A stretch of 64,000 bases of DNA from Polaromonas sp. (lineage in GTDB: Bacteria > Pseudomonadota > Gammaproteobacteria > Burkholderiales > Burkholderiaceae_C), in assembly GCA_043740415.1 (NCBI GenBank), contig JAYUCJ010000152.1:2758-66757 (forward strand). Reading direction: 5' to 3'. The notes under the pieces were generated by a model. The model saw only the letters and a list, made by a program, of their open reading frames with translations, was not told the origin of the DNA and did not search any database. This document shows, piece after piece, positions 1 to 64,000 of this stretch. Each line of letters opens with the position of its first letter. Within the stretch, counting starts at the first letter, position 1. The translations under genes were made by a program, and so were the position numbers.

Positions 1-294
1 AATGACTGCCGCCATTTCGATTTTTTTCTAAATTTGTTTACTTCTAGCCTACATACAAATTCAGTGCGGTTTGCATGCATTCAAATTGGGCCAAGAACTG
101 GAAAGCTAAAGTTCTCAACAGCGGCTTTTCCCGCTCACTGTTACATATTTATTTATAAGTTATGGCTAAAAATATTTCAGATTAAAGTTCTGAAGCCTAT
201 ATTAAATCAAGTTTTGTTTTTTTGTGTAAAAAAATGTCACGCAAAAATTCGATGCTGAGTCCGTTTTTTTAATTGAATATTTTTTGGAGTTCGC

Positions 295-2304
295 ATGAAA
301 TATCTAACCATGTATCGGCTATTGGTCATTATTTTTATAAGCATGCTTTTGGCCGCTTGTGTGCCATGGGCGGAATTTACGGTGGAACCAACACCAGTCG
401 TTGCAGGGAAAGTTGCAACTTTTGATGCCTCACCCAGCTTGGTTTCAGAAAAAGAGCATGGGCAAGTGACGTACTCATGGAACTTTGGTGACGGCACGCC
501 CGTGGGCAGCGGAAAAATTGTTGAACACACTTTCGTTGCCAAAGGAAATTACAGCGTCACTTTGACCATCACGCCTTCAAAAGATAAAACCAAAGGCAAA
601 ATCGGTACAGTGACAAAAACAGTTAATGTGGCTACTTCTGCGACCGAAGGCGTGCTGTCCGCTCAAGTTCAAGGCTCGGATGGTGTGTTGATTCCGAACG
701 CCAACGTTGCAATTGCTACGCTCAATGTCAAATCCGATGCCAAGGGTATGGCGGTAGTCGCGAATGTGCCGGCAAGCGCCGATCAAGTCATCACAGTTAC
801 AAAAAAGGGCTACGTTTCGCAAACGACCCGCGCAACGATAGCGCCAGACAAAACCACTAAATTGCTCGTCACGCTGCTGCCTGTCAAAGAAACACGCTCG
901 ATTTCACGGGCAGAGGTCGCTCAAGTCATCGCAACCACGACCTTGGGGGCTTCCGTAACTCTGCCGGCCAATGCCCTGGTCAATGCAAACAACCAAATCG
1001 CCACATCTGCGATTTCCGCACATCTTTCACCGTTCAATGTCAACAGCCAAGACATGACTGCCATGCTCGGCAACGGCCGCGGGCGAGATGCCACCGACAA
1101 GATGGTTAACTTGATCAGCGCAGGCGTTTTCAGTATCGATTTTTATGACGCACAAAATGGTCATTTGCAACTGGCAGCCGGCAAAACGGCAGATATCCAG
1201 GTTGATTTACCCTATGCCAGCATCAACGGCAAAGTTCTTGTCGTAGGCACAGCGATTCCGCTGTGGCATTTCGATGTCGCGCAGGGTGTATGGCTTGCTG
1301 AAGGGTCGGGAACCGTGGTCGCCTCACAAACATCTAGCGTCGGCTTGGCAGTCAAGGCAACCGTGTCGCATTTTTCCACCTGGAGTTGGAATTTTCCGAT
1401 TGATAATTTGGGTAGCGTCACGGTGAGCTGCGTTGATGCCGCGCTGCAATTAACCGCGTGCGACTTAACTGCCGTTGTCGTGCTGCCTGACAATTCTTAT
1501 TACTTCAAATACGCAAGCATTGCGGCGGAAGTTACCACCGTTATAGACATGCCGTCCGTAGGCAATGTCAGTTGGATTGGATCTACCAATCAAGGCCAAC
1601 TCGGCAACGCACAATCAACCACGACGGGTGATGTGGTTGTGCCATTGGCAGCACCGCAAACCGATAACTTTGTGCAATGCAAGTTGACCGATCTAAGCCC
1701 AACAGACTGCAATGTCGTTGCCAACATCGCATTTAGCAATGGTGGCGGAACATTAGCACGGCCGTACTACATCCCAGCAGATGGCGCATGGGTGCGAACC
1801 GCTTTCTACACAACCAGCCCCATAGCATGGCAAGCATCCAGCGGCTTTTCAATCAATGGCACGGGTCAACTTGTTCGCTATGAGGGCAATGCCACATCGG
1901 CAGCGACTGGCAATATCAACATACCACTGAACACCGAAGTAATTTCAGCAAACAAGTTGTTGGTGATTTCATGTGACAGCACCGCTGACATCTACCCCGT
2001 TGGCGTCTATTTAGAACAACCCAACCTCCCCACACCTGTGACGGAAACTGTGGCAACTTGCAACATTGGCGTGAGTGTCATTGGAACGAATACAAGTTTC
2101 AACTATGTCAGTCCTTCCATCCTACCTGGCGTGGTCATCAATTTAGCCATGCCACCGTTGGCATTCATGGATACGGTTTATATAGGCGCCAGAGGAAAGA
2201 CGTCTCAAAATACCTTTGTCAACTTTTACACCTTGTCCGCAGCCAGTGCATTGACAAATTTACAAACCTTCTTACTTAGGTTGCACAATTTGACACCAAC
2301 ATAA
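295..2304 (+). CDS. Secreted protein or lipoprotein with a PKD domain and a carboxypeptidase-regulatory-like domain
   Basis: 669-aa ORF. Hydrophobic N-terminus ends in lipobox-like LLAAC. PKD signature VTYSWNFGDGTP...GNYSVTLTITP. Followed by VQGSDGVLIPNANVAI...VTKKGYVSQT (CarboxypepD_reg-like). Confidence 0.7.
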   Translation: MKYLTMYRLLVIIFISMLLAACVPWAEFTVEPTPVVAGKVATFDASPSLVSEKEHGQVTYSWNFGDGTPVGSGKIVEHTFVAKGNYSVTLTITPSKDKTKGKIGTVTKTVNVATSATEGVLSAQVQGSDGVLIPNANVAIATLNVKSDAKGMAVVANVPASADQVITVTKKGYVSQTTRATIAPDKTTKLLVTLLPVKETRSISRAEVAQVIATTTLGASVTLPANALVNANNQIATSAISAHLSPFNVNSQDMTAMLGNGRGRDATDKMVNLISAGVFSIDFYDAQNGHLQLAAGKTADIQVDLPYASINGKVLVVGTAIPLWHFDVAQGVWLAEGSGTVVASQTSSVGLAVKATVSHFSTWSWNFPIDNLGSVTVSCVDAALQLTACDLTAVVVLPDNSYYFKYASIAAEVTTVIDMPSVGNVSWIGSTNQGQLGNAQSTTTGDVVVPLAAPQTDNFVQCKLTDLSPTDCNVVANIAFSNGGGTLARPYYIPADGAWVRTAFYTTSPIAWQASSGFSINGTGQLVRYEGNATSAATGNINIPLNTEVISANKLLVISCDSTADIYPVGVYLEQPNLPTPVTETVATCNIGVSVIGTNTSFNYVSPSILPGVVINLAMPPLAFMDTVYIGARGKTSQNTFVNFYTLSAASALTNLQTFLLRLHNLTPT

Positions 2305-2308
2305 TGCA

Positions 2309-2356
2309 TTTATCCGGCGTATTTATTGCCTAAGGCGCTATTTTATTGATAGCAAT
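2309..2356 (+). repeat. Dispersed ~45-bp repeat, family R45 (CCGGCGTATTTATTGCC-N5-GCTAT-AT loop-ATAGC), intergenic copy
   Basis: tatccggcgtatttattgcctaaggcgctattttattgatagc. Matches the other R45 copies listed below. Confidence 0.8.
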
Positions 2357-2407
2357 TATCGACCGCAAGCGTAACCAGGTCGATTTTGCTATCATGTAGA
2401 AAATGCC

Positions 2408-2731
2408 TTGAGGAGCAGGGTCATGCCTCTGTCAAAGTCACACAAACAAGCCGCGCTGAAAGCGGTTTTAGCCATCGTCATGCTCGCAGCATTGGCAGGT
2501 GTCGCCGGTTCGCAGATTGCGCCCCATGTGCCGCTACAAACCGTGTTGCTCTATTGTGTTATTGGGGCAGCGATCTTGTTTGCTGTCCTCGTTTTTGCAG
2601 CCATTGTGATGCTGGTGTTCAACCAGTTCATCCTGCGCCACGGCGGCACTGACCCGACGTGGTTTTGGTTCAAAGCCGACCCGCCGGGGTTGGCGGAACA
2701 AAGAGCGCGGTTAAAGGCGCATGGCGAGTGA
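2408..2731 (+). CDS. Hypothetical small membrane protein
   Basis: 107-aa ORF with two hydrophobic spans (AVLAIVMLAALAGVAG; LLYCVIGAAILFAVLVFAAIVMLVF). No family recognised. Flanked by two direct R45 copies. Confidence 0.4.
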   Translation: MRSRVMPLSKSHKQAALKAVLAIVMLAALAGVAGSQIAPHVPLQTVLLYCVIGAAILFAVLVFAAIVMLVFNQFILRHGGTDPTWFWFKADPPGLAEQRARLKAHGE

Positions 2732-2760
2732 AATCCTGCCATTTTAATATATAAATATGG

Positions 2761-2807
2761 CTCTAGCCGGCGTTTTTATTGCTTAAGCTGCTATTTTATT
2801 TGTAGCG
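2761..2807 (+). repeat. R45 repeat, intergenic copy
   Basis: ctctagccggcgtttttattgcttaagctgctattttatttgtagcg. Confidence 0.75.
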
Positions 2808-2988
2808 TTTTTTAGCTGCGCGTAGCTGGTTTGTTTCCCCCACTCACCCCCAACCCCTCTCGCCCCGCCGGGCGAAATGGGAGCTTTCATTTGATGGTTG
2901 GCTGTAAAGTTTTGACCGAACGGCTTGCAGGTTTTGTATGAATTGAGATTGCCAGATAAAGTAGCTTAATGACTTAAACTCGACATTC

Positions 2989-3342
2989 ATGAAACAAACA
3001 TCATTGCTGGATCGCCTAATCTACGGTGGATTGATGCTCTTTTTCGGTGCAGCAATCGGGTGCATAGTAGGTATTGCTGGTTTTGGCCTATCTAAACCAC
3101 CTCACTTTAATGTCGCCGCACTACTGTTTACATTAATAGTGTTCTTTGTCGTCGGATTTGTATTTCTTGACCGTGGCTCAGACTTTGTTGCAGTGCGCTT
3201 TGTCTCGTTACTACTAATATTTAGCATTGCTTCAGAAACTGTACTGCACGAGCCAAAGCGTGAGGATTTTTCACCAAAGTGGTGTCTATTTGCACTTATC
3301 ACTTGGTTAGCTACGATTGTGTATATCTTGCTTAACTTCTAG
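2989..3342 (+). CDS. Hypothetical multi-pass membrane protein
   Basis: 117-aa ORF with 3-4 hydrophobic segments in an AT-rich stretch. The 3' end overlaps the pyrF stop by 11 nt (convergent). No family recognised. Confidence 0.4.
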
Positions 3343-4192
3343 CAGCCTGCAACACATCCCGAGTCTGAATCGCCACTTGCCGCGCTGCAGCCGCAAAATC
3401 AGCCCCACTCGACGCATACAACACCGCCCGTGATGAGTTGACGATGATGGGGGCGGTGGTTTGGCCGTTTTGCTGTTTCCAGCCGGCTTTGACTGTGGCT
3501 ACCGCATCACCGCCCTGAGCGCCTACGCCGGGGATGAGTAAGGGGACGTGGGGGGCTACTTTTCGGACGCGTTCTATTTCAGCCGGATACGTTGCGCCTA
3601 CGACGAGGCCGAGCTGGCCGTTGGTGTTCCACTCGCCTTGGGCGAGTTTGGCGATGTGTTCGTACAACAGCGGCTCGCCGGGGACGGAGCTGAGGCGCTG
3701 GGCCTGGAGGTCGTCGCCGCCGGGGTTGGAGGTGCGGCAGAGCAGGAAGGCGCCTTTGCCGTGGTAGGCCAGGTAGGGTTGCACGGAGTCAAAACCCATG
3801 AAGGGGGACAGGGTGACGGCGTCAGCACCGTAGCGCTCGAAGGCTTCGATGGCGTATTGCGCGGCTGTTGAGCCGATATCGCCGCGTTTGGCGTCCAAAA
3901 TCACGGGAACGTGGGGTGCGGTGGCGCGCATGTGCTGCATGAGCTTTTCCAGCTGGTTTTCGGCGCGGTGGGCGGCGAAGTAGGCGATTTGGGGTTTGAA
4001 GGAGATCACCAGGTCGGCGGTGGCGTCCACAATCGCGGCGCAAAAGTCGTAGATTTTGCTGGCATCGCCCTGCAAGTGGGCGGGGAACTTGGCCGGCTCG
4101 GGGTCTAGGCCGACGCAGAGCATGGATTGATTGCTGCGCTCGGCTTCTTTGAGTTGTTCTAAAAAGGTCATGGGGGGATTGTAAATTAGCAC
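3332..4192 (-). CDS. pyrF: Orotidine 5'-phosphate decarboxylase (type 2)
   Basis: [11 protein letters not shown]...[10 protein letters not shown]...[11 protein letters not shown]...PGVGAQGG are typical PyrF motifs. The true start is possibly the internal ATG at 4171. Confidence 0.9.
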
Positions 4193-4207
4193 CCAACTTA
4201 CAAAAAT

Positions 4208-4267
4208 CCGTTCGGACTGAGCCTGTCGAAGTCATCAAGAACCCTTCGACAGGCTCAGGGCGAACGG
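4208..4267. repeat. GC-rich palindromic element (family PAL: CCGTTCGnnCTGAGCCTGTCGAAG...CTTCGACAGGCTCAGnGCGAACGG)
   Basis: Near-perfect inverted repeat ccgttcggactgagcctgtcgaag / cccttcgacaggctcagggcgaacgg, between pyrF and the EamA gene. Confidence 0.85.
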
Positions 4268-4287
4268 AAAACGCTTACTATCCATCC

Positions 4288-5199
4288 ATGCAAAAACTCT
4301 CCGCAAAACAACTCTGGCTCTTGGTCGTTCTTACCGTGGTGTGGGGCTTGAACTGGCCGGTGATGAAGCTGGGGGTCACGGGCATGCCACCGCTGCAGTT
4401 CAGAACCCTGTCAATGTGGCTGGGGCTGCCGGTGCTGGCGCTGGCGTTGGTGTGGCTGAAAGTGCCGTTTGCCATGCCGCGCAAGCATTGGCGGGAGCTG
4501 CTGTTGCTGGCGGCGACCAATATGTTCATCTGGCATGTGTGCATTATTTTGGCGATTCAGTCGCTCTCCAGCGGGCGGGCGGCGATTTTGGGCTATACCA
4601 TGCCTATTTTTTCAGCCATTCTGGGGGCGATCTTTTTTGCCAGCGTCATGACCAAGCGCAACTGGCTGGGCGTGGCTGCTGCTGCCTTGGGCGTGGCGCT
4701 GCTGCTGTGGCATGAAATGACAGGCTTGAGCGGCAAACCCCTGGGCGTGGCTCTGGCTTTGACGGCGGCAGCCACTTGGGCGCTGGGCACGCAGCTGCTG
4801 CGCCGCACCAAGATTGACACCCCCACCTTGGCGATTTCGTTTTGGATGACGGTTTTGGCCTGCATGGTGATGACGGCGCTGACCGTGACATTTGAGCGTG
4901 ACGCCTGGGTTATGCCCTCACAAATTTCTGGCAACTCGTGGTTTGCGATTGTTTACAACGCGGTGCTGGTGTTTGGCTTCGCCCATGCGGCGTGGTTTTT
5001 CCTGGCACGCACCCTGCCGCCCGTGGCGTCTACGCTGTCGGTGATGATGATTCCGATTTTGGGTGTTTTTGCTGGCGCTTACTGGCTGGGCGAAGTCTTG
5101 CATTGGCAAGACTGGGCGGCGGTGGCGCTGATGGTGGTGGCGATTGCGTCGGTTTTGGCACCGACGAAGACACCACCGATTCGTCCAATTGAAAAATAA
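4288..5199 (+). CDS. EamA/DMT-family transporter
   Basis: 303 aa with about 10 TM segments in a duplicated EamA-like layout. Confidence 0.75.
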   Translation: MQKLSAKQLWLLVVLTVVWGLNWPVMKLGVTGMPPLQFRTLSMWLGLPVLALALVWLKVPFAMPRKHWRELLLLAATNMFIWHVCIILAIQSLSSGRAAILGYTMPIFSAILGAIFFASVMTKRNWLGVAAAALGVALLLWHEMTGLSGKPLGVALALTAAATWALGTQLLRRTKIDTPTLAISFWMTVLACMVMTALTVTFERDAWVMPSQISGNSWFAIVYNAVLVFGFAHAAWFFLARTLPPVASTLSVMMIPILGVFAGAYWLGEVLHWQDWAAVALMVVAIASVLAPTKTPPIRPIEK

Positions 5200-5200
5200 A

Positions 5201-5250
5201 CCGTTCGCCCTGAGCTTGTCGAAGGGTTTCGACAAGCTCAACCCGAACGG
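5201..5250. repeat. PAL palindromic element
   Basis: ccgttcgccctgagcttgtcgaagggtttcgacaagctcaacccgaacgg, immediately after the EamA stop codon. Confidence 0.85.
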
Positions 5251-5253
5251 AAA

Positions 5254-6126
5254 TTATTTGGACACTAAAGACGCCTTAGCCAAACACAAATCCGCCCACG
5301 CTTTGGCTTTGTCCGCTGGGTTGCGCAGCAAATTGGCGGGTGAATAGGTCACGACAACGGGAATGCCTTGGTAGCTGTGAACGGTGCCGCGCAGCTGACC
5401 CAGCGGTGGCACGGGGTTGCTGACAGTTTGCGCCAGCAACGCCTGCGCGGCGTAGCGTCCCATCGCCAAAATCATTTTCGGACGCGTCAATGCCACTTGG
5501 CGGCGTAAAAAAGTCTCGCACTGCGCCAGCTCTTGCGCGCCCGTGCTTTGCCCTTCAGTGCGGCATTTGACGGCGGGGGTTAATGTGACTTTTTGGGTAA
5601 CTTGTTCTGTGCTTAAACCCATGGCTTTGAGCATATTGCCCAGTAAGACACCCTCATCGCCCGTGAACGGTGCACCGGCGGCTTCGTCAGACTCGGTCGG
5701 TGGGTCGCCGACGATGAACCAATCAGCTTGCTGCGCAGATGCTGGCGTGCCAAAAACAATGCCATTTCGACCTGCGCACAGCTGGCAGGCTTGGCAGGTT
5801 TGCGCGGTTTGCTGCAGGGTTGGCCAATCCATCTCTTGCAGGCCTGCGGGCATGGCTTGCAAAACCAGCTCGGGACGATCGATTTTCGGTGAATTTGGTT
5901 TAACAACCGCATTTTGAGGCTGTTTTAGGGGTTTAGCCGGCGTATTTATTGCCTGAAGTGCTATTTTATTTATAGCAATTTGTGGTTTTTCAACAACTTG
6001 CGCGGTCTGAGAGCTAGCGGCAACAACGGCAACTTCATCCAGAACGTAAACCGTTTCAGGCTGCCAAACGGTGATGCCCATTTCTTGCAGCATGGCGCGT
6101 TGGCGGGTGTCTAAAGCTAGGCTCAT
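5254..6126 (-). CDS. Uracil-DNA glycosylase, family 4
   Basis: C-terminal domain has CQLC..., FIVGDPPTESDEAAGAPFTGDEGVLLGNML and VVTYSPANLLR. The N-terminal extension contains an in-frame R45 copy. Confidence 0.8.
   Translation of the reverse strand: MSLALDTRQRAMLQEMGITVWQPETVYVLDEVAVVAASSQTAQVVEKPQIAINKIALQAINTPAKPLKQPQNAVVKPNSPKIDRPELVLQAMPAGLQEMDWPTLQQTAQTCQACQLCAGRNGIVFGTPASAQQADWFIVGDPPTESDEAAGAPFTGDEGVLLGNMLKAMGLSTEQVTQKVTLTPAVKCRTEGQSTGAQELAQCETFLRRQVALTRPKMILAMGRYAAQALLAQTVSNPVPPLGQLRGTVHSYQGIPVVVTYSPANLLRNPADKAKAWADLCLAKASLVSK
5932..5980 (+). repeat. R45 repeat, inside the udg CDS (in frame)
   Basis: tttagccggcgtatttattgcctgaagtgctattttatttatagcaatt. Read on the minus strand as ...IAINKIALQAINTPAKP... 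Confidence 0.8.
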
Positions 6127-6136
6127 AGATGCAAAC

Positions 6137-6655
6137 TCATAGCTTCAGACTCATCACAATCGCGTCTTCACGGCCATTGGCTTTGGGACCTTTGGGGTAG
6201 TAATCTTGCCGAACGCTCACCAGTTTGAAGCCCTGCGCTTTGTAGACTTGCAGCGCCCGCTCATTGTTAGCGCGCACCTCTAGCCACAGCCACGCGGCAC
6301 CCTGCCCGCGCGACCAGACGGCCAGCGCATCCAACATCAGCTTCGCCCAGCCTTGGCGTTGGTTGGGCTCAGCGACTGTGATGTTCAGCAAATGCACCTC
6401 TTCAAAGCCTTTCATGGCGATGAAATAGCCCAAAATGTCTGCCTTAGTTGAAGAATCTGTCGTTAAACCTGCAGTTAAGACCTGCATTTGGTAGCCGGTT
6501 TGAATCGAATCTTCGAAATTAGCGCGGCTCCACGGGTGTGGGTAGACGGCGTTTTCGATGTCGAGGACGCAGTCAAGCCAATCTGCCGTCAAAGGCTGAA
6601 ATTCAACCTCTGGCTGGTTTACCAAAGGAGGTATAGGCTTCAAAATCGCGTTCAT
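6137..6655 (-). CDS. rimI: Ribosomal-protein-alanine N-acetyltransferase (GNAT)
   Basis: GNAT core HLLNITVAEPNQRQGWAKLMLDAL. Overlaps the stop of upstream tsaB by 4 nt (conserved tsaB-rimI pairing). Confidence 0.8.
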   Translation of the reverse strand: MNAILKPIPPLVNQPEVEFQPLTADWLDCVLDIENAVYPHPWSRANFEDSIQTGYQMQVLTAGLTTDSSTKADILGYFIAMKGFEEVHLLNITVAEPNQRQGWAKLMLDALAVWSRGQGAAWLWLEVRANNERALQVYKAQGFKLVSVRQDYYPKGPKANGREDAIVMSLKL

Positions 6656-7311
6656 GTCGCTGATTTTAAGGCTTGGCGTTCTGCCGTGGTTTGCGCCACT
6701 TTGTCGCGTATGTAGAGTGGCAGGGCTTGGTCAGCAGGCACACCCAAACCTGCTGTCAACATGGCCGGCGCTAGCCGCAGCATGGCGGTAGCGGTGGGCA
6801 AAGCGTCAATACGATTGGCATCGTCCAAACAGTTGCCCGCCAAGCTGAAGCCAGCTTCAACTTGCAATTGATCTGCTTTGCAGAGCTTAATGTCAGAATT
6901 TGCCTGCCAAAAGCCGTCTTTGTAGGTATAACTTGAGACATAGACCTCGCCCATACGGGCATCTAAAACGGCTTGGATGTGAATAGAACCAGAGTTAAAC
7001 CGCGCCTCTTCAGCCACCGCCAAGAGCGTATCGACAGGTAAAACCGAGATATTTCCAGCCCCAAACGCCAAACCTTGCGCCACCGAACACGCCGTGCGCA
7101 GCCCCGTGAACGAACCCGGCCCGCGCCCGAAAACGATGGCATCTAGCTGTTGCAGCGTTAAATCAGCCTCTTTGAGCAGCGCCATGATGGCAGGAATCAA
7201 GGCGGCGGAGGTTTTAGCGCCGCCTTCAGCCATGTGTTGCCAAGTTTGTTGGCCGTCAGTGACGGCGATGAACATGGTTTCTGTACTGGTATCGAAAGCC
7301 AAGAGCTTCAT
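6652..7311 (-). CDS. tsaB: tRNA threonylcarbamoyladenosine biosynthesis protein TsaB
   Basis: MKLLAFDTSTE...GRGPGSFTGLRTACSVAQGLAFG. Confidence 0.85.
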   Translation of the reverse strand: MKLLAFDTSTETMFIAVTDGQQTWQHMAEGGAKTSAALIPAIMALLKEADLTLQQLDAIVFGRGPGSFTGLRTACSVAQGLAFGAGNISVLPVDTLLAVAEEARFNSGSIHIQAVLDARMGEVYVSSYTYKDGFWQANSDIKLCKADQLQVEAGFSLAGNCLDDANRIDALPTATAMLRLAPAMLTAGLGVPADQALPLYIRDKVAQTTAERQALKSAT

Positions 7312-8354
7312 TTTCCCACCTCAACAGAGGGAATAGTTATGGGTTTAGATGGGGGTTTAGCTGGGGATTTAACGGCTCGAACGCCAAACAAAATACCCAC
7401 AGTGACCAATGCCAAACCTAACATTAAATTGGTATGCAAGGGTTCGCCCAAGAAAAACACCGCGCCCAATGCCGACAAACCGGGCACCAAGGCCGTCATC
7501 ATGGTGCTGCGTACGGGGCCAAAATATTGGATCATTTTGGTAAACGAAATGCCCGAAATAACCACAGAGCCAACACCTTGAAAAACCGCTTGGAAAGCCA
7601 CTTCACCCCACGGCGCCGTCGCTAGATGGCTTTTGATCGCGCCAAAAGCCAGCAGCGCTGCGTAAACCGGCACATACGTCACAGCTGTGAACACGGTGAT
7701 GGCGATGGTTGCTTTGACAGCATCCAGTGCATTTTTACGGGCGATGACCGAGTAAAACGCCCAGCAGGTGGAGGCAGATAAAAAGAGCAGGTCGCCCTTC
7801 CAGGTTTCGCCGCCGTCAAACGCTTTGAGCAAGCTGGTGCCGCCGACCAGCAGATCGCCACAAAAAATCAGCCCCAAACCGACCGCGCGGGCGGGGGTGA
7901 TGCGGTCTTTCAACAGCCACACCGCCACCAAGGCGGTAGACAAAGGCAATGTACCCGGCAGCAGCACACTGGCATGCGCAGCAGGTGCAAAGAAAAACCC
8001 GCTGTAAGCCAGCATGGCATAGCCCACGCCACCTATGGTTCCCACCAGCGCGGTAAGCTTAAAGGCATAAGGCGACAAACCAAGCCAAGAGATGCTGCGA
8101 CTGAGCTTTTGCGACCGCACCAACCACCAGCCCCAAGGCAAGAGCACCAAACCTGCGCCTATAAAGCGCAAGAAAACCATGTCCAAAGGCAGCAAACTGC
8201 CTTTGGCCGATGCGCGGGCGATAACAATGAAGGAGGACCAAATTAAGATGGTAACCACAGCAGCCAAAATGCCCACCGCTTTGGGTGACAGTTGACGGGG
8301 CGCTGAATGTAACGAATTGAGTGTTGACATGCCTCTATTATCAAGGCACAGCAT
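7308..8354 (-). CDS. EamA/DMT-family transporter
   Basis: 348 aa with about 10 TM segments. The start may be the internal MSTLNS. Confidence 0.7.
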   Translation of the reverse strand: MLCLDNRGMSTLNSLHSAPRQLSPKAVGILAAVVTILIWSSFIVIARASAKGSLLPLDMVFLRFIGAGLVLLPWGWWLVRSQKLSRSISWLGLSPYAFKLTALVGTIGGVGYAMLAYSGFFFAPAAHASVLLPGTLPLSTALVAVWLLKDRITPARAVGLGLIFCGDLLVGGTSLLKAFDGGETWKGDLLFLSASTCWAFYSVIARKNALDAVKATIAITVFTAVTYVPVYAALLAFGAIKSHLATAPWGEVAFQAVFQGVGSVVISGISFTKMIQYFGPVRSTMMTALVPGLSALGAVFFLGEPLHTNLMLGLALVTVGILFGVRAVKSPAKPPSKPITIPSVEVGK

Positions 8355-8360
8355 AATAGC

Positions 8361-9848
8361 TTGATGAATGTGTTTTTTCGATGGCGCGGTTTGTGTGGCC
8401 TCTTAGGTCTGTTTTGGTTTCATCCGCTAGCGGTAGCGGCGACGGAAACCTCTGCACAGCTGCCGACTATGGTGGCACAAGCTCTTGCGCGCGCGGGCGT
8501 GCCGCGCGATGCGGTGAGTTTTGAGGTGAGATCGGTATCTGGCGACGCAGCACCGCGTTTGAGCTACAAAGCCGGCGTGGCGATGAACCCGGCTTCGGTC
8601 ATGAAACTGGTCACCACGTTTTCCGCTTTGGACATTTTGGGGCCCAATTTCACCTGGAAAACCGGGTTTTACACCGATGGCAGCTTGGGCAAGGGTGTGT
8701 TGAATGGCAATTTGATCATCAAAGGCGGCGGCGACCCGAAGTGGGTGCTGGAGCGGATTGAGGAAAACTTCAAAACTCTGCAAACGCTGGGTGTGCAACG
8801 CATCACGGGTGATATTGTGTTGGACAACAGCGTGTTTGACCTGCGAACACGTCATGCTGCTGACTTTGATGGCGAACCCATGCGCCCCTACAACAGCGCA
8901 CCTGATGGTTTGCTGGTGAATTTCAAAGCCTTGATTTTTAAGTTTGTGCCGGATCCACAAACGCAAACCATCCGCGTCGTAAGCGAGCCGCCTATGGCCG
9001 ATGTTGCCATTGATACCCAAGTGACTGCGACAACCGATGGCTGTGGCGACTGGCGCAGCACGCTCAGAGCAGATTTTTCCAACCCCAACAAAGTGCATTT
9101 CAGCGGCAGCTACAGCGTGCGCTGTGGGGAAAACACCTGGCCGGTGGCCTACATTGAGCCGGCGAGCTATGCCATGCGTGTGGTCAAAGCCATGCACAAA
9201 GCGTCGGGCGGCGTGTTGGACGGCAAGGTTCGGTACGGCACCTTGCCGCAAAATGCGCTGTTGTTATGGCAAGCGCCATCGTTACCGCTGTCGCAAATCA
9301 TTGCAGACGTGAACAAATTCAGCAACAACGTGATGGCGCAGCAGGTTTTTTTGACGCTGAGTGCCCAGTATTCAACATTCAACACGTCGCTGCACTTGCC
9401 GGGCGCACCGCGCACGGGCAATTTTGTCAGATCCGCGGCCACCGTGCAGCACTGGTGGCGCGAGCGGTTTGGGCGCGCCGTCAAAGCGCCGACGTTAGAC
9501 AATGGCTCTGGGCTGAGCCGCAGCGAGCGCATCACGGTGCAAGCATTGAGTGAGCTGCTTAAACTGGCGGCTAGACACCCCAGCGCTGAGGTTTTTGCCA
9601 ATTCTATGTCTGTAGCGGGCGTCGATGGCACAGCAGCCAACATGGTCAAACGCGGCATTGCGGTCAACGCCATTGGCAATGCACAACTCAAAACCGGCAC
9701 GCTGCGCGATGTGGCCGCCGTTGCCGGCTATGCCACCGGCAAAAGTGGCCGGCGCTACAGCGTGGTCGGCTTGATCAACCACCCCAATGCAGGTGCGGCA
9801 CGGCCGGCGCTGGATGCCTTGGTGGAATGGGCGGTGTTAGATGACTAA
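8361..9848 (+). CDS. dacB: D-alanyl-D-alanine carboxypeptidase/endopeptidase (PBP4 family)
   Basis: Signal peptide, SxxK motif in PASVMKLVTT, and the KTGTL motif near the C-terminus. Confidence 0.85.
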   Translation: MMNVFFRWRGLCGLLGLFWFHPLAVAATETSAQLPTMVAQALARAGVPRDAVSFEVRSVSGDAAPRLSYKAGVAMNPASVMKLVTTFSALDILGPNFTWKTGFYTDGSLGKGVLNGNLIIKGGGDPKWVLERIEENFKTLQTLGVQRITGDIVLDNSVFDLRTRHAADFDGEPMRPYNSAPDGLLVNFKALIFKFVPDPQTQTIRVVSEPPMADVAIDTQVTATTDGCGDWRSTLRADFSNPNKVHFSGSYSVRCGENTWPVAYIEPASYAMRVVKAMHKASGGVLDGKVRYGTLPQNALLLWQAPSLPLSQIIADVNKFSNNVMAQQVFLTLSAQYSTFNTSLHLPGAPRTGNFVRSAATVQHWWRERFGRAVKAPTLDNGSGLSRSERITVQALSELLKLAARHPSAEVFANSMSVAGVDGTAANMVKRGIAVNAIGNAQLKTGTLRDVAAVAGYATGKSGRRYSVVGLINHPNAGAARPALDALVEWAVLDD

Positions 9849-9866
9849 CTCAGATGAGTAATTTAT

Positions 9867-11951
9867 ATGACTAAGCCGCACAAGCGTGATTTAGCCGAAC
9901 TGCTAGAAGCCGTTGATCTAGAAGCGCCACTGGCGCAGCGGCATTTGTGGTTGATAGCATTGTTCACGTGGATTCGTGGTGATGCCAAATCGGTCAGTGC
10001 TGCCATCAACCGCTTGCACTTGCTGCTGGATGTGGCGCAATCGCGCCCACAGCTGCAAACGCGTTTACGCCAGTGGTGGCACCAGCTGCTGCAAATTGTT
10101 GATGCTTCCAGTTTGCTAGCGGATTATGGTTTTGCACAACGCAGCGCCTTTGTGAGTGAACTGACCGAGCGTATACGCTTGAAACTGCTGCCTGCCACGC
10201 CTGAGACGACAGACGCTGCGGTGCTCTTCTCCCTCGTTTTATCCCATAGTTTTGACCAGCTGTGGCTGGCCGAACTGGATGAAGCGACGTTGGCTCGCAT
10301 TGCGGACTTGTTAGAGACACCCGACATTGGCGACAGTGCCAGCACCCAAACCAGCTATTGGCAAAACACGGTGCTGGAAGCCATCACTTTTTGTGTGGGC
10401 CACATTCGATCCAGCGGTTTTTCTCCCGAGCTGCGCACGCGCATGAGCCCCGCTGCCGTACAAGACAGGCCTTTTCATTGGCTGGATGCAGAATTGGATG
10501 CCTTGCGCGCTGCTTTTTTAGCGACCCGTACGGGTGCAGCGGAAGATGCAATGGCCAATGCCGAGGCGCTGCAACACGCTGTCACCGAATTTCGTAACTG
10601 CTTAGACGCCTGCCGCCAAGCTGCAGGCACCGTGTACACGCATTTGGACGAACACGGCATTTCCGTCAGCCTGGTTTTCCGCCTGCGCGAGATGCGGGCG
10701 CGGGTGCTGCGCGTGCGTGAGTTGTTGGATTGTTTGCTGTCAGACCGACCCAACAGCTACACCGCCAAGCTGCTGTCGCACTTGGTCAAAATTGGCGTGC
10801 ACAGGCGCAGTGTGCGCGATTTGATCACTTCGAACACCACGCTGTTGGCCGCCAAAATGGCGGACCGCAGTGCCGAGACGGGTGAAAACTACATCACCCG
10901 CAACCGCGCCGAATACTGGGACATGCTGCGCAAAGCGGCAGGCGGTGGCGGCATGGTGGCCATCACCATTTTGGTGAAATACCTGCTGCTGGCTATGGGC
11001 TTTTCCGCCTTTTGGGGCGGCTTTTTTGGCGGTGTGAATTACGCGCTGAGCTTCATCGCCATCCAATTGTTGCACTGGACGCTAGCCACCAAGCAGCCCG
11101 CCATGACCGCGCCCGCCATGGCCGCCAAGCTGAAAGACTTGAGTGGCGACAACGAGGTGGCGTCTTTCGTCGACGAAGTCACCCACGTGGTGCGCTCCCA
11201 AGTCGCCGCTGTGTTGGGCAACTTGGCTTTGGTCGTTCCTTGTGTACTGCTCATCAGCTATTTGATGCAGCTGGGCTTGGGCAAACCATTGATTGACCAA
11301 GCCGAAGCGAAGCATGCTTTGGCATCACTCACGCTGCTGGGACCCACGGCTTTGTTTGCCGCAGCAACGGGTGTGGTGCTGTTTTTATCCAGCATTTTTG
11401 CGGGCTGGGCGGAAAACTGGTTTGTGCTGCACCGTTTGGACTCGGCCATGCGTTTTAACCCGCGCATCACGGCGGCCATTGGCGAGACGCGGGCGGAGCG
11501 CTGGGCGCAGTTCATGCGTAAAAACATATCGGGTTTTGCCGCCAGTGTGTCCTTGGGCATGATGCTGGGTTTGATACCTGCGATTTCCGGGTTTTTGGGC
11601 TTCGGGCTGGAGCTACGCCATGTGACCCTGTCCACCGGGCAGATCGCAGCAGCCGGTGCATCGTATGGCTGGGATGTGCTGCATGTGCCCGAATTGCGTG
11701 AAGCTTTGTTGTGGGCGATTGCGGGTATTTTCGTGATTGGGCCGCTCAATGTGGGTGTCAGTTACTATTGTGCTTTTAGATTGGCATTGCGGGCGCACAA
11801 TGTCAGCGTGGGCGAGCGCAAACGTATTCGCAGCGCCGTGTGGGAACGCTTGAATTATTTTCCACTGAGTTTTTTATGGCCGCCAAAAGAAGCTAAAAAG
11901 CCAGAAGCTATACCACCAGAAGACAAGCAGCCGGAAGAAACGAATACTTAA
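9867..11951 (+). CDS. Membrane protein of the family nominally called site-specific recombinase (SpecificRecomb/Gcr-like)
   Basis: 694 aa. N-terminus resembles family members (DLAELLEAVDLEAPLAQRHLWLIALFTWIRGD). Several TM segments in the C-terminal half. No Tyr/Ser recombinase motifs seen. Confidence 0.5.
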   Translation: MTKPHKRDLAELLEAVDLEAPLAQRHLWLIALFTWIRGDAKSVSAAINRLHLLLDVAQSRPQLQTRLRQWWHQLLQIVDASSLLADYGFAQRSAFVSELTERIRLKLLPATPETTDAAVLFSLVLSHSFDQLWLAELDEATLARIADLLETPDIGDSASTQTSYWQNTVLEAITFCVGHIRSSGFSPELRTRMSPAAVQDRPFHWLDAELDALRAAFLATRTGAAEDAMANAEALQHAVTEFRNCLDACRQAAGTVYTHLDEHGISVSLVFRLREMRARVLRVRELLDCLLSDRPNSYTAKLLSHLVKIGVHRRSVRDLITSNTTLLAAKMADRSAETGENYITRNRAEYWDMLRKAAGGGGMVAITILVKYLLLAMGFSAFWGGFFGGVNYALSFIAIQLLHWTLATKQPAMTAPAMAAKLKDLSGDNEVASFVDEVTHVVRSQVAAVLGNLALVVPCVLLISYLMQLGLGKPLIDQAEAKHALASLTLLGPTALFAAATGVVLFLSSIFAGWAENWFVLHRLDSAMRFNPRITAAIGETRAERWAQFMRKNISGFAASVSLGMMLGLIPAISGFLGFGLELRHVTLSTGQIAAAGASYGWDVLHVPELREALLWAIAGIFVIGPLNVGVSYYCAFRLALRAHNVSVGERKRIRSAVWERLNYFPLSFLWPPKEAKKPEAIPPEDKQPEETNT

Positions 11952-11972
11952 GAAAGAACAGTTAAGCATCGC

Positions 11973-12983
11973 ATGGGTGAATTTGACCTGATTGAACGCT
12001 ATTTCAAAGCACCCGCGCGCGCCATGGCTCAACAAAACAGTGCTGTAGCTCAGGGCATCGGCGACGACTGCGCTTTGTTGCAGCCCGCTGCTGGCATGCA
12101 ATTGGCCATTTCCAGCGACATGCTGGTGGTAGGCCGGCATTTTTTCGCAGATGTTGACCCGTTCAAACTCGGCCACAAATCACTCGCCGTCAATTTGAGC
12201 GACTTGGCCGCCTGCGGCGCGAAACCACTGGCGTTTACCTTGGCTTTGGCATTGCCCCAAGCCGATGCAGCTTGGCTGGCGCCCTTCTCACGCGGTTTGT
12301 TGGCCATGGCAGCAGAGCACAATTGCGCGCTGATCGGCGGCGACACCACGCAAGGGCCGCTGAACATTTGCATCACGGTGTTTGGCGAGGTGCCTAAAAA
12401 TGCGGCATTGTTGCGATCTGGTGCAAAAGCGGGGGATGACATCTACGTCAGCGGCACACTGGGGGATGCGCGCTTGGCGTTGGAAGCGATGTGCGGCAAC
12501 TTGGCGCTTGCGACCGAAGCGTTTACCGTAGCAAAAGCGCGTTTAGAAACACCCACGCCGCGCGTGGCACTCGGCATGGCTTTGCGCGGCATTGCCAGCA
12601 GCGCGATTGATGTGAGTGATGGTTTGCTGGGTGATTTGGGGCACATCTTGCAGCAATCTGGGGTCGGCGCAGTTCTCGATACCGCTCTTGTTGTTCAATT
12701 ATTAGCTATATATTCAATAGCAACTCAGGCAATAAATACGCCGTCTAATGGTCAATTTGACCATGTCAATCTTCTAAAATACGTGCTTTCTGGCGGGGAT
12801 GACTACGAACTCGCTTTCACCGCGCCCGTGGGCAAACGCCAGGCCGTGCAAGCCGCCGCCCTAGCCAGCAACACGCCGGTGACCCGCATCGGACAGATTG
12901 AAGCAGAACCAGGTCTTAGACTCACAGATGCGCAAGGCCAGACCGTGCCGAATAACTTTGCGTCGTTTGACCACTTTCAATAA
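11973..12983 (+). CDS. thiL: Thiamine-monophosphate kinase
   Basis: GEFDLIERYF...GIGDDCALL...GGDTTQGP...SGGDDYELAFT. Confidence 0.9.
   Translation: MGEFDLIERYFKAPARAMAQQNSAVAQGIGDDCALLQPAAGMQLAISSDMLVVGRHFFADVDPFKLGHKSLAVNLSDLAACGAKPLAFTLALALPQADAAWLAPFSRGLLAMAAEHNCALIGGDTTQGPLNICITVFGEVPKNAALLRSGAKAGDDIYVSGTLGDARLALEAMCGNLALATEAFTVAKARLETPTPRVALGMALRGIASSAIDVSDGLLGDLGHILQQSGVGAVLDTALVVQLLAIYSIATQAINTPSNGQFDHVNLLKYVLSGGDDYELAFTAPVGKRQAVQAAALASNTPVTRIGQIEAEPGLRLTDAQGQTVPNNFASFDHFQ
12702..12749 (-). repeat. R45 repeat, inside the thiL CDS (in frame)
   Basis: ttagctatatattcaatagcaactcaggcaataaatacgccgtctaat. Read as ...LLAIYSIATQAINTPSNG... Confidence 0.8.
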
Positions 12984-13000
12984 AGTCCCCCTACAGCTAT

Positions 13001-14638
13001 ATGCCAGAACTCTCCCCCGAAACTGAGCCAAAGCCTTCTCGCATCAAACACGCAGACGACGACCTCTCACCCCTCGCGCCGTTTCACAAACCCGTGTTTC
13101 GCATGCTGTGGACGACGTGGCTGATGGCCAATGTTTGCATGTGGATGAGCGACGTGGCGGCGGCCTGGATGATGACCTCGCTGACCACCACCCCACTGTG
13201 GATTGCGCTGGTGCAAACAGCGGCAAGTTTGCCCGTTTTCCTGTTGGGCATTCCCAGCGGTGCTTTGGCAGATATTTTGGACAGGAAGCGGTACTTTTTA
13301 ATGACGCAAATCTGGATCGCCGTCGTGGCCAGTTTGCTCAGTACCACGGTGTTTTTAGGCTGGATTTCGCCGCCACTGCTCTTGGCCTTGGTCTTTGCCA
13401 ATGGCATTGGCTTGGCGATGCGCTGGCCGGTGTTCTCCGCCATCGTGCCCGAGCTGGTGCCGCGCCCGCAGCTGCCGGCCGCCTTGGCGCTGAATGGTGT
13501 CTCGATGAACGCCTCACGCATCATCGGCCCGCTGGTGGCCGGTGCCTTGATTGCCAGCGTCGGCAGTGCGTGGGTGTTTTTGCTCAACGCCGTGCTGTCA
13601 CTGGCGGCAGCCGTCATCATCACCCGCTGGAAGCGCGAGCACAAACCGCATCCGCTGGGGCGCGAGCGGCTGGTCAGCGCCATGCGGATTGGGCTTCAGT
13701 ACGTCGCGCAGTCGCATCACCTCAAAGGCGTGCTGGTGCGGATTTCGATTTTCTTTTTCACCTCGACCGCCCTCGTCGCTCTGATGCCTTTGATCGCCCG
13801 CAACCTGCACGGCGGTGGTGCCGGCACCTTCACGCTGATGTTGGCTTCTATGGGCGCAGGGGCGATTGTCTCCACCGCCTTTTTACCGCAGCTGCGACGC
13901 GCGCTGTCGCGGGATGCTTTGGCACTCAGCGGCGCGGCGGTGCAGTCCCTCGCCATGCTGGTGATGGCGTTTACCAGCAACAGCGGCGTCGCCGTGCTGG
14001 CCATGCTGTTTGCTGGTGCGGCGTGGATCACCACAGCCAACACGCTCAGCGTTTCCGCGCAAATGGGCTTGCCCGACTGGGTGCGGGCGCGTGGCATGTC
14101 GATGTACCAAATGGCCATCATGGGCTCGAGTGCCGCTGGTGCGGCGGTGTGGGGCCAGGTGGCGACGGTCGCCGATGTGCAAATGAGCCTGATCGTTGCA
14201 GCCTGCAGCGGCTTGCTCGCCATGGCCTTGGCCAACCGCTTCATGCCCGGCCAAGGCATGGTCGAAGACCTGACGCCTTCAACCGCTTTCAACATCCCGC
14301 AAGCCGACGAACCCCCCAAACACGGCAATGTGATGATCATGATCGAATACCGCATAGCCCCAGCCCGCGCCGCCGAATTCCGCGCCCTGATGCTAGAAGG
14401 CCGCCGCAGCCGCCTCTCGCACGGTGCGCTGTCGTGGGAGCTGCTGCACGATATCAACGAGCCCAGCCGTTTTATCGAAATGATCGTCGACGAATCTTGG
14501 AACGACCACCTGCGCCGCTTCGACCGCGTCACGACAGCCGACGTCGCCCTGCGCGACCGCAAACTGGCGTTTCATATTGGGGAGTCACCGCCAGTGGTAA
14601 CGAGGAGTTTGATGGAGACGACGGTGAAGGCGGGTTAA
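13001..14638 (+). CDS. MFS transporter (MFS_3/EntS-like) with a C-terminal ABM/Dabb-like extension
   Basis: 545 aa with about 12 TM segments. N-terminus FRMLWTTWLMANVCMWMSDVAAAWMM. Soluble C-terminal tail of about 100 aa, IEYRIAPARAAEFRALM... Confidence 0.75.
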   Translation: MPELSPETEPKPSRIKHADDDLSPLAPFHKPVFRMLWTTWLMANVCMWMSDVAAAWMMTSLTTTPLWIALVQTAASLPVFLLGIPSGALADILDRKRYFLMTQIWIAVVASLLSTTVFLGWISPPLLLALVFANGIGLAMRWPVFSAIVPELVPRPQLPAALALNGVSMNASRIIGPLVAGALIASVGSAWVFLLNAVLSLAAAVIITRWKREHKPHPLGRERLVSAMRIGLQYVAQSHHLKGVLVRISIFFFTSTALVALMPLIARNLHGGGAGTFTLMLASMGAGAIVSTAFLPQLRRALSRDALALSGAAVQSLAMLVMAFTSNSGVAVLAMLFAGAAWITTANTLSVSAQMGLPDWVRARGMSMYQMAIMGSSAAGAAVWGQVATVADVQMSLIVAACSGLLAMALANRFMPGQGMVEDLTPSTAFNIPQADEPPKHGNVMIMIEYRIAPARAAEFRALMLEGRRSRLSHGALSWELLHDINEPSRFIEMIVDESWNDHLRRFDRVTTADVALRDRKLAFHIGESPPVVTRSLMETTVKAG

Positions 14639-14670
14639 GATAAGCGCAACAAATACCGCTTGCTTAACAA

Positions 14671-15306
14671 ATGAATCAACAACTTGGCACCTGGATAGTA
14701 ATTGGCTTCTCGATATTGGGCATTTCAGCCGCAATCATTGCATTTTTGAGGACACCAAAAGAAAAACGAGGACTTAAAGCTTCATTTAGGCGTGCCATTT
14801 CAATTGAAGAACGTTTGCTAGAGTACCCAACTAAAGCGGAAGCCGTCATTATCAAAGGTAATAAAAAACTGGCGCTTATCAAATTTGCACCTGCACTAAT
14901 CTTTTTTCTGTTCTTTATCGGATTGGCAGAATGGCTAAAAGACTTAGTTGCTTTACATTGCACGAGAGTTTTCGATATAAATACCGTTCAACTTGCATTG
15001 TTTGTAGCCTGCTATGCAATCCCATTCGGAGTTTTAATAATAAGTTTATTTTTACTAAGAACTGGAATTAAAACCCTCAAAACTGGCTACTACCCACCGC
15101 TTGAAACTGTTGTGTTCGCGGATACGATTGCAACGAAAGGACTTTTCTCTCTGAGTCGCGGTGTTATTGCTGTTTTATTCCCATTTTTTGCGATTTACTT
15201 CATAAATATTGGAAACGATTTATATCAAGGATTTACGCAGGGTTCAGCCACTGAAATGACAAAACGCATAGAGTCAAAATGCACAAACATAGTTCAACTG
15301 CCTTAA
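14671..15306 (+). CDS. Hypothetical membrane protein (AT-rich islet)
   Basis: 211-aa ORF with about 5 TM segments in a locally AT-rich region where long random ORFs are unlikely. No family recognised. Confidence 0.5.
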   Translation: MNQQLGTWIVIGFSILGISAAIIAFLRTPKEKRGLKASFRRAISIEERLLEYPTKAEAVIIKGNKKLALIKFAPALIFFLFFIGLAEWLKDLVALHCTRVFDINTVQLALFVACYAIPFGVLIISLFLLRTGIKTLKTGYYPPLETVVFADTIATKGLFSLSRGVIAVLFPFFAIYFINIGNDLYQGFTQGSATEMTKRIESKCTNIVQLP

Positions 15307-15316
15307 AAGTAGCAGA

Positions 15317-15616
15317 ATGAAGTTTCGAAATCAACGCCCCGACGCCCTCATTACTTGCCTGTGTGTTGCATGGATAGTCATACTTGGTGGTTTGGGACTT
15401 TCCGCAATCATTTTCGAAAGCGTAACAATCTCTACCAAGGTTGGGCTATCTCACTCTGAAGGCTTAGCCGCAATCGTTCAAGGTTGTTTCTTTATCGGCT
15501 TTGCTCTGATTGGATTTTTGCCATTTTTGGCTAGCAATCCCTTTAGACGACTCCTAATTGCCTTGCTATTTGGTTGTTGGCTCGCGGGGTCAATTATTTA
15601 CCTACTTACGCGCTAA
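15317..15616 (+). CDS. Hypothetical membrane protein (AT-rich islet)
   Basis: 99-aa ORF with 3 TM segments, 10 nt after the previous ORF. No family recognised. Confidence 0.45.
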   Translation: MKFRNQRPDALITCLCVAWIVILGGLGLSAIIFESVTISTKVGLSHSEGLAAIVQGCFFIGFALIGFLPFLASNPFRRLLIALLFGCWLAGSIIYLLTR

Positions 15617-15624
15617 AAATCACT

Positions 15625-15666
15625 ATTTAGTTGATAGCGTCTTAGGTAATAAATACGCTGGCTACA
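15625..15666 (-). repeat. R45 repeat, intergenic copy
   Basis: atttagttgatagcgtcttaggtaataaatacgctggctaca. Confidence 0.7.
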
Positions 15667-15676
15667 GCTCTATTAA

Positions 15677-16072
15677 TCACCCTATCAGCACCATTCCCGC
15701 CAACTTGGCAGCCGCTTTGTCAAATGTCATCGTGCGATGACAACCTGCATGAGCGCATAAACGCTCGATCAAACAATCTGAAAAATCTGCCTTGCTGTCG
15801 GCATACATACGTACTGCGCTAGCGACAACTGCTACGCGGTCAAGCTTGATACTATCTAGTGACATCAAGGTTTGCATCACCTCTACAAATTGCTGACGAG
15901 TGACGCCATACACCGATTCAAACACCCAGTTCAACTCAGCGACAGTCGCCAAAGTCACATAGCCAGGTGACGATTCATCCAAGCTATCAATGAGCGAATT
16001 AGACAGTGCGGACTGCTTGTCGTCGTCTTGCGTGATGTAGCGTACAAGGACGTTGGTGTCTAGACCGATCAT
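15677..16072 (-). CDS. vapC: PIN-domain toxin (VapC family)
   Basis: MIGLDTNVLVRYITQDD.... 131 aa. Overlaps the upstream antitoxin gene by 4 nt. Confidence 0.85.
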   Translation of the reverse strand: MIGLDTNVLVRYITQDDDKQSALSNSLIDSLDESSPGYVTLATVAELNWVFESVYGVTRQQFVEVMQTLMSLDSIKLDRVAVVASAVRMYADSKADFSDCLIERLCAHAGCHRTMTFDKAAAKLAGMVLIG

Positions 16073-16341
16073 TTGGCAGTGCCAGTACCTAAACCTAATC
16101 CAGCAGCTGCGCCGCGCTTGGCGATTGCGGCATTCATCTCCTCTATGGATACAGGCTTTGTGGGTTTAGCAATCATGCCTTTGAGTGCGGTAACTGGTAA
16201 TTTTTGCTCGGTTTTAAACGTAAATCCCCCCGTAGGTGAGACTTCAAACGCAATCCGATCACCCGCGCCCAGCTTGAGTGCGAACCGAATTTCTGCTGGA
16301 ATGGTGATTTGACCTTTGGATGTGATGGTTGCGGTGATCAT
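16069..16341 (-). CDS. vapB: AbrB/SpoVT-type antitoxin (VapB/MazE-like)
   Basis: TITSKGQITIPAEIRFALKLGAGDRIAFEV is a swapped-hairpin AbrB-like motif. Confidence 0.85.
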   Translation of the reverse strand: MITATITSKGQITIPAEIRFALKLGAGDRIAFEVSPTGGFTFKTEQKLPVTALKGMIAKPTKPVSIEEMNAAIAKRGAAAGLGLGTGTAK

Positions 16342-16396
16342 GGCGAGACTCCTATTTGCTGCATTTTCCTTACTTTAATGTAAGGCAAAACAATTG

Positions 16397-16804
16397 TCAA
16401 GCCGCCGCAATCCGCGCCGCCACATACCGAAACTCCTGCGTCTGCCCGCCATAGCCATAGGCATCGGCCCGCACGTCGTGCACAAAAATGTAGCTTTCTT
16501 GGTGCAAATTGGGCAGCAACTGCGCCATGACCTCAAAGCAAGCCGCCACGTAGGCGGCTTTTTCGTCTTTGGTATTTGTGCTGTCTGTGACCTTGATGTC
16601 AAAGTAAAAGCTGTTTTTGCCCTGCTCGGCCAGCGTCTGGCCAGCCACCACCCATTGCTCGGGCGGCACATAGCTCACGGTGATCGCCGTCACATCGCGT
16701 GCTTTGCGCAAAATGCTCGTGGTTAAGTCCAGCAAAGCGTTGGCGACCTGTTGTGTCATCTGTGCGCTGGCGGGTTGACTGATTTTGACGTTGAGGATGG
16801 GCAT
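16397..16804 (-). CDS. Tautomerase-family protein (4-oxalocrotonate tautomerase-like)
   Basis: Probable start MPILNVKISQ (Pro-1 after Met). Divergent from a LysR regulator gene. The track ORF extends to 16828. Confidence 0.6.
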   Translation of the reverse strand: MPILNVKISQPASAQMTQQVANALLDLTTSILRKARDVTAITVSYVPPEQWVVAGQTLAEQGKNSFYFDIKVTDSTNTKDEKAAYVAACFEVMAQLLPNLHQESYIFVHDVRADAYGYGGQTQEFRYVAARIAAA

Positions 16805-16892
16805 ATAGTTTCTCCAAAAATTGAACAAGCTGTTGATGGTATGAACTATATTGATTTAGCTAATTTCTTGAAACTGCTAATATTTCAAATTT

Positions 16893-16913
16893 GTTTTGCA
16901 AAATTTGCAAAAC
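16893..16913. promoter_or_regulatory. Putative LysR-type operator (perfect 10-1-10 palindrome containing a T-N11-A core)
   Basis: gttttgcaaa-a-tttgcaaaac, 18 nt upstream of the LysR start in the divergent intergenic region. The core TGCAAAATTTGCA fits T-N11-A. Confidence 0.5.
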
Positions 16914-16930
16914 AAAGCATAATTTGAGAC

Positions 16931-17833
16931 ATGCAAAACTTGAATCACTTGCGGCTGGATGACCTGCTTTTGTTCAACCGCGTGGCTGAATTGGGCACGC
17001 TGTCGGCAGCGGCGCGGGAGCGCGACATCCCCGTCAGTCAGGTCACCCGCACCTTGAACCGCATTGAAACCGACTGCGGAGCGCGCCTGCTGCACCGTAC
17101 TACCCATGGACTAAGCCTGACCGATGAAGGTGACACGTTTTTGGCCTACTGCCGACAGATGCAAGACCAGATGGCCGAGTTGTCCAGCGAACTGAGCGGC
17201 AAAATCAGCGGCCCCAGTGGCTGGGTGCGTATCAGCGTGAGCGCCTTGATCGCCCAAGCGGTGATCGCTCCCAGCCTGATGGGTTTGTACGCCAGCTACC
17301 CAGATTTGCGTATCGACATCAATGCCGACGACCGCATGGCCGACATGGCGCGCGACGGCATCGACATCGCCATCCGTTCGGGTGAACTGGGCAGCGACAC
17401 CATGGTGGCCAAGCAACTTGGCGAAATACAACGTGGTCTTTACGCTGCGCCTTCGTACCTAGCCAATGCAGGTATGCCTCAGCACTTAGATGAGCTACAC
17501 AAACACCACTTGATTGGCAACAGCGCCATCCCCGCTGGAAGCCGTTGGCCTGTGAAATTGACCAGCAAACTCGCATCCCACCAAAGCCAAACCATCACCG
17601 ACAATTCGGCCTTGGTATTGTCCTTAACACTGGGTGGCCTGGGCATCGCACAACTGATCGACCTGACGGCACGCCCGCTGGTTGCGAGCGGTCAGCTCAT
17701 CCCCGTTCTCGCCGGTCATTTTGTAAAACCCAGTATCCCCATCTACGCCGTCATGCTGCAAGAACGCCACCGGCTGCCCAAAATTCGGGCATGCATTGAC
17801 TACTGGGCTGGGTGGATTGGAAAAATGCGGTAA
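16931..17833 (+). CDS. LysR-family transcriptional regulator
   Basis: N-terminal wHTH LLLFNRVAELGTLSAAARERDIPVSQVTRTLNRIE. 300 aa. Confidence 0.9.
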   Translation: MQNLNHLRLDDLLLFNRVAELGTLSAAARERDIPVSQVTRTLNRIETDCGARLLHRTTHGLSLTDEGDTFLAYCRQMQDQMAELSSELSGKISGPSGWVRISVSALIAQAVIAPSLMGLYASYPDLRIDINADDRMADMARDGIDIAIRSGELGSDTMVAKQLGEIQRGLYAAPSYLANAGMPQHLDELHKHHLIGNSAIPAGSRWPVKLTSKLASHQSQTITDNSALVLSLTLGGLGIAQLIDLTARPLVASGQLIPVLAGHFVKPSIPIYAVMLQERHRLPKIRACIDYWAGWIGKMR

Positions 17834-17845
17834 ACGCTCAATCCA

Positions 17846-19288
17846 TCAAGCTTGAAAGTCTTGCCGCCGCAATTGCTGCAAGGTTTTATCCAACCAGCTG
17901 AGCATGGCGGGGTGCTGGCTGGTGGCGATATTCATGCGCATCCAGGTGCTTGGCGTTTGCTGCGGCGAAAAGAGCGCGCCCGGTGCCAGCAGGTAACCGG
18001 CCTCCAACGCAAGTGCGGCAAGCATGATGGTGTCCACGCCGGTGTCAAACCAGCCCAGAAAACCAGCTTGTGGTCGGCAATATGGTTTCAAACCCAGTGA
18101 CTCCAAGCGTTTGAATGCAGGTTCGCGCAGCTCATCCAACGCGGCTTGTACGCGCAGGCAATGTTTGCGGTAGCTGCCTTCGGTGAGGGCGCGGTGCACG
18201 ATGCGCTCATTGATTTCGGGGGTTGCGAGTGAGGTGAGCAGTTTTTGATTGCCCAGCGATTCGGCAATATCCGCCGTTGCCACCAAAAAGCCAACCCGGA
18301 TATTCGGCACCAGCATCTTGGAAAAACTGCCCAGATAAATCACCCGCTTCAGCTGATCCAGACTACTCAGACGGGCGGCCTGCACGCCGCTGGGCAAAAA
18401 GTCGGCATAGATGTCGTCTTCAACAATGATCATGTCATGCGCTTCGGCGATGCGCAAAATCTGATAGGCCGCCGCGCCGCTGAGCAGGGTGCCGGTCGGG
18501 TTGTGCAAGACCGAGTTGATGATCAACATTTTGGGCTTGCAACTGGCCGCGAGCTCGGCCAAAGCCTGCACATCGGGCCCCTGCGGTGTGTAGGGCATGC
18601 TGACCAGATTCACCCCCATCATCGCCAGCGTCCCCAGCTGGGCCGACCAGGCCGGGTTGCCCACGATCACGGTGTCGCCGGGTCGTAAGAACTGGCGCAC
18701 GATGAGGTCGATGGCCTGCGTCCCACCGGAGGTGGTGAGGATTTGTGCCGGCGACGCGGCTATTTCAATCTCGGCAAGTTTGCGTGCGATTTGCTCCCGC
18801 AAGGGTGCGTAGCCTTGCGCCAGGGCGGCATGGGCGAGCTGCATGCTGGGCATGGCGGCGACCGAGCGCAGGCCGACCTTGATCAAATCGCCCCCGCACA
18901 GCGCCGGCGGCAGATAGCCAAAGCCGGGCGACATCTCGGCCGGTATGCCGCTTTGCATATTGCGGATCAACCAGCCCATATCGATGGTTTGCGGGCGCGC
19001 AGGTGCCGCCTTTTGCCGCTTCACCGGTGTGGCCGTGGGTTCGCGCACAAAAAAACCCGAGCCGCGCCGCGCCTGCAAATGCCCGCGCGCCACCAGCCGC
19101 TCGTAGGCCTCCACCACCGTGAAGCGCGACACGCTGCGGTCGGTGGCCAATTGCCGCACCGAGGGCATGCGCATCCCTGGTCGAAACACCTGCTCCTGGA
19201 TGCGGTGTTCAGCCCAGGCGACCAGCTGGTCGACCAAGGTCATCTGTCCACCCAGGGCAACACCGGAGCCAAGTAAAGTCTGCGTCAT
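17846..19288 (-). CDS. MocR/GntR-family regulator with a PLP-dependent aminotransferase-like domain
   Basis: GntR wHTH (MPSVRQLATDRSVSRFTVVEAYERLV) followed by an aminotransferase fold-type I body (SFSKML). Confidence 0.85.
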   Translation of the reverse strand: MTQTLLGSGVALGGQMTLVDQLVAWAEHRIQEQVFRPGMRMPSVRQLATDRSVSRFTVVEAYERLVARGHLQARRGSGFFVREPTATPVKRQKAAPARPQTIDMGWLIRNMQSGIPAEMSPGFGYLPPALCGGDLIKVGLRSVAAMPSMQLAHAALAQGYAPLREQIARKLAEIEIAASPAQILTTSGGTQAIDLIVRQFLRPGDTVIVGNPAWSAQLGTLAMMGVNLVSMPYTPQGPDVQALAELAASCKPKMLIINSVLHNPTGTLLSGAAAYQILRIAEAHDMIIVEDDIYADFLPSGVQAARLSSLDQLKRVIYLGSFSKMLVPNIRVGFLVATADIAESLGNQKLLTSLATPEINERIVHRALTEGSYRKHCLRVQAALDELREPAFKRLESLGLKPYCRPQAGFLGWFDTGVDTIMLAALALEAGYLLAPGALFSPQQTPSTWMRMNIATSQHPAMLSWLDKTLQQLRRQDFQA

Positions 19289-19437
19289 AGATTAAATTGT
19301 ATTGGTCAAACAACAGGCCAGTTGATCCAACTATCTGGACAACTGTACCGGAACTGTCATGGCTTATAGCTTACATTGTTTAGGCTGGCATGGCAATGGC
19401 GCTGTGCCAGGTCCCCGACGTCAACAAGGAGGCTACG

Positions 19438-19770
19438 ATGTACCAGATTGAGCATTTTGAATTGAACTCAGCGCGCGCTATCGCGTTTCAGCTGAAGACA
19501 GACTGCATCATTCGGGTGACAACGGGGCGTCTGTGGTTGACCATGCAAGGTCGGCTCACCGATGTCTGGCTGCACGCTGGTGACGACTGGACCATGCCGT
19601 CGAACGGCAAGCTTTGGCTGAGCGCCGAACCGCTGGCTATGTTCCAAATCGCGCGACCCATCGCTGTGCCAAGGCGGCTCAGCCTGCTCAAGCCGCCGCC
19701 CGCGTCAGCCGATCCCGCACGCCATCCCAAACCACATCTTCAGGCGGCGTTTCTACCCAAATTAACTTGA
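19438..19770 (+). CDS. DUF2917-like small protein
   Basis: GRLWLTMQGRLTDVWLHAGDDW...KLWLSAEP. Divergent from the MocR gene. Start chosen at MYQIEH (track ORF begins 19390). The 3' end overlaps convergent tsaC by 83 nt. Confidence 0.55.
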   Translation: MYQIEHFELNSARAIAFQLKTDCIIRVTTGRLWLTMQGRLTDVWLHAGDDWTMPSNGKLWLSAEPLAMFQIARPIAVPRRLSLLKPPPASADPARHPKPHLQAAFLPKLT

Positions 19771-20797
19771 TATCCGGTTGATCCAACTCGCGCAGAATGG
19801 CGAAGAGCTGCTGTGCGGCTAGGCCTGCATCTTCGGGCATGCGGCGAAAAATTAGGGTGGTGGAGGCGCTGTGCATTTGCTGGCGCGAGTAGACGGCGAT
19901 GTTTTTAGCGTCGGCATCCAAAATATCCAGCGCGGTTTGCAGGGCTTTGGCGTCCATCAGGCGGAGCTTGGCTTTGGGGGCGTAGTGGGATTCCAGCATG
20001 CCCGACGCTCTGGGAGCGTCTCCCAACGTAGCGCGTGGCGCTTCTGCCAATACATCTCGGGGGGCGTCTTCCAACAGCTCGCTTGGGGTAACTTCAACGG
20101 GTATTAAATCAGCATCTAGTCGGCGTATTGATTGCCTAGACTGCTCATTATTTAATAGCAAATTTTGGCCACAAGCGTATTCAATTTGAATGGCCGTCAG
20201 CACCCCTGGACGCAACAATACGGGCACGCCACGGCTGCAGTCAACTATTGTGGACTCGATACCAACGCTGCAAGCTCCGCCGTTCAGAATCAATAGTTCA
20301 TCCCCGAACTCGCCTTGGACGTGCTGCGCAGTGGTTGGGCTGACGCGGCCAAACTGATTCGCGCTGGGGGCGGCTAGGCCGTGGATGCCGCGTGTGGCGC
20401 AGTATTTGAGCAGCGCCAGTGCGACGGGATGCGACGGACAGCGCAGACCGACGGAGTTTTGCCCACCGGCGGCGGCGGCGGCCACTTCAGGGCGGCGCGG
20501 CAAAATCAATGTGAGCGGGCCGGGCCAGAAGGCGTCCATCAGCTTTTGGGCGAAAGCGGGAATGTCAGCCGCAAAACGGCTGGCACTGGCGGCATCAGCC
20601 ACGTGGACGATGAGTGGGTGCTCACTGGGGCGGCCTTTGGCGGTGAAAATTTTGGCGACGGCGGCTTCGTTGGCGGCGTCTGCCGCTAGGCCGTAGACGG
20701 TTTCAGTGGGCAAACCGACCAAGCCGCCTGCGGCGATGACGTCTGCCGCTTGGTCTATGGATGCGGAATTTGAACCATCAATAATCATTGAGAACAC
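19688..20797 (-). CDS. tsaC: L-threonylcarbamoyladenylate synthase (Sua5/YrdC long form)
   Basis: GGLVGLPTETVYGLAADA...SAPSANQFGRVSPT, plus a Sua5 C-terminal domain. The interdomain linker carries an R45 copy. Confidence 0.85.
   Translation of the reverse strand: MFSMIIDGSNSASIDQAADVIAAGGLVGLPTETVYGLAADAANEAAVAKIFTAKGRPSEHPLIVHVADAASASRFAADIPAFAQKLMDAFWPGPLTLILPRRPEVAAAAAGGQNSVGLRCPSHPVALALLKYCATRGIHGLAAPSANQFGRVSPTTAQHVQGEFGDELLILNGGACSVGIESTIVDCSRGVPVLLRPGVLTAIQIEYACGQNLLLNNEQSRQSIRRLDADLIPVEVTPSELLEDAPRDVLAEAPRATLGDAPRASGMLESHYAPKAKLRLMDAKALQTALDILDADAKNIAVYSRQQMHSASTTLIFRRMPEDAGLAAQQLFAILRELDQPDIKLIWVETPPEDVVWDGVRDRLTRAAA
20115..20160 (+). repeat. R45 repeat (diverged), inside the tsaC CDS (in frame)
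   Basis: tctagtcggcgtattgattgcctagactgctcattatttaatagca. Read on the minus strand as ...LLLNNEQSRQSIRRLDA... Confidence 0.65.
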
Positions 20798-20820
20798 TTC
20801 GACAAGCTCAGTGCGAACGG
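20797..20820. repeat. PAL half-element
   Basis: cttcgacaagctcagtgcgaacgg. Only the right arm of the palindrome is present, between tsaC and purK. Confidence 0.6.
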
Positions 20821-20859
20821 AGAATGAAGCGCGAACGGTGTCTTTGTCATATCAAAAGA

Positions 20860-22050
20860 TCAATACTTTGCAATTCCGAGTATTTGCGCAGCCTGCGCCG
20901 TCGTCGTTTTCACAGCGTCAACCGTCGCGCCAGTCAGCGTCAAATGCCCCATCTTGCGGCCTTTTTTGGCTTCTTTTTTGCCGTACAGGTGCAAATGCGC
21001 GCCTGGCAAGGCCAACACCTGCGCCCAGGCTGGGGTTTGAGATTCGGTTGAACCGTTTTGAAACCACAAATCGCCCAGTAAATTGAGCATGATCGCTGGG
21101 CTGTGTTGGCGTGGCTGGGTCAGCGGCAGGCCGCACAGGGTGCGCACTTGCAGCTCGAATTGCGAGACATCGCAGGCGTCCAAGGTGTAATGACCGCTGT
21201 TGTGCGGACGCGGCGCGATTTCGTTGACCACCAGTGAATCGTCATGCAGCAAGAACAGCTCAACACACAGCACACCCACGTATTGCAGCTCATTTGCTAC
21301 AGATATTGCAGCAGCTGTGGCACGTTTTACGCCGGCTACCGATAAATTATCCTCATAAACAGAGGTTGTCGCCAAAATACCATCGACATGTACATTCAGC
21401 TGCGGCGGGAAGTGGACAACCTGCCCATCTGCGCCGCGCGCCAAGATGACGGAATACTCCGCTTTGAGCGGCAGCATCTTTTCTAAAACGCAGGTGACGC
21501 CACCTAATTCTGCAAATGCATCGGCTAATTCCGCTTGCGTTTTGACGCGGATTTGGCCTTTGCCGTCGTAACCCATGCGGGCGGTTTTGAGGATGCCGGG
21601 GAGCAAATCGGCTGAGACATCTGCAATTTGGGCGGCTGTTTCAATCACCGCATAGGGCGCAACGGTGATGGCATCAGCCCCACCTTTTGCAGCACAGGCG
21701 ACGAAATGCGCTTTCTCGGCCACGCGGTCTTGCGCAATGGCGACGGACGCGGCACTGGGCGACACCGGGCATGTGAGCGACAAGGCTTGCAAGGCGCTGG
21801 CGGGCACGTTTTCAAATTCGGTGGTGATGGCCGCGCAGCGGCTGGACAGCTCGGCCAAGCCGGCGGGGTCTAAATACGCGGTTTGGATGTGGTCGTGGCT
21901 GACCAAGCCAGCGGGGCTGGAATCATCCGGGTCCAATACCACCGTGTTGTAACCCATGCTTTGCGCAGCGTGGATGAACATGCGCCCAAGCTGACCGCCA
22001 CCTAAAACGCCCAAGCTGGCATCTGGCAAAATCGGATTCAACACAATCAT
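20860..22050 (-). CDS. purK: N5-carboxyaminoimidazole ribonucleotide synthase
   Basis: ATP-grasp protein of 396 aa ([10 protein letters not shown]...). Overlaps purE by 4 nt. Confidence 0.9.
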
Positions 22051-22589
22051 CCCGCGGCTTGAGGAACTGGCGGCACAACCATACCACGCGCCGTTTCGGT
22101 CTGTTTGGCGCGGAAAGCGTCGAGTTTGACGCGCAGAGCCATGTCGTTGTTCGCCAACATCGCCACAGCAAACAAAGCCGCATTCGCTGCCCCCGCTGCG
22201 CCAATGGCAAAAGCCGCTACCGGTATGCCCTTGGGCATTTGCACAATGCTGTGCAGTGAATCAACGCCCTGCAAATGGTTGCTCGCCACCGGCACGCCCA
22301 GCACCGGCACGCTGGTTTTGGCCGCCAACATGCCCGGCAAATGCGCCGCGCCGCCGGCTCCGGCGATGATGACCTGCACCCCGCGCCCGCTGGCCGTTTC
22401 GGCGTAGGCAAACATGTCGTCGGGCATGCGGTGCGCGGAAACGACGCGTGCCTCGTGCGCGATGCCAAATTCCTCCAAAATCGCCACGGCGTGCTGCATG
22501 GTGGCCCAGTCTGAGCTGGAACCCATCAAAACGCCGACTTGGACGGCGGGGCTCGAATCGTTATTTCTATCGTTTGTTGTGTTTTGCAT
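22047..22589 (-). CDS. purE: N5-carboxyaminoimidazole ribonucleotide mutase
   Basis: [11 protein letters not shown]...SAHRMPD...[14 protein letters not shown]. Confidence 0.9.
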
Positions 22590-22674
22590 AAGTATGAGTG
22601 CGTGGATAATGTCATTTTACGTTTTTAAACCCCAGTTTTTACATTCCTCCATTCCTCCCCATGATTGATCTGCC

Positions 22675-23613
22675 ATGCTCGATATAACCCGCGCCACTTT
22701 TGAAACCGACATCGTCCAAGCGTCGATGACCACGCCCATTTTGGTCGATTTTTGGCACCCCAAGAGTGAACAATGCGCGGTCATCGTCCCGCTGTTGGAA
22801 AAGCTGGAAGCTGACTATGCGGGTCGCTTCATGTTGGCGAAAGTGGACGCCAGCCAAGAGCAAGAAATTGCGGGCGCATTTGGCGTGCAGAGCATTCCGA
22901 CCTGCATTTTGATGATGGGCGGCAAGCCGGTGGATGGTTTTCAGGGTGCGCAGCCAGAGGACAAACTCAGAGAATTTTTGGACAAGCACCTGCCACCAGC
23001 TTTAGAGTCAGAACCCGAAGAGCCAGAAACCGCTGAATTTGCTGAAATAACCCCAGAAATGGCGCTGAACAAGCTGGTAGAAAAACTCAAAGCCGCCCCC
23101 GAAGACGAAACCGCCCGATTCGATTTGGTCAAGCTGCTGATGATTTTAGGCCGCGACGACGACGCCAAAATCGCCTTCGCCCCCGTGATCGCCAAAACCA
23201 GTGTGGTGCGCAAATTTGACTCACTCAAACGTTGGATGGATGCTGTAGACACTATACATTTGATAGCACCTCAGGCAACAAATACGCCGGCTACAGTCGA
23301 AAATAAGGCATTAAATGACCATGCAGACCAACTGGAAGCCAAAATCATCGCCAACAAACGCGATTTTGAAGCCCGTTTCGCCAAAACCCAGCTTTTGATG
23401 GCGCAACAGCGTTGGACAGAGGCGATGGACGAGCTGCTAGAAATCTTGATGCGCGACAAAACCTGGAACGACGACCAAGCCCGCAAAACCTACATCGCCA
23501 TTCTGGACATCATCGAACCCGCCCCCGTGAAAGTGGCAGATGGACAGATTCCGCCTGTAGATGCGACGGTGGCGACGTATAGGCGGAGGTTGTCTAGTGT
23601 GGTTTTGAGTTAA
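22675..23613 (+). CDS. Thioredoxin-fold plus TPR co-chaperone (YbbN/CnoX-like)
   Basis: Thioredoxin-like N-domain with SEQC in place of CxxC (VDFWHPKSEQCAVIVP). TPR-like C-terminal half. Contains an in-frame R45 copy. Confidence 0.75.
   Translation: MLDITRATFETDIVQASMTTPILVDFWHPKSEQCAVIVPLLEKLEADYAGRFMLAKVDASQEQEIAGAFGVQSIPTCILMMGGKPVDGFQGAQPEDKLREFLDKHLPPALESEPEEPETAEFAEITPEMALNKLVEKLKAAPEDETARFDLVKLLMILGRDDDAKIAFAPVIAKTSVVRKFDSLKRWMDAVDTIHLIAPQATNTPATVENKALNDHADQLEAKIIANKRDFEARFAKTQLLMAQQRWTEAMDELLEILMRDKTWNDDQARKTYIAILDIIEPAPVKVADGQIPPVDATVATYRRRLSSVVLS
23252..23296 (-). repeat. R45 repeat, inside the ybbN-like CDS (in frame)
   Basis: ctatacatttgatagcacctcaggcaacaaatacgccggctacag. Read as ...TIHLIAPQATNTPATV... 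Confidence 0.75.
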
Positions 23614-23719
23614 GCTGTGGGTAATGTTGCAATGTTTACCGTATAAATTGAGTGATCTCGTACATACCCTATATTGACTGATTCACATATAAAGCCCAGA
23701 TTCATTTAGAAAGATATCC

Positions 23720-24469
23720 ATGCGTCTTCAAATTGCGATTTACTCACTTTTGATCCTAGCTCTTGCCGCTTGCAAGCCTAGCAACGAAATAGTGACAACT
23801 AAGGCTACTACTGAGCTAAAACCCGCGGCTTTGCCTACGGCGCCAATAAAAAAATCGGATTGGGAGAATGCAATAAAGGCGACTTACGAAAAAAGTCAAA
23901 TTAATACTGATAAAGAGGGTGTGACTGAGTTTGTGGCTTGCTTCCAAACCAAAGATGGAAATAAATGTACTGGGTCTGTGTTTGGAAAACACGATGTATT
24001 TCGTCACCTCACAATCTTTACACCAGCAAATTCGGAAAGTGCAGCTCTTGGCATATGGAAGTATCTTCATTCGTATGTATCGCTTATTGATTGCAAGCGT
24101 CCTAGTGTTCTACTATCACCTCATATCTTTTCGAAAGAAGGATGGCTATTTATGGATAAGGTGTCAGTTTTAGCTGACGGTGAATTACTTTTGGAACACA
24201 AATTCACAAGTACTGAGGTTGATCGCGATAACAATACATGGGGAATTGACGAAAGAGCGCATTGGGTAGCGTCAGACAATGATCTTAGCGCGTTAAAGCG
24301 AATTGCCAGTGCCAAAGTAATTATCGTCCGCCTTTCGGGTGCCAAGGGCTACGTCACTGTTGCTGAAAAAGATATTAGCCGCATTAAAGAAGACTTCAAA
24401 AGCGTACTAGCAATATATAGCGTGCTCGATGCCGCCGCAGCTAGTAAAGAACCAGCTGAGTGTATTTGA
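23720..24469 (+). CDS. Hypothetical lipoprotein (AT-rich island)
   Basis: 249 aa. Signal peptide with lipobox LALAAC. No family recognised. Confidence 0.55.
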   Translation: MRLQIAIYSLLILALAACKPSNEIVTTKATTELKPAALPTAPIKKSDWENAIKATYEKSQINTDKEGVTEFVACFQTKDGNKCTGSVFGKHDVFRHLTIFTPANSESAALGIWKYLHSYVSLIDCKRPSVLLSPHIFSKEGWLFMDKVSVLADGELLLEHKFTSTEVDRDNNTWGIDERAHWVASDNDLSALKRIASAKVIIVRLSGAKGYVTVAEKDISRIKEDFKSVLAIYSVLDAAAASKEPAECI

Positions 24470-24650
24470 TTGGTTATCTTCTATAACTCAGAGCTTAATC
24501 TCAATTTTGCTGATCAACCTAGTTCAAACCGCGTAACACTTGGTGGCAGGTTTTTTTTCGCTAGAAATCTTGATACGCGAAAAAAACCTAGAGCGACGAT
24601 TACATTAATCGGTAAAGCTCAGGCTTTCATTTCTTGTGTGAGGTGTATTT

Positions 24651-25667
24651 ATGATTTTTTATAAATATTACAGTTTTAGCTCAGGAATAGCTGCCCTTAG
24701 CAGCCAAAAGCTCGGTTTTCGGGAACCCAAATACTTCAACGACCCATTTGAGCTAAGTTACCTTAACAACTCCAGTGACTCAAATTTTATTGAAGACAAG
24801 ATGAACTCGCTAAAGAAGAGCCTAGTCATACTTTCATTAACTAAAACCTATAGCAACCCATTAATGTGGGCTCATTATGGAGAGGATCATAAGGGTTTCG
24901 TAATTGGTTATGACATTGACGATGATTTTTTTCTTTCTCAAAAATACAACGTTATTACAGCAGCCGAAGGTAAAGTTTCATATACCAATAAGAAAGAAAA
25001 AATCATAATTTCCGAAAAATTAAAAAATGTTTTACACGAAATTTACTTGATAGGAGAAGGCAAGATATCCAGCCACCTTAAATCGAAATTATTATTATCC
25101 ATTTTGAAGAAGGCACTTTTATACAAACACTCGTCATGGGCTTATGAAGAGGAAGTTAGAGTTATCAAAGTCTTAGATTCCAAATTCAAAGAATCTGAGG
25201 AGTGGCAATCCGACCCAAACAGAGCTTTTTCTTCATTTAGCAAATCTGTGGCTCCAGGAATTGAAACGATTTCAATTCCTGGACTTTACTTATTTAACAA
25301 GGAGGTAAAAATTAAAGAAGTCTACCTTGGCATGCGTAATCCTTTATTGAGTCCTCATATTCAAACAAGTGATCCGATTGAAAGTCGTGATATCTACGAA
25401 CAGTCTAAAAAGCATTCGTGGTGCGTAAAAAAAATGTCTATGGCTAGCGGCTCTTGGGAGCTTGAAGGCCATGATATAAATCGTGAACTATTAATGATTC
25501 GAAAGCAGACTAGAGGCCTTATTAGGTCATTGGCTTTTAGCGGCTTAGAGGCTGAGTACCTATGCAGGACTCTTCCGCTAAACTTGGATAGCGTTGAAGA
25601 TAGATATGAATTAACCAACTGGTATGACAGAATCGAGCTTAAAAGAAATGGTGAGTTTGTCACCTAA
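24651..25667 (+). CDS. DUF2971-family protein
   Basis: N-terminus FYKYYSFSS...LGFREPKYFNDPFE and SLTKTYSNPLMWAHYGEDHKGFVIGY are signatures I associate with DUF2971. Confidence 0.7.
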   Translation: MIFYKYYSFSSGIAALSSQKLGFREPKYFNDPFELSYLNNSSDSNFIEDKMNSLKKSLVILSLTKTYSNPLMWAHYGEDHKGFVIGYDIDDDFFLSQKYNVITAAEGKVSYTNKKEKIIISEKLKNVLHEIYLIGEGKISSHLKSKLLLSILKKALLYKHSSWAYEEEVRVIKVLDSKFKESEEWQSDPNRAFSSFSKSVAPGIETISIPGLYLFNKEVKIKEVYLGMRNPLLSPHIQTSDPIESRDIYEQSKKHSWCVKKMSMASGSWELEGHDINRELLMIRKQTRGLIRSLAFSGLEAEYLCRTLPLNLDSVEDRYELTNWYDRIELKRNGEFVT

Positions 25668-25880
25668 AAAGGCCTTAGTTTGTAAATTCTCACTCCGTCA
25701 ACCACCTCCTAGCCTCTTCTCTTTCTACTTAGTAAATAGCGTTTTTTTTGATCACACAAGTTAGCATGTACGTACTGATACTGACACTGACACTGACAAT
25801 AATATAAGTCCCCTTAAAAGTTCTAATCTTTATAAAAAACTACAATTGCTCGATAAGTTTTTAATAACCCAAGGATAATC

Positions 25881-26357
25881 ATGAAAATATTTGCAGGCAT
25901 CGTTGGCGGTCTAATTTTGGCCATCCTCGGAGCAATCTTCTTTACAGTTGGTGGCGCATCAAGCCCTGGACGCGGTAGTGGATTTGGTGCAATCGCATTC
26001 TGTGCATTCTGGATAGTTGGAATAATTGTTGCTGTAAAGGCCCCATCTCCAGCGAAAGCTTGGCGAAGATTACTGATAACATCTGCAATCGCTTCATTTA
26101 TGCTGCCACTAGCAGGAATCATATTTACGAGTTCACAAGTCGCAAATACTATCGAGAAAGGCGGCGAGTACGTTGAAGCAGCAGCAACTGGAGCCGCAAT
26201 TGGTGGAACACTTATCTCTGGTTTTATGGGATTTGTAGGTTTTTTTCTAGGATCAGTATTTCTAATTATTGGGTTACTCGTAGGTCGAGATAAACAGATA
26301 ATCTACATCCAATCGCCTCCGCAAAAACCAGATACTGAACCCGTCAATCACGTCTAA
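25881..26357 (+). CDS. Hypothetical 4-TM membrane protein (island cassette)
   Basis: 158 aa, Gly-rich TM segments. RBS-like aaggataatc lies before the ATG. No family recognised. Confidence 0.5.
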   Translation: MKIFAGIVGGLILAILGAIFFTVGGASSPGRGSGFGAIAFCAFWIVGIIVAVKAPSPAKAWRRLLITSAIASFMLPLAGIIFTSSQVANTIEKGGEYVEAAATGAAIGGTLISGFMGFVGFFLGSVFLIIGLLVGRDKQIIYIQSPPQKPDTEPVNHV

Positions 26358-26361
26358 ACTC

Positions 26362-26394
26362 CTTGATACTTCACGCCGCCTTCTCAATCACCTT
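26362..26394 (+). repeat. Decayed copy of the purC 3'-terminal sequence (copy D)
   Basis: cttgatacttcacgccgccttctcaatcacct, versus the purC end cttgatacttcgccgccgtcttctcaatcacct. Confidence 0.65.
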
Positions 26395-26451
26395 TGATTG
26401 AATACAAGCGCATTGACAAACTTATAAAGTGAACACATAATATGTGCAAAA

Positions 26452-26691
26452 ATGGAGTTTGCAATGAACATCACCTTATCAATCGACGAACGCGTGGCTG
26501 AAAATGCGCGTGAGGCTGCTCGCAAAATGGGGAAAAGCTTGAACCAAGTGGTGCGTGACTATTTGGAGCAATTGGCCGGCACGGCGCATGCTGAGCAAGA
26601 CTTTGATGCGTTTGAACAGCGTTGCTTGAACACCAAAGGACGCTTGAACCATTGGACCTTCAACCGCGAAGAAGCCAATGCCCGCCATTAA
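26452..26691 (+). CDS. Ribbon-helix-helix-type antitoxin (VapB-like)
   Basis: NITLSIDERVAENAREAARKMGKSLNQVVRDYLEQLAG. Overlaps the downstream PIN gene. The start may be at 26464. Confidence 0.7.
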   Translation: MEFAMNITLSIDERVAENAREAARKMGKSLNQVVRDYLEQLAGTAHAEQDFDAFEQRCLNTKGRLNHWTFNREEANARH

Positions 26692-27178
26692 TACAGGCAG
26701 TGCCAAGCCGCCTACCGCGCAAGAAGCAAGCGCAGCGTATTTGGCTATATACCAGCCACTGGCAAAAGAACGCTGCTTCATAGACACCAATTTGCTGATT
26801 TATGCAGACAGTGGGGACGAGCCCGTCAAACAGCGCATCGCCTTGTCTTTGCTTAAGCAGCTTAGACTGAATCAAACAGGCGTGTTGTCAACCCAAGTGC
26901 TGAACGAATACTGCAACGTAGCGCTCAACAAACTGAAGCTACCACATGCCGATATTCGTGAGCAAATGCAATTTTGGGAGCAATACGAAGTTGTCCAAGT
27001 GACCCCAGCCATCATCCACATGGGGCTAGACTTGCACCAAACCCGATCTCTAGGTTTTTTTGACGCGCTGATTGTCGCTGCCGCCAAAACCAGCGGCTGC
27101 ACCGTTCTGTATTCTGAAGATATGAATGCGGGTGAGATGGTGAACGGGGTACGGATTGTGAACCCGTTCAGGCTTTAG
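26678..27178 (+). CDS. PIN-domain toxin (VapC family)
   Basis: CFIDTNLLIYADSGDEP...FFDALIVAAAKTSGCTVLYSEDM. The start codon is uncertain. Confidence 0.75.
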   Translation: MPAINTGSAKPPTAQEASAAYLAIYQPLAKERCFIDTNLLIYADSGDEPVKQRIALSLLKQLRLNQTGVLSTQVLNEYCNVALNKLKLPHADIREQMQFWEQYEVVQVTPAIIHMGLDLHQTRSLGFFDALIVAAAKTSGCTVLYSEDMNAGEMVNGVRIVNPFRL

Positions 27179-27218
27179 TTAGCCACTTTAGAGCGTCAAC
27201 TCGTCAACGCTTCAGCCC

Positions 27219-27279
27219 GTCAACCGCGTCCAAGCCTTTAGATACTTCGCCGCCGTTTCTCAATCACCTCGCGTGGCAC
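27219..27279 (+). repeat. Copy of the purC 3'-terminal sequence (copy C)
   Basis: gtcaaccgcgtccaagcctttagatacttcgccgccgtttctcaatcacctcgcgtggcac. Confidence 0.8.
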
Positions 27280-27322
27280 ACAATTTCTTGCATCAAGTTA
27301 GCATTTATGCTAACATTTACCT

Positions 27323-27649
27323 ATGGCATTTGCAATCAACTACTTTCATGCACGTGTGCTGGCAGAAATTGAATCTTGGCCTGTGGATGTTGTTGCTGAC
27401 TATGCCCGCCTTGTTGAATTGCTGATTGAACATGGCCCAAGTCTGCGGTTGCCGCACTCGCGGGCTTTTGGTGATGGGCTTTTTGAGCTTCGACCCAAAG
27501 GCAGATCAGGCATTGGGCGAGCGTTCTACTGTTACATGCAAGGTAAACGGGTCATCGTTTTGCATGCCTTCATCAAGAAATCTCAACAAACGCCTGACAA
27601 CGATCTAAAACTTGCCCGCAAACGCTTAAAAGAGGTGCAACATGGCTGA
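27323..27649 (+). CDS. RelE/ParE-superfamily toxin (HigB / phage Gp49-like)
   Basis: LFELRPKGRSGIGRAFYCYMQGKRVIVLHAFIKKSQQTPDNDLKLARKRLKE. Confidence 0.8.
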   Translation: MAFAINYFHARVLAEIESWPVDVVADYARLVELLIEHGPSLRLPHSRAFGDGLFELRPKGRSGIGRAFYCYMQGKRVIVLHAFIKKSQQTPDNDLKLARKRLKEVQHG

Positions 27650-27956
27650 ACTGAAATATGAACCTGTAACGCATAACCATAAACAATTTTTGGCGAAGGC
27701 TAACGAGCGCAAAGGCTTTCAAGAGGCCTACGACGCGCTAGAGTTGGAATACAAGGTTACCAACCAAATGCTGAAAGCGCGTTCACGTGCAGGGCTGACG
27801 CAAGATGCTGTTGCCGAGCGCATGGGCACGACCAAAAGTGCCATTTCAAGGCTTGAAGCGGCGGGAAAACATGCGCCATCTTTATCAACCTTGAAGCGCT
27901 ACGCGCAAGCTGTGGGCTGCGAGCTGCAAATTAGACTTGTGCCGCAAAAGGCGTAA
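27642..27956 (+). CDS. XRE-type HTH antitoxin (HigA-like)
   Basis: LKARSRAGLTQDAVAERMGTTKSAISRLE. Overlaps the toxin gene by 8 nt. Confidence 0.8.
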   Translation: MAELKYEPVTHNHKQFLAKANERKGFQEAYDALELEYKVTNQMLKARSRAGLTQDAVAERMGTTKSAISRLEAAGKHAPSLSTLKRYAQAVGCELQIRLVPQKA

Positions 27957-28022
27957 GTCAACCGCGTCCAAGCCTCTTGATACTTCGCCGCCGTTTTCTC
28001 AATCACCTCAGACAGCACGCGG
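27957..28022 (+). repeat. Copy of the purC 3'-terminal sequence (copy B)
   Basis: gtcaaccgcgtccaagcctcttgatacttcgccgccgttttctcaatcacctcagacagcacgcgg. The 45-nt core differs from the genuine purC end at one position. Confidence 0.85.
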
Positions 28023-28104
28023 AGTTCGGGGCTGATTTATCCGATTTGACATCTACGTTGTAATTCATACAATGCAATGTATTACAACGCAATGGATTTC
28101 TACC

Positions 28105-28353
28105 ATGACAGCACTTGCACAAACGCGGACAATCAATGTACGTGTGCCTATCACCGTATTCGACCAATTGGAAGAGCTCGCGAAAGCCACAGCACGAACG
28201 AAGAGCTTCGTCACGGTTGAAGCCCTCTCCAGCTACTTGGATGCGCAAGCTTGGCAGATTCGAGAGGTCACGGCGGCGCTTGAAGAAGCAGAGAGAGGCG
28301 AATTTGCCACTGACGAAGAGGTAAACGCGGTATTTGCGAAATATGGCGCTTGA
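28105..28353 (+). CDS. CopG/RHH antitoxin (ParD-like)
   Basis: RTINVRVPITVFDQLEELAKATARTKSFVTVEAL. Start taken at MTALAQ (track ORF begins 28072). Confidence 0.75.
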   Translation: MTALAQTRTINVRVPITVFDQLEELAKATARTKSFVTVEALSSYLDAQAWQIREVTAALEEAERGEFATDEEVNAVFAKYGA

Positions 28354-28369
28354 ATATTCAGCTTAAAGA

Positions 28370-28648
28370 ATGGAGCTTAAATTACGTTGGTCAAAACGAG
28401 CACTAGGCCGCCTCGACACCATCACCGCCTACATCGCCAAAGACAACCCTACACGCGCCGAGAGCTTTGCAAAGGAGCTTAGGAAAAAAGTGACTATTTT
28501 GAAGTCACATCAACTCGGAACAGCTTGGCAAGTTTTTGGCACTAAACAATATGTGCTACATCCGAACTACATTGCGATCTACCGAGTCGTGCGAGATGAA
28601 GTCCAGATATTGACGATTTTGCATGCAACGCAGGAACGGCAAGATTAG
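28370..28648 (+). CDS. RelE/ParE-family toxin
   Basis: [33 protein letters not shown]...[22 protein letters not shown]. The stop codon overlaps the convergent purC stop. Confidence 0.8.
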
Positions 28649-29550
28649 CCTGTCAGCCTAGTCCAAGCCTCTTGATACTTCGCCGCCGTCTTCTCAATCA
28701 CCTCGCGCGGCACGCGGGGGGCTGGGGGGGTTTTGTCCCAGGTTTGGGTTTCTAACCAGTCGCGGACGAACTGTTTGTCGAAACTTGGGGGATTTTTGCC
28801 TTCTACATAACTCTCCAGCGGCCAGAAGCGGGATGAATCTGGCGTTAGCACCTCGTCCATCAGGGTCAGCGTGCCATCCGCGTCTAAACCAAACTCAAAC
28901 TTGGTGTCGGCGATGATGATGCCTTTGGTCAAGGCGAATTCATAGGCGGTTTTGTAGATGGCGATGCTGAGGGTTTTGATTTTCTCGGCCAAATCGACAC
29001 CGATTTTGTCGCACATCTGCTCAAAAGTGATGTTTTCGTCGTGCTCGCCCACAATCGCTTTGGCGGCGGGGGTGAAGATGGGTTCGGGGAGTTTGGAGGC
29101 ATTTTTTAGATTAGCGGGCAGTTTGACGCCGCAAACCGATTGCGACACTTGGTATTCTGCCCAGCCGCTGCCCGCCAAATAGCCGCGCACCACGGCTTCC
29201 ACAGGGATGGGTTTGAGACGTTTCACCAGCATGGAACGACCGGTGACGTAAGGGACTTCGCTAGGTAAGACGGCGCTTTCAGGCGATTCGCCCGTCAAAT
29301 GATTTGGGCACAGATTCGCGCCGTTTTTACCCAGCTTTTCAAACCAAAACAGCGCCATTTGCGTGAGCAATGCGCCTTTACCCGGAATCGGCTCACCCAT
29401 GATGACGTCAAACGCGCTCAGGCGATCGCTGGCGACCATCAAAATGCGGTCGCTGCCGACGGCGTAGTTGTCGCGGACTTTGCCTCGAGCCAGAAGGGTC
29501 AGAGAAGTCAGATTAGAAGTGTGAACCGAAGTAGGCTGCGCTGAAGTCAT
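28645..29550 (-). CDS. purC: Phosphoribosylaminoimidazole-succinocarboxamide synthase
   Basis: GKVRDNY...[10 protein letters not shown]...[10 protein letters not shown]. 301 aa (long form). Confidence 0.9.
28655..28717 (+). repeat. Genuine purC 3'-terminal segment that is the template of repeat copies B-D (copy A)
   Basis: agcctagtccaagcctcttgatacttcgccgccgtcttctcaatcacctcgcgcggcacgcgg. Encodes ...[19 protein letters not shown] on the minus strand. Confidence 0.85.
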
Positions 29551-29780
29551 GGTTTGGCACTGGGTAGTAATTCAAATACCTGATTATCGCCTTCTGGCGA
29601 GCTCTGTGATGCTCAGACGTGTCAAATTAAGCATTGCACCAAACCATACGGGCTATTTGCAGCATTTACTGTTGCAGTTATAGGTACTCTCCTACAGACA
29701 GGCAGCATTTGCAAGTCGATAATGAAATGGATAGCAACGCTATTCCTACTCAAGGCAACACAACACATACGGAGGCAGAG

Positions 29781-30377
29781 ATGCAACAATCAACTCAATC
29801 AACCGCCCTAGTTTCACTCGCAGCACTTTGCATGCTGGTAGCCTTTAGCACCGTTGCTGTCGCGCAACCAATCGAACCGAAAATCAAGCTGCTTACGACA
29901 GCGGCCGACCCTTTGAAAGACGCTGTACTCATAGGCCGCGTTATGACCGGAAACATGATTTTTCAATTGGAAATTGAAGGGTCAGAGCCGATGTGGATGC
30001 AAATGGGCAATCCACCGACTTGGGGCGAGCATAAACCGGCGGCAGACGAACGCTTTCATGTTGAGTTGAAACTGACAGATCCGAAGTCCAAAACGCGTAT
30101 TCCTTACGCAGGCGCCGCTTTCATGGCGACCAACCAAGATACCGGCAAAAGCATGACCTTGCCTTTGCCGCCCATGTGGGGCAGCAGTGGCCTGCACTAC
30201 TCGGCGAACAGCGCACTATTGGGTGACGGCGCTTATGCCGCGACGGTAACGATTGCTGTACCGACGTTTGAGCGTGAATTGAAAGACAAGGATCTGTGGG
30301 CCAAGCCTGTGAGCGCCAAGTTCCATTTCAAACTTAAAAACGGCAAACTGACCGAAGTGTCCCAGGCGAGCCGCTAA
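29781..30377 (+). CDS. Periplasmic metal-binding protein (Iron_transport/P19-like fold, tentative)
   Basis: Start at MQQSTQ, preceded by ggaggcagag. Signal peptide ...TVAVAQP. ERFHVELKLTD...LPLPPMWGSSGLHYS resembles the Fe2+/Cu-binding P19 family. Sits upstream of a multicopper oxidase gene. Confidence 0.45.
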   Translation: MQQSTQSTALVSLAALCMLVAFSTVAVAQPIEPKIKLLTTAADPLKDAVLIGRVMTGNMIFQLEIEGSEPMWMQMGNPPTWGEHKPAADERFHVELKLTDPKSKTRIPYAGAAFMATNQDTGKSMTLPLPPMWGSSGLHYSANSALLGDGAYAATVTIAVPTFERELKDKDLWAKPVSAKFHFKLKNGKLTEVSQASR

Positions 30378-30433
30378 GCAGCGGTCTTTGTCAAAAACAA
30401 CGCACATATCAACTATTTTTTTAGGAGAAAACC

Positions 30434-30646
30434 ATGAAGACTTTGTTTGTTGTAGCCCTAATTGCAGCATCTGTATTGAACAGCGGCGCCGCTTTAGCGC
30501 AGAGCGGAAACATGATGAATGGCGGCATGTGGGGAGGTGGCATGTGGAGCGGTGGCTGGATGGGGGGTGGATATTGGCCACTGATTTTGCTGTGCATTGC
30601 CGTTATAGGCTTAGTCGTATGGATCATCACAAAAAAGGGGAAGTGA
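30434..30646 (+). CDS. Small secreted Met/Trp/Gly-rich protein with a C-terminal TM anchor
   Basis: 70 aa. RBS aggagaaaacc before the ATG. Signal MKTLFVVALIAASVLNSGAALA, then QSGNMMNGGMWGGGMWSGGWMGGGYW, then TM PLILLCIAVIGLVVWII + KKGK. Confidence 0.6.
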   Translation: MKTLFVVALIAASVLNSGAALAQSGNMMNGGMWGGGMWSGGWMGGGYWPLILLCIAVIGLVVWIITKKGK

Positions 30647-30724
30647 TTGTGATGTCGAAAGCAGTGGTGCACTGCAGGGTCTGATGCATAACTAACGCAT
30701 TTTAGAAATAACAAGGAGAGCGGC

Positions 30725-32353
30725 ATGTTAAGCAGAAGACAGTTGTTTCAGTTTGCTGGCGTGGCTGCTGTGGCTGGTGCTGGGGGAGCCGCTTGGATGT
30801 ATTTCGGAGCGCCTAGGTCGAATGCGATGGCTGGTGGCGCGTTTCGACACTACCCGTTTGACCCGGTGGCCGCTGAGAATTTTCAGCAAAAACTGTTCAT
30901 CCCGGTGGACAGTGGACCGTTCGGGGTGCTGGATGTGACCGGGCCGCTGAAAATTCGCGCTACGGCTGCGAGCTTCCCGCTACTGCCCGGCCGCGAATCG
31001 CCTTTCTTGCTGTACCAGACCGAGCAGGCGGGCAAGGCCTACCAAAACCCTATTCTGCGGATGGAGAGTGGCTCGCGCTTCACAGTTAGCCTGGACAACG
31101 CGCTTACGCAACCGACCATCATCCACTGGCACGGCCTGCACACGCCCGCCGCCATGGATGGCCACCCCGTCAACACCATCGCCCCCGGCGGCCGTTATGA
31201 CTACGACTTCACGGTGCGCAACCGCGGCGGCACCTACTGGTACCACACACACGCGCACGAATTGACCGCCGAGCAGGCCTACAACGGTTTGGCCAGCTTC
31301 TTTTTGGTGGACGACAACGACCAGCGCAACTTGGCCAAAGCGCTCGATCTACAGCTAGGTGTGACCGACCTGCCCCTTGTCATCCAGGACAAGCGGTTCG
31401 ATGCGCAGGGCAAACTGCTGTACCGACCGAGCATGCATGACGCCATGATGGGCTGGCTAGGCGACATCATCCTTGCCAACCTGACACCCAATGCGGTGCA
31501 GACCGTCATGCCGCGCAGCTACCGTCTGCGGCTGCTGAATGGTTCCAACGCGCGCATTTACCGGCTCGCCTTCGTCGCTGGCAACACGCCGCTGGGTTTC
31601 ACCGTCATCGGCACCGACGGCGGCTTGATTGAGCGGCCAGAAGCGGCGACCGAGGCCTTTTTGGCACCGGGTGAGCGTCTGGACATCCTGTTTGACGCGG
31701 GGCAGGCACAGCCCGGCACAGACATTTTTCTGAAAAGCTTGGCCTTTGATCCGATGGAGAACGAGGGTGGCATGGGTGGCATGGGTGGTATGGGTAATAT
31801 GGGCGGCATGGGCTCGTCACGGCTGGCCCTAGGCGAAGCGTTCAATATCTTGAAGTTGTCCGTGGTGGCTGGAGAGCGTGTTGTTGCAAAGCTGCCAACG
31901 ACGCTGTCAACGATCAAGCCCATCGCCACCACCGGCGCTGTGCTGCGCAAGATTGAACTGTCGATGCAGCAAATGCGCTTTCTGATCAACGGGCGCAGCT
32001 TTGTCATGGACGAGATCGCGTTCAGCGTGCAGCGCAATACGGTAGAAATCTGGAGCATCAGCAACCCCGTTCTGGGCATGCCGCACCCGATACACCTTCA
32101 TGGCTTTTCGTTTCAGGTACTGGAGCGGCTGAACAGCCCGTCGCCGTTGTCGGCGCTGGCGCGTTTTGGCAAGGGGCGAACCGTCAGCGACTTGGGGTGG
32201 AAAGACACCGTGCTGGTCTGGCCCGGAGAAACGGTGCGAATCGCCATCGACTTTAGCCACGACTTCCCAGGTGATCAGACCTACCTCTTACACTGCCACA
32301 ATTTGGAGCACGAAGACGCGGGCATGATGATCAATTTTCGCGTTCAGGCGTGA
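30725..32353 (+). CDS. Multicopper oxidase (CueO/CopA-like), Tat-exported
   Basis: Tat motif SRRQLFQF. Copper ligand motifs HWHGLH, HTHAH, HPIHLHG and HCHNLEHEDAGMM. Met-rich insert GGMGGMGGMGNMGGMG. Confidence 0.9.
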   Translation: MLSRRQLFQFAGVAAVAGAGGAAWMYFGAPRSNAMAGGAFRHYPFDPVAAENFQQKLFIPVDSGPFGVLDVTGPLKIRATAASFPLLPGRESPFLLYQTEQAGKAYQNPILRMESGSRFTVSLDNALTQPTIIHWHGLHTPAAMDGHPVNTIAPGGRYDYDFTVRNRGGTYWYHTHAHELTAEQAYNGLASFFLVDDNDQRNLAKALDLQLGVTDLPLVIQDKRFDAQGKLLYRPSMHDAMMGWLGDIILANLTPNAVQTVMPRSYRLRLLNGSNARIYRLAFVAGNTPLGFTVIGTDGGLIERPEAATEAFLAPGERLDILFDAGQAQPGTDIFLKSLAFDPMENEGGMGGMGGMGNMGGMGSSRLALGEAFNILKLSVVAGERVVAKLPTTLSTIKPIATTGAVLRKIELSMQQMRFLINGRSFVMDEIAFSVQRNTVEIWSISNPVLGMPHPIHLHGFSFQVLERLNSPSPLSALARFGKGRTVSDLGWKDTVLVWPGETVRIAIDFSHDFPGDQTYLLHCHNLEHEDAGMMINFRVQA

Positions 32354-32378
32354 AACTGGCTCAACAGCCGCAGTAGCC

Positions 32379-33815
32379 TCAACCCACGCGACAAATCTTC
32401 AGCATGTTCGTGCCGCCTGGCGTGCCCATGGGCTCGCCGCAGGTGATGGCGTAAACGTCGCCTTTTTGGACGATGCCACGGGCTTTTAGGTGGGCTTCGG
32501 CTTGCGCGAGAGCGGTGTCGCGGTCGCTGTCGGTGTCCATCAACAAGGGTTGCACATTGCGGTACAGCGTCATTTTGCGCTGGGTGGCGATGCGGGCCGT
32601 CAACGCGTAGATAGGAATATGGATGCGGTGACGGCTCATCCACAGGGCGGCGCTGCCGCTTTCAGTCATCGCCACGATGGCTTTGGCGCCCAGGTGGTGC
32701 GCGGTGAACAAGGCGCCCATGGCGATGGATTGGTCGATGCGGTCCAGCTTCATGTCGGCGAAATCAGCGTCCAGCTTGACGTCTTCGGCGCTTTCGGCAG
32801 CGGCGCAGATGTTGGCCATTTCGATGACGGTTTCGACAGGGTATTTGCCGGCTGCGGTTTCGGCGGACAGCATCACGGCGTCCGTGCCGTCCAAAACTGC
32901 ATTGGCGACGTCGCTCACCTCGGCGCGGGTCGGCACGGCGTTGTTGATCATGGATTCCATCATTTGGGTGGCGGTGATGGTGGTTTTGTCGTGCTTCAAG
33001 GCCAGCTTGATCATGCGTTTTTGCAGCGCAGGAACAGCGGCGTTGCCGACCTCAACCGCCAAATCGCCCCGGGCGACCATGATGCTGTCGCTGGCGATGA
33101 TGATTTCTTCCAACTTAGGAATCGCCTCGGCACGTTCGATTTTGGCGATCAAATGCGGCTTGTGGTTGAATTCTGCTCCGGCGACGTTGGCCAATTGGCG
33201 CGCCAGCTCCATGTCTGAGCCATTTTTAGGGAAGCTGACGGCCAAATAATCGGCCTGGAAGCTCATGGCGGTTTTGATGTCGTCCATGTCTTTGGCGGTC
33301 AGCGCAGGGGCGGTCAAGCCGCCGCCTTGTTTGTTGATGCCTTTGTTGTTGGACAAATCGCCGCCCATTTTGACGGTGGTGTGTACGGCTTGGCCGACGA
33401 CTTTGTCCACGGTCAGCACGATCAAGCCGTCGTTCAACAACAGCACATCGTCTGCTTTGACTTCGCTGGGCAGGTTTTTGTAGTCCAAGCCGACAGCGTC
33501 TTGGTCGCCCAGCTCGGTGCGGCCGGCGTCCAGGATGAATTTAGTGCCGACTTCAAGCACGATTTTGTTGTTCACAAAACGGCTGATGCGGATTTTGGGG
33601 CCTTGCAAATCGGCCATGATGCCGACAACGGTGCCAGCGCGGGCTGCTGCTTCACGCACCATTTTTGCGCGGTCGCAATGGTCTTGGGCCGAGCCGTGGC
33701 TGAAATTCAGGCGCATGACGTTGACGCCAGCGCGTATCATTTGCTCCAAAATGGCGGGGTCGCTGGAGGCTGGGCCTAAGGTGGCGACGATTTTGGTGGC
33801 TCTGCGTGACGACAT
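32379..33815 (-). CDS. pyk: Pyruvate kinase
   Basis: TKIVATLGPAS...MRLNFSHG...MVARGDLAVE. 478 aa. Confidence 0.9.
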   Translation of the reverse strand: MSSRRATKIVATLGPASSDPAILEQMIRAGVNVMRLNFSHGSAQDHCDRAKMVREAAARAGTVVGIMADLQGPKIRISRFVNNKIVLEVGTKFILDAGRTELGDQDAVGLDYKNLPSEVKADDVLLLNDGLIVLTVDKVVGQAVHTTVKMGGDLSNNKGINKQGGGLTAPALTAKDMDDIKTAMSFQADYLAVSFPKNGSDMELARQLANVAGAEFNHKPHLIAKIERAEAIPKLEEIIIASDSIMVARGDLAVEVGNAAVPALQKRMIKLALKHDKTTITATQMMESMINNAVPTRAEVSDVANAVLDGTDAVMLSAETAAGKYPVETVIEMANICAAAESAEDVKLDADFADMKLDRIDQSIAMGALFTAHHLGAKAIVAMTESGSAALWMSRHRIHIPIYALTARIATQRKMTLYRNVQPLLMDTDSDRDTALAQAEAHLKARGIVQKGDVYAITCGEPMGTPGGTNMLKICRVG

Positions 33816-33952
33816 GAAGATATCTCCGTTGTAATTTAGTAAACCGGTAACTCAGTAACTTAGTTTTTATGTATCTTCGCTGATTTTAGTTACAAAACGA
33901 TGAGAAAAACGTGTTTGTAAGTTACTAAAGGGTTACGAAAACGCAGACTGAC

Positions 33953-34294
33953 CTACCAGCCCAACCCCAAATGTAGCGGCAAATACACCAGCATGCCCAA
34001 ACTCATGGTGAACAGCACACTTTTACGCCAAAAATAAACCGCTGCGCCTCCCAGTGCCGCGAGCAATTTGGCGTCATGCCAAGACGTCAGCAACTGCCCC
34101 TGGGTCACCAAAATCTCAGGCAAGATGACGGCGGACAAGGCGGCAATCGGGGCGTAATGCAAGCCCCGACTGACCCAATTCGGCAGCTGCCACGACTTGC
34201 TGGAATACAAGAAAAAACACCGCGTGATGACCGTCACCAATGCCAAGCCAGCGATGGTGATGAGCGTCCAGGCGTCGGTGATATTGGCGGTCAT
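33953..34294 (-). CDS. azlD: Branched-chain amino acid transport protein AzlD
   Basis: 113-aa 4-TM protein immediately downstream of the azlC-like gene. Confidence 0.7.
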   Translation of the reverse strand: MTANITDAWTLITIAGLALVTVITRCFFLYSSKSWQLPNWVSRGLHYAPIAALSAVILPEILVTQGQLLTSWHDAKLLAALGGAAVYFWRKSVLFTMSLGMLVYLPLHLGLGW

Positions 34295-34309
34295 ATTTGC
34301 TAAGTTGGC

Positions 34310-35056
34310 TTAGTTTGCTTGCTTGGGTTGCCTGGGTTGTATAACGCGCTGCGTTTTATCTAGCAGCAAGCACATAGCTACAGCGGCTGAAATCGCGACG
34401 ACAATGTTCATTTTGAGCGGTAAGGCATATGCCGCAACCGCCACGGCACTCGACACGGCGGCGGCCACAATGCGCAGCTTGCTGGTCGCCAAAGAGCACA
34501 AAATACCCAGCAACGACAAAATACCCGCAAAACCCAGCCCCCAATGCACGGGAACTTGGTGCGCTAGCGCGATGCCCAGCAGACTAGCCCCCATCCAAGC
34601 CACCCAAGTCAAACCCGTGTTACCCGCTAAAAAAGCGTCTTGCGCTTGCTGCTGCGCTGCTGTTGCGCCAGGTTTCGGAAACTTGCTAACAAACTGCACG
34701 TAGCTTAAATCTGCCGTCAAATAGCCACTTAACAGGCGCTTCCACCGCGGTAAATGCATCAAATACGGTCGCAAATGCGCGCTAAACACGACAAAACGCA
34801 GGTTCACACACAAACCGGTCAGCAAAATCACCCACATGGGCGCACCCACAGCAATCAGCGGAATGGCGGCCAGCTGTGAGCTGCCGGCGAAAACCAGCAG
34901 CGTCATCGCGACCGATTCGACCACGCTCATACCGCTGTTGACCATGGAAACGCCCATCGTCAGTCCCCACGCCACCATGCCGGGCAGCATGGGGATGCAG
35001 TCTTTCGCGCCCTGTAAATAGGCGGGGTGGGTGTAATTGCTGCGGCTTAAAAACAT
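34310..35056 (-). CDS. azlC: AzlC-family branched-chain amino acid permease component
   Basis: 248 aa, multi-TM, FAGSSQLAAI motif. Confidence 0.75.
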   Translation of the reverse strand: MFLSRSNYTHPAYLQGAKDCIPMLPGMVAWGLTMGVSMVNSGMSVVESVAMTLLVFAGSSQLAAIPLIAVGAPMWVILLTGLCVNLRFVVFSAHLRPYLMHLPRWKRLLSGYLTADLSYVQFVSKFPKPGATAAQQQAQDAFLAGNTGLTWVAWMGASLLGIALAHQVPVHWGLGFAGILSLLGILCSLATSKLRIVAAAVSSAVAVAAYALPLKMNIVVAISAAVAMCLLLDKTQRVIQPRQPKQAN

Positions 35057-35065
35057 AAGCCGCGA

Positions 35066-36082
35066 TTAAACCAGTTCGCCGAAACACATACCGACCTGCA
35101 CGTCACAGCCGTGCACAAAGTCCGCCACTTTGAGGCGTTTGCCGCCTGGGCGCTGCAATTCAGTCAAATAAACGACGCTGTATGCTGGGGTTTCAGTATT
35201 TTCAATTGCTATATTATTAATAGCAATACAGGCAATAAATATGCCGGATATATCCAATATTTGCCCTTTTTTATAGGTTTTATCGGCTTCTATGAGGTTT
35301 TGATCGCCCAATTCTGCGTTCCACACCTTGATCTGCTCGCCGTTCAGCGATGTCACCGCGCCCGGGAAGGGGTTGAAAGCGCGGATGCGGCGGGTGATGA
35401 CCTCGGCGCTTTGTGACCAGTCGATCTGCGCTTCGGCTTTTTCGATCTTGCTGGCGTAAGTCACCCCTTCGATGGGCTGCTTGGTTGCGGTTAATTGCGA
35501 CAGCGTTGACAAAGTTTGGAGGATCATCTTGCCACCCATATCGGCCAATTTGTCGTGCAAAGAACCCGTGGTGTCCGACTCCGAAATCGGCAATTCGTCG
35601 CGCAGCAACATGTCACCGGTGTCCAGCCCCGCGTCCATTTGCATGATGGTGACGCCAGTGGTGGCATCGCCCGCTTCGATAGCGCGGTGAATTGGCGCTG
35701 CGCCGCGCCAGCGTGGAAGTAGCGACGCATGGATGTTCAAACAGCCGAGCCTAGGCGAAGTGAGCGCCCACTCAGGCAAGATCAAGCCGTAGGCGGCGAC
35801 GACCATCACTTCAGCGCCGTCTTCAATGGCTTTATCGATAGCCGCTTTCCCAAGGGCGGCTTCATCGGGGAATTTACCGTCCAAGCGCAGTCTGCGTGGC
35901 TGGGCGACAGGGATGTTGTGGTCTATGGCGAATTGTTTGACAGCCGAGGCCTGCAGCTTCATGCCACGCCCTGCGGGGCGGTCGGGCTGGGTCAGCACCA
36001 GTACGATCTCGTGCGCTGCTGCAACCAAGGCTTGCATCGCCACACTGGCAAATTCTGGCGTGCCAGCGAAGATGAGTTTCAT
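35066..36082 (-). CDS. fmt: Methionyl-tRNA formyltransferase
   Basis: [12 protein letters not shown]...QPDRPAGRG...[16 protein letters not shown]...LQRPGGKRL. Contains an in-frame R45 copy in the C-terminal domain. Confidence 0.9.
35205..35250 (-). repeat. R45 repeat, inside the fmt CDS (in frame, opposite relative orientation)
   Basis: attgctatattattaatagcaatacaggcaataaatatgccggata. Read on the minus strand as ...[17 protein letters not shown]... Confidence 0.8.
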
Positions 36083-36100
36083 TGAACGTGTATTTGAGTT

Positions 36101-36643
36101 TTAGAGTCTAGGACGGCTCAATTTGTCATATTCAGCGTCTTTTTCATCTTCGCGCTTGAGTTTGAGCATTTTGGTTTTGATACGGTTGAATTTAAGTTTG
36201 GACAAATACTCCACAAACACCTTGCCCAACAGATGGTCCAGCTCGTGCTGGACACAGACGGCCAGCATCTCCTCAGCCTCCAGCTGCTGCGGTTTGCCCT
36301 TGGCGTCTAAATACGTCACTTTGACGGCAACAGCGCGTTCCACTTTGTCGTAAATCTCAGGCACGGACAGGCAGCCTTCTTCGCCGATGTGCTTTTCAGG
36401 GCTGTACCAGGTGATTTCGGGGTTGATGAGCACCAAAGGCTGGTCACGCTCATCAGACACGTCAATCACCACCAAGCGCTCATGCACGTTGACCTGTGTG
36501 GCGGCCAAACCGATGCCTTTGGCCTCGTACATGGTCTCTAGCATGTCGGCAATCAGGGTGGAGATGCGATGATCGACCTCGGCTACGGGCTTGGCAACCG
36601 TGTTCAGGCGTGGGTCTGGGAAGGAAAGGATGGGTAATATCAT
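36101..36643 (-). CDS. def: Peptide deformylase
   Basis: [13 protein letters not shown]...EGCLSVP...HELDHL. The track ORF extends to 36667. Confidence 0.9.
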
Positions 36644-36748
36644 GGTGTAGAGGGGAAAAGACAACATATATTTTACTATTCCTGCCTAATTGGTGTGATT
36701 TGTGGCGATTTAGTTAGAGAATTATCTGAATTCGCGGAAAATAACTAA

Positions 36749-38005
36749 ATGTTACTTATGCACAAAACACTGAATTCTCAAGCACTTAGCGCAACAACCA
36801 CGTTGCTGGCTAGTGCGCTATTCGTAGCCCTACCATTGTCAACCGCGCTGGCGGCAACAGCCCATCCCCTGACGGTGAGCCCTGCGCAGCAAAAAACAGC
36901 GACGCAAGTCGCGAACGATGGCGTTCCCTTGAGCGAACTGGCGCCGAACGCACCAGATAGCCACACGGTCAAACGGGGCGACACGCTGTGGGCGATTTCC
37001 AAAATCTTCCTGAAAAGCCCCTGGCGCTGGCCTGAGCTGTGGGGCATGAACATGGCGGATATCAAAAACCCGCATTTGATCTACCCAGGCCAAATTTTGT
37101 ATTTGGACAAATCAAATGGTCGGGCGCGCTTGAGCAGCCGACGTGGCGGTGTAGGCTTAGACGCGAATGGCTTGGAAACGATCAAGCTGTCACCACGCAC
37201 ACGCAGCAGCAATTTGCCAGATGATTCCATTCCGACTTTGCAAAACAGCTTGATCGAGCCGTTTTTAACCGAGCCCATCATCGTTGAAGAAGCCACCTTG
37301 CAAGCCGCGCCGCGCTTTGTCGCAACCCAAGAGGGCCGCGTCTTGCTCAGCGAAGGCGACCGTGCCTATGCACGCAGTGCGGATGGCGCAACCCTCAGCA
37401 TTGCAGCGGGTCAACCGCGCGACTTTAGAGTTTTCCGCAATGCAACGGCGTTGAAAGACCCGGGAACCGGTGAAGTATTGGGCTACGAAGCGCAATACGT
37501 GGGCCGTGCCAAATTGATTCGCGGTGAGTCTGTGACGGTTGTTCGCGGTGCAGAAGTCAAAGCTGGTGATGTTGCCAAGACTGAAATCATCCCAGCCACG
37601 CTAGACATTACTCGCTCCAAAGAAGAAATTCGCACGGGTGACCGCCTGTTACCTGAGCCGCCCTTGGAGCTACTGACTTACACACCCCGCGCACCTGCAA
37701 ACGCGGTTGAGGCACGTATTGTGTCTGTCTACGGCAGCGCCGTGGCGAATGTGGCGCAAAACCAAGTCGTCGTCATCAACCGGGGCACCAAAGATGGCAT
37801 GGAACGTGGCCACGTCTTGGCGATTCAAACCAATGGCGAACGCATTGTAGACAAGACTGGCACCAGCTTTCAGGATATCAAATTGCCGGATGAGCGCAAT
37901 GGTTTGCTGATGGTGTTCCGCCCTTTTGAGCGTGTTTCTTACGCCTTGGTGTTAAACGCCACGCAAGCAGTGCGTGTGGGCGATTGGTTGATTAATCCGC
38001 GTTGA
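36749..38005 (+). CDS. LysM-domain peptidoglycan-binding protein
   Basis: Signal peptide. LysM motif HTVKRGDTLWAISKIFL...W..LW. Conserved position between def and dprA. Confidence 0.8.
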   Translation: MLLMHKTLNSQALSATTTLLASALFVALPLSTALAATAHPLTVSPAQQKTATQVANDGVPLSELAPNAPDSHTVKRGDTLWAISKIFLKSPWRWPELWGMNMADIKNPHLIYPGQILYLDKSNGRARLSSRRGGVGLDANGLETIKLSPRTRSSNLPDDSIPTLQNSLIEPFLTEPIIVEEATLQAAPRFVATQEGRVLLSEGDRAYARSADGATLSIAAGQPRDFRVFRNATALKDPGTGEVLGYEAQYVGRAKLIRGESVTVVRGAEVKAGDVAKTEIIPATLDITRSKEEIRTGDRLLPEPPLELLTYTPRAPANAVEARIVSVYGSAVANVAQNQVVVINRGTKDGMERGHVLAIQTNGERIVDKTGTSFQDIKLPDERNGLLMVFRPFERVSYALVLNATQAVRVGDWLINPR

Positions 38006-38026
38006 TTTTTAAGCCAAGTTGCTAAA

Positions 38027-39259
38027 TTGCTAACCCGAGTAGAACTCGCCACATGGCTTAGGCTGTGCATGACGCCTGGCGTGGGTAACCAGCACGCGCG
38101 CAAGCTGCTGACGGCGTTTGGCTTGCCGCAGGCGATATTTGCGCAACCACAGCTGGCGCTGAAACAAGTCGTCAGCGCCGCAATGGCACGTGCTTTGCAA
38201 GTTGTTCCTGACAACTTTGAAGCGCAACTGCAAACCACCTGGAACTGGCTGGAAGCTGGCACGGTTGACCCCGCCACCGGACAAAACAACCGCGTCTTTT
38301 TAACGCTGGCAGATGCGCGTTACCCAAGCTCCTTATTGAACATTGAAGACCCGCCGTTGGTGCTGTACCTGCAAGGCCATGTTGATTTGATCTGGCAGCT
38401 TGACCACAAAGAGAACCCTACAAACGGCGCTCTGCAAGGTAAATCAACCTACAAACACGCCAAAGACGGCATCGCCATGGTGGGCAGCCGAAACCCTACG
38501 CCGCAAGGTTTGGCCACTGCGCATGCGTTTGCCCAATCGTTCACGCAAGCGGGCTTGGTCGTCGTTTCTGGGCTAGCGCTGGGTATCGACGGGGCAGCGC
38601 ATGAAGGCGCCATGGAAGGGCAACAAAACAATGACGAAGGCTGCACTATTGCGGTGATTGGCACGGGATTAGACCGTGTGTACCCGAGCAAGCATCTGGC
38701 GTTGGCGCACCGCATCGTGCAACATGGTTTGATGATCAGTGAATTTCCGCTAGGCACACCACCTTTGCCAGCAAATTTCCCAAAGCGCAATCGCATTATT
38801 TCTGCGTTGAGCTTGGGCACACTGGTGGTGGAAGCAGCCGTTAAATCTGGCTCGCTCATCACCGCACGATTAGCCAGTGAACAAGGCAAAGAAGTTTTCG
38901 CGATTCCTGGCTCTATCCATTCAACGCAATCACGTGGCTGCCATGCCTTGTTGAAACAAGGTGCAAAGTTGGTGGAATCTGCGCAAGATGTTTTGGAAGA
39001 ATTGCGGTTGCAGCTGACACCGCCTGTGCTGCCGCCTTCGAAACTATTGCGGACACACAATGCCGCAACCGCTATTGAAGATGTAGAACCCGACGATTTG
39101 GTGAAATCGCTGGGTTACGACCCAGTCAGTTTAGATGCTTTGGTCGCCCGCACCGGCTGGGATGCCGCCACCTTACAAGTGCGTTTAATGGAGCTTGAAC
39201 TGGATGGACAAGTCGCCCGATTGCCGGGTGGCTTGTACCAACGGGTTGTTGTTGGCTAA
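38027..39259 (+). CDS. dprA: DNA-processing protein DprA (Smf)
   Basis: MVGSRNPTPQGLATAHAFAQSF...VVSGLALGIDGAAHEGA...SGSLITARLA. Apparent TTG start. Confidence 0.85.
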   Translation: MLTRVELATWLRLCMTPGVGNQHARKLLTAFGLPQAIFAQPQLALKQVVSAAMARALQVVPDNFEAQLQTTWNWLEAGTVDPATGQNNRVFLTLADARYPSSLLNIEDPPLVLYLQGHVDLIWQLDHKENPTNGALQGKSTYKHAKDGIAMVGSRNPTPQGLATAHAFAQSFTQAGLVVVSGLALGIDGAAHEGAMEGQQNNDEGCTIAVIGTGLDRVYPSKHLALAHRIVQHGLMISEFPLGTPPLPANFPKRNRIISALSLGTLVVEAAVKSGSLITARLASEQGKEVFAIPGSIHSTQSRGCHALLKQGAKLVESAQDVLEELRLQLTPPVLPPSKLLRTHNAATAIEDVEPDDLVKSLGYDPVSLDALVARTGWDAATLQVRLMELELDGQVARLPGGLYQRVVVG

Positions 39260-39293
39260 TTACTAACCGTAGAGCCGCTTTAAACAGCGTTGA

Positions 39294-40250
39294 TTAAACG
39301 ACCGCACCGTCGTTTTCGTCGCCAGGATCGCCCGCTTTTTTAACGGGTGCGACCTTGATCAAATCTTCGCGCTTGATGCCCAGCCACATGGCAATGGCTG
39401 CGGCGACGAACACAGACGAGTAGATACCAAACAAAATACCAATGGTCAGCGCCAGCGCAAAGTAAAACAGCGTTTGGCCACCAAACAGCAGCATCGACAA
39501 CACCATGATCTGCGTGCTGCCGTGCGTGATGATGGTACGGCTGATAGTCGAAGTGATGGCGTTGTCGATGATTTCGACCGTGTTCATTTTGCGATAGCGC
39601 TTGAAGTTTTCGCGAATTCGGTCAAAAATAACCACCGATTCGTTCACCGAATAACCCAAAACAGCCAACACCGCAGCCAGTACTGAGAGCGAAAACTCCC
39701 ATTGGAAGAAGGCAAAAAAGCCCAAAATAATGACCACGTCATGCAAGTTCGCAATGATGGCGGCAACCGCGTATTTCCACTCAAACCGAATCGCCAAATA
39801 AATCATGATGCCCAGCACCACGAAACCAAGCGCTTTGAGACCGTCGACCACCAGTTCACCACCGACTTGTGGGCCCACAAAGTTGGTACGGCGTAAGTTG
39901 GCATCTGCAGAATCCGCTTTCAGTGCCGCCATGACCTTGTCACTTTGCTGCGCCGAGCTCACACCCTTTTGAGCGGGCAGGCGAATCATCACATCGCGTG
40001 CTGTACCGAAGTTTTGCACTTGCACATCGGTAAAGCCCAAGCTGGATACTTTGTTGCGTAATTTTTCCAGATCAGCCGGTTGTGAGTAGCTTACTTCCAT
40101 CACCGTGCCGCCAGTAAACTCAACTGACAAATGCAAACCGCGCGAGAGGAGGAAAAATACCGCGAGCAAGAAAGTAATCAACGAAATGGCATTGAAAATC
40201 AATGCATGGCGCATGAACGGAATGTCTTTGCGAATCTTAAAAAATTCCAT
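39294..40250 (-). CDS. secF: Protein translocase subunit SecF
   Basis: 318 aa, 6 TM, FTGGT motif region. Downstream of secD. Confidence 0.9.
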   Translation of the reverse strand: MEFFKIRKDIPFMRHALIFNAISLITFLLAVFFLLSRGLHLSVEFTGGTVMEVSYSQPADLEKLRNKVSSLGFTDVQVQNFGTARDVMIRLPAQKGVSSAQQSDKVMAALKADSADANLRRTNFVGPQVGGELVVDGLKALGFVVLGIMIYLAIRFEWKYAVAAIIANLHDVVIILGFFAFFQWEFSLSVLAAVLAVLGYSVNESVVIFDRIRENFKRYRKMNTVEIIDNAITSTISRTIITHGSTQIMVLSMLLFGGQTLFYFALALTIGILFGIYSSVFVAAAIAMWLGIKREDLIKVAPVKKAGDPGDENDGAVV

Positions 40251-40261
40251 GATTCGTCTCC

Positions 40262-42151
40262 TTATTTTGTAGGTGTTGTTGGCGTTGTAGCAGCATTTTC
40301 AGGCGTCCAAATCGTGCCAATTGACACTGATTTGAGCTTCTTCTGCCGCCCGTACCACAAGTTGACCAAACCACGTGAAAACAGCACCGCAGAAAACATG
40401 CTGGTCAAAATACCTATGCAATGCACCACCGCAAAGCCGCGCACGGGACCTGAGCCGAATGCCAAGAGTGCTACACCCGCAATCAATGTGGTGATGTTTG
40501 AGTCAAAAATTGTTGCCCACGCACGCTCGTACCCCGTGGCTATGGCTGCTTGCGGCGAGGCGCCACCGCGCAGCTCTTCGCGCACACGTTCGTTGATCAA
40601 CACGTTGGAGTCAATCGCCATACCCAGCGCCAAGGCCATGGCAGCAATGCCCGGCAATGTCAATGTCGCTTGCAACATGGACAACACCGCTACCAGCATC
40701 AACAAATTGACACCTAGCGAGAGTGATGAAAACACGCCAAACATCATGTAATAAACGCACATGAAGGCAACAATGACCAAGAAGCCCCAAGTCACGCTGT
40801 TGAAACCTTTGTCAATATTGTCTTTGCCAAGGCTGGGGCCAATCGAGCTTTCTTCGATGATTTCCATGGGTGCAGCCAGTGAACCAGCGCGCAATAGCAA
40901 AGCTGTGTCGTTGGCTTCAGACGTGTTCATGCTGCCAGAGATCTGCACGCGGCCACCGTTGATTTCAGAACGGATGACGGGCGCTGTGACGACTTCGCCC
41001 TTGCCTTTTTCAAACAAAATAATCGCCATGCGCTTGTTGATATTTTCGCGCGTGATGTCCGCAAAAATACGCGAGCCTTTGGCATCCAGGCTCAAGTTAA
41101 CCGTGGCACCTTGGGTTTGACTATCAATGCCAGCTTGTGCATCGGTCAAATTTTCACCCGTCAGAATGACTTGTTTTTTCACAATCACGGGTCGGCCATT
41201 GCGCTCTAAGAACCGTTCTGAGCCAAACGGAACGGATCCAGAATTGGTTTCTGCCGCTTGTCCCTCAGAAGATTCATCGACCATGCGCAACTCAAGCGTT
41301 GCCGTACGACCCAATATGTCTTTGGCTTTTGCCGTGTCTTGTACACCAGGCAGTTGCACCACAATGCGGTCTAAACCCTGCTGTTGAATCACCGGCTCGG
41401 CCACACCCAGCTCGTTGATACGGTTGTGCAGCGTCACGATGTTTTGTTTCAGCGCCTGGTCCTGAATTTTCAAGGCCGCTTCCGGTTTGATGGTTGCGGT
41501 TAATTTGTACTCTGTGCCTTCAGGCGCATCGCTGGTCGTTAATTCCGAGAATTGATCAGCGAGCACTTTTTTAGCTGCCGCCAATGTTTCTTGGTCACGG
41601 AATCTGATTTCAATGTTTGAGCCATTGCGCGACACACCACCATGACGCGCATTTTTTTCACGCAAGGCAGAGCGAATATCACCTGTCAACGACTCTGTCT
41701 TTTTAGTCAGCGCAGCTACCATGTCCACTTGCAGCATGAAGTGAACACCGCCGCGCAAATCCAAGCCCAAGTACATGGGCGCAGCACCCAGCGCATTGAG
41801 CCACGCGGGTGAACGGCGTACCAAGTTCAACGCCACCACATAATTCGGCGCGCCGGCATCAGGCACCAAGCTTTTCTGAATCGCGTCTTTCGCTTTTAAC
41901 TGCGCGTCCGTGTCTTTGAAAAGTGCTTTGATGGATTTACCATCGAAAGTGACACCATCTGGCGTTAAACCGGCGGTTTTCAGGGCATCTTCAATTTTGA
42001 TCTGCGTCGCGCTGTCTACTTTGATGCTGGATTTGGCACTGGAGACCTGCACCGCTGGCGCTTCACCAAAAAAGTTGGGCAGTGTGAAGAGCACGGACAC
42101 CAAAAGAACGATCAAGATGACCGCATATTTCCAAACCGGGTAACGATTCAT
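40262..42151 (-). CDS. secD: Protein translocase subunit SecD
   Basis: 629 aa. LGLDLRGGVHF..., a large periplasmic domain, and a C-terminal 6-TM bundle. Confidence 0.9.
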   Translation of the reverse strand: MNRYPVWKYAVILIVLLVSVLFTLPNFFGEAPAVQVSSAKSSIKVDSATQIKIEDALKTAGLTPDGVTFDGKSIKALFKDTDAQLKAKDAIQKSLVPDAGAPNYVVALNLVRRSPAWLNALGAAPMYLGLDLRGGVHFMLQVDMVAALTKKTESLTGDIRSALREKNARHGGVSRNGSNIEIRFRDQETLAAAKKVLADQFSELTTSDAPEGTEYKLTATIKPEAALKIQDQALKQNIVTLHNRINELGVAEPVIQQQGLDRIVVQLPGVQDTAKAKDILGRTATLELRMVDESSEGQAAETNSGSVPFGSERFLERNGRPVIVKKQVILTGENLTDAQAGIDSQTQGATVNLSLDAKGSRIFADITRENINKRMAIILFEKGKGEVVTAPVIRSEINGGRVQISGSMNTSEANDTALLLRAGSLAAPMEIIEESSIGPSLGKDNIDKGFNSVTWGFLVIVAFMCVYYMMFGVFSSLSLGVNLLMLVAVLSMLQATLTLPGIAAMALALGMAIDSNVLINERVREELRGGASPQAAIATGYERAWATIFDSNITTLIAGVALLAFGSGPVRGFAVVHCIGILTSMFSAVLFSRGLVNLWYGRQKKLKSVSIGTIWTPENAATTPTTPTK

Positions 42152-42226
42152 GATTGCGCTTTTTAACGAATAAAACTAGAAACGAAACAACTCTTTGCAG
42201 ATTGTTTACTTGATGCGGCCTTTTGC

Positions 42227-42562
42227 TTACTTGATACTGCCTTTTGGCAGGACTTGCACAACTGCGCTGCGTTGCAACTGTACTTCCACGCCCTTAGCGA
42301 TTTCCAAGGTTAAATAACCCTCGCCCAACTTGGTAACTGTACCGAGCAAACCGCCCGCCGTGGCGATTTCGTCGCCCTTGGCCAAGGCGTCAATCATGGT
42401 GCGATGCTCTTTTTGTTTTTTCATTTGCGGGCGAATCATCACGAAATACAGCACCACAAACATCAGCACCAAGGGCAGCATGCTGGTCAATGTGGACATC
42501 ATGTCGCCACCAGTAGCGGCTGCGGCAGGGGCGGTTTGGGCGATGGCGGAAGAAATAAACAT
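42227..42562 (-). CDS. yajC: Preprotein translocase subunit YajC
   Basis: Start at MFISSA, preceded by aggaga. LVLMFVVLYFVMIRPQMKKQKEH. The track ORF extends to 42628. Confidence 0.85.
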   Translation of the reverse strand: MFISSAIAQTAPAAAATGGDMMSTLTSMLPLVLMFVVLYFVMIRPQMKKQKEHRTMIDALAKGDEIATAGGLLGTVTKLGEGYLTLEIAKGVEVQLQRSAVVQVLPKGSIK

Positions 42563-42644
42563 GGAATCTCCTGAATTGTGTAGGGTCGTCAACAACTTCG
42601 TAAACAACCAATAGGGCAAAAAAGCCAACTTAGGATTGTAGTTC

Positions 42645-43310
42645 CTAATGTTGAGACGAAATCTGGCGTTTCAACTGCGGTTTCAGCAGCACGACAAGTG
42701 CGCCAGCACCGCCCTCAGCCGGCTTGGCCTGCACAAAAGCCAAAACTTCTTGCTTTTGAATCAGCCAGCTTTTAACTTTCCCCTTCAAAACAGGCTCTTT
42801 ACCCGGTGAACCCAGCCCTTTGCCATGCACCACCCGCACGCAGCGCATGCCGTGCTTGTGTGCTTCACGGATGAAAGCACCCAGCGCCTCCCTCGCCTCA
42901 TCGGTGCGCATATTGTGCAAATCGACCTGCCGCTGGATGCTCCAAATACCTTGCCGCAGCTTTTTTGTCACGTCTGTGCCAATGCCCGGGCGTCGAAAAC
43001 TCAGGGAATCGTCAATATCAAGGAGCGATTCAACATCAAACTCGTCGCTCAAAGACTCGCGCAGCACAGCCGCATCATCGCGCTTTTGCTGCACAGGGTT
43101 GGGCTCAGGTTGCTTTGTTTTTGATAGCACCTTAGGCTTGTTTGATATCGGCTTTACGACGCCTACACTGCTTGCGAACAGGTTTTTATTGGCGAGCTTT
43201 AGCGCTGCAGCTGCCTTTTTAGCGGCTTCGTCTGCAGCATGTTTAGCCTGCTGATCAGCCAAAGTTTGCTTGACCTGGCTCAGATCAGCCAGCGTGCGAA
43301 TACTTGCCAT
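42645..43310 (-). CDS. Smr-domain protein (Smr/MutS2 C-terminal family)
   Basis: C-terminal Smr domain VDLHNMRTDEAREALGAFI...VRVVHGKGLGS. Confidence 0.8.
   Translation of the reverse strand: MASIRTLADLSQVKQTLADQQAKHAADEAAKKAAAALKLANKNLFASSVGVVKPISNKPKVLSKTKQPEPNPVQQKRDDAAVLRESLSDEFDVESLLDIDDSLSFRRPGIGTDVTKKLRQGIWSIQRQVDLHNMRTDEAREALGAFIREAHKHGMRCVRVVHGKGLGSPGKEPVLKGKVKSWLIQKQEVLAFVQAKPAEGGAGALVVLLKPQLKRQISSQH
43111..43155 (-). repeat. Degenerate R45 copy inside the smr CDS
   Basis: gctttgtttttgatagcaccttaggcttgtttgatatcggcttta. The hairpin half and the ...cggct end are retained; the middle has diverged. Confidence 0.4.
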
Positions 43311-43336
43311 GACGAATTTGTAACTTAGAAGACGGG

Positions 43337-44782
43337 CTATTTTGCGATCTTTTTAGGCCGCTGCCAGTTGGCAATGCTGACTTGCTTACCCCTTGCGACA
43401 CTGAGAGCGCCTGCAGGCGTGCTTTTGGTGATGGTTGAACCACCGCCCACCGTGCCACCCGAGCCTATCGTTACCGGAGCGACCAACACGCAGTTGCTGC
43501 CGATATGTACGTCCGCCTCGATCACGGTGCGGTGTTTGTTCGCACCGTCATAGTTGGCGGTGATGCTGCCAGCCCCAAAATTGACCCGTTCGCCCACGGT
43601 CGCATCGCCTAGATACGCCAAATGGTTGGCTTTCGCGCCATCGGCCAAAGTGGCGTTTTTAACTTCGACAAAGTTGCCGATATGCACCTCTTTGCCCAAT
43701 GTCGCACCTGGGCGAAGTCGGGCAAATGGCCCGATCAGCGCACCCGCACCGACCAAAACACCTAATGTCTCACCTTCTATGTGGGTAAATGGGTGAATCA
43801 CCGCACCATCGGCAATCACCGCGTTAGAAATCACGCAGTGAGCGCCCACTTTCACGCCAGAGCCCAAAGAGACTTGTCCTGAGAAAATACTATTGATATC
43901 GATTTCCACATCTTGACCGCACACCAAGCTACCACGCAGGTCAAAACGCGCAGGGTCAGCCAAGCGTACGCCCTGCTCCATCAGCGTTTTGGCTTGGCGC
44001 AATTGGTAAACCCGCTCCAGCTCAGCCAATTGAACGGGGCTGTTCACACCCGCCACTTGCGCTGCATCATCAATTTTGTGGGCGACGACCGTCAAACCAT
44101 CCGCCACGGCGAATTTCACAATATCCGTCAAGTAGTACTCGCCTTGGGCATTTTTGTTGTCCAAACGCGCCAGCCAGCCTTTGAGCAGCTTGGCGGGCAC
44201 CGCCATGATGCCGCTGTAAACCTCTTTGATCAACTTTTGAGCGTCATTCGCGTCTTTTTGTTCGACGATCGCTTGCACGGATTCATGACTGCGAACCACG
44301 CGGCCATAGCCCGCTGGATTCTCAAAATCAATCGTCAACAGCGCCAATTTATCGCCGCCAGACTTCTCTATCAGGTCTTGCAAAGTATCAACCTGCGTCA
44401 ACGGCACATCGCCGCTGAGCACCAACACCATGCCATCATCAGACAGAACTGGTACGGTTTGCAATACCGCATGCCCCGTTCCCAGTTGCGGCTCTTGAAT
44501 TACTGAATTTATCTTTTTATAGGTATCAAATATAACTCTAGCCGGCGTATTTATTGCCTTAGTAGCTATTAAATTTATAGCATTTTGAACCACTTTAGAT
44601 TCATGCCCCGTGATCACCACGGCGCTTCTGGCGTTCAATTGTGCTGCCGTATCGATCACATGTTCCAACAGCGGCTTACCACCCAGACGGTGCAACACCT
44701 TGGGAAGCGTGCTCTTCATCCGCGTACCCTTGCCCGCCGCCATGATCACCACATCTAGCGGCATGCTTACAGTTTTATTCAT
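43337..44782 (-). CDS. glmU: Bifunctional UDP-N-acetylglucosamine pyrophosphorylase / GlcN-1-P acetyltransferase
   Basis: VIMAAGKGTRMKS..PKVLH...QLGTGHAV, plus a C-terminal left-handed beta-helix with hexapeptide repeats. R45 copy in frame near the N-terminal domain. Confidence 0.9.
   Translation of the reverse strand: MNKTVSMPLDVVIMAAGKGTRMKSTLPKVLHRLGGKPLLEHVIDTAAQLNARSAVVITGHESKVVQNAINLIATKAINTPARVIFDTYKKINSVIQEPQLGTGHAVLQTVPVLSDDGMVLVLSGDVPLTQVDTLQDLIEKSGGDKLALLTIDFENPAGYGRVVRSHESVQAIVEQKDANDAQKLIKEVYSGIMAVPAKLLKGWLARLDNKNAQGEYYLTDIVKFAVADGLTVVAHKIDDAAQVAGVNSPVQLAELERVYQLRQAKTLMEQGVRLADPARFDLRGSLVCGQDVEIDINSIFSGQVSLGSGVKVGAHCVISNAVIADGAVIHPFTHIEGETLGVLVGAGALIGPFARLRPGATLGKEVHIGNFVEVKNATLADGAKANHLAYLGDATVGERVNFGAGSITANYDGANKHRTVIEADVHIGSNCVLVAPVTIGSGGTVGGGSTITKSTPAGALSVARGKQVSIANWQRPKKIAK
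44537..44583 (+). repeat. R45 repeat, inside the glmU CDS (in frame)
   Basis: ctctagccggcgtatttattgccttagtagctattaaatttatagca. Read on the minus strand as ...INLIATKAINTPARV... Confidence 0.8.
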
Positions 44783-44821
44783 ACTAATATTTCTACGATT
44801 TTTATATAAACTTAAGCTATG

Positions 44822-45406
44822 TCACGCTCTAGCTAACTCATCCACCGCTTTGAACAAAGCCTGCCTTGCCTGGCTGATGGTTTGCCCTTCCCACGCGTGA
44901 TCGCCAGCAGTGATGGGTTTGACTGCGGAAAACTTGCACCTTTCGGCTAGTTTAGCTACCGCCAAAGCGTCATAAACCGTGGTTTTGAGGCTATGGGCCG
45001 CCGATATATCCACCAAAATGACTTTTTTAGCCGCTGTAACGTGTTTTTTAACGACATCTGCCAGCGATGGGTCAGAGCCATGCAAATACAGCACAGACAC
45101 GCCCGCCGCGCGGACTTTTTCCATCCACTCTGCATCATGCAAGACAAACACCTGCACGCCTGATCCGCCGAAACTATCAGCCGTTTTGCTGGCAGAGTTC
45201 ACAACCAGCAGCTTTTCAGCCACTTTGGCGTTTGCAGGCTTTCGCAGCGCAGCATCCAAGGCGACGACTTCACCGTCTTTGCCCGGCAACGGGTGATTGA
45301 AAGACTCGATCTGCAAGCCCGCAGTCGCGGCGGCTTCTAAAAATTTAACGCGCGCTTGGGCATAACTGGTGGAAAACGCATCTATCACCCCGATTGCTCC
45401 GATCAT
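44822..45406 (-). CDS. Conserved hypothetical protein (N-terminus resembles DUF2817/M14-like proteins; short)
   Basis: Start at MIGAIG abuts the stop of the upstream M20 gene. FSTSYAQARVKFLEAAATAGLQIESFNHPLPGKDGE resembles DUF2817 N-termini. The protein is only about 194 aa and I see no zinc-ligand motif. Confidence 0.4.
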   Translation of the reverse strand: MIGAIGVIDAFSTSYAQARVKFLEAAATAGLQIESFNHPLPGKDGEVVALDAALRKPANAKVAEKLLVVNSASKTADSFGGSGVQVFVLHDAEWMEKVRAAGVSVLYLHGSDPSLADVVKKHVTAAKKVILVDISAAHSLKTTVYDALAVAKLAERCKFSAVKPITAGDHAWEGQTISQARQALFKAVDELARA

Positions 45407-46620
45407 TTCACCAATCCCTTCAATCCAACAGTGCCAGCTTTCAACGACTCTTCCACCAAACGCACCCAAAACGTCGCGCCCAGCGGAATCAAATCGTCAT
45501 TGAAGTCATAACTAGGGTTGTGCAACATGCATGGCCCGCCGCCGTGGCCGATGGCGCGGTGGTCGCCTTCACCATTGGCGATGAAGCAATACGCACCTGG
45601 TTTGGCTTGCAGCATGTACGAGAAGTCTTCTGAGCCCATGGTCGGCTCTTGCGGCATCACGTTGGCTGCGCCCACGATGTCGCCCATCACTTGGGCTGCA
45701 AAGTTCGCCTCTGCCGCTGTATTGATGGTTGGCGGGTAGTTGCGGTCAAACTCAAAATCGCAAGTTGCGCCGAATGCAGCACTGGTGTGCTCAGCTATTT
45801 CACGCATGCGTTTTTCGATCAGGTCAATCAATTCCACCGTGAATGTGCGCACTGTACCTTGGATTTCAACGCTGTCAGGAATCACGTTGGTGGCTTCACC
45901 ACCGTGCATCATGGTGACAGAAATCACGCCAGCATCGATCGGTTTTTTGTTACGACTGATGATGGTTTGAAACGCTTGCACCATCTGGCAAGCTGCTTGT
46001 ATAGGATCCACACCGTCATGCGGCAGCGCTGCATGGCCACCTTTGCCGTGGATGACGATTTTGAATTCGTTGCTGGATGCCATCACCGGCCCCGCACTCA
46101 CCGCAAATTTACCCACCTGCATGCCTGGCCAGTTGTGCATGCCGTAGACGGCTTCCATGGGGAATTTTTCAAACAAACCGTCCTTGATCATCTCGCGTGC
46201 GCCGCCACCGCCTTCTTCAGCGGGTTGGAAAATCAAATACACCGTGCCATCAAAATTACGATTTTTAGCAAAATGCTGCGCTGCGGCCAAAAGCATCGCG
46301 GTGTGGCCGTCGTGCCCGCAAGCGTGCATCTTGCCGGCGTTTTTACTGGCGTGCGCAAAGGTGTTGTACTCCTGCATGGGCAACGCATCCATATCCGCGC
46401 GCAAGCCAATGGCGCGGTCAGACGTGCCGTTTTTGATGATGCCCACCACACCCGTCGTGCCCATGCCACGGTGCAGGGGAATACCCCACTCCGTCAGCTT
46501 GGCAGCGACCAAATCAGCCGTTTGCACTTCGGCAAAACACAACTCTGGGTTGGCATGAATTTGCTTGCGGATGGCGGCTATGCCAGCGGCTTGGGTGGTG
46601 ATGGAATCAATGATTTTCAT
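45403..46620 (-). CDS. M20D-family amidohydrolase (N-acyl-amino acid / hippurate hydrolase-like)
   Basis: IHANPELCF.E..T...MHACGHDGH...FQPAEEGGGGA. Confidence 0.85.
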   Translation of the reverse strand: MKIIDSITTQAAGIAAIRKQIHANPELCFAEVQTADLVAAKLTEWGIPLHRGMGTTGVVGIIKNGTSDRAIGLRADMDALPMQEYNTFAHASKNAGKMHACGHDGHTAMLLAAAQHFAKNRNFDGTVYLIFQPAEEGGGGAREMIKDGLFEKFPMEAVYGMHNWPGMQVGKFAVSAGPVMASSNEFKIVIHGKGGHAALPHDGVDPIQAACQMVQAFQTIISRNKKPIDAGVISVTMMHGGEATNVIPDSVEIQGTVRTFTVELIDLIEKRMREIAEHTSAAFGATCDFEFDRNYPPTINTAAEANFAAQVMGDIVGAANVMPQEPTMGSEDFSYMLQAKPGAYCFIANGEGDHRAIGHGGGPCMLHNPSYDFNDDLIPLGATFWVRLVEESLKAGTVGLKGLVK

Positions 46621-46642
46621 AACTTTTCTTTACTGTGATGAA

Positions 46643-47554
46643 TTAAGCTTTGGTAGTTTGCACCATTTTCATGGCCGAGGCAATCAGGGCAGCGACTTGG
46701 CTCATGTCGCTGGGCACGATCAGGGTGGTGGCTGCGTCGTTGGCGACATTGCCATACGCATCCAGCGCTCTTTCAGCGACCTTGAGCTGCACCGCCTCAG
46801 CGCCGCCGGGCAGCCGAATCGCATTGGCGACCACTTGAATCGCGTGCGCATTGGCATCCGCCACCGCAGAAATGGCCGCAGCCTCACCCTGCGCTTTGTT
46901 GATCACAGCGGTTTTTTCACCTTCAGAGCGCGCAATAAAAGCTTCGCGCTCGCCAGTGGCAATGTTGATTTGCTCTTGGCGGCGGCCTTCAGAGGCCGCG
47001 ATCAAAGCACGCTTGCCGCGCTCAGCGGTGATTTGCGCTTGCATGGCATGCAAAATTTCTTTCGGTGGCGTCAAGTCTTTGATTTCATAACGCAGCACTT
47101 TGACGCCCCAGTTCAGCGCCGCTTCGTCAATCGCTGCGACCACTTGCGCGTTGATGATGTCGCGCTCTTCAAAGGTTTTATCGAGTTCTAATTTACCAAT
47201 CACGCTACGCAACGATGTTTGCGCAAGTTGAGAAATTGCAATGACATAATTGCTTGAGCCATAACTTGCGCGCATCGCGTCAGTTACTTGAAAATACAAC
47301 ACACCGTCAACCTGTAACTGCGTGTTGTCTTTGGTGATACACACTTGGCTGGCGATGTCTAGCGGGATTTCTTTCAACACATGTTTGTAGGCTACTCTAT
47401 CGACAAAAGGCACTAAAAAATTCAAACCGGGCGTCAACGTGGCGTGATATTTCCCCAGTCGCTCAACCACCCAAGCATGTTGTTGCGGCACTATTTTTAG
47501 AGTACGAACAATAAAAATAGCAGCGATGACCAGTAGAACAATGGCGATTTCCAT
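46643..47554 (-). CDS. SPFH/Band-7 (stomatin-like, QmcA-type) protein
   Basis: N-terminal TM, then IVPQQHAWVVERLGKYH...TKDN..L.VD as the SPFH core. Coiled-coil Ala/Glu-rich tail. Confidence 0.85.
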   Translation of the reverse strand: MEIAIVLLVIAAIFIVRTLKIVPQQHAWVVERLGKYHATLTPGLNFLVPFVDRVAYKHVLKEIPLDIASQVCITKDNTQLQVDGVLYFQVTDAMRASYGSSNYVIAISQLAQTSLRSVIGKLELDKTFEERDIINAQVVAAIDEAALNWGVKVLRYEIKDLTPPKEILHAMQAQITAERGKRALIAASEGRRQEQINIATGEREAFIARSEGEKTAVINKAQGEAAAISAVADANAHAIQVVANAIRLPGGAEAVQLKVAERALDAYGNVANDAATTLIVPSDMSQVAALIASAMKMVQTTKA

Positions 47555-47593
47555 GAGGATTCCTTTTAAAGTTTAAAAATCAAAGTTGAAAAA

Positions 47594-48019
47594 TCAGAGT
47601 TTTTTGACGATTAAACGACTACCGATGACTTGCTCAATACCGTAGCTACCTGCACCAGATGCGCTGCCTTCTTGCAACTGCACTGTCCAAGATGCACCAC
47701 GGTATTTGATGTTGGCTGTGCCATCGGCTTGCCAAGCATCTACCTGTACGGTTTGCCCAATGTCCATGTTCACATCGCTGTTGAACTCGGCGTTTTTCCC
47801 GACCATTTTCTTGCCGCGCAACAAGTGCCAAGCAATCACCGCGCCGCCACCAATCACAGCAGCAATCACCAATTGCGCAGTCACATTCAGCCCCATATGC
47901 GCAGCAATGGCCGCCGCCGCCAGACCCACAGCAAACATCAGCAAATAAAATGTGCCGGTCATCAGCTCAACCGCAACTGCCAAGCCTGTCAGCACCCACC
48001 AGATACTTGAATCAGCCAT
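47594..48019 (-). CDS. NfeD-family membrane protein
   Basis: Start at MADSSIWW. Two or three TM segments plus a C-terminal OB-like domain. Classic NfeD-SPFH gene pair. The track ORF extends to 48100. Confidence 0.75.
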   Translation of the reverse strand: MADSSIWWVLTGLAVAVELMTGTFYLLMFAVGLAAAAIAAHMGLNVTAQLVIAAVIGGGAVIAWHLLRGKKMVGKNAEFNSDVNMDIGQTVQVDAWQADGTANIKYRGASWTVQLQEGSASGAGSYGIEQVIGSRLIVKKL

Positions 48020-48192
48020 AAATCCCCTTTTTGTGTAACTTGCACCACATTTTGACTGAATCATGCGCGCATAACCGCCCAGATGCACGATGTGGCTCAA
48101 TATTTCCTTACACTTCCCTCCTGTTATGTGATTTCTTGTGATTTTTTTGTTTTCACGATTTTTAACTTCTACCCTCCAATCAACGCATCGCC

Positions 48193-50478
48193 ATGAAATT
48201 TCGCTTCCCCATCATCATCATTGATGAAGATTTCCGCTCTGAAAACACCTCCGGTTTGGGTATTCGCGCCTTGGCGCAAGCCATTGAGAGCGAGGGTTTT
48301 GAGGTGCTGGGTGTCACCAGTTATGGCGATTTGAGCCAATTTGCGCAGCAGCAAAGCCGCGCCAGTGCGTTTATTTTGTCAGTCGATGATGACGAATTCA
48401 CCCCAGGGCCTGATTTAGACCCCGCCGTGCTGAATTTGCGCCATTTCATTGAAGAAGTGCGACGCAAGAATTTAGAGGTGCCTATCTACGTTTATGGTGA
48501 GACCAAAACATCACGCCACATCCCCAACGACGTTTTGCGCGAGTTGCATGGCTTCATTCACATGTTTGAAGACACGCCAGAGTTTGTGGCACGTCACATC
48601 ATCCGCGAGGCCAAAAGCTATTTAGAAGGCGTGCAACCACCTTTCTTCAAAGCGCTGCTCGATTACGCCGAAGACGGCTCGTACAGCTGGCACTGCCCAG
48701 GTCACTCCGGTGGCGTGGCCTTCTTGAAAAGCCCAGTTGGCCAGATGTACCACCAGTTTTATGGTGAAAACATGCTGCGCGCTGACGTCTGCAACGCAGT
48801 AGAAGAACTCGGCCAGTTGCTAGATCACAATGGGGCGATTGGCGAAAGTGAACGCAATGCGGCGCGTATTTTCAACGCCGACCATTGCTTTTTTGTGACC
48901 AACGGCACCTCCACCAGCAACAAAATGGTCTGGCACCACACCGTCGCACCGAACGACGTGGTGGTGGTGGACCGCAATTGCCACAAATCCATCCTGCACG
49001 CCATCATCATGACGGGGGCGATTCCGGTGTTTTTGAAGCCCACACGGAACCACTTCGGCATCATCGGGCCGATTCCGAAGGAAGAATTTGAAGTCAAATC
49101 GATTCAAGCCAAAATCAAAGCGAATCCGCTCCTCAAACACCTGGAAGGTGTGGATCCCAAAACCATCAAACCCCGCGTGATGACGGTCACGCAGAGCACC
49201 TATGACGGCGTGCTCTACAACACAGAAACCATCAAAGGCATGCTCGATGGCTATGTAGAAAACTTGCATTTCGACGAAGCCTGGCTGCCGCACGCTGCGT
49301 TTCACCCGTTTTATGGCACCTACCATTCGATGGGGAAAAAACGCATTCGCCCCAAGTCAGCGGTCGTCTACGCCACGCAATCCATCCACAAGCTGTTGGC
49401 CGGTATCAGCCAAGCCAGCCATGTGCTGGTGCAGGACTCGCAAACCGTCAAGCTGGATCGGCATTTGTTCAACGAGGCGTATTTGATGCACACCTCGACC
49501 TCACCGCAGTACAGCATCATCGCCAGCTGCGACGTGGCTGCCGCCATGATGGAACCGCCGGGTGGAACGGCTTTGGTCGAAGAAAGCATTGTGGAGGCGC
49601 TTGATTTTCGCCGCGCCATGCGCAAGATTGATGACGAATACGGCACCGACTGGTGGTTCAAAGTGTGGGGGCCGGACAAACTGGCAGAAGAAGGCATGGG
49701 CCGGGCCAATGACTGGATCATCAAGGGCGAATCCAAATCAGCCAAAGCGGGCGTCAATTGGCACGGTTTTGGCAAGATGGCGACGGGTTTCAACATGCTG
49801 GATCCGATCAAAGCAACCATCGTCACACCGGGCATGGACTTGAACGGCAAGTTTGCCAAAACCGGCATTCCGGCCAGCATCGTGACCAAGTTTTTGGCTG
49901 AGCACGGCGTGGTGGTTGAGAAAACTGGTTTGTACAGCTTCTTCATCTTGTTCACCATCGGCATCACCAAAGGCCGCTGGAACAGCATGTTGACGGCGCT
50001 GCAGCAGTTCAAAGACGACTACGACAAAAACCAACCCATGTGGCGCATCTTGCCCGAGTTCTGCCAAAAGCACCGCAAGTACGAAAAAATGGGCTTGGCG
50101 GACTTGTGCCACCATTTGCACACCTTGTATGCCAAGTACGACATTGCACGGTTGACCACTGACATGTATCTGAGCGACTTGAAACCCGCCATGAAGCCCA
50201 GCGACGCATACGCCCACATCGCGCAGCGTAAGACGGAGCGCGTGGCGATTGACGACTTAGTGGGCCGCATCACCGTAGGCTTGGTCACACCCTATCCACC
50301 GGGTATTCCATTGTTGATTCCGGGTGAAGTGTTCAACAAGAAAATTGTGGACTACCTCAAGTTTTCACGTGAATTCAATGAGCAGTGCCCTGGCTTTGAA
50401 ACAGATATTCACGGCTTGGTGGCTGAAGATGGCAAAGACGGTAAAAAGCACTACTACGCTGATTGCGTGAAGTCGTAG
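48193..50478 (+). CDS. Orn/Lys/Arg decarboxylase, large biodegradative-type (wing + PLP + C-terminal domains)
   Basis: 761 aa. PGHSGG, FVTNGTSTSNK and TQSTHK-like (ATQSIHKLL) PLP-lysine motifs. Confidence 0.85.
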   Translation: MKFRFPIIIIDEDFRSENTSGLGIRALAQAIESEGFEVLGVTSYGDLSQFAQQQSRASAFILSVDDDEFTPGPDLDPAVLNLRHFIEEVRRKNLEVPIYVYGETKTSRHIPNDVLRELHGFIHMFEDTPEFVARHIIREAKSYLEGVQPPFFKALLDYAEDGSYSWHCPGHSGGVAFLKSPVGQMYHQFYGENMLRADVCNAVEELGQLLDHNGAIGESERNAARIFNADHCFFVTNGTSTSNKMVWHHTVAPNDVVVVDRNCHKSILHAIIMTGAIPVFLKPTRNHFGIIGPIPKEEFEVKSIQAKIKANPLLKHLEGVDPKTIKPRVMTVTQSTYDGVLYNTETIKGMLDGYVENLHFDEAWLPHAAFHPFYGTYHSMGKKRIRPKSAVVYATQSIHKLLAGISQASHVLVQDSQTVKLDRHLFNEAYLMHTSTSPQYSIIASCDVAAAMMEPPGGTALVEESIVEALDFRRAMRKIDDEYGTDWWFKVWGPDKLAEEGMGRANDWIIKGESKSAKAGVNWHGFGKMATGFNMLDPIKATIVTPGMDLNGKFAKTGIPASIVTKFLAEHGVVVEKTGLYSFFILFTIGITKGRWNSMLTALQQFKDDYDKNQPMWRILPEFCQKHRKYEKMGLADLCHHLHTLYAKYDIARLTTDMYLSDLKPAMKPSDAYAHIAQRKTERVAIDDLVGRITVGLVTPYPPGIPLLIPGEVFNKKIVDYLKFSREFNEQCPGFETDIHGLVAEDGKDGKKHYYADCVKS

Positions 50479-50631
50479 CGTTGCCTGTAACAAATTCAGA
50501 CAATTTTTAGACGAAATTTACGTAACTTTCAGGCTCAGTGTGCGTTGAGTAACATAAGGCAGGAGGAAAATCTGCCATTATGAAAGTGTAAATGCGTTTC
50601 AACCCATCAAAGACTTTGCAAAGGAAATTGT

Positions 50632-51003
50632 ATGAAAAAATCTCTCAAACTCGCTTTAGTTGCCACTAGCATTGCCGTTTTGAGCGCCTGCGGCGGCGGC
50701 GGTGGCGATGTTGTGGTGATAGACCAACCTCATGCTTTTTTGTCAGTTGACAACCTCAACTATGGCAATGGTGTTGTTTGCGTTGAAGACATCTTCGTTG
50801 ATGCATTTTCCGCACAAGGCCAACAAGTGGCACGTGACTTGGTAGATTTCTACGGCACCTACAACTTCTCGTTGAGCCCCATCCATCAAGCCTACTCAGC
50901 GCCTACGTATTGCGGTGGCCCGACATCAAACTTCACACCCGCACCCGGCACGATCGTTAATGCAAGCTACTACTACAACGTGATTGTTCCGCGCGTTCGT
51001 TAA
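50632..51003 (+). CDS. Hypothetical lipoprotein
   Basis: 123 aa. Lipobox AVLSAC followed by a GGGGG linker. Confidence 0.55.
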   Translation: MKKSLKLALVATSIAVLSACGGGGGDVVVIDQPHAFLSVDNLNYGNGVVCVEDIFVDAFSAQGQQVARDLVDFYGTYNFSLSPIHQAYSAPTYCGGPTSNFTPAPGTIVNASYYYNVIVPRVR

Positions 51004-51020
51004 TCATTCATCCACAACAT

Positions 51021-51066
51021 GCTATTTTAATGATAGCACTTTAGGAAATAAATACGCCGATTACAG
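51021..51066 (-). repeat. R45 repeat, intergenic copy
   Basis: gctattttaatgatagcactttaggaaataaatacgccgattacag. Confidence 0.75.
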
Positions 51067-51099
51067 ACTGGTTTACTCGATAAATCAGGTTTTTTTATC

Positions 51100-51711
51100 T
51101 TATAACTTCAAATCAGAGGCCAGAGATGTTAGCGCCTCGGGTTCGATTTGCGTGTGTGCTGGGTAGTTGGTATGGTCGCAGCCTAGCTTCACACCTGCAC
51201 CCGCTAGAACGGCTGCGCGCATCGCTGCATTCAATTCAAAACGCACAAAATGAACAGCTGAAGTTTTCTCGTCGTTCTCACGCTCCAGGTCTTCGTCGGC
51301 AATAGCGTAGACGCGGGTGTGACCTTCGACTTCCACGAACATATGGTCTGCCACCCCGATCAGGCGCGCTAATTCACGCCGGCGCTCATTTTCGTCGGGG
51401 TACTCTATCAGCATGGTGGCTTTCCAGTTGCAGCCATCGGGTACCAAAGGCGCGTAAGCCTCGATTTTTTGCAAAATACCCTCTTCTTCAAATACCTTCT
51501 CAATACGCAACATTTCTTGAATTTGGTAACGTACCGTTGTTTCAGACTCAAATTGCAAGTTAATATGCTCGCCCAAATGCACAGAGCGCAACTGCCTGTG
51601 CGCCATGATGGCGACGTGGTTGGCCTTGCGGTACTTGCTGTAGGCCTCCAAAGTCATGAGGTTTTCAGGGGTGATGTGACCGGTTAATTGCATGGTATTT
51701 CTCAGATTCAA
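51100..51711 (-). CDS. DUF3501-family protein
   Basis: IRYQIQEMLRIEKVFEEEGI...NWKATMLIEY...ADEDLERE..EKTSAVHFVRFEL. Conserved partner of the Fe-S/CCG protein and rubrerythrin. Confidence 0.75.
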   Translation of the reverse strand: MNLRNTMQLTGHITPENLMTLEAYSKYRKANHVAIMAHRQLRSVHLGEHINLQFESETTVRYQIQEMLRIEKVFEEEGILQKIEAYAPLVPDGCNWKATMLIEYPDENERRRELARLIGVADHMFVEVEGHTRVYAIADEDLERENDEKTSAVHFVRFELNAAMRAAVLAGAGVKLGCDHTNYPAHTQIEPEALTSLASDLKL

Positions 51712-51744
51712 TTCAATTCAATTATTAATTCAATAATTTTTCAC

Positions 51745-53103
51745 TTATTTCAAACCATACGCTTCACGAATCAACGTGAGCGGATGTTTTTGCGGCACGA
51801 CGTGCCCTTCTGCCAATTTGTTCACCTCAAAACCCTGCGCGATATGGTGCCCACCCAGTGGACAGTCCGAGCTGATCACATCCGGCAAGCCGCCATCTTT
51901 GTGGTTGGCCATGGCTTTGAACAATGGTTTGCCAATCTTCATAGCTTGGTCGTGGGTGCCTACTTTGACGCCAAATGTGCCGGCATGACCCGAACAGCGC
52001 TCATGCGTGTGGACGCTGGTGCCTGGCACCATTTTGAGCATTTCTTCGGTCTTTTTGCCGATTTGCTGGACACGCCCGTGGCAGGGAATTTGGTAGCTGA
52101 TTTTGCCCAGTTCAACAGGAAAATCGACCTTCAACAATCCATCGCGTTTGCGGGCCATCAAGTACTCAAACGGGTCCCACATGGCTTCTTTGACCAAGGC
52201 AACATCAGTATCACCGGGAAACATCAACGGGATTTCTTGCTTGAACATCAAGGTGCAGCTGGGCACTGCGCTCAAAATCGCAAAGCCGTCTTTGGCGTAT
52301 TTGGCCAGTGTGGGAATGTTCGCGTCTTTGCTTTTACCTACAGAATCCAAATCACCCAGCTCCAACTTGGGCATGCCGCAGCAAGATTCTTTTTCAACGA
52401 TCACATAAGGTACTGCGTTGTGGTCTAAGATTTTCAGCAAATCATGACCTATGCCTGGTTCGTTGTAGTTGATGTAACAAGTCGCGTAAATAGCGACTTT
52501 GCCGGGCGTTTTTGCACCATCCACGACCGAATGCTCTTTGGACGTTGCAGCACCTGAGCGGAATTTTTTAGCTGCAAACTCAGGCAACCAGGCGTCTTTA
52601 TCAACGCCCAATACCTTTTCCATCACCGCGCGCGCTGGCTTGGTTTTATTGACGGCGTTGACAAGCTGCGAAACGATAGGAATACCGGCAAACGAACCCG
52701 TCACATCGGTGGACGACAGAATCTTCTCACCCATGCCGACTTCACCCTTTTTGAACTTGATCGCCTTGGCGCGCAGCATGGTGTGCGGAAAGTCTAGGTT
52801 GAACTCGTGCGGCGGTACATAAGGGCACTTGGTCAGGTAGCACAGGTCGCACATATAGCACTGGTCAACCACTTTCCAGTAGTCTTTTTTATCCACACCA
52901 TCAACTTCCATGGTCTTGGACTCGTCCACCAAGTCAAACAGCGTCGGGAATGAACCGCACAAGCTCACGCAGCGCCGGCAGCCGTGGCAAATATCAAAGA
53001 TGCGCTCCATCTCGTGGAAGGTCGCTTCTTCGTTGTAGTAATCGGGGTTTTGCCAGTCAATCGCGTGACGGGTCGGGGCGGCTAGGTTGCCTTCTGTTGC
53101 CAT
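51745..53103 (-). CDS. (Fe-S)-binding protein with 4Fe-4S ferredoxin and CCG domains (HdrD/GlpC-like)
   Basis: CHGCRRCVSLCGSFP, CYMCDLCYLTKCPY, and two cysteine-rich CCG-type regions (CCGMP; CSGHAG). Confidence 0.8.
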   Translation of the reverse strand: MATEGNLAAPTRHAIDWQNPDYYNEEATFHEMERIFDICHGCRRCVSLCGSFPTLFDLVDESKTMEVDGVDKKDYWKVVDQCYMCDLCYLTKCPYVPPHEFNLDFPHTMLRAKAIKFKKGEVGMGEKILSSTDVTGSFAGIPIVSQLVNAVNKTKPARAVMEKVLGVDKDAWLPEFAAKKFRSGAATSKEHSVVDGAKTPGKVAIYATCYINYNEPGIGHDLLKILDHNAVPYVIVEKESCCGMPKLELGDLDSVGKSKDANIPTLAKYAKDGFAILSAVPSCTLMFKQEIPLMFPGDTDVALVKEAMWDPFEYLMARKRDGLLKVDFPVELGKISYQIPCHGRVQQIGKKTEEMLKMVPGTSVHTHERCSGHAGTFGVKVGTHDQAMKIGKPLFKAMANHKDGGLPDVISSDCPLGGHHIAQGFEVNKLAEGHVVPQKHPLTLIREAYGLK

Positions 53104-53124
53104 ATATGCCTCTTTAAATATTTT

Positions 53125-53250
53125 CGCTCGCTACAACCAGAGGCGTAGCGAGCAGGTGCAGGGCTAGACGCGGGTGTCGGGTTACCGGAATGTGCTTAAG
53201 GCACATGAGGATTGCCCGAACGGAACCCGCAACGACGCCCTGCGCCTGCG
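53125..53250 (-). other. Structured intercistronic element (nested stems)
   Basis: 9-bp stem gctcgctac/gtagcgagc. 13-bp stem gcaggtgcagggc/gccctgcgcctgc (one G-U) enclosing cgggtt/aacccg and tgtgc-ttaag-gcaca hairpins. Lies between the rubrerythrin remnant and the Fe-S gene. Confidence 0.4.
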
Positions 53251-53264
53251 CAGTAGCCGAACGA

Positions 53265-53534
53265 TTAATCTACCAATTCAGCCAAAGCCTTGGCATAGCG
53301 GTTCGCGTGTGAACGCTCTGCTTTTGCCAAAGTTTCAAACCAATCAGCCACTTCATCATGACCTTCGTCGCGCGCTGTTTTAGCCATGCCAGGGTACATA
53401 TCGGTGTATTCATGGGTTTCGCCAGCGACGGCGGACTTCAAATTGTCACGAGTCGCGCCAAACGGCATGTCTGTGGCAGGGTCGCCGCATTGTTCTAGCC
53501 ACTCTAAGTGGCTGAAAAATCTCTTAAATTGCAA
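53265..53534 (-). pseudogene. Rubrerythrin-family gene, 5'-truncated
   Basis: Retains only HLEWLEQCGDPAT...AGETHEYTDMYPGMAKTARDEGHDEVADWFETLAKAERSHANRY, the second half of the four-helix bundle. The first E...ExxH half is missing. The ORF opens with non-homologous QFKRFFS from a TTG. Confidence 0.7.
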
Positions 53535-53711
53535 CCAATTGAAACGAGTTTACTGTAATACTTAAGATTTCAATTTCATGCATTTACTTATGTCAATGTT
53601 AACTTTCGGGGGGGGTAGCGCAACAAGTACTTACATTTAATTCAGTTTATCTTCAAAAACTGTCTATATTTAACTCTCAATTCAAAAGTGTTCTGAAATT
53701 TTCTGAATTTC

Positions 53712-55193
53712 TTGAGGATGTCAACGCAGATGTTATTTTTTCGCCCCGAAGTCATGCAGTCACAAGCCAGCCAATGGCTAGGCGTTGTACGCTTGCACAG
53801 ACCCTTGTCGTTCGGCTTGATCACTGCAACAGCCATCGGCGTTGCACTTTTGTGCATCACATTTGCAACGTGGGGCGAAGTCAACCGTAAATCACGCATT
53901 TCTGGCTTGCTCGTTTCTTCGTTAGGCAGCCTGAATATAGCCGCACCGCTGGCCGGTGTGTTGGTCGAAAGCCGGATTTCTGAAGGCCAAACCGTACAAG
54001 CGGGTGACGTGCTGTTCGTACTCAACACCGAGCGCCAAAGCACGGCGGGCGACACCAACGCCCTGACTCTGATACACATCGAAGCCCGCAAGCAAACCCT
54101 GAACACCGAGCGCGGCCTGCGCCAGCTGCAAACCAGTCAACGCAGCCAAGTGCTAGAAGACCGCATTCGCACGCTGAATGCCGAGCTATTGCGCCTAGAC
54201 GAAGAGCAAAACCTGCTAGAAAACCGCATCACCCTGTCCAAGAAGACACTTGCACGCAGCCAAAAATTAGCTTCCGAGGGCTTTTTGTCTGAAGCTCAAG
54301 TACAAACCAACCAAGAAGAACTCATAGACCTCAACAGCCGCCAACAAGCCCAAGCCCGCAGCAAACTCAGCACCCAGCGCGACCTACGCACACTCACTGG
54401 CGAAGCCGAAGGTCTAGCCACCCAACTCAAAGCAGATTTAAACCAGCTAGCGCGCAATGTGTCGCAGCTCAACCAAGAAGCCACAGAAACCACCGCCCGC
54501 AAAAGCACCCTCATCACCGCGCCCTACGCTGGCACCATCACCGCCTTTAACCTGCAAAACGGCCAAGCCGTGCAGGCGGGGCAAACCTTGGCGACGTTGG
54601 TGCGTACAGAAACCACATCTCCGATGCTCACCACAGAAAAAGTCAGGTTGAAAATCTCCGGCTACAAGATGACGACGTTACTTTCGACGCCAAAAAATAC
54701 CGTTCGCCCTGAGCCTAACATTCCATCCGTTCGCCCTGAGCCTGTCGAAGGGTTCACCGCCAAAGCAGAGCCACAAGCCCCGCAATCCCTCCAAGCCCAC
54801 CTCTACGCCCCCAGCCGCACCGCCGGCTTCCTCAAACCCGGCCAGTCCGTCTACATGCGCTACGCCGCCTACCCCTACCAAAAGTTCGGCCTACAAACCG
54901 GCCACATCACCGCCATATCCGCCACCCCCTTCTCCGCCAGCGAGCTACCCCCCAACATCGCCCAGCAGCTCATCGCGCAATCTGGCAGCAACGAAGCCCT
55001 CTTTCGCATCAACGTGCGGCTAGACCAGCAAACGATTACCAGCTACGGCGAGCCGCTGCAACTCAAAGCAGGGCTAACGCTAGAGGCCGATGTGCTGCAA
55101 GAACGCAGAAAGATATGGGAATGGGTGCTAGAGCCGCTGCTTGCGGCTAAGGCGCAATTGAAGGTTTTGAACTCGAATCCAAATAAAAATTAA
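53712..55193 (+). CDS. HlyD/CvaA-family membrane-fusion (adaptor) protein for peptide export
   Basis: FRPEVMQSQASQWLGVVRL + TM + lipoyl-like hairpin (ISEGQTVQAGDVLFVL) + long coiled coil + beta-barrel (APYAGTITAFNL..GQAVQAGQTLATLV). Carries an in-frame PAL element. Confidence 0.85.
   Translation: MRMSTQMLFFRPEVMQSQASQWLGVVRLHRPLSFGLITATAIGVALLCITFATWGEVNRKSRISGLLVSSLGSLNIAAPLAGVLVESRISEGQTVQAGDVLFVLNTERQSTAGDTNALTLIHIEARKQTLNTERGLRQLQTSQRSQVLEDRIRTLNAELLRLDEEQNLLENRITLSKKTLARSQKLASEGFLSEAQVQTNQEELIDLNSRQQAQARSKLSTQRDLRTLTGEAEGLATQLKADLNQLARNVSQLNQEATETTARKSTLITAPYAGTITAFNLQNGQAVQAGQTLATLVRTETTSPMLTTEKVRLKISGYKMTTLLSTPKNTVRPEPNIPSVRPEPVEGFTAKAEPQAPQSLQAHLYAPSRTAGFLKPGQSVYMRYAAYPYQKFGLQTGHITAISATPFSASELPPNIAQQLIAQSGSNEALFRINVRLDQQTITSYGEPLQLKAGLTLEADVLQERRKIWEWVLEPLLAAKAQLKVLNSNPNKN
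54700..54755 (+). repeat. PAL-family element (tandem left arms) in frame within hlyD
   Basis: ccgttcgccctgagcctaacattccatccgttcgccctgagcctgtcgaagggttc. Read as ...TVRPEPNIPSVRPEPVEGF... Confidence 0.8.
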
Positions 55194-55200
55194 TAAAAGC

Positions 55201-55698
55201 ATGAAGTATTTTCAAAAAATCCGCACCATCGTATTTTCAACTGAATTGCCTTTATGGAAATATTGCTTTCTGACATTTTGGATCTTTATCAGCGTATCGG
55301 TTATAGCCAATATTTTTATAAAAACATTAGCAGTATTTTTAACTATAAATTATGGACCTGAAGAAATTAAAACTAATTTATCGGTGATTGAATCAGTTGT
55401 TGTTAGCATAATCGTACCGTTTATAGAAACACTCCTTCTTGCGGTGTTTTTAATATTATTTAAAATAATATTAAAAAATAATATGTTTATAGCAATCATC
55501 ATTGCAATAGTTGCCGGATTGACACATTCAAAACAAGATTGGACACATTTTTTTATATACGCGGCTATGTTTTATTTATTTGCACTATTTTATTTAACAA
55601 GGTCAAAAATTTCTTTTGCCAATGGATTTATAGCTGCTTTTGTTCCACATCTGTTAAACAATTCAATGATTGCTCTATTTGCATATTATGATATTTAA
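55201..55698 (+). CDS. CPBP/Abi-like intramembrane protein (putative immunity), paralogue 1
   Basis: 165 aa, about 5 TM. PFIETLLLA (degenerate EExxxR), GLTHS, and FVPHLLNN (HxxxN). Ends ...YYDI like paralogue 2. 7-nt gap after the hlyD stop. Confidence 0.65.
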   Translation: MKYFQKIRTIVFSTELPLWKYCFLTFWIFISVSVIANIFIKTLAVFLTINYGPEEIKTNLSVIESVVVSIIVPFIETLLLAVFLILFKIILKNNMFIAIIIAIVAGLTHSKQDWTHFFIYAAMFYLFALFYLTRSKISFANGFIAAFVPHLLNNSMIALFAYYDI

Positions 55699-55773
55699 AT
55701 CTAAATTATAAATTCTGTTTTTACGCATTTGGCAGTAAATTTTTTATAAATGCGGTATTTAGAAAGAGTAGTT

Positions 55774-56031
55774 ATGAAAGAATTATCGATTGAAGATTTA
55801 GCAGAAGTCGCCGGTGGAGGAGCATTGACCACAGCTGGGAAATGGATGCTAAACCAACTTGCTGGCTGGGGATTTACGGAAGCAGTTGTCGAAGGCGTTA
55901 AATATGTAATGGACAATGAGGGCGGCTGGTTTACTCCTGGCGCTGCCAACGACGGTGGCGGTTCGTCTCCGTACGTTTGCGATGCTAACGGCTACTGCTA
56001 TACCAATAATCAGTATAGCTGCTCTGCATAA
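55774..56031 (+). CDS. Double-glycine-leader peptide 1 (class II microcin/bacteriocin-like precursor)
   Basis: 85 aa. The 15-aa leader MKELSIEDLAEVAGG is spaced like the ColV leader MRTLTLNELDSVSGG. About 70-aa Gly/Trp-rich core ending PYVCDANGYCYTNNQYSCSA. RBS-like aaagag upstream. Confidence 0.75.
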   Translation: MKELSIEDLAEVAGGGALTTAGKWMLNQLAGWGFTEAVVEGVKYVMDNEGGWFTPGAANDGGGSSPYVCDANGYCYTNNQYSCSA

Positions 56032-56051
56032 TAAATTTGCTTAAATAAAAA

Positions 56052-56075
56052 TCCAAAGATGTGCACATCTTTGGA
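56052..56075 (+). terminator. Perfect 12-bp-arm hairpin after the peptide 1 gene (no T-tract)
   Basis: tccaaagatgtg/cacatctttgga, 20 nt after the stop codon. Confidence 0.35.
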
Positions 56076-56099
56076 TAATACAACTTTAATATTACCAAT

Positions 56100-56327
56100 A
56101 TGCATAGAATGATTAGTGGAGTACTGTCGTTTATTAGAAGCAGTCAAACATCACCGTACAATACTTCTAATGCTATACAAACGGCAGTCTTACAGGCATA
56201 CGCAGCGCGCGTGAAACTAAGCAATGATACACATGGCGATACCGCACTACACATCAATCAACATATTCACAAACCAGCTCTCTCTGAAAACAGTGACTGC
56301 AAGCGCTTATGGCAGCAATATAGTTGA
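56100..56327 (+). CDS. Hypothetical 75-aa ORF
   Basis: Open frame in an AT-rich region. No motif, no TM, no obvious RBS. Confidence 0.25.
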   Translation: MHRMISGVLSFIRSSQTSPYNTSNAIQTAVLQAYAARVKLSNDTHGDTALHINQHIHKPALSENSDCKRLWQQYS

Positions 56328-56382
56328 AAAACCTTGTGAGATAATATTGAATGAGCTTTTTAAGCATGCAAATATGTCCATG

Positions 56383-56426
56383 GCTAACATATTATTTGCC
56401 TGAGCAGCTATTTTAATAATAGCAAT
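56383..56426 (+). repeat. Degenerate R45 copy
   Basis: gctaacatattatttgcctgagcagctattttaataatagcaat. Confidence 0.55.
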
Positions 56427-56465
56427 ATACTAAAACAAGTACACATTAAATATTCTAAAATTACT

Positions 56466-57386
56466 ATGCGAATTTTAAATTTTTTATACATTACTTCTGC
56501 ATTAACGGTATTGGTTGGTTGTGTATCACCCATACAAACACCAGAAGAGGTTAGTAGAAATAATGACTTATTAGCTACTCAGATATTGCAATCAAAAAGC
56601 AAGAGCAGTCAAACTATACAAAATAAATCTCTCGATAATACTCCAACCATACAAAGGGTATCAGGTATTTACTTTGGATTAGCACTCGATGGTGTATCGC
56701 CAGCTTTTGAGGGTGATATTAAGCGAGTACAAAATTTATTTTTTGACGAAATTGCTAAGGGTCCTAGCTTGCTACTCAGCAATTCCGAAACAAATGAACA
56801 AATATACCCACGTGCGGATTTCAGAACCATCCCAGAGGCAGCAAAGGCTGTAGGGAATTACCGTGTTGAGCCCGATATCGGGTTAACAACACCGGGCCTA
56901 AAAGTGGTAGTTGTTTCATCACACGGCAGAGAAAAGCACTTGCGACTACGTGTAGGAAAAAATCGGATCCAAGGCGAAGTAAGTGATGCTTACCTCTTGA
57001 AACTACTTGCTGATATTGATGGCTCAAGCAAAACTCCTACGCTGTTGATTATTTCAGCCTGCCACTCGGGCTCTTTTATTCCACTTCTTGCTGCGCCCAA
57101 TAGAATTATCATGACGGCAGCAGCCAGTGATAAATTATCATTTGGCTGTGGCACAGATTCTAAAAATACGGCATTTACTGAACACTTACTAGATCAAAAC
57201 ATTGACACGAAATTATCATTGCACAATCTTTTTGATAGTGCTTTAAAACGTATTTCCGATTTTGAAATAAAAATGAAAATCGCAACCTCATCACCACAAA
57301 TATCTGTGGGTGCAAATATGCAGAGATTGTATGAAGCACGCATTGAAGAGTGGGATAAAATTTTAACCAAAGAAAGAAAAGATTAA
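56466..57386 (+). CDS. Lipoprotein, clan-CD cysteine peptidase (C13/legumain-like family)
   Basis: Lipobox LTVLVGC. His-Gly ... Ala-Cys dyad context VVVVSSHG...LLIISACHSGSFIPLL, followed by IMTAAASDKLSFGC as in bacterial C13-family proteins. Confidence 0.65.
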   Translation: MRILNFLYITSALTVLVGCVSPIQTPEEVSRNNDLLATQILQSKSKSSQTIQNKSLDNTPTIQRVSGIYFGLALDGVSPAFEGDIKRVQNLFFDEIAKGPSLLLSNSETNEQIYPRADFRTIPEAAKAVGNYRVEPDIGLTTPGLKVVVVSSHGREKHLRLRVGKNRIQGEVSDAYLLKLLADIDGSSKTPTLLIISACHSGSFIPLLAAPNRIIMTAAASDKLSFGCGTDSKNTAFTEHLLDQNIDTKLSLHNLFDSALKRISDFEIKMKIATSSPQISVGANMQRLYEARIEEWDKILTKERKD

Positions 57387-57396
57387 ATACAAATAG

Positions 57397-57645
57397 TTAA
57401 TTCCAAATTACTGTCCTATAAATGGCGGCAATACTCAATACCGAAATATACCAACCCCTGTCATTGCATCAATAGCGCAAGTATCCGCAAGAGCCCGAAA
57501 CGTGATGCCTAGTAATGATGCTAACGGTGATACCGCGCCATACTGCAACCAATACTCTCACAAAGCAGTTGCGTCTAAAAACGGTGACCGCAACGGTTTA
57601 GGTCAGCAATACAGTTGGGGAACTTGGTGGGATGATACGAATTGA
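57397..57645 (+). pseudogene. Start-less paralogue of GG-leader peptide 2
   Basis: The frame opens right after a TAG: LIPNYCPINGG-NTQYRNIPTPVIASIAQVSARARNVMPSNDANGDTAPYCNQYSHKAVASKNGDRNGLGQQYSWGTWWDDTN. The core is homologous to 58371-58631, but there is no ATG/GTG/TTG or RBS before the GG. Confidence 0.6.
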
Positions 57646-57668
57646 GTTTTTATGTGCATAAATGTGCC

Positions 57669-57714
57669 ACTAGCCGGCGTATTTATTGCCTAGACAGCTA
57701 TATTATTTATAGCA
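57669..57714 (+). repeat. R45 repeat, 24 nt after the peptide-2 paralogue
   Basis: actagccggcgtatttattgcctagacagctatattatttatagca. Confidence 0.85.
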
Positions 57715-57742
57715 AAAATTTCATCTAATATCAAATAAAAAC

Positions 57743-58237
57743 ATGCAGAGTATCGCAAAAATTTACGGTTTTTTAATTTCTAACAAAATTTCATTCCCAA
57801 AATATATCGGCATTGTATTTTTAATAGAATTATTGTCAGCCATATTTCTTGCTTTACTTGTTTTTGTTTTCATTGACATCTTTGATTTAAATTACGCCGC
57901 ATTTCCTGAGCACGATTTATCTTGGGGAACATTTTGGAAGGGAGTCGTTTTTGCACCTACTCTTGAAACCTATTTATTGATTTTAACTTTGCATATTTTG
58001 CGAAGTTTCGACATTCAAGGTTTAAAACTTGCAAGTATTGCTGCCATATTCTGGGGCGCATTACATGGGGTTCAAAGTTGGCCTTGGTTTTTTGCACCTG
58101 CATGGATATTTTTCATCTATTCAACGGCTTACGAAACATGGCGTTTGACATCTTTTAAGAAAGCTTATTTTGCCGCTGCTATTCCGCATGCTCTGAATAA
58201 TTTGGTAGCCCTGTTCGCTAATAGCTACGACATCTAA
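57743..58237 (+). CDS. CPBP/Abi-like intramembrane protein (putative immunity), paralogue 2
   Basis: 164 aa. PTLETYLLI, GALHGV, IPHALNN. Ends ...SYDI. The stop TAA overlaps an ATG (TAATG) that begins a relic of the ABC gene. Confidence 0.65.
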   Translation: MQSIAKIYGFLISNKISFPKYIGIVFLIELLSAIFLALLVFVFIDIFDLNYAAFPEHDLSWGTFWKGVVFAPTLETYLLILTLHILRSFDIQGLKLASIAAIFWGALHGVQSWPWFFAPAWIFFIYSTAYETWRLTSFKKAYFAAAIPHALNNLVALFANSYDI

Positions 58238-58313
58238 TGCGCGTCATCATTCAATCCGAAGCCAGCGAATGCGCGCTGGCTAGTTTGGCTATGGTTTGCA
58301 GTGCGCATGGGCT
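58237..58313 (+). pseudogene. 77-nt duplicate of the 5' end of the C39-ABC exporter gene
   Basis: atgcgcgtcatcattcaatccgaagccagcgaatgcgcgctggctagtttggctatggtttgcagtgcgcatgggct is identical to 59649-59725 except for one base. Homology stops abruptly afterwards. Confidence 0.85.
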
Positions 58314-58370
58314 ATCAGTCAATAAGAGAGTTTTTAAGAAAATAATCTTTATTAATCAAAGGAGGATTTT

Positions 58371-58631
58371 ATGGAGCAACTTAATAAATCAACATTGTCA
58401 TTAATATTGGGGGGCAATAACGTCCCGGGAAAAGTGCCGGCAGCTGTACTCGCATCAATGACGCAAGTATCCAGTAGAGTAAGTGATACATTACGGATTA
58501 TGAATACGCATGACGATGCCGCGCCATACTGCAATCAATATTTACACGTGGCTATTGCTCCAAAAAACGGTGACCGCAACGCCTTGGGGCAGCAATATAG
58601 CTGGGGCACTTGGTGGGATGATACACATTGA
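58371..58631 (+). CDS. Double-glycine-leader peptide 2 (class II microcin/bacteriocin-like precursor)
   Basis: 86 aa. Strong RBS aaaggagg 7 nt upstream. The 15-aa leader MEQLNKSTLSLILGG has hydrophobic residues at -4, -7 and -12. Core ends GQQYSWGTWWDDTH. Confidence 0.75.
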   Translation: MEQLNKSTLSLILGGNNVPGKVPAAVLASMTQVSSRVSDTLRIMNTHDDAAPYCNQYLHVAIAPKNGDRNALGQQYSWGTWWDDTH

Positions 58632-58654
58632 GTTTTTAGAGGCAAGAATATACC

Positions 58655-58700
58655 GTTAGCCGACGTATTTATTGCCTAATATGCTATGAACTTTAATTAT
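58655..58700 (+). repeat. R45 repeat (3' half diverged), 24 nt after peptide 2
   Basis: gttagccgacgtatttattgcctaatatgctatgaactttaattat. Confidence 0.65.
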
Positions 58701-58797
58701 TTTATTTTGTGATGTCACATATTTTTCCACTTGCATTAGCCGCGTAACGATGGTAAATTACTGTCATTAAACACAGTAGTCAACCAAGGTAATTCAC

Positions 58798-59649
58798 ATG
58801 AAAATTCTTCCAACCGATTTCGATGGTCAATCTATCCGCCGCGTGTATGACGAGGACACTGAAATGTGGTGGTTTTCTGTGGTGGACGTGGTGCAGGTGC
58901 TGACGCAGCAGGCTGATGACTTGACGGCTCGCAAGTACTGGAATCAGCTGAAACGCAGGCTTGAGAATGAAGGCAGCCAACTGGTGACAGACTGTCACCA
59001 GTTGAAAATGACAGCGGCAGATGGCAAACAACGCTTAACAGATGCTGCAAGCGCCGAAACTTTGCTGCGTCTCGTTCAATCCGTCCCCAGCCCCAAAGCT
59101 GAACCCATCAAACTGTGGCTAGCTAAAACTGGCTATGAGCGTATGCAAGAAATGGCAGACCCTGCGCTGTCTTTGAATCGTGCCCGCGAAACGTGGGAGC
59201 AACATGGGCGTAGCGACAAATGGATTCAGCAACGGATGACGGGACAGGAAACCCGCAACAAATTGACTGACTATTGGCGTGAGCACGATGTCAAACCTGG
59301 TCAAGAGTTTGCTATTTTGACCAATATCATCCACCAAGCTTGGACAGGCGTAAGCGTCAAAGAGCACAAAACTGCTAAGAATCTGACTAGCCATAACCTG
59401 CGCGACCACATGACTGAAGCAGAGCTTATTTTTACAGCTCTGGCTGAGCTATCTACGCGGCAGATTGCAGAGAACCGCCATGCAACGGGTTTACCCGAAA
59501 ATGCCACGGCCGCCAAAGTGGGTGGCAGTATTGCACGCCAAGCACGTCAGCAGCTAGAAAGCGAAACGAGCAAATCAGTGGTGACTAGCAGCAACTACTT
59601 GCCGCCAAAGAATACTAAGCTTCTCAAGCCCCAAAAACCGTCACCTTAA
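58798..59649 (+). CDS. Bro-N domain protein (DinD / phage antirepressor-like)
   Basis: FDGQSIRRVYDEDTEMWWFSVVDVVQVLT is a Bro-N signature. 283 aa. The stop overlaps the ABC start (TAATG). Confidence 0.7.
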   Translation: MKILPTDFDGQSIRRVYDEDTEMWWFSVVDVVQVLTQQADDLTARKYWNQLKRRLENEGSQLVTDCHQLKMTAADGKQRLTDAASAETLLRLVQSVPSPKAEPIKLWLAKTGYERMQEMADPALSLNRARETWEQHGRSDKWIQQRMTGQETRNKLTDYWREHDVKPGQEFAILTNIIHQAWTGVSVKEHKTAKNLTSHNLRDHMTEAELIFTALAELSTRQIAENRHATGLPENATAAKVGGSIARQARQQLESETSKSVVTSSNYLPPKNTKLLKPQKPSP

Positions 59650-61763
59650 TGCGCATCATCATTCAATCCGAAGCCAGCGAATGCGCGCTGGCTAGTTTGG
59701 CTATGGTTTGCAGTGCGCATGGGCTGCAGGTGGATTTGGCGGATTTGCGGCGGCGGTTTGTGGTGTCTATCAAGGGCGCTACCATGCAGCAGCTGGTGCA
59801 GCATGCGGATGGGCTGAACTTTAGCTCACGCCCGCTGCGGTTGGAGCTGGATGAGCTTAGCCAGCTTCAACGGCCCTGCATTTTGCACTGGGGGCTGAAC
59901 CATTTTGTGGTGTTGGTCAAGGTGCGTAAGAACCACATCGTGATTTACGACCCTGCGGTGGGTGAGCGGCGGGTGGTGATGGAAGATGTGTCGCGGCACT
60001 TCACGGGTATTGCGCTGGAATTAACGCCGAATGCCAGTTTTGAGCCTAGCGACCAGCGACAGCGGGTGTCGCTTGCGGCGCTGACTGGTAAGGTGCTAGG
60101 GCTGAAGCGTTCGATGTTTCAGATATTTGCATTGGCCATGGTGTTGCAGCTTTTTGCCATTGCCGCACCGCTGTTGAACCAGCTGGTGGTGGACGATGCG
60201 ATTGCGACGTATGACAAAGATTTACTCTCGGTGCTGATTGTTGGTTTTGCCTTGCTGATGTTGATTCAGACTTTGCTGGGCTTGGCGCGTAGCTGGATGG
60301 TGATGGCGCTGAGCATGTCGCTTAGCCTGCAGTGGACGAGCAATGTGTTTAGCCACCTGCTGAAGCTGCCGATTGAGTATTTTGAAAAACGGCATTTGGG
60401 CGATGTGGTGTCGCGCTTTGGGTCTGTCAATACGATTCAAAAAACGCTGACAAGCAGCTTGATTGAAGCGGTGCTGGACGGGTTGATGAGCGTTGCCGCA
60501 CTGGGCATGATGCTGCTATATTCGCCGCTTTTGGCCGCCGTGGTAGTGGGCGCGGTAGTTATCTATGCGCTTTTACGCTGGGCGATGTACAAACCTTTTC
60601 GTGATGCGAGTGCGGAGCGTTTAGTGGTAGCTGCTAAAGAGAATACGCATTTTCTAGAGTCGCTTCGCGCCATCACGCCGCTGAAACTCTTTGGGCGTGA
60701 AAACGAGCGCCGCGCACGCTGGCAAAACCTGCTGATTGATGTACAAAACCGCGACATCAAAACCGCCAAAATGGGCATCGCGTTCAGCACGGCAAACACG
60801 TTTATTTCTGGCATTGAAAACTTGGTGGTACTTTGGTTGGGGGCAGGTTTGGCAATGCAAAGCTCGCCACAAGGACAAAGCAGCTTCACCATTGGTATGC
60901 TGTTTGCCTTCATCAGCTACAAAGGGCAGTTTTCTAGCCGCATGGCGACCTTGATTAACTACTTTGTTGAAATCAAAATGCTGGGCTTGCATGCAGAGCG
61001 TTTGGCAGATATTGCGCTGACTGAGCCTGAAAAAGACGCCGTACCTGACAACACGTTGCAGCATCTTGAACCCAAAATTGAACTCAAAAACGTAAGTTTT
61101 CGCTACGGGGAAGGTGAGCCTTGGCTACTGAAAGAAACCAACGTGGTGCTCAACGCCGGGGAAAGCGTGGCGATTGTGGGGGTGAGTGGCTGCGGTAAGA
61201 CGACTTTGTTGAAGCTTATTTTGGGTTTGCAGCAAGTGGTGGAAGGGGAAATTTTGTACGGTGGCATCCCCGTCAAACAACTGGGATTACAAAATTACCG
61301 CAAATTGATTGGTACGGTGATGCAAGAAGATGTTTTACTGGCTGGCAGCATTGCAGAAAATATCAGCTTTTTTGATGTTCACTTTGACATGGAGCGGGTG
61401 CAAACATGTGGTCAACTCGCGGCAGTGCACGACGACATTGCGCGTATGCCTATGGGCTACCAAACTTTGGTGGGGGATATGGGTTCTGCTTTGTCGGGCG
61501 GGCAAAAACAACGTGTTTTGCTAGCCCGCGCTTTGTACAAACAGCCGAAAGTGCTGGCTTTGGATGAAGCGACCAGCCATTTAGACATCACCAATGAGAG
61601 ACGAGTGACACAAACTTTGACGCAAATGAGCTTGACCCGCATCATTGTGGCGCACAGGCCCGAGACGATTGCTGCGGCGCAGCGGGTGATTGCTTTAGAG
61701 AATGGAAAAATAATTGAGTTGCGACCGGCAGCAGCGTTTGAGAGCTTACAAGAAGCGGCATAA
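59649..61763 (+). CDS. Peptidase-C39-domain ABC transporter (PCAT, CvaB-like bacteriocin/microcin exporter)
   Basis: N-terminal C39 domain QSEASECALASLAMVCSAHG (catalytic Cys) ...HFVVL. 6-TM domain. Walker A GVSGCGKTT, signature LSGGQKQR, Walker B VLALDEATSHLD. Confidence 0.9.
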   Translation: MRIIIQSEASECALASLAMVCSAHGLQVDLADLRRRFVVSIKGATMQQLVQHADGLNFSSRPLRLELDELSQLQRPCILHWGLNHFVVLVKVRKNHIVIYDPAVGERRVVMEDVSRHFTGIALELTPNASFEPSDQRQRVSLAALTGKVLGLKRSMFQIFALAMVLQLFAIAAPLLNQLVVDDAIATYDKDLLSVLIVGFALLMLIQTLLGLARSWMVMALSMSLSLQWTSNVFSHLLKLPIEYFEKRHLGDVVSRFGSVNTIQKTLTSSLIEAVLDGLMSVAALGMMLLYSPLLAAVVVGAVVIYALLRWAMYKPFRDASAERLVVAAKENTHFLESLRAITPLKLFGRENERRARWQNLLIDVQNRDIKTAKMGIAFSTANTFISGIENLVVLWLGAGLAMQSSPQGQSSFTIGMLFAFISYKGQFSSRMATLINYFVEIKMLGLHAERLADIALTEPEKDAVPDNTLQHLEPKIELKNVSFRYGEGEPWLLKETNVVLNAGESVAIVGVSGCGKTTLLKLILGLQQVVEGEILYGGIPVKQLGLQNYRKLIGTVMQEDVLLAGSIAENISFFDVHFDMERVQTCGQLAAVHDDIARMPMGYQTLVGDMGSALSGGQKQRVLLARALYKQPKVLALDEATSHLDITNERRVTQTLTQMSLTRIIVAHRPETIAAAQRVIALENGKIIELRPAAAFESLQEAA

Positions 61764-61767
61764 AAAA

Positions 61768-62147
61768 TGTGAAGCTCGCCGATACGCCGGATTTTGTGCG
61801 GCACAACCCGAAAGCTGCGCCGTGACCGTCATTCATCTTGGCCTTGGGTCACCCCAAGGCTCGGTGCTACCTACCCGCCATCTCTCTTAGCGAACCGCCA
61901 AGTGAGACGATTCGGCGAACCTAGTCACCTCTGGATGGCCTATTTGGTATTGCTGCGCGTAGAGATTGCCCGTTTCACCCGCTATGAGTTTCCCCATAGC
62001 GACTCGTCTCTGTTGCTCTGATCCTCACCTTATATCTTTCGACTTTCAGTGGGCAGCCGTTAGCTGCTACGCTGTCCTATGCAGTCCGGACGTTCCTCCA
62101 GTGCTTGGTTTCCCAAATTGCACCAGCGACGGCCTAGCGAGCTTCAC
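61768..62147 (-). ncRNA. rnpB: RNase P RNA, bacterial type A
   Basis: The reverse complement reads GAAGCTCGCTAGG...GGAGGAACGTCCGGACTGCATAGGACAG...CAGAGCAACAGAGAC...GGTGAAACGG...CAAATAGGCC...AGATGAATGACGGTCAC...ACAAAATCCGGCGTATCGGCGAGCTTCAC. This matches the P1/P4 and universally conserved blocks of E. coli M1 RNA. Confidence 0.9.
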
Positions 62148-62153
62148 AGAGGC

Positions 62154-62159
62154 ATTATC
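62154..62159 (-). promoter_or_regulatory. Candidate -10 box (GATAAT with upstream TG) for rnpB
   Basis: Minus strand: cgTGgGATAATgcctctgtGAAGC, about 8 nt upstream of the predicted RNA 5' end. No good -35 at 17-nt spacing. Confidence 0.35.
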
Positions 62160-62206
62160 CCACGCCAAATCCAGTCCATCGTAACTCGTCTTCAGATATC
62201 CACTGC

Positions 62207-62239
62207 TTAGCCATTACTTAGCCATTACTTAGCCATTAC
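62207..62239. repeat. 3 x 11-bp perfect tandem repeat (ttagccattac)
   Basis: ttagccattac repeated three times. Overlaps the stop codon of the dehydrogenase gene. Confidence 0.9.
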
Positions 62240-63537
62240 TTTCCACTCACTCGCCAAATCCTGTTGCCAACATCATCCGCAACCAACAGCGCACCTTGTT
62301 TGTCGATAGCAACACCGACGGGGCGGCCGAGCGCCTTGCCATCGTCACTCAAGAATCCTGTTAAAACGTCAACGGGTAACCCTTTGGGTTTGCCATTTTC
62401 AAAAGGTACAAATATCACTTTATAACCGCTGTGCGGTCGTCTATTCCAGGAACCATGTTGACCAATAAACATGCCCTGCGAGAAGATTGCAGGCAGTTTG
62501 CTACCGGTTGAAAACGCCAGCCCTAGCGATGCAGTATGTGACCCTAAGGCATAGTCCGGTACCAGTGCTTCTGCCACCATCGCAGGCTGTTGCGGTTGAA
62601 CCCTCTGATCAACATGTTGGCCGAAATAACTATACGGCCAACCATAAAAACCACCACTTATGACCGATGTCAGGTAGTCCGGCACCAAATCACTGCCGAG
62701 TTCATCACGTTCATTCACCACCGTCCATAAAGCGCCACTTGTGGGCTCCCATGCCATGCCGTTCGGGTTGCGCAAGCCGGATGCAAACAGTCGATGTGCG
62801 CCGGATTTGATATCGACCTCCCAAATGGCGGCACGCTCAAACTCCGCCTCCATGCCACTTTCGGCGATATTGCTGTTTGAACCTACGGTCACATACAGCT
62901 TGCTGGCATCAGTGCTGGCGATGATGTTTTTGGTCCAATGGTGGTTTATGGGGCCTGCAGGCAAATCCAATAATTTTCTGCCTGCCACTTTGATCTGCGT
63001 ATCACCCGTGGTGTAAGGGAAGCGCAACACCGCATCGGTGTTGGCAACATAAAGTTCGTTGCCAACCAAAGCGATGCCGAAGGGTGAATTCAAGCCGCTC
63101 AAAAACACGGATCGAACATCAGCCACGCCATCGCCATTGGTGTCGCGCAACAAGGTGATGCGGTTCGGGCTTGGAACAGCAGCCCCTGCCACAGACATCA
63201 CCAGCCCGATGACCCAAGACTTGATACCCTTGTTGGCTTGTGCTTTTGGGGGTGCATTAGATTCAGCCACAAGGACATCACCATTTGGCAACACATACAG
63301 CCAACGCGGATGTTCGAGATCAGCTGCAAATGCACCAACGCTGGTGCCTGCTGCCGTGAGTGGCTGAAGACCTGTATTCCAACCTTTGGCAGGTGCGATG
63401 TTCACCGTTGGAATTAGCGACTTACTCGGAGGCGGCAAAGCTGGTTGCGGGCCATAACCCGCTTCAATCGGCAGCTTAGCCAAATCACTGCAAGCGGCAA
63501 GCAAAAATAGCAAGATTCCCATAACGAAGTTCAACAT
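62236..63537 (-). CDS. PQQ-dependent sugar (sorbosone/glucose) dehydrogenase-family protein
   Basis: Signal/lipobox LLFLLAAC. Beta-propeller motifs [12 protein letters not shown]...NERDELG.DLVPDY...GGFYGWPY. Confidence 0.75.
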
Positions 63538-63577
63538 CGATACACCTTGCCGCCATCAGCTCGACGCATGCAAAACC

Positions 63578-63736
63578 TCATAGTCGCCCCATCACCAGCA
63601 GTACCACGACGATGAGCACGATCAGCCCAATACCACCACTGGGGCCATAGCCCCAACTCTTGCTGTGGGGCCAGCTAGGCAGTGCGCCAACCAGTATCAA
63701 GATCAAAACAATCAACAGTATGGTTCCTAAGCTCAT
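63578..63736 (-). CDS. DUF3309-family small membrane protein
   Basis: 52-aa ORF not in the supplied track: MSLGTILLIVLILILVGALPSWPHSKSWGYGPSGGIGLIVLIVVVLLVMGRL. RBS-like aggagaaaatc upstream. Confidence 0.7.
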   Translation of the reverse strand: MSLGTILLIVLILILVGALPSWPHSKSWGYGPSGGIGLIVLIVVVLLVMGRL

Positions 63737-63777
63737 GATTTTCTCCTAAGGGTTGAGGCGTGTTTACTTATGCAAAT

Positions 63778-64000
63778 TTATTTTGGTGGTGGTGTTTCGG
63801 CTGGCACAACGATAACTGCGGTTCCGCCGCCTGCACCAGTTTTACCTGTATCGCCTTGGCTGCCCGTAGCACCAGTAGCACCAGTATTGCCTGTGCTTCC
63901 CGTGTTGCCACCTGCCCCTTGGCCACCGGTTGCACCCTGTGGACCAGCTGGTCCAGGCACAGCGACTGGCGTCGCAGGAACAATGACTGTGGGTCTGTCG
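63778..64000 (-). CDS. Collagen-like Gly-X-Y repeat protein (partial; continues beyond the window)
   Basis: ...PGPAGPQGATGGQGAGGNTGSTGNTGATGATGSQGDTGKTGAGG, then TAVIVVPAETPPPK stop. The frame stays open to the window edge. Confidence 0.5.
   Translation of the reverse strand, partial: DRPTVIVPATPVAVPGPAGPQGATGGQGAGGNTGSTGNTGATGATGSQGDTGKTGAGGGTAVIVVPAETPPPK

Follow-up and report, generated by a model that had tools for sequence, protein, structure and literature searches.

R45, an interspersed repeat family of Polaromonas-type Comamonadaceae with old sites shared between relatives, in spacers and in frame within genes

The 64,000-nucleotide stretch of Polaromonas sp. DNA analyzed here (GCA_043740415.1 JAYUCJ010000152.1:2758-66757; hereafter the window) carries thiL, fmt, glmU and a Sua5/TsaC gene, genes of the UDG, thioredoxin-TPR, Smr and DUF3501 types, and a bacteriocin-type island. 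Dispersed among and within them is a short repeat, R45, for which an earlier note on this DNA had claimed at least 14 copies. All 14 positions were matched in searches with a 22-mer, a 16-mer core and an nhmmer profile, giving 12 solid and 2 degenerate copies against a chance expectation of 0. The 22-mer CTAGCCGGCGTATTTATTGCCT found 11 matches in the window at up to 3 mismatches (0 expected from shuffles), and the 16-mer core recovered the twelfth copy at 51043-51058 (- strand). The profile, built from the window copies, detected 12/12 solid copies at E <= 1e-12, as well as the degenerate copies at 56396-56426 (+ strand; E = 2e-5, 20 bits) and 43110-43137 (- strand; E = 0.016). The density is about 1 per 5 kb. 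The copies and a neighboring feature are as follows.

2288..2359, + strand: R45 copy, intergenic, starting in the last codons/stop of ORF 295-2304; 58.1 bits
2741..2812, + strand: R45 copy, intergenic, just past ORF 2408-2731; orthologous copy in locus L014
~2810-2900: G+C-rich hairpin module, next after the preceding R45 copy
5911..5982, + strand: R45 copy in frame in the UDG-family gene 5254-6126 (-); antisense reading ..AINKIALQAINTPAK..; common to L194 and L197
12699..12770, - strand: R45 copy in frame in thiL (AIRS/AIRS_C) 11973-12983 (+); peptide AIYSIATQAINTPSN; common to L194-L197
15616..15687, - strand: 72-nt R45 copy flanked by ORFs 14671-15306 (+) and 15677-16072 (-) and covering the first 11 bases of the second; within a ~5-kb segment missing from syntenic loci
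20094..20165, + strand: in-frame R45 copy within the linker between the domains of Sua5/TsaC 19688-20797 (-); common to L110 and L194-L197
23245..23316, - strand: R45 copy in frame in the thioredoxin-TPR gene 22675-23613 (+); peptide TIHLIAPQATNTPAT; common to L194-L197
35202..35273, - strand: R45 copy in frame, sense, in fmt 35066-36082 (-); 16-residue peptide; common to L190-L193 and L197
43101..43137, - strand: degenerate partial R45 copy, hairpin half only, in the Smr-domain gene 42645-43310 (-); similar partial matches in the Smr genes of L190 and L191
44516..44587, + strand: R45 copy in frame in glmU 43337-44782 (-); peptide ..AINLIATKAINTPARVIF..
51015..51086, - strand: R45 copy in the spacer where ORFs 50632-51003 (+) and DUF3501 51100-51711 (-) converge; L190-L193 have orthologous copies
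56372..56439, + strand: degenerate R45 copy in the bacteriocin-type island
57648..57719, + strand: R45 copy just past the 3' end of a bacteriocin-like small-gene remnant; upstream flank paralogous to that of the copy at 58634..58705
58634..58705, + strand: R45 copy just past the GG-leader peptide gene 58371-58631; hairpin half decayed

The consensus and its 5-bp-stem hairpin GCTAT-N7-ATAGC agreed with the earlier description, but the length of ~45 bp given there is too short. The unit spans about 66-72 nt and consists of a weakly conserved left arm reaching ~28 nt upstream of the core, a loop TnTAGCC, the core GGCGTATTTATTGCCT and the hairpin. Copies occur in both orientations (7 on the + strand and 5 on the - strand among the 22-mer/core copies), in intergenic spacers, in an AT-rich island at 56-59 kb and inside conserved genes, and they are far richer in A+T than their surroundings (33% G+C versus 52% for the window), all as had been noted. 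The absence of a cognate transposase from the window also held.

R45 extends far outside the window. More than 106 loci in Polaromonas-type metagenome-assembled genomes (MAGs) were matched, so the family is not confined to this stretch, and these loci hold 209-269 copies. The specificity control, a metagenome scan with Sua5, returned mostly distant relatives, and the other Burkholderiales loci (930 kb) contained a single real copy. R45 is a lineage-specific family of Polaromonas-type Comamonadaceae MAGs. There was no match in the plasmid and phage collections PLSDB and INPHARED, and the three IMG/VR contigs with R45 copies had host-like G+C content and R45 density. No description of R45 was found in the literature searched; the Polaromonas JS666 MITE (Mattes 2008) lay outside the comparison.

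About one-fifth of the copies (41/214, 19-20%) lie in long ORFs, and all six reading frames are used. The remaining ~80% lie between genes, mostly at gene 3' ends, in 47 convergent, 85 tandem and 10 divergent spacers, and their orientation relative to genes is only modestly biased. This intergenic majority and the use of all six frames led us to reject a protein-level motif. Position +16 varies so that a stop codon disappears. Close pairs are direct rather than inverted (2310/2763 in the window, and in L033), and the left arm forms different subfamilies in different clades.

In six housekeeping genes of the window (UDG, ThiL, Sua5/TsaC, Trx-TPR, Fmt and GlmU), Pfam domains were found on either side of the R45 copy, and in-gene copies are translated as 15-24 extra residues. 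The GlmU insert amounts to ~17 amino acids relative to solved PDB GlmU structures and occupies the same position in 11/11 aligned homologues (80-92% amino acid identity). The best 120 GlmU homologues, down to 80% amino acid identity, are all of insert length (475-495 amino acids, one truncated). The GlmU and Fmt copies fall where Pfam/PDB alignments open gaps, and the Sua5 copy falls in an interdomain linker. The AlphaFold model of GlmU had a mean pLDDT of 45.8, too low for the model to be used.

The sites are old. In a sample of ~40 kb of the window compared with 4-5 genomes, R45 was present at the same positions (GlmU, Fmt, Sua5, Trx-TPR, ThiL, UDG and the DUF3501 spacer) in every genome compared, and the relatives sharing these sites have a 4-fold-site identity to the window of 0.38-0.60. 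The suggestion in the earlier note that the element is active or recently active is thus not supported, since every comparable site is shared with relatives near synonymous saturation. The retention of the sequence at the same sites across such relatives indicates that R45 is old and constrained and has not recently been jumping. A few copies are lineage-specific (L194 2998-3052, L196 11840-11897 and L191 3189-3232), and decayed copies include a PurK remnant, the partial copy in the Smr gene and the copy at 56396.

Signs of insertion were also sought. When the flanks of 209 copies were scanned by column pairs, no target-site duplication emerged (maximum z of 3.2 over ~3,200 tests, without diagonal signal), and none was visible in a sharply bounded subfamily. 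The ends of R45 have no inverted similarity, and no terminal inverted repeats were found; the only palindromy is internal, between the left arm and the core, and this long hairpin is significant in only 23% of copies. No partner insertion sequence (IS) with matching ends was found in the window or in ~1 Mb of related loci. A clean filled-versus-empty pair was likewise not found, L030 versus L011 and L194 versus L197 being too remodelled for boundaries to be drawn, and we therefore infer insertion from the protein length differences.

The core is equally similar whichever copies are compared, with an identity of 0.73 for orthologous pairs, 0.72 for paralogous pairs in the same genome and 0.71 across genomes. 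The immediate right flank falls to almost random identity for the two most distant GlmU orthologues, as it does at the Fmt and DUF3501 sites. Within genes, 13/19 4-fold sites were invariant in the core versus 158/686 elsewhere (Fisher P = 4.6e-5), an excess that points to constraint at the nucleotide level. The 22-nt core and the 5-bp stem stay near one consensus in coding and noncoding copies alike, and what is conserved is the sequence, not merely the structure. The likeness among copies reflects constraint toward a consensus and not recent copying. This constraint could also stem from concerted evolution or biased conversion instead of a selected function, and the cores contain only 19 4-fold sites; genome-specific homogenization is not visible in the same-genome and cross-genome identities.

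In copies ascertained on the core only, the stem positions comprised 446 Watson-Crick, 46 G·T/T·G and 8 A·C/C·A pairs. Few A·C/C·A pairs occur in sense or antisense copies, and both kinds of copy have frequent wobble pairs (20% and 31%). On the strand of R45 itself, G·T is tolerated in the hairpin and A·C is not, regardless of transcription direction. This asymmetry could alternatively represent a sequence-specific preference for the left half-site. RNAalifold gave no consensus structure, and mutual information revealed no covarying pairs. Known RNA families were rejected, with no match to Rfam 15 covariance models at the gathering or a permissive threshold, as were sigma-70 promoters and intrinsic terminators, for which scans did not flag the copies and counts equaled those of shuffles.

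The earlier label of REP/MITE/RPE-like stands in part: R45 is a small, dispersed, high-copy family that behaves like repetitive extragenic palindromes (REPs) or Rickettsia palindromic elements (RPEs), but the defining tests for MITEs and REPs failed. The closest analogues are RPEs and REP/BIME elements, and the defining tests of each failed. RPEs (Ogata et al. 2000, summarized in PMC10969869) are like R45 short, AT-rich and interspersed, with many in-frame translated copies in unrelated housekeeping genes, old insertions common to orthologues and no transposase identified. R45 resembles them in being inserted in frame in unrelated genes, six of them in the window, and retained in the orthologues. 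In contrast to the palindromic RPE unit of ~100-150 nt (RPE-1 to RPE-10 families), R45 is ~66-72 nt long and is not a full palindrome but an asymmetric conserved 22-nt core with a 5-bp hairpin. R45 also differs in its host, a free-living betaproteobacterium, in its use of all six frames and in the demonstrated nucleotide-level constraint. R45 is not known to have sequence similarity to RPE families. RPE inserts sit on protein surfaces and leave the fold undisturbed.

REP/REPIN-RAYT systems and Escherichia coli BIMEs share with R45 a high copy number, a location at gene 3' ends and in convergent spacers, long vertical persistence and a one-strand hairpin, and R45 clusters in BIME-like fashion with the clade's genuine REP, R23, in fixed relative orientation. 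REPs are extragenic, usually form inverted doublets and have a 5' GTAG that leads into an imperfect palindrome. Unlike them, R45 is 20% intragenic, forms no inverted doublets and does not flank RAYT in inverted orientation, and its conserved TAG does not sit at the base of a strong palindrome. Bacterial MITEs (Correia/NEMIS, ERIC, Nezha and others) are likewise small and dispersed, with occasional in-frame copies and lineage subfamilies; they differ in the terminal inverted repeats, target-site duplication and related autonomous IS that were not found for R45. The betaproteobacterial repeat element BRE (Hot et al. 2011, PMC3110155), present 29 times in Polaromonas sp. JS666, is also dispersed in Comamonadaceae with some copies within ORFs, and it is ~90 nt long, 69% G+C and often tandem (PMC3110155). 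Identity with BRE was rejected, as the published BRE sequences are G+C-rich and unrelated.

We consider the best explanation, at a probability of roughly 55%, to be that R45 is a short interspersed element that spread long ago, has since been inherited vertically and has kept its sequence via a trans-acting factor. The family would have spread as a non-autonomous insertion element, as suggested by real length insertions in proteins relative to other genera and by the clade-specific left-arm subfamilies. As IS200/IS605 and REP-type systems do, the process would have used a hairpin formed by one of the DNA strands and left target sites unduplicated. During vertical inheritance since then, the sequence would have been kept because a trans-acting factor recognizes the DNA, probably the top-strand hairpin and the adjacent core. 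In-gene copies would survive only in stop-free frames or variants, as with RPEs. No mobilizing enzyme was found for R45, and the clade's RAYT is flanked by another repeat.

A tentative alternative is that R45 is a host-beneficial, genome-wide cis signal, an array of binding sites for a chromosome-organizing, replication-associated or repair-associated protein, with purifying selection at each locus and an incidental insertional origin. The nucleotide-level constraint in coding and intergenic copies, the conservation of sequence beyond structure, the lack of visible genome-specific homogenization and the modest orientation bias relative to genes are all consistent with it. However, it would require selection at each of hundreds of 45-nt sites, which is a heavy demand, a candidate binding protein was not found, certain copies have decayed (the PurK remnant and those in the Smr gene and at 56396), and the promoter and terminator scans were negative.

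It is doubtful that the clade's HUH tyrosine transposase (RAYT) mobilizes R45 or maintains it, R45 being a second, atypical substrate beside a classical REP. R45-bearing genomes do contain a conserved single-copy RAYT (PF01797), and R45 copies abut its gene in L199, L200 and L087. R23 lies within 150 nt of R45, on the hairpin side, at 10/16 sites (permutation mean of 1.1 and maximum of 5), but these sites come down to about 5 loci that are independent of one another, and spacers at gene 3' ends are favored by R23 and R45 alike. The lack of target duplication and the strand-specific hairpin would suit such an enzyme, as would the nTAG conserved at positions -5 to -3, 5' of the core; G occurs at -6 in 35% of copies, and the nTAG is followed by only a 3-4 bp GGC(G)/(T)GCC stem without wobble preference. 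R23, not R45, is the repeat that flanks RAYT in inverted orientation at four loci, and the nearby R45 copies are direct and at the ends of neighboring genes. RAYT was rejected as the R45 partner, its cognate repeat being R23. The lack of inverted doublets and the 20% of copies inside genes also count against this alternative, as may the RAYT orthologues at 75% identity that carry the source names Polaromonas sp. C04 and Rhodoferax.

That R45 is a recently active MITE is very improbable and, for the sites examined, largely refuted. Its small size, AT-richness, high copy number, presence in a variable island and few lineage-specific copies (L194, L196 and L191) would fit, but all comparable sites are ancient, orthologous pairs are no closer than paralogous ones, no terminal inverted repeats, target duplication or parent IS were found, and plasmids and phages in annotated collections carry no R45. 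Known DNA uptake sequences have 9-12 nt cores that arise in situ without length change and occur at about 1 per kb. A DNA uptake sequence kept by transformation bias would account for both orientations, for tolerance in genes in permissive frames and for conservation at orthologous sites while flanks are not conserved, with dprA present in syntenic loci, but it is highly unlikely given a conserved unit of 45-70 nt, a density of ~1 per 5 kb and true 15-24-residue length insertions rather than point-mutational motifs.

We entertain, with reserve, the further possibility that R45 is not decaying selfish DNA but a functional DNA recognition element, in which a dedicated factor would recognize the 22-nt core together with the top-strand hairpin. 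If so, that factor might be domesticated RAYT/REPIN machinery or a chromosome-maintenance system, and R45 would be a cis signal compatible with coding, kept at hundreds of fixed sites even where it is translated in essential enzymes. To our knowledge, in-frame "selfish DNA inside proteins" has until now come mainly from obligate intracellular Rickettsia. R45 shows like behavior in free-living, cold-environment Comamonadaceae, in the essential genes glmU, fmt, thiL and tsaC/sua5, and there is direct evidence for conservation of the nucleotide sequence itself, beyond that of the peptide, from the divergence of these lineages onward. R45 also inflates the length of conserved proteins and will confuse annotation, alignment and repeat masking of Polaromonas MAGs. 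It makes the question of relic versus maintained signal testable, with the fixed spatial coupling to REPIN/RAYT as a starting point.

The 22-mer CTAGCCGGCGTATTTATTGCCT, searched with up to 3 mismatches, gave 11 R45 matches in the window and none in dinucleotide-preserving shuffles, and a twelfth copy, 51043-51058 (-), was picked up with the 16-mer core. An nhmmer profile built from the window copies recovered 12 of 12 with E values of 1e-12 or lower and also detected degenerate copies at 56396-56426 (+) and 43110-43137 (-). All 14 positions claimed in the earlier note are therefore right (12 by pattern or profile, the two degenerate ones by nhmmer), and so are its consensus and its GCTAT-N7-ATAGC hairpin. 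As it had also claimed, the copies are richer in AT than their surroundings, with a G+C content of 33% versus 52% for the window.

The anatomy of the unit was derived from the window and related loci, whose 209 non-identical copies were anchored on the core and numbered from the first G of GGCG. Information content was high from -7 to +38 and lower but real to about -28 and +43.

Parts of the R45 unit
Left arm, the 5' part of the unit: approximately tTTAGGnnnTAAATAyGsC
TnTAGCC, between left arm and core
Core, after TnTAGCC: GGCGTATTTATTGCCT
Spacer from core to hairpin: 5 nt, variable
Hairpin, after the spacer: GCTAT-N7-ATAGC
Tail, after the hairpin: AAnTT

In the left arm, the core recurs as a degenerate inverted copy, and an idealised consensus with a left arm made fully complementary to the core folds as a long hairpin followed by a short one. 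Only 23% of copies had a left-arm/core duplex better than shuffles (z < -2), and the long hairpin is weak in real copies; RNAalifold predicted no consensus structure, and no covariation signal was found among the copies. One subfamily with sharp boundaries has a unit of about 66 nt, equal to 22 codons. The sigma-54 promoter consensus is TGGCACG-N4-TTGCW; the core CGGCGTATTTATTGCC, for example at 44542-44559, has a sigma-54-like GG-N10-GC spacing and TTGC and matches 7 of 12 consensus positions, a likeness that is probably coincidental.

Stem pairs were counted in 105 copies selected by their core only, so that the left half of the hairpin was not fixed by the seed pattern. The five pairs comprised 446 Watson-Crick cells, 46 G·T or T·G and 8 A·C or C·A. 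Within a single pair, the same mutation type was common on the side where it gives a wobble and rare on the side where it gives A·C. A·C pairs were rare and wobbles common whether a copy was sense or antisense to its local gene; a function at the mRNA level is a misfit. The asymmetry could reflect a sequence preference that is itself asymmetric, and it fits a hairpin read as single-stranded DNA on R45's own strand.

The earlier note had proposed a genome-wide scan, and R45 is not confined to the window: the pattern GGCGTATTTATTGCCT-N5-GCTAT occurred at more than 106 loci among the matches listed from a species-representative genome collection. Nearly all of these loci belong to Polaromonas MAGs from sites such as glacier-fed streams, the few other carriers among these matches being Comamonadaceae or Burkholderiaceae MAGs, Rhodoferax and Ca. 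Aalborgiella. In Sua5-containing loci of other Burkholderiales (930 kb, median G+C 0.67), the one real copy was in L110, the sole close relative. Plasmid and phage collections held no copy; three IMG/VR contigs carry R45, with host-like composition and density. Unbiased syntenic loci had about 1 copy per 5.5 kb, which is the window's density. When copies from loci L001-L106 were grouped by MAG, the left arm ..TTTAGGnnTAAATATGGC was common to Polaromonas MAGs, and Aalborgiella, CAWJBD and CALMEI genomes had AAAATATATGAAAAATTGGCC instead, with a different spacer. These two lineage-specific subfamilies indicate that amplification or homogenisation went on after the deeper lineages split.

Three other window segments were noted. 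The region 50500-61760 is an island of about 11 kb with a bacteriocin-type cluster; L038, the syntenic locus of a Comamonadaceae MAG (91% nucleotide identity to the window), lacks it.

Features in and beside the island (names of proteins and peptides from translated sequences unless a Pfam search is given)
53712-55193, HlyD-like gene
55201-55698 and 57743-58237, two CPBP/Abi-like membrane proteins
55750-56031 and 58371-58631, GG-leader small peptides
56466-57386, peptidase C13-like protein (Pfam search)
58237-58404, truncated duplicate of the 5' end of the transporter gene
58798-59649, Bro-N protein (Pfam search)
59649-61763, large transporter gene, C39-peptidase ABC exporter-like
61767-62145 (-), RNase P RNA gene, adjoining the island

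The low-G+C segment 23700-28000 (39-48%) encodes a DUF2971 protein, a PIN-domain protein and a Gp49/HigB-like plus HTH (HigA-like) pair; it holds no R45 copy, and its content differs in syntenic loci. At 9867-11951, a 694-aa ORF adjoins thiL; its syntenic counterparts match PF10136 ('SpecificRecomb', annotated as site-specific recombinase), and the arrangement is kept in L194, L195 and L197, three of the loci around sua5.

Six window copies lie within genes of clear Pfam architecture (UDG-family, thiL, sua5/tsaC, thioredoxin-TPR, fmt and glmU), and their ORFs remain open through R45. Compared with solved GlmU structures, the window GlmU is longer by about 17 residues, placed exactly at R45. 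All of the top 120 GlmU homologues (down to 80% identity) are of insert length, 475-495 aa, one being truncated; in the 11 that were aligned (80-92% identity), the insert is always at the R45 site, and 9 retain a recognisable ..AINxIAxxAINTPA.. peptide. Across the window and related loci, 41 of 214 copies are in long ORFs. They use all six frames, with two dominant: antisense AINxIAxQAINTPA (n = 16) and sense xxAGVxIAxxAIxNIA (n = 13). Stop codons of the consensus are lost through substitutions at poorly constrained positions, such as +16. Such in-frame genic insertion has been described for Rickettsia palindromic elements (PMC10969869). In L192, a locus around glmU, fmt is called as two fragments of 189 and 86 aa (19000-19798); the break is upstream of the R45 copy, indicating a possible frameshift or assembly error rather than disruption by R45.

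With spacers normalised to R45 orientation, intergenic copies were found in 47 convergent and 85 tandem spacers (of the latter, 50 co-oriented with R45 and 35 opposite), against only 10 divergent ones. Flanking ORFs lay at a median distance of 25-50 nt where the spacer was convergent or tandem; for divergent spacers the median reached about 120 nt. Like REP elements, R45 therefore favours the 3' ends of genes and keeps clear of promoter regions. Neither a sigma-70 promoter nor an intrinsic terminator scored in the copies, and no Rfam family matched.

Every comparable window site had a copy at the corresponding position in each relative.

Shared R45 sites
GlmU, Fmt and the DUF3501 spacer: loci around glmU (L190-L193)
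Sua5: loci around sua5 (L194-L197) and L110
Trx-TPR, ThiL and UDG: loci around sua5 (L194-L197)

At 4-fold degenerate sites of glmU, secD and the Orn/Lys/Arg decarboxylase gene, the window and these relatives are 38-60% identical, near saturation. In the syntenic loci, otherwise conserved sequence showed no insertion specific to one lineage; the few non-shared copies sit in variable segments, and two candidate filled/empty site pairs were too remodelled for boundaries to be read. Target-site duplications, a check suggested in the earlier note, left no signal in the copy flanks. In the window lineage, the examined sites are older than the divergence of the compared genomes.

For three orthologous sites compared over five genomes, mean core identity was 0.73 between orthologous copies, 0.72 between paralogous copies of the same genome and 0.71 between copies differing in site and genome. 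Over the 20 nt past R45, the two closest GlmU orthologues were 74-95% identical, and the two most distant ones, like the Fmt and DUF3501 sites, had 21-53% identity. Near-equal core identities beside diverged flanks indicate that phylogenetic signal has been erased while likeness to a common consensus persists. In the six host genes, 13 of 19 4-fold sites in the core were invariant over all genomes versus 158 of 686 elsewhere (odds ratio 7.2; Fisher P = 4.6e-5), indicating that R45 DNA is constrained beyond the needs of the peptide. The constraint may come from per-site purifying selection or from a conversion-like drive that pulls copies toward a master sequence; since similarity is not genome-specific, simple homogenisation within each genome is mildly disfavoured. 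Decayed copies exist: the PurK remnant, a partial copy in Smr and the 56396 copy. The weak purK remnants in two genomes (window 21328-21349; L196, a locus around sua5, 9492-9550) may be an older decayed copy, which would show that not every copy is maintained.

The window contains no transposase, in agreement with the earlier note. A RAYT-type Y1/HUH transposase (PF01797) is present in the related locus L087; in related genomes, RAYT is conserved as a single copy and occupies a fixed syntenic position. R23 (AATTAGGGTCAGATTCCAATT), a 23-nt hairpin repeat distinct from R45 and absent from the window, flanks the RAYT gene in inverted orientation, which rules out R45 as its cognate REP. Elsewhere, R23 forms inverted doublets, the classical REP/REPIN arrangement.

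R23/RAYT observations in related loci
L087, 1630-2513
L198-L200, around 3946-5835
L009, 840-924
L074, 811-895
L101, 9-93

Of 16 R23 sites, ten have an R45 copy within 150 nt, and every one of the ten is on the hairpin side of that copy (permutation mean 1.1, maximum 5); collapsing orthologous loci leaves about five that are independent, each of them positive. After the R45 copy at 2741-2812, the window has a module of about 100 nt (2810-2900) with a G+C-rich hairpin (..CCCCCACTC..TCTCGCCCCRCCGGGCGAAA..). The module also follows R45 in L009 (about 930-1040) and L099 (about 180-290), with a more diverged version in L074; an R23 doublet comes next in those loci and not in the window. All may represent a single orthologous spacer in which a REPIN is present or absent. 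R45, module and R23 form mosaic clusters that recall E. coli BIMEs, and the putative link of R45 to the R23/RAYT system is suggestive only.

R45 lacks the defining features of a MITE, a REP, an RPE family, an uptake sequence or a BRE. No description of the family was found in the full-text papers searched; the Polaromonas MITE reportedly described in the JS666 genome paper lay outside the comparison. R45 resembles RPEs in being in-frame, ancient and translated, and REP/BIME modules in its 3'-end spacers, persistence and clustering with REPINs. The earlier reading is partly supported: its REP/RPE-like interspersed element stands, and its recently active MITE does not, given sites shared across relatives near 4-fold saturation and no target-site duplication. 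R45 fits best as an old, lineage-specific interspersed element of the RPE/REP-like type, with constraint still acting on its sequence at the nucleotide level. Its spread would have been hairpin-dependent, without target duplication, and some agent would maintain its sequence.

Follow-up and report, generated by a model that had tools for sequence, protein, structure and literature searches.

Copies of the purC 3' end separate toxin-antitoxin cassettes in an integrase-less array of Polaromonas

Results

The analysed window was a stretch of 64,000 nucleotides from Polaromonas sp. (GCA_043740415.1, JAYUCJ010000152.1:2758-66757). In Comamonadaceae, the gene order purC-> <-ybbN purE purK is conserved, and all array variants described below diverge directly after the ybbN stop codon. 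In the window, the interval between purC and ybbN was filled by four compact cassettes (ParDE, HigBA, RHH-PIN, and a gene for a protein with four transmembrane segments, 4-TM), three of which were toxin-antitoxin pairs (Table 1). The cassettes were 0.6–0.9 kb in size and lay flush with copies of the purC terminus (blocks A to E), with gene-block spacings of 0–60 nt that held only a promoter. Pfam searches bore out the cassette content proposed in the earlier note (ParE, HigB-HigA, RHH-PIN, and DUF2971), while no family match was found for the 4-TM protein. Judged from their sequences, ParDE, HigBA, and RHH-PIN qualify as type II toxin-antitoxin systems, as each consists of small, adjacent, and co-oriented genes of recognised families with overlapping or closely spaced open reading frames. 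The stop codon of ParE (28646-28648) overlaps that of purC (28645-28647), as had been noticed before. Paralogues of ParDE were found at another locus, where homology was limited to positions 28046-28641, and the nearest relatives of this pair were bare modules at another locus. Elsewhere in the same window, a second gene-end duplication (79 nt, 99% identical) flanked a small insert.

Table 1 Features of the purC–ybbN interval, in window coordinates
Feature	Position	Strand	Evidence or remark
ybbN-like thioredoxin/TPR gene	22675..23613	+	fixed outer boundary of hotspot
Low-GC segment	23614..25689	+	GC 0.33-0.43; read as lying downstream of oldest purC end
Lipoprotein gene	23720..24469	+	in low-GC segment
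DUF2971 protein	24651..25667	+	PF11185; PADLOC candidate defence family PDC-S31; in low-GC segment
Block E	25690..25722 (approx.)		probable oldest relic; distal ~30 nt only, in-frame stop
158-aa membrane protein	25881..26357	+	4 TM
Block D	26338..26393		older decayed purC end; overlaps last 20 nt of 4-TM ORF
Predicted promoter, RHH-PIN cassette	26413..26441	+	near-consensus, 11/12 match; 20 nt past block D
RHH (DUF6364) antitoxin + PIN-domain toxin pair	26464..27178	+	Pfam
Block C	27212..27279		displaced purC end including stop codon; 1-nt deletion here, intact in strain L083
HigB (Gp49/PF05973)-HigA (HTH_3) toxin-antitoxin pair	27323..27956	+	Pfam
Block B	27957..28038		displaced purC end, native-type codons; flush with higA stop; without last 2 codons and stop
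Block B inner arm	28009-28038		purC-like but non-functional; 19/30, 0/20000 shuffles
Predicted promoter, ParDE cassette	28046..28073	+	near-consensus, 11/12 match; 8 nt past block B
RelB/ParD-like antitoxin, 82-aa gene	28105..28353	+	NF048017, E=1e-9
ParE/RelE-family toxin	28370..28648	+	PF05016, E=6e-13; TIGR02385
Block A	28645..28733		functional purC terminus, inside purC; core 28659-28703; stop-proximal ~18 nt recoded, ParDE-linked
purC (SAICAR synthetase), target gene	28645..29550	-	PF01259, E=3e-75

The last ~60–90 nt of purC recurred between the cassettes as direct repeats, all in one orientation. A 33-nt core had two exact occurrences, compared to 0.00 expected in shuffled sequences, and a search with a profile of purC ends recovered blocks A, B, C, and D with E-values of 3e-27, 4e-26, 2e-20, and 2e-8, respectively, confirming the three displaced copies that the earlier note had reported. 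Blocks A to D, and probably E, translate as PurC C-termini, and block C of strain L083 still encodes the PurC C-terminus. Identity to the core of block A fell from 42/45 positions in B to ~37/45 in C (with a 1-nt deletion) and ~35/45 in D, so the proposed gradient of decay with distance from purC was real; the differences of A from B and C cannot be ascribed to decay alone, since A is synonymously recoded while B and C are of the native type. The vestige suspected near 25693-25740 is probably also a purC-end relic (block E). It matched the distal purC end at 19/22 positions, a score reached by none of 1000 shuffles and none of the 271 control segments taken from the window, and it retained an in-frame stop, but it was below significance in the profile search (E=3). 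The inner edges of the blocks lay at different depths in purC, ~33, 56, 68, and ~91 nt from the stop codon, and thus there was no single fixed att boundary. The distance of every inner edge from the stop was 33–91 nt, with P ~3e-4 if three junctions were placed at random in the 906-nt gene.

With block E included, the window held four cassettes and five blocks, and type 2 arrays held two cassettes and three blocks, so that the number of blocks equalled the number of insertions plus one. The earlier note counted the lipoprotein and DUF2971 genes as one more cassette. This segment is better read as DNA that followed the oldest purC end, and not as a fifth unit like the others; in array types 2 and 3, its place was taken by other genes.

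The site was differently occupied in related genomes. The purC–ybbN site was empty in the close relatives L095 and L096, relative L097 had HigBA and PIN cassettes but lacked ParDE, and L092, L093, and L098 carried single unrelated genes at the site. No purC-end repeats were found in 159 more distant purC loci. Both results agreed with the expectation for a mobile array, namely that relatives should show an empty site or other cassette numbers and that the array should not persist unchanged in distant relatives. Among strains of the same population there were three array versions. ParDE was 100% identical everywhere, while HigBA diverged by 1.5–9% and RHH-PIN by 6–7%; the RHH-PIN pair was 93–94% identical to the pair of L097, with homology beginning at 26412. 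By this measure, the inferred order of insertion matches both divergence and position, with ParDE appearing as the newest cassette. The HigBA and PIN cassettes of L097 had the same boundaries as those in the window but were without blocks C and B, so secondary deletions are needed under a model of serial insertion. Taken together, the data show that the repeats are gene ends, that the cassettes are minimal and carry their own predicted promoters, and that related sites are empty, partly filled, or differently filled.

The newest cassette was linked to a distinct purC terminus. In ParDE arrays, and only there, purC ended in ACT AGG CTG ACA GGC TAA, while every purC without ParDE, as well as blocks B and C, had the native type ACG CGG TTG AC... 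The functional copy A differed by five synonymous changes, all within its last five codons, which occurred in no native purC sampled. ParDE together with block B was 100% identical in all strains, across backgrounds that were 3–12% divergent. There was no polymorphism across strains from 27897 to 28686, and host-linked polymorphism began at 28687 or 28702. This pattern indicates that the ParDE unit brings its own synonymously recoded purC terminus, while the displaced blocks keep native-type codons. Consistent with the earlier proposal that each event regenerates the purC end and pushes older scars outward, the recoded terminus was exclusive to ParDE arrays and the native-type ends in B and C were displaced towards ybbN. 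Within the inner arm of block B, the reading frame was interrupted by a stop codon, and some residues were non-native. Function has been kept only in that half of the purC mimic which becomes the gene end, which fits the expectation for a repeatedly integrated unit.

The same codons bear on whether the repeats might be long target-site or local tandem duplications, produced by staggered breaks or replication slippage with no purC end carried by an element. Small slippage does occur at this site, as 8 nt (AGCCTGTC) were duplicated where ParE meets purC in L083, L084, and L091. However, both copies of a duplication should begin as native sequence, and the inner arm of block B does not duplicate the purC sequence beside it. 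An origin by duplication is already contradicted by the pattern of a recoded A beside native-type displaced copies, and we regard it as highly improbable.

Searches of the 64-kb window for open reading frames, Pfam domains, and integrase families found no tyrosine or serine recombinase, in line with the original reading; the only match of the integrase-family search was PF10136 at 9867..11951. No recombinase was found beside any of ~15 related arrays, and the gene tables of close relatives showed no evident integrase next to purC. Site features were likewise lacking. Blocks A to D had no attC-like hairpin on either strand (DNA folding z-scores of -2.0 to +1.0), the best dyads in the core were no better than those of shuffles, no dif-like site was found in the blocks or the window within 3 mismatches of an E. 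coli dif consensus, and a XerD arm was absent from the array. Phage, plasmid, and viral collections yielded no free (attP) form.

Alternatively, insertion may be RecA-dependent, as Campbell integration by homologous recombination gives the same topology with no dedicated recombinase. A circle would then arise when a cassette loops out by homologous recombination between the blocks on its two sides, or would form from DNA of a related strain in which the cassette already lay downstream of purC, and would re-enter by a single crossover between its 45–90-nt purC-like block and the resident purC end. The absence of an integrase from the window and related arrays and of recombinase-type site features speaks for this reading, the variation of block lengths from 33 to 91 nt is expected if each circle carried different homology, and the gene-end duplication of 79 nt elsewhere in the window also surrounds a small insert. 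Moreover, recombination is heavy in this population: each of the four possible pairings of purC allele with array type was present, a 480-nt divergent tract lay within purC, and in L087 ParDE had arrived on a homologous recombination tract, one end of which was inside higB (~27550) and not at block B.

The junctions are harder to reconcile with RecA. A homology of 33–68 nt is near or below the length that RecA uses efficiently. Integration would be favoured by longer purC fragments, but none of the four inner edges was more than 91 nt from the stop. Block C varied between array types, but its higB-side junction (AAATTGTGTGCC) was constant, and all three versions of C were of the native type up to 5 nt from this junction. 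RecA would need a crossover at the extreme edge of the homology each time, while the constant junction would fit a crossover at a defined point and not crossovers spread through the homology; the three versions could also be one ancestral relic that decayed differently. Furthermore, the inner arm of block B has drifted from functional purC while its other half is intact, which argues for a long-lived mobile unit and not for a one-off by-product. We consider RecA-dependent insertion rather unlikely, although it deserves serious weight.

No strains differing by one precisely excised or added cassette were found among those compared, and the differences between strains sat at the end next to ybbN, distal to purC, and not beside purC; both findings count against serial cassette insertion. 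At present, the array behaves as an island of the chromosome that is exchanged among strains when ordinary homologous recombination takes place in the genes on either side.

Discussion

For the origin of the array, we propose that small circular cassettes entered the purC 3' end in four successive Campbell-type events, catalysed by a site-specific recombinase acting in trans, a reading to which we give about even credence. In each circle, a promoter and either a single gene or a toxin-antitoxin pair would be joined to a sequence mimicking the purC terminus. A crossover inside the shared ~45-nt core would place the cassette between the purC body and the old purC end, so that the mimic becomes the new functional gene end and the old end is displaced towards ybbN, where it decays. 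The cassettes would have entered in the order 4-TM, RHH-PIN, HigBA, and ParDE, the newest, beside purC; the oldest purC end would be block E, and the DNA that lay downstream of it the segment with the DUF2971 and lipoprotein genes. A circular intermediate is presumed, and a site-specific recombinase, probably of the tyrosine type, would act from a gene at another place in the genome or from a helper element. The serial site-specific integration suggested in the earlier note is partly supported: serial insertion at the purC end agrees with the data, and site-specific catalysis is our inference, in view of the missing dyad, hairpin, and dif-like site and the unequal block depths.

Tandem accretion at the 3' end of a target gene, including members without an integrase, is established (PMC5704250; PMC3146451), and the purC array is a miniature integrase-less variant of it, CIME-like in structure and integron-resembling in outcome. 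To our knowledge, purC has not been reported as a target of such accretion, as no report was found in a literature search. In Streptococcus thermophilus, elements related to ICESt1 and ICESt3 and CIMEs stack at the 3' end of fda (reviewed in PMC5704250). As in that system, the units are arranged head-to-tail at the 3' end of one housekeeping gene and bounded by direct repeats of the gene end, an incoming unit integrates into an att site that includes the gene end, and there are members without integrase or transfer genes (PMC5704250). The units of the purC array match CIMEs in that gene-end repeats flank them, the incoming unit restores the purC end, and attL/attR are present without genes for integration or transfer. 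Unlike the fda elements, they measure 0.6–0.9 kb and not kilobases to tens of kilobases, the array and window have no remnants of larger elements and no cognate integrase in cis, and the repeats span 33–91 nt with unequal inner limits. Neither remnant genes nor larger relatives, the marks of an origin from a decayed ICE or IME, were found.

The last point concerns the possibility that the cassettes are stumps of full-size ICE, IME, or prophage islands with their own purC-specific integrase, deleted down to addictive toxin-antitoxin pairs as in classical CIMEs. Such decay is a published route to integrase-less tandem elements (PMC5704250; PMC3146451), and toxin-antitoxin pairs, which make up 3/4 cassettes, resist deletion. 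However, the cassettes are flush on both sides, with 0–60 nt holding only a promoter, and no fragments of integrase or transfer genes were seen among open reading frames of at least 40 aa and Pfam hits. In islands at tRNA genes or gene ends, the integrase normally adjoins the intact target gene, a position occupied here by the toxin stop codon. The ParDE paralogues at an unrelated locus share the same module limits, no integrase next to purC was evident in the gene tables of close relatives, and the 159 distant loci had no purC-end repeats. We hold this origin to be quite improbable.

The Dehalococcoides ssrA-specific islands are ~10 kb or more, about half with a serine-recombinase module (dsiB), and have a fixed 20 bp repeat with a mapped insertion point (PMC3146451). 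As in the purC array, many tandem units lie downstream of a single-copy essential gene, each ending in a repeat of the gene 3' end; some are without integration modules and have been proposed to be cis-mobilized, and strains vary in the number and content of units. In contrast, the purC array has no recombinase module and its repeat limits vary.

With chromosomal integrons, the array shares short cassettes in one orientation, often toxin-antitoxin pairs that bring their own promoters, related repeats of ~60–130 nt, the newest cassette nearest the insertion point, and no need for a recombinase within the cassettes. To this extent it is integron-like in outcome, as had been claimed. The likeness does not extend to the machinery: IntI, attI, and Pc are all missing, the repeats copy the end of a coding gene and show neither attC hairpin folding nor R/L box symmetry, and insertion is in the region of the purC stop codon.

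In the displaced orphan toxin-immunity modules downstream of cdiA and rhs genes, part of the conserved gene arrives with each new module, and the previous gene end is moved downstream; the variable module is the gene's own C-terminal toxin domain, exchanged by homologous recombination in long conserved coding sequence. There too, a newcomer takes over the gene 3' end, and the relics left behind form an array in which every member begins with a piece of the main gene. The cassettes at purC differ in that they are unrelated to the gene and only ~45–90 nt of its end is repeated. In pdif modules and IMEX elements, the host XerCD acts at 28-bp dif-like XerC/XerD sites. They resemble the purC cassettes as small integrase-less modules, often toxin-antitoxin pairs, with short bounding sites and a recombinase encoded elsewhere, but the purC blocks have no dif-like sequence.

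More tentatively, the locus may be a working cassette platform outside the integron system, in which a recombinase from elsewhere, possibly of the host, uses the terminal ~45 nt of purC as an att site and shuttles minimal circular cassettes (promoter, toxin-antitoxin or defence gene, and purC-end mimic) in and out. If so, the stop-codon region of a housekeeping gene would act like an attI at which addiction and defence modules are stockpiled.

The purC 3' end recurs between small cassettes

The 5-kb interval between purC and the ybbN-like gene contained genes that were all co-oriented on the plus strand. They encode a lipoprotein, a DUF2971 protein, a protein of 158 aa with four transmembrane segments (4-TM), and three pairs of toxin–antitoxin (TA) type, namely RHH (DUF6364) with PIN, Gp49/HigB with HTH (HigBA), and RelB-like with ParE/RelE (ParDE). 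Copies of the purC 3' end, here called blocks, sit between these units, every one in purC orientation. GC content was 0.52–0.62 in the flanks, 0.48–0.51 in the TA cassettes, and 0.33–0.43 in the distal genes. Five PADLOC models of the candidate defence family PDC-S31 matched the DUF2971 protein (best E = 7.5e-24), so the distal interval may hold a defence gene.

Positions of features in the window
Feature	Position	Strand	Remark
purC	28645..29550	-	PF01259; convergent with ybbN-like gene
ybbN-like thioredoxin/TPR gene	22675..23613		converges with purC
Block A	28645-28733		working gene end
Block B	27957-28038		purC orientation
Block C	27212-27279		purC orientation
Block D	26338-26393		purC orientation
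Block E	~25690-25722		~30-nt vestige
DUF2971 gene	24651..25667
PF10136 gene	9867..11951	+	694 aa
PIN + AbrB/SpoVT-like pair	15677..16341	-	131 aa and 90 aa
HlyD-type protein gene	53712..55193
C13 peptidase-like lipoprotein gene	56466..57386
79-nt repeat, first copy	58235-58313		pseudo-start (MRVIIQSEASECALASLAMVCSAHGL...)
Bacteriocin-like ORF	58371..58631		double-glycine
Bro-N protein gene	58798..59649
79-nt repeat, second copy	59647-59725		start of exporter gene
C39-peptidase ABC exporter gene	59649..61763

The core of the blocks, in its 43-nt form, is GTCCAAGCCTCTTGATACTTCGCCGCCGTYTTCTCAATCACCT. Shuffles gave 0.00 chance matches expected for a 33-nt core, the profile E-values of the blocks ranged from 3e-27 (A) to 2e-8 (D), and block E outscored 1000 of 1000 shuffles and all 271 control segments. 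Chance similarity was ruled out by the shuffles and profile E-values. Identity to A dropped with distance, from 42/45 (B) to ~37/45 (C) and ~35/45 (D). An earlier note had claimed that the purC terminus recurs upstream between cassettes and that the copies decay with distance from purC, and these statistics and identities bear it out. The ParE and purC stop codons overlap, also as it had said. An 8-nt tandem duplication (AGCCTGTC) in the related loci L083 (8279–8290), L084, and L091 (window equivalent 28646) falls exactly at this overlap and parts the two stops; it is accounted for by slippage between a pair of AGGCT repeats.

The higA stop directly abuts block B, and near-consensus promoters (11/12 match) begin 8 nt past block B and 20 nt past block D. 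ParDE paralogues at an unrelated locus shared DNA homology confined to 28046–28641, exactly the B-to-A stretch, and the units of the related locus L097 were homologous to the window over 26412–27185 (RHH–PIN) and 27284–27961 (HigBA). The cassettes are minimal, with no space for arm-type sites or for remnants of larger elements, and no such remnants were found among the ORFs ≥40 aa or the Pfam hits of the window. Decay from full-size islands is improbable as the origin of the array, because the cassette boundaries are flush.

Array states in relatives and in the population

The organism is a Comamonadaceae-type betaproteobacterium, whose best species-level PurC match was 78% identical (a Rhodoferax MAG). 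Among the matches listed (80 genomes at species level, 79 loci from metagenomes), the convergent purC–ybbN arrangement was common, with gaps of 12 nt to 8.6 kb. None of these 80 genomes and 79 loci carried repeats of its own purC end; the metagenome loci listed are relatives at ≤78% identity, more distant than the close clade.

Within the close clade, whose PurC proteins are 88–97% identical, the purC–ybbN site was empty (L095/L096, 91-nt gap) or held one GNAT gene (L092), one 250-aa gene (L093/94), or one 222-aa gene (L098–100). L097 had the order purC, 110-nt hairpin spacer, HigAB, PIN–RHH, 92-aa ORF, and ybbN, and lacked ParDE. An empty site or different cassette numbers had been expected in relatives, and empty sites and differing content were found. 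HigBA and RHH–PIN have the same limits in L097, yet only ~17 nt stand in the place of block C, and the hairpin spacer replaces the flush purC junction. This pattern may reflect secondary deletion, and a weak match to the inner edge of C persists. The L097 spacer between purC and higA (9918–10030) contains a 22-nt inverted repeat (CGTTCGCCCTGAGGTATCGAAG / CTTCGATACTTCAGCGCGAACG). This spacer is absent from the window and could be REP-like or act as a terminator in both directions.

Three array types occurred in the window's own population, represented by contigs of several samples in ENA and Logan. Type 1 is that of the window; 23613–27209 is replaced by a 101-aa membrane ORF in type 2 and by a 96-aa ORF plus DUF1643 in type 3. 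The segment C–HigBA–B–ParDE–A was common to all three. Blocks numbered insertions plus one, with two cassettes and three blocks in type 2 and four cassettes and five blocks in the window, and the DNA past the last block is the former downstream neighbour of the oldest purC end. A search for ParDE-less arrays in this population with the exact HigB and PIN proteins returned the same three types alone. The strain-variable part of the arrays is distal, not proximal, which needs either independent HigBA(-ParDE) insertions into different native ends or recombinational distal replacement ending at C.

The newest cassette brought its own gene end

Every readable purC without ParDE ended in ACG CGG TTG ACG GGY TGA or close variants (native type), and blocks B and C also have native-type terminal codons. 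In the working end A, these codons are ACT AGG CTG ACA GGC TAA, which encode the same amino acids with five synonymous differences, and this recoded ending was confined to arrays with ParDE. Therefore, the newest cassette brought its own gene end, and native-type ends were displaced. A long target-site duplication was ruled out, as it is the foreign copy that functions.

Read in the purC frame, block C of L083 encodes a nearly perfect PurC tail, stop included; block C of the window carries a 1-nt deletion, and block D is broken. Block B yields a PurC-type tail that continues for 18 codons into higA, read in antisense. Its inner arm, across the core from these codons (28009–28038), is purC-like at 19/30 positions (0 of 20000 shuffles as good) and contains an in-frame stop and residues found in no PurC. 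The mimic has stayed functional solely in the half that becomes the gene end. Such asymmetric conservation fits a repeatedly integrating unit, not a working purC copied once from a donor. Block length increased with recency (33, 56, 68, and ~91 nt), which could reflect erosion or different mimics.

We sought a donor context at another purC via ParE homologues. The nearest were flanked by NUDIX/TctC and aspS, and no gene-end mimic adjoined the module there. At this nearest paralogue locus, a REP-like 57-mer and the 3' 242 nt of a NUDIX gene were repeated 2.9 kb away (L190, 4364–4666 and 7262–7565; L191, 2656–2959; 92% identity over the 242-nt part). This repeat adjoins a Y1/RAYT-like transposase ORF and is another displaced gene-3'-end fragment, in the island of a related bacterium.

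Cassette order and present-day recombination

Block B, the spacer, and ParDE were 100% identical in every contig, including that of the related strain L087, whose purE and ybbN were 88–89% and purC ~94% identical to those of the window. HigBA of type 1 and HigBA of type 2 differed by 1.5%. The 5' part of higB diverged by ~9% in L087, and in L097 HigBA diverged by 9.4% and RHH–PIN by 6–7%. The most decayed blocks were D and E. Position thus tracks age, and the proposed order, with the newest cassette adjoining purC and older ones outward, was borne out by cassette divergence and block decay.

Homologous recombination is demonstrably active at the locus. Both purC alleles were found with type 1 and with type 2 arrays, and purC is mosaic, with 3–7% divergence in a 480-nt tract (28687–29167) and otherwise identical sequence on either side. 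ParDE arrived in L087 on a tract that starts inside higB (~27550) and stops in block A (~28700). Since present movement shows homologous recombination, cassette-wise insertion is supported by structure and history, not by current activity. In the close PurC clade (P0001–P0050), the internal indels GVNG, EASFK, MSQGGEG, and HIKTAD were shuffled among alleles.

Candidate mechanisms of insertion

Most likely, a circle with one purC-like block inserted into the resident purC end in a Campbell-type event, which is the sole simple topology that gives a new gene end, the cassette, and the displaced old end. A site-specific recombinase acting in trans has, in our estimate, an even chance of having carried out the insertion. 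The purC gene is 906 nt long, and all four inner edges lie 33–91 nt from its stop (P about 3e-4 for three random junctions); the three versions of C are native-type and mutually different up to 5 nt from the constant higB-side junction AAATTGTGTGCC. Both observations favor the trans recombinase, as do the asymmetry of the mimic and the fact that RecA would profit from longer homology. RecA-mediated Campbell insertion is rather unlikely by comparison. However, integrase was absent from the window and from the surroundings of related arrays (the earlier note had seen none either); no attC-like hairpin, simple recombinase dyad, or dif site was found in the blocks; block limits were unequal; and single-cassette polymorphism was absent, all of which count against the recombinase. 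Other explanations share a very small remaining probability. Of the serial site-specific integration proposed earlier, serial gene-end displacement stands, with a site-specific recombinase and RecA as the two candidate enzymes.

A protein of the PF10136 family, named "site-specific recombinase" (E = 3e-213), is encoded 11 kb away. Its gene is a conserved neighbour also where the purC–ybbN site is empty or holds a single gene, and it was rejected as the array enzyme; as its presence does not track arrays, it is only a weak trans-acting candidate. Searches of viral contigs, phage records, and the plasmids of PLSDB found no free, plasmid, or phage form of the cassettes or block, and the literature search on purC as an attachment site returned nothing relevant.

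Comparison with known systems

Displaced orphan modules at cdiA and rhs loci offer a mechanistic analogy for gene-end displacement. The description of the array as integron-like in outcome holds for its TA-rich cassettes, which resemble those of a chromosomal integron, but the defining integron features, when tested, were absent. Integrative elements accrete in tandem on the 3' ends of target genes, the integrase-less members being cis-mobilizable elements (PMC5704250), and by our comparison this is the closest established frame for the purC array. The Dehalococcoides ssrA islands are another close case (PMC3146451). The array differs from all of these systems in its units of 0.6–0.9 kb, which are pure (a promoter with a TA pair or one gene), in the absence of a recombinase in cis, and in its target, purC.

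Other repeats in the window

The 79-nt direct repeat is 99% identical between its two copies, which enclose the bacteriocin-like ORF and the Bro-N gene. This gene-start duplication around a small insert (58235–59725) may be the same kind of Campbell insertion. Between 55750 and 58700, tandem-like units of ~986–1290 nt (repeat families D2, D4, and D8) with small GG-leader-like ORFs adjoin the genes for the HlyD-type protein, the C13 peptidase-like lipoprotein, and the ABC exporter; the region resembles a bacteriocin locus in which precursor/immunity units have been duplicated.

A REP-like family of 52–56 nt had (+) copies at 2303, 2756, 5926, 56373, 57663, and 58649 and inverted copies at 12706, 15623, and 23252. 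The last (23252–23303) falls within the coding sequence of ybbN, where relatives have similar matches too. The PIN and AbrB/SpoVT-like pair adjoins a REP-like copy, and no gene-end repeats were found at that pair.

Implications

If the cassettes are truly mobile, they would represent a second route, beside integrons, to stack very small, self-contained modules at a single chromosomal address. Here, that address is the terminus of a gene in an essential pathway, which incoming DNA must rebuild. TA pairs could then travel as minimal integrative units of <1 kb with only a gene-end mimic. Even as a mere fossil, the array would document cleanly how gene ends were displaced in series in nature, and how such displaced ends, addiction modules, and homologous recombination jointly shape a hotspot flanked by two conserved genes that converge.

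Follow-up and report, generated by a model that had tools for sequence, protein, structure and literature searches.

The stretch between a rubrerythrin gene and rnpB in the window (the whole 64,000 nucleotides of DNA analyzed, from an uncultured stream bacterium) is probably a chromosomal, strain-variable, multipeptide locus for bacteriocins of the class II microcin type, with an immunity logic of the Abi/CPBP type. The export of microcin-like peptide toxins is already a well-known kind of weapon and not a new kind. A PCAT and an HlyD protein with double-glycine (GG)-leader substrates represent the export logic of class II microcins and bacteriocins (CvaAB-ColV), and this logic was upheld here by HMM matches and leader sequences (Table 1). 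An ORF check of the window recovered every ORF named in the original prediction in its place. HMM searches supported the assignments to HlyD, C39/ABC, Peptidase_C13, and Bro-N; the CPBP pair failed individually and was supported as a family consensus. Four peptide genes were present, two intact (peptides 1 and 2) and two pseudogenes, a status that had been overlooked.

Table 1. Features of the locus in the window, with strand and basis of assignment
Feature	Coordinates	Strand	Basis
HlyD-family periplasmic adaptor (membrane fusion protein)	53712..55193	+	Pfam HlyD_3 57 bits, Biotin_lipoyl_2, HlyD_D23
Mini-CPBP membrane protein 1 (CPBP1), 165 aa	55201..55698	+	Rce1-like 18.8 bits, cut-off 22.4
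Peptide 1 precursor, 85 aa	55774..56031	+	Sequence: 15-aa double-glycine leader MKELSIEDLAEVAGG, 70-aa mature part
Decayed peptide-2 copy A: 75-aa ORF (56100-56327) plus conserved 3' element	56100..56410	+	Aligned at the DNA level to copy B and intact peptide 2
Peptidase C13 lipoprotein (legumain-like, clan CD), 306 aa	56466..57386	+	Pfam C13 38 bits, cut-off 22.8
Peptide-2 copy B, pseudogene	57387..57645	+	Start ATG to ATA; 2-nt deletion in leader
Mini-CPBP protein 2 (CPBP2), 164 aa	57743..58237	+	No individual Pfam match; family-level tests
Relic of PCAT 5' end, left direct repeat of cassette	58235..58313	+	99% identical to 59647-59725
Peptide 2 precursor, intact, 86 aa	58371..58631	+	Sequence: 15-aa GG leader MEQLNKSTLSLILGG
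Bro-N domain protein, 283 aa	58798..59649	+	Pfam Bro-N 34.6 bits, cut-off 25.6
PCAT (peptidase-containing ABC transporter) with C39, transmembrane, and ATPase domains	59649..61763	+	Pfam ABC_membrane 140 bits, Peptidase_C39 114 bits, ABC_tran 108 bits
rnpB, RNase P RNA gene	61767..62145	-	Rfam RF00010, 200 bits

The locus occupies a fixed chromosomal site in glacier-stream Comamonadaceae, the group of the related strains, with the order rubrerythrin, hlyD … PCAT, rnpB. Since hlyD and PCAT shared this site in all related strains and variation was confined to the cargo between them, the region, which had been described as an 8.2-kb peptide-export island, is not an inserted island. The GC content was 36 to 37% at 55 to 58 kb (cargo), compared with 49 to 58% in the flanks (about 52%). 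The locus is bounded on the right by the core gene rnpB, which lies on the opposite strand, 3 nt past the PCAT stop codon. The true start of hlyD is likely a few codons downstream of the annotated ORF start. The adaptor also gave below-cut-off matches to TIGR01843 and TIGR03794, and orthologues were found at the same site in loci L082 to L110. Its linker contained a REP-like repeat coding for SVRPEPVEG. In the C39 domain of PCAT, Q6, C12, and H85 were read from the sequence. No gene of the locus was identifiable as a regulator or as TolC.

When the gene neighborhood of the exporter was compared among relatives, the site proved to be conserved and the pairing of peptides with CPBP genes recurrent. 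Many metagenome strains carried different cargo at the same chromosomal site. For example, L081 was 99.2% identical to the window across PCAT and downstream, yet it had other cargo. L082 was 96% identical over 57508-58313, which takes in the 3' end of peptide 2b, CPBP2, and the relic of the PCAT start, but only 81% identical in hlyD and 89% in PCAT. In the relatives L002 to L004, the order was hlyD, cargo, PCAT. This comparison showed that strains swap cargo by homologous recombination, which is anchored in the PCAT 5' end and in two conserved 3' segments, one at the end of hlyD and one in the peptide-2 genes.

The predicted relic of the exporter gene start was borne out as a 79-nt direct repeat, whose right copy (59647-59725) includes the first 77 nt of PCAT. 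Judged by these repeats, intact peptide 2 and Bro-N form a cassette between two copies of the PCAT start. An identical relic breakpoint was found in eight loci (L094 to L101), with differing upstream genes and three CPBP2 alleles upstream. Bro-N travels with peptide 2 (linked in eight loci) and, by its full-length match to phrog_15286 (E = 3.6e-89), belongs to a mobile-element family; copies about 50% identical were found on plasmids of many phyla. The Bro-N gene had a host-like GC content. No small membrane ORF was found between intact peptide 2 and Bro-N. The gene that follows intact peptide 2 encodes this cytoplasmic-type protein.

As predicted, the two cargo peptides had no detectable similarity to each other in sequence comparison and differed from known microcins, as neither matched Pfam or NCBIfam bacteriocin families beyond weak leader-only matches. 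Mature peptide 1 ends in YSCSA; its homologues kept the leader and a VEGVKYVMDxEG core, and 1.84 billion proteins yielded just 4 representatives. Mature peptide 2 has the C-terminus PKNGDRNALGQQYSWGTWWDDTH, and the C-terminal motif was invariant in its family (16 clusters, every one metagenomic). Peptide 2 is hydrophilic and its structure prediction gave no confident fold (pLDDT 50); thus, no killing mechanism can be proposed. In copy A, the GG site was gone, the invariant PKNGDRN was altered, and TGG had become TGA after QQYS. Its position was filled by intact peptide 2 in L089 and L102. The 75-aa ORF of this copy was present as predicted, but its nature as a third, dead peptide-2 copy had been missed. 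In copy B, which had been recognized as a start-less paralogue (57397-57645), the lost start codon and the leader deletion identified a pseudogene; the mature part was still open, and the nearest intact relative, P0067, had a normal leader.

CPBP1, 7 nt downstream of hlyD, and CPBP2 are paralogues (32% identity, E = 4e-14). Their assignment to the CPBP proteins held for the family and not for each protein alone, both of which fell under the Pfam cut-off. The consensus of 34 family members scored 25.4 bits against the Rce1-like family (cut-off, 22.4), and 21 of the 34 matched that family only. The Rce1-type E/H/H..N residues were conserved in the family (E76, H109, H150, and N154 of CPBP1 are invariant). 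CPBP1 and CPBP2 deviate from the canonical EExxxR motif in lacking its second Glu and its Arg. The AF2 model of CPBP2 was an all-helical membrane bundle (pLDDT 91); in a structure search, Rce1 (4cad) was not among the significant matches (rank 19, TMq 0.39, E = 9).

A 164-aa CPBP followed peptide 2 in the window, L081-84, L106/107, L108/109, and L110/111, and a 163- to 165-aa CPBP adjoined peptide-1-type peptides in the window, L082-84, L089, L104, and L110. This upheld across strains the proposal that every peptide family has its own CPBP-type partner. Abi-type immunity is a known logic of Gram-positive class II bacteriocin loci. Linkage suggests CPBP1 as a candidate immunity gene for peptide 1 and CPBP2 as a candidate for peptide-2-type peptides, an "orphan" in the window beside dead copy B. 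The window's CPBP2 was 100% identical to a protein in L082-84, where it is preceded by intact peptide 2. Such proteins had not been recognized as described in proteobacterial microcin loci. However, CaaX/CPBP proteases have been mentioned previously beside proteobacterial PCAT/HlyD bacteriocin clusters (PMC5380434), so that the element is uncharacterized rather than unheard of.

By homology, the C39 domain of PCAT would cleave the peptide 1 and peptide 2 precursors after Gly-Gly, and the 70- to 71-residue products would exit via the PCAT-HlyD channel together with an outer-membrane component whose gene lies outside the locus. Gene linkage suggests that the peptides act on sister strains without matching protection genes, and protection would most likely come from the small Rce1-like CPBP/Abi membrane proteins beside each peptide family. 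In the window, intact protection-type genes (CPBP2 and the C13 lipoprotein) stand beside two dead peptide-2 copies, the pattern that might be expected of "orphan immunity" against neighbors' peptides.

The class IIa microcin systems of Enterobacteria (MccV: CvaA-CvaB-CvaC-Cvi) and, more broadly, class II microcins from Gram-negative bacteria (PMC12219008) have in common with this locus a C39 PCAT, an HlyD-type adaptor, small precursors with a double-glycine leader of about 15 residues, adjoining membrane-protein partners, and an outer-membrane partner encoded elsewhere. In contrast, the window has its cargo between hlyD and PCAT, several peptide families with no relationship to known microcins, Rce1-like mini-CPBPs instead of small Cvi-type proteins, and an embedded C13 lipoprotein and Bro-N gene. 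The locus also resembles a Gram-negative version of two hypervariable Gram-positive regions for bacteriocins and immunity, the blp locus of Streptococcus pneumoniae and the pln loci of Lactobacillus plantarum. These likewise combine many GG-leader peptides, CPBP/Abi-type partners, a content that is mosaic among strains, immunity genes that persist where the toxin is missing, and conserved transporter genes. Unlike these, the locus has a Gram-negative host, an HlyD adaptor, no pheromone or two-component regulator, and unusually small CPBPs (about 164 aa) with a single Glu in motif 1.

The C13-like lipoprotein assignment was confirmed by the Pfam score and by a catalytic dyad (H153-G154 and A198-C199) that was invariant in 23 homologues. 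The protein shares this match and dyad with the legumains (asparaginyl endopeptidases of clan CD), from which it differs as a short bacterial lipoprotein. It has the lipobox LVGC and is predicted to be catalytically intact and lipid anchored outside the cytoplasm. No solved-structure relative was detectable by sequence, and no paper combining peptidase C13, bacteriocin, and lipoprotein was found in the full-text literature. A locus-linked clade (52 to 82% identity; L089, L102/103, and L104) recurred exclusively in the company of peptide-1-type and peptide-2 genes; one of its genes lay directly upstream of a PCAT on a plasmid-like contig with Rep3 and ParA genes. Remoter homologues (about 40% identity) had housekeeping-looking contexts.

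The role of this lipoprotein is the weakest step of the mechanism. As a member of the module CPBP1-peptide 1-peptide 2-C13, it probably acts on a module peptide, which it may destroy on entry (immunity) or trim (maturation). That it is a maturation enzyme and not an immunity factor, with Asx-specific trimming or even transpeptidation of the exported peptides, seems unlikely. The invariant dyad and the restriction of C13 to loci with YSC-ending peptides agree with this role, and candidate sites are offered by conserved Asx near both C-termini, namely, WWDD-(T/M)-(H/N) in peptide 2 and Y-x-[D/N]-[T/N]-x-[Y/F]-S-C in the peptide-1 type. However, one-step export through PCAT, HlyD, and the outer membrane would skip the periplasm, where the lipoprotein is expected, most peptide-2 loci lack C13 (L081-88 and L095-111), and the window's C13 is intact beside a dead peptide-2 copy.

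It is quite unlikely that the window's copy is a decaying, nonworking graveyard of relics. Half of its peptide genes are pseudogenes, and the exporter relic, the mobile-element Bro-N, and the REP-like repeat in hlyD would also fit decay. Nevertheless, hlyD, PCAT, both CPBPs, C13, peptide 1, and peptide 2 have full-length ORFs, the REP-like segment keeps the reading frame and is shared by all strains, and an identical architecture was recovered from another sample (L094).

CPBP and TraB_PrgY_gumN proteins are both tied to peptide-pheromone handling in Firmicutes (MroQ and PrgY/TraB), and TraB/GumN genes adjoined GG peptides in L003, L085-88, and L106. Even so, signaling peptides, processed or damped by these proteins, are a very improbable reading. 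No sensor kinase or response regulator was present in the window's locus or any sister locus read, and the cargo turnover, the many unrelated peptide families per locus, the dead peptide genes beside intact partners, and the 70-residue products fit antagonism better.

Caulobacter Cdz (CdzAB-CdzC/D-CdzI) is likewise a proteobacterial PCAT and HlyD system that exports GG-leader toxins, with CaaX proteases near the clusters and the neighboring one dispensable for killing (PMC5380434). Contact-dependent action of this kind, with toxins that aggregate and stay on the cell surface instead of diffusing as microcins do, is the least probable reading. Between hlyD and PCAT, the more distant relatives L002 and L003 do have GG peptides that are rich in glycine, glycine-zipper-like, and similar to CdzC/D (PMC5380434), but neither peptide 1 nor peptide 2 is a glycine-zipper protein. 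L003 also contained an hlyD 3' relic.

All of the features listed in the original prediction were found where it had placed them (see the table); the locus is real and its description was correct. The exporter, called there as a C39-peptidase ABC protein, was matched by the Pfam models Peptidase_C39 (113.7 bits), ABC_membrane (140.3 bits), and ABC_tran (107.9 bits), and Q6, C12, and H85 of its C39 domain can be read from the sequence. Among NCBIfam models, this peptidase-containing ABC transporter (PCAT) was closest to the NHLP and bacteriocin cleavage/export ABC families, under their equivalog cut-offs. The HlyD adaptor expected in the same locus matched HlyD_3 (56.8 bits), Biotin_lipoyl_2 (50.8 bits), and HlyD_D23 (48 bits). 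In its variable linker (54700-54760), a REP-like short repeat, GTTCGCCCTGAGCCTGTCGAAGGG, lies in frame and codes for SVRPEPVEG; this repeat was found in every strain examined, and more REP-like copies occur in the window at 4206-4268, 5201-5228, and 20792-20821. A TolC-type outer-membrane gene was not found at 50-64 kb of the window, and promoter and terminator scans gave match counts not above those of shuffled sequence.

Features of the locus and of related loci (window positions unless a relative's locus is named)
Feature	Position	Strand	Remarks
hlyD	53712-55193
CPBP-like 1 (CPBP1)	55201-55698
Peptide 1	55774-56031
75-aa ORF (copy A)	56100-56327
Conserved segment 3' of a peptide-2 stop	56330-56410
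C13-like lipoprotein	56466-57386		lipobox LVGC
Start-less peptide-2 paralogue (copy B)	57397-57645
Conserved segment 3' of a peptide-2 stop	57646-57720
CPBP-like 2 (CPBP2)	57743-58237
Exporter-start relic	58235-58313
Peptide 2	58371-58631
Conserved segment 3' of a peptide-2 stop	58632-58700
Bro-N	58798-59649
PCAT	59649-61763
rnpB, bacterial class A RNase P RNA	61767-62145	-	200 bits; 3 nt past PCAT stop codon
GGTD-motif membrane protein	L095:3543-3851
GGTD-motif membrane protein	L106:5619-6268
GGTD-motif membrane protein	L108:7501-7830
GGTD-motif membrane protein	L110:2654-2929

The region had been described as an island, and this part of the prediction did not hold. Many sister strains were found by exact-protein look-up in stream metagenome assemblies (ENA records BUSI22-1 and ERZ2731xxxx). 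They share one chromosomal site, in which an ornithine/lysine decarboxylase gene and, further right, a rubrerythrin gene precede hlyD, and PCAT is followed by rnpB and a glucose/sorbosone dehydrogenase gene; the cargo between hlyD and PCAT varies from strain to strain. A similar locus occupies a second site, between LeuS-LptE and ExbD-ExbB-DapB. Since the site of hlyD and PCAT does not change from strain to strain, the cargo varies, and no tRNA or tmRNA integration site lies near the locus (only rnpB does), an integrated island was rejected in favor of a fixed locus with a hypervariable core. Its right border is marked by rnpB. The GC content is 36-37% at 55-58 kb, against 49-58% for the flanks, hlyD, and PCAT. 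To the left, the rubrerythrin gene (53265-53534, minus strand) encodes 89 aa with a TTG start in the window and 140 aa in the sister strains L085 and L106, to which similarity ends about 180 nt ahead of hlyD; its 5' end seems to have been clipped by the left edge of the variable region.

The window's PCAT shares 95% identity with that of the Comamonadaceae MAG L001 and 61-67% with the exporters of Roseateles and further Burkholderiales. The closer relatives (L002-L004) carry 1.6-6 kb of cargo between hlyD and PCAT, consisting of a glycine-rich GG peptide and small membrane proteins in L002 and of two GG peptides, TraB/GumN-type genes, and an hlyD 3'-end relic in L003; in more distant relatives, hlyD directly abuts PCAT. 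Nucleotide identity among strains is mosaic. One strain (L081) matches the window at 99.2% over PCAT and the sequence beyond it but has different cargo, and another (L082) is 96% identical over the 3' end of peptide-2 copy B, CPBP2, and the PCAT 5' relic (57508-58313), compared with 81% for hlyD and 89% for PCAT. In one strain, PCAT is split into two ORFs of 504 and 190 aa (L108:9763-11853), which suggests an inactivated exporter and possibly a "cheater" that keeps its immunity genes.

The two small precursors predicted to carry double-glycine leaders do carry them: the leaders, MKELSIEDLAEVAGG and MEQLNKSTLSLILGG, are conserved among homologues, and the NCBIfam model bacteriocin_sig gave 14.4 bits on peptide 1 (cut-off, 15.7). 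DNA alignment with the other two peptide-2 copies identified the 75-aa ORF as a third, dead copy (copy A), with mutations in both the GG site and the otherwise invariant motif PKNGDRN and a TGG codon turned into TGA after QQYS. The ORF had thus been correctly called, but its nature as a decayed peptide-2 gene was missed. Copy B, rightly said to lack a start, differs from the intact gene by an ATG-to-ATA change and also by a 2-nt deletion in the leader; it is a pseudogene whose mature part is still open, and its nearest relative elsewhere, the protein P0067, has a normal leader. The window thus contains two live peptide genes (peptides 1 and 2) and two dead ones, with all partner genes intact. 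About 60 nt 3' of the peptide-2 stop, including a TTGCCT box, is conserved in all three copies. The breakpoints of the mosaic between strains lie within this element or close to it, and it could be the promoter of the downstream gene or a recombination anchor.

Both peptide families are small and environmental. That of peptide 2 has 16 clusters, and a JGI metagenome scan with its alignment returned one short locus only (L105); an exhaustive representative search of 1.84 billion proteins yielded four representatives of peptide 1. AlphaFold prediction of peptide 2 on a 17-sequence alignment gave a pLDDT of 50 and no fold. The C-terminus of peptide 2 consists of an invariant WWDD followed by two residues, and every locus with a C13 gene has a peptide-1-type peptide terminating in Y-x-[D/N]-[T/N]-x-[Y/F]-S-C-x-x. 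Repeated glycine-zipper (GxxxG) motifs are absent from mature peptides 1 and 2.

Peptide 2 and its neighbor Bro-N form a cassette. The exporter-start relic ahead of them, originally given as 77 nt, is a 79-nt direct repeat that is 99% identical to 59647-59725. Eight further loci carry the pair, with an identical peptide 2 protein and a Bro-N that is >99% identical, behind three different CPBP2 alleles and at both chromosomal sites. In every locus with upstream sequence, a PCAT 5' relic with the same breakpoint (after ...GCGCATGGGCT and before ATCAGTCAATAAG) precedes the pair, and its polymorphisms vary among strains with different upstream cargo. Because the two genes co-occur behind a relic with the same breakpoint and next to differing upstream alleles, the unit is a cassette between 79-nt direct repeats of its target gene's start, a structure that fits gain and loss by homologous recombination. 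In loci without the cassette (L081-84 and L001), the CPBP2 gene ends directly at the PCAT start. The Bro-N assignment was borne out by Pfam (34.6 bits; cut-off, 25.6), and the protein matches the mobile-element family phrog_15286 over its full length (E = 3.6e-89). Plasmids from many phyla carry copies about 50% identical to it. The GC content of the gene is host-like, and a search against PDB sequences gave nothing meaningful. Bro-N is regarded as a hitch-hiker or a possible regulator. No small membrane (immunity) ORF was found between peptide 2 and Bro-N.

Immunity genes of class II microcins are usually termed just "small membrane proteins." Here, the peptides of all loci together fall into six or more unrelated GG-leader families, which differ in their membrane-protein partners, and the pairing of peptides with CPBP-type proteins, first proposed for the window, recurs. 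In L081, L082-84, L106/107, L108/109, and L110/111, a 164-aa CPBP protein is encoded after peptide 2, as it is after the dead copy B of the window, and this CPBP gene lies directly upstream of PCAT in every peptide-2-linked locus but the window, where the cassette intervenes. Peptide-1-type peptides adjoin a CPBP protein of 163-165 aa in the window, L082-84, L089, L104, and L110. CPBP2 of the window is 100% identical to the protein that stands 3' of an intact peptide 2 in L082-84; therefore, the window keeps, as an orphan, the partner gene of a peptide that it no longer makes. Such linkage and retention beside a dead peptide gene make the CPBP proteins candidates for immunity to the adjoining bacteriocins. 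Genes of other kinds were also seen in these positions. TraB/PrgY/GumN-family (Tiki-like) genes lie directly 3' of GG-leader peptides in L085-L088, L106/107, and L003, and an AAA_21/ABC-type ATPase gene is immediately upstream of PCAT in L085-88 and L108/109, which suggests that both are further partner types of the locus family. Membrane proteins of about 91-109 aa with the C-terminal motif GGTD(P/T)(A/S)W(F/L)WF..(E/D)PPG(L/F)E recur beside some other GG peptides and are candidates for another immunity family.

The CPBP assignment itself found support at the family level, with weaker scores for the single proteins. CPBP1 scored 18.8 bits against the Rce1-like family (PF02517), under the Pfam gathering cut-off of 22.4, and CPBP2 had no Pfam match. 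The two are paralogues (32% identity, E = 4e-14), and a profile search retrieved 36 clusters of this small family, all metagenomic and none with a precomputed Pfam domain. The HMM consensus of a 34-sequence alignment, however, exceeded the cut-off (25.4 bits, E = 1.7e-5, profile positions 4-92 of 93), and 21 of the 34 members match Rce1-like and no other family (E ≤ 0.01). Their conserved motifs are P-x-x-E-T, G-x-x-H, and H-x-x-x-N, comprising one Glu, two His, and one Asn, for which the reference CPBP/Abi motifs are EExxxR, FxxxH, and HxxxN/D; in the first motif, neither the second Glu nor the Arg of canonical EExxxR is present. In one alignment (A4), E75, T76, and H108 never vary and H149 and N153 hardly do, and the matching residues are all invariant in another (A3). 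The spacings, 33 residues from E to H and 4 from H to N, match those of the Rce1 catalytic residues (E140/H173 and H227/N231). An AF2 model of CPBP2 (pLDDT, 91.4) is a helical membrane bundle with no significant Foldseek match in the PDB; Rce1 (4cad) had the top TMq (0.39) and the top identity (22%) of the Foldseek list, yet an E value of 9 and the 19th rank. The alignment profile had no match among PDB sequences. Because the consensus, the member matches, and the motifs support the family while the single scores and Foldseek stay weak, CPBP1 and CPBP2 are best labeled divergent mini-CPBP proteins, a membership supported at the family level and not proven per protein.

The C13 lipoprotein recurs in this locus family, and no bacteriocin model has a place for such a legumain-like protein. 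The proposed clan-CD His-Gly...Ala-Cys dyad stood up well: the protein scored 38 bits against Peptidase_C13 (cut-off, 22.8), and H153, G154, A198, and C199 are invariant in 23 homologues. A sequence search of the PDB detected no structurally solved relative. Close homologues (52-82% identity) are confined to loci of this kind, with the gene orders CPBP1-peptide 1-peptide 2-C13-PCAT in L089 (on a contig with Rep3, ParA, and an integrase), membrane protein-peptide-1-type peptide-peptide 2-C13 in L102/103, and hlyD 3' end-CPBP1-peptide 1-C13-peptide 2 in L104. Because distant homologues (about 40% identity) occupy unrelated contexts in Rhodoferax-like genomes (FGE-sulfatase-C13-CstA), the locus-linked clade looks to have been recruited from a chromosomal family. 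Enzymes of this type are expected to be specific for Asx, cleaving after Asn/Asp, and an Asx is present near the C-terminus of both peptide-1-type peptides and peptide 2. We lean towards a role in immunity, by degradation of incoming peptide, because a peptide that leaves in a single export step should not encounter a lipoprotein and because the intact gene has been retained beside a dead peptide copy. Maturation, in which C13 would trim the exported product, is a speculative alternative. In a full-text literature search, no paper was found that combines the terms "peptidase C13," "bacteriocin," and "lipoprotein."

Taken with the population variation, the linkage of peptides to partner genes suggests antibacterial peptides with cognate immunity genes, and the best explanation is a hypervariable locus for double-glycine bacteriocins in which the CPBP proteins are immunity candidates of a protease type. 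By analogy with CvaAB/MccV-type systems, the leaders would be cleaved after GG and the peptides exported via PCAT-HlyD and an outer-membrane channel. Sister strains would then be antagonized and CPBP carriers protected, as in the Abi-type immunity of Gram-positive bacteria; any part played by C13 is speculative. A more daring and rather improbable reading is that immunity is proteolytic, with three unrelated kinds of envelope protease (mini-CPBP intramembrane metalloproteases, the C13 lipoprotein, and the TraB/GumN proteins of sister strains), each recruited near particular GG peptides, destroying peptide that re-enters the envelope. In that case, the C13 clade would give legumain-type enzymes their first role in the immunity to bacteriocins or in their maturation. 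Bolder still, C13 might be an Asx-specific transpeptidase acting on the conserved ...WWDD-T-H tail.

In its way of working, the locus would resemble class II microcin systems, and at the population level it resembles the pneumococcal blp and L. plantarum pln loci. It differs from the Cdz glycine-zipper bacteriocins, as its mature peptides are without GxxxG repeats and glycine-rich peptides occur in distant relatives only (L002 and L003). A Caulobacter locus (L036) considered as a Cdz system has a different GG peptide, so no Cdz orthology is claimed. The wide spread of class II microcins in Gram-negative bacteria was only recently recognized (PMC12219008); the terms "CAAX," "CPBP," "Burkholder...," and "Betaproteobacteria" are absent from the main text of that paper. 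CaaX proteases near such clusters were noted in the Caulobacter Cdz paper, where one was dispensable for killing (PMC5380434). The present locus adds two peptide families that are new and restricted to Comamonadaceae of cold streams, and its natural strain variation is evidence that, in a Gram-negative host, specific peptides are paired with mini-CPBP proteins. The mechanism of cargo exchange is visible as cassettes between repeats of the exporter's own 5' end, and a blp-like "arms-race" population structure is found in an uncultured environmental biofilm organism. The system is tractable and could be used to study the working of Abi/CPBP immunity and to ask if microcin immunity is generally attained through proteases.

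Some further sequence features were noted outside the variable core. Between rnpB and the dehydrogenase gene, at 62197-62240, an 11-nt sequence, TAGCCATTACT, is tandemly repeated in 3-4 copies. A small ORF at 63778-63960 (minus strand) encodes collagen-like Gly-X-Y repeats (GPAGPQGATGGQGAGGNTG...), and its orthologue in L106 has a Pfam Collagen match. Low-GC stretches elsewhere in the window, at 15001-16000 (43%) and 23001-27000 (38-47%) versus about 55%, suggest that it has further regions that vary or were acquired horizontally.
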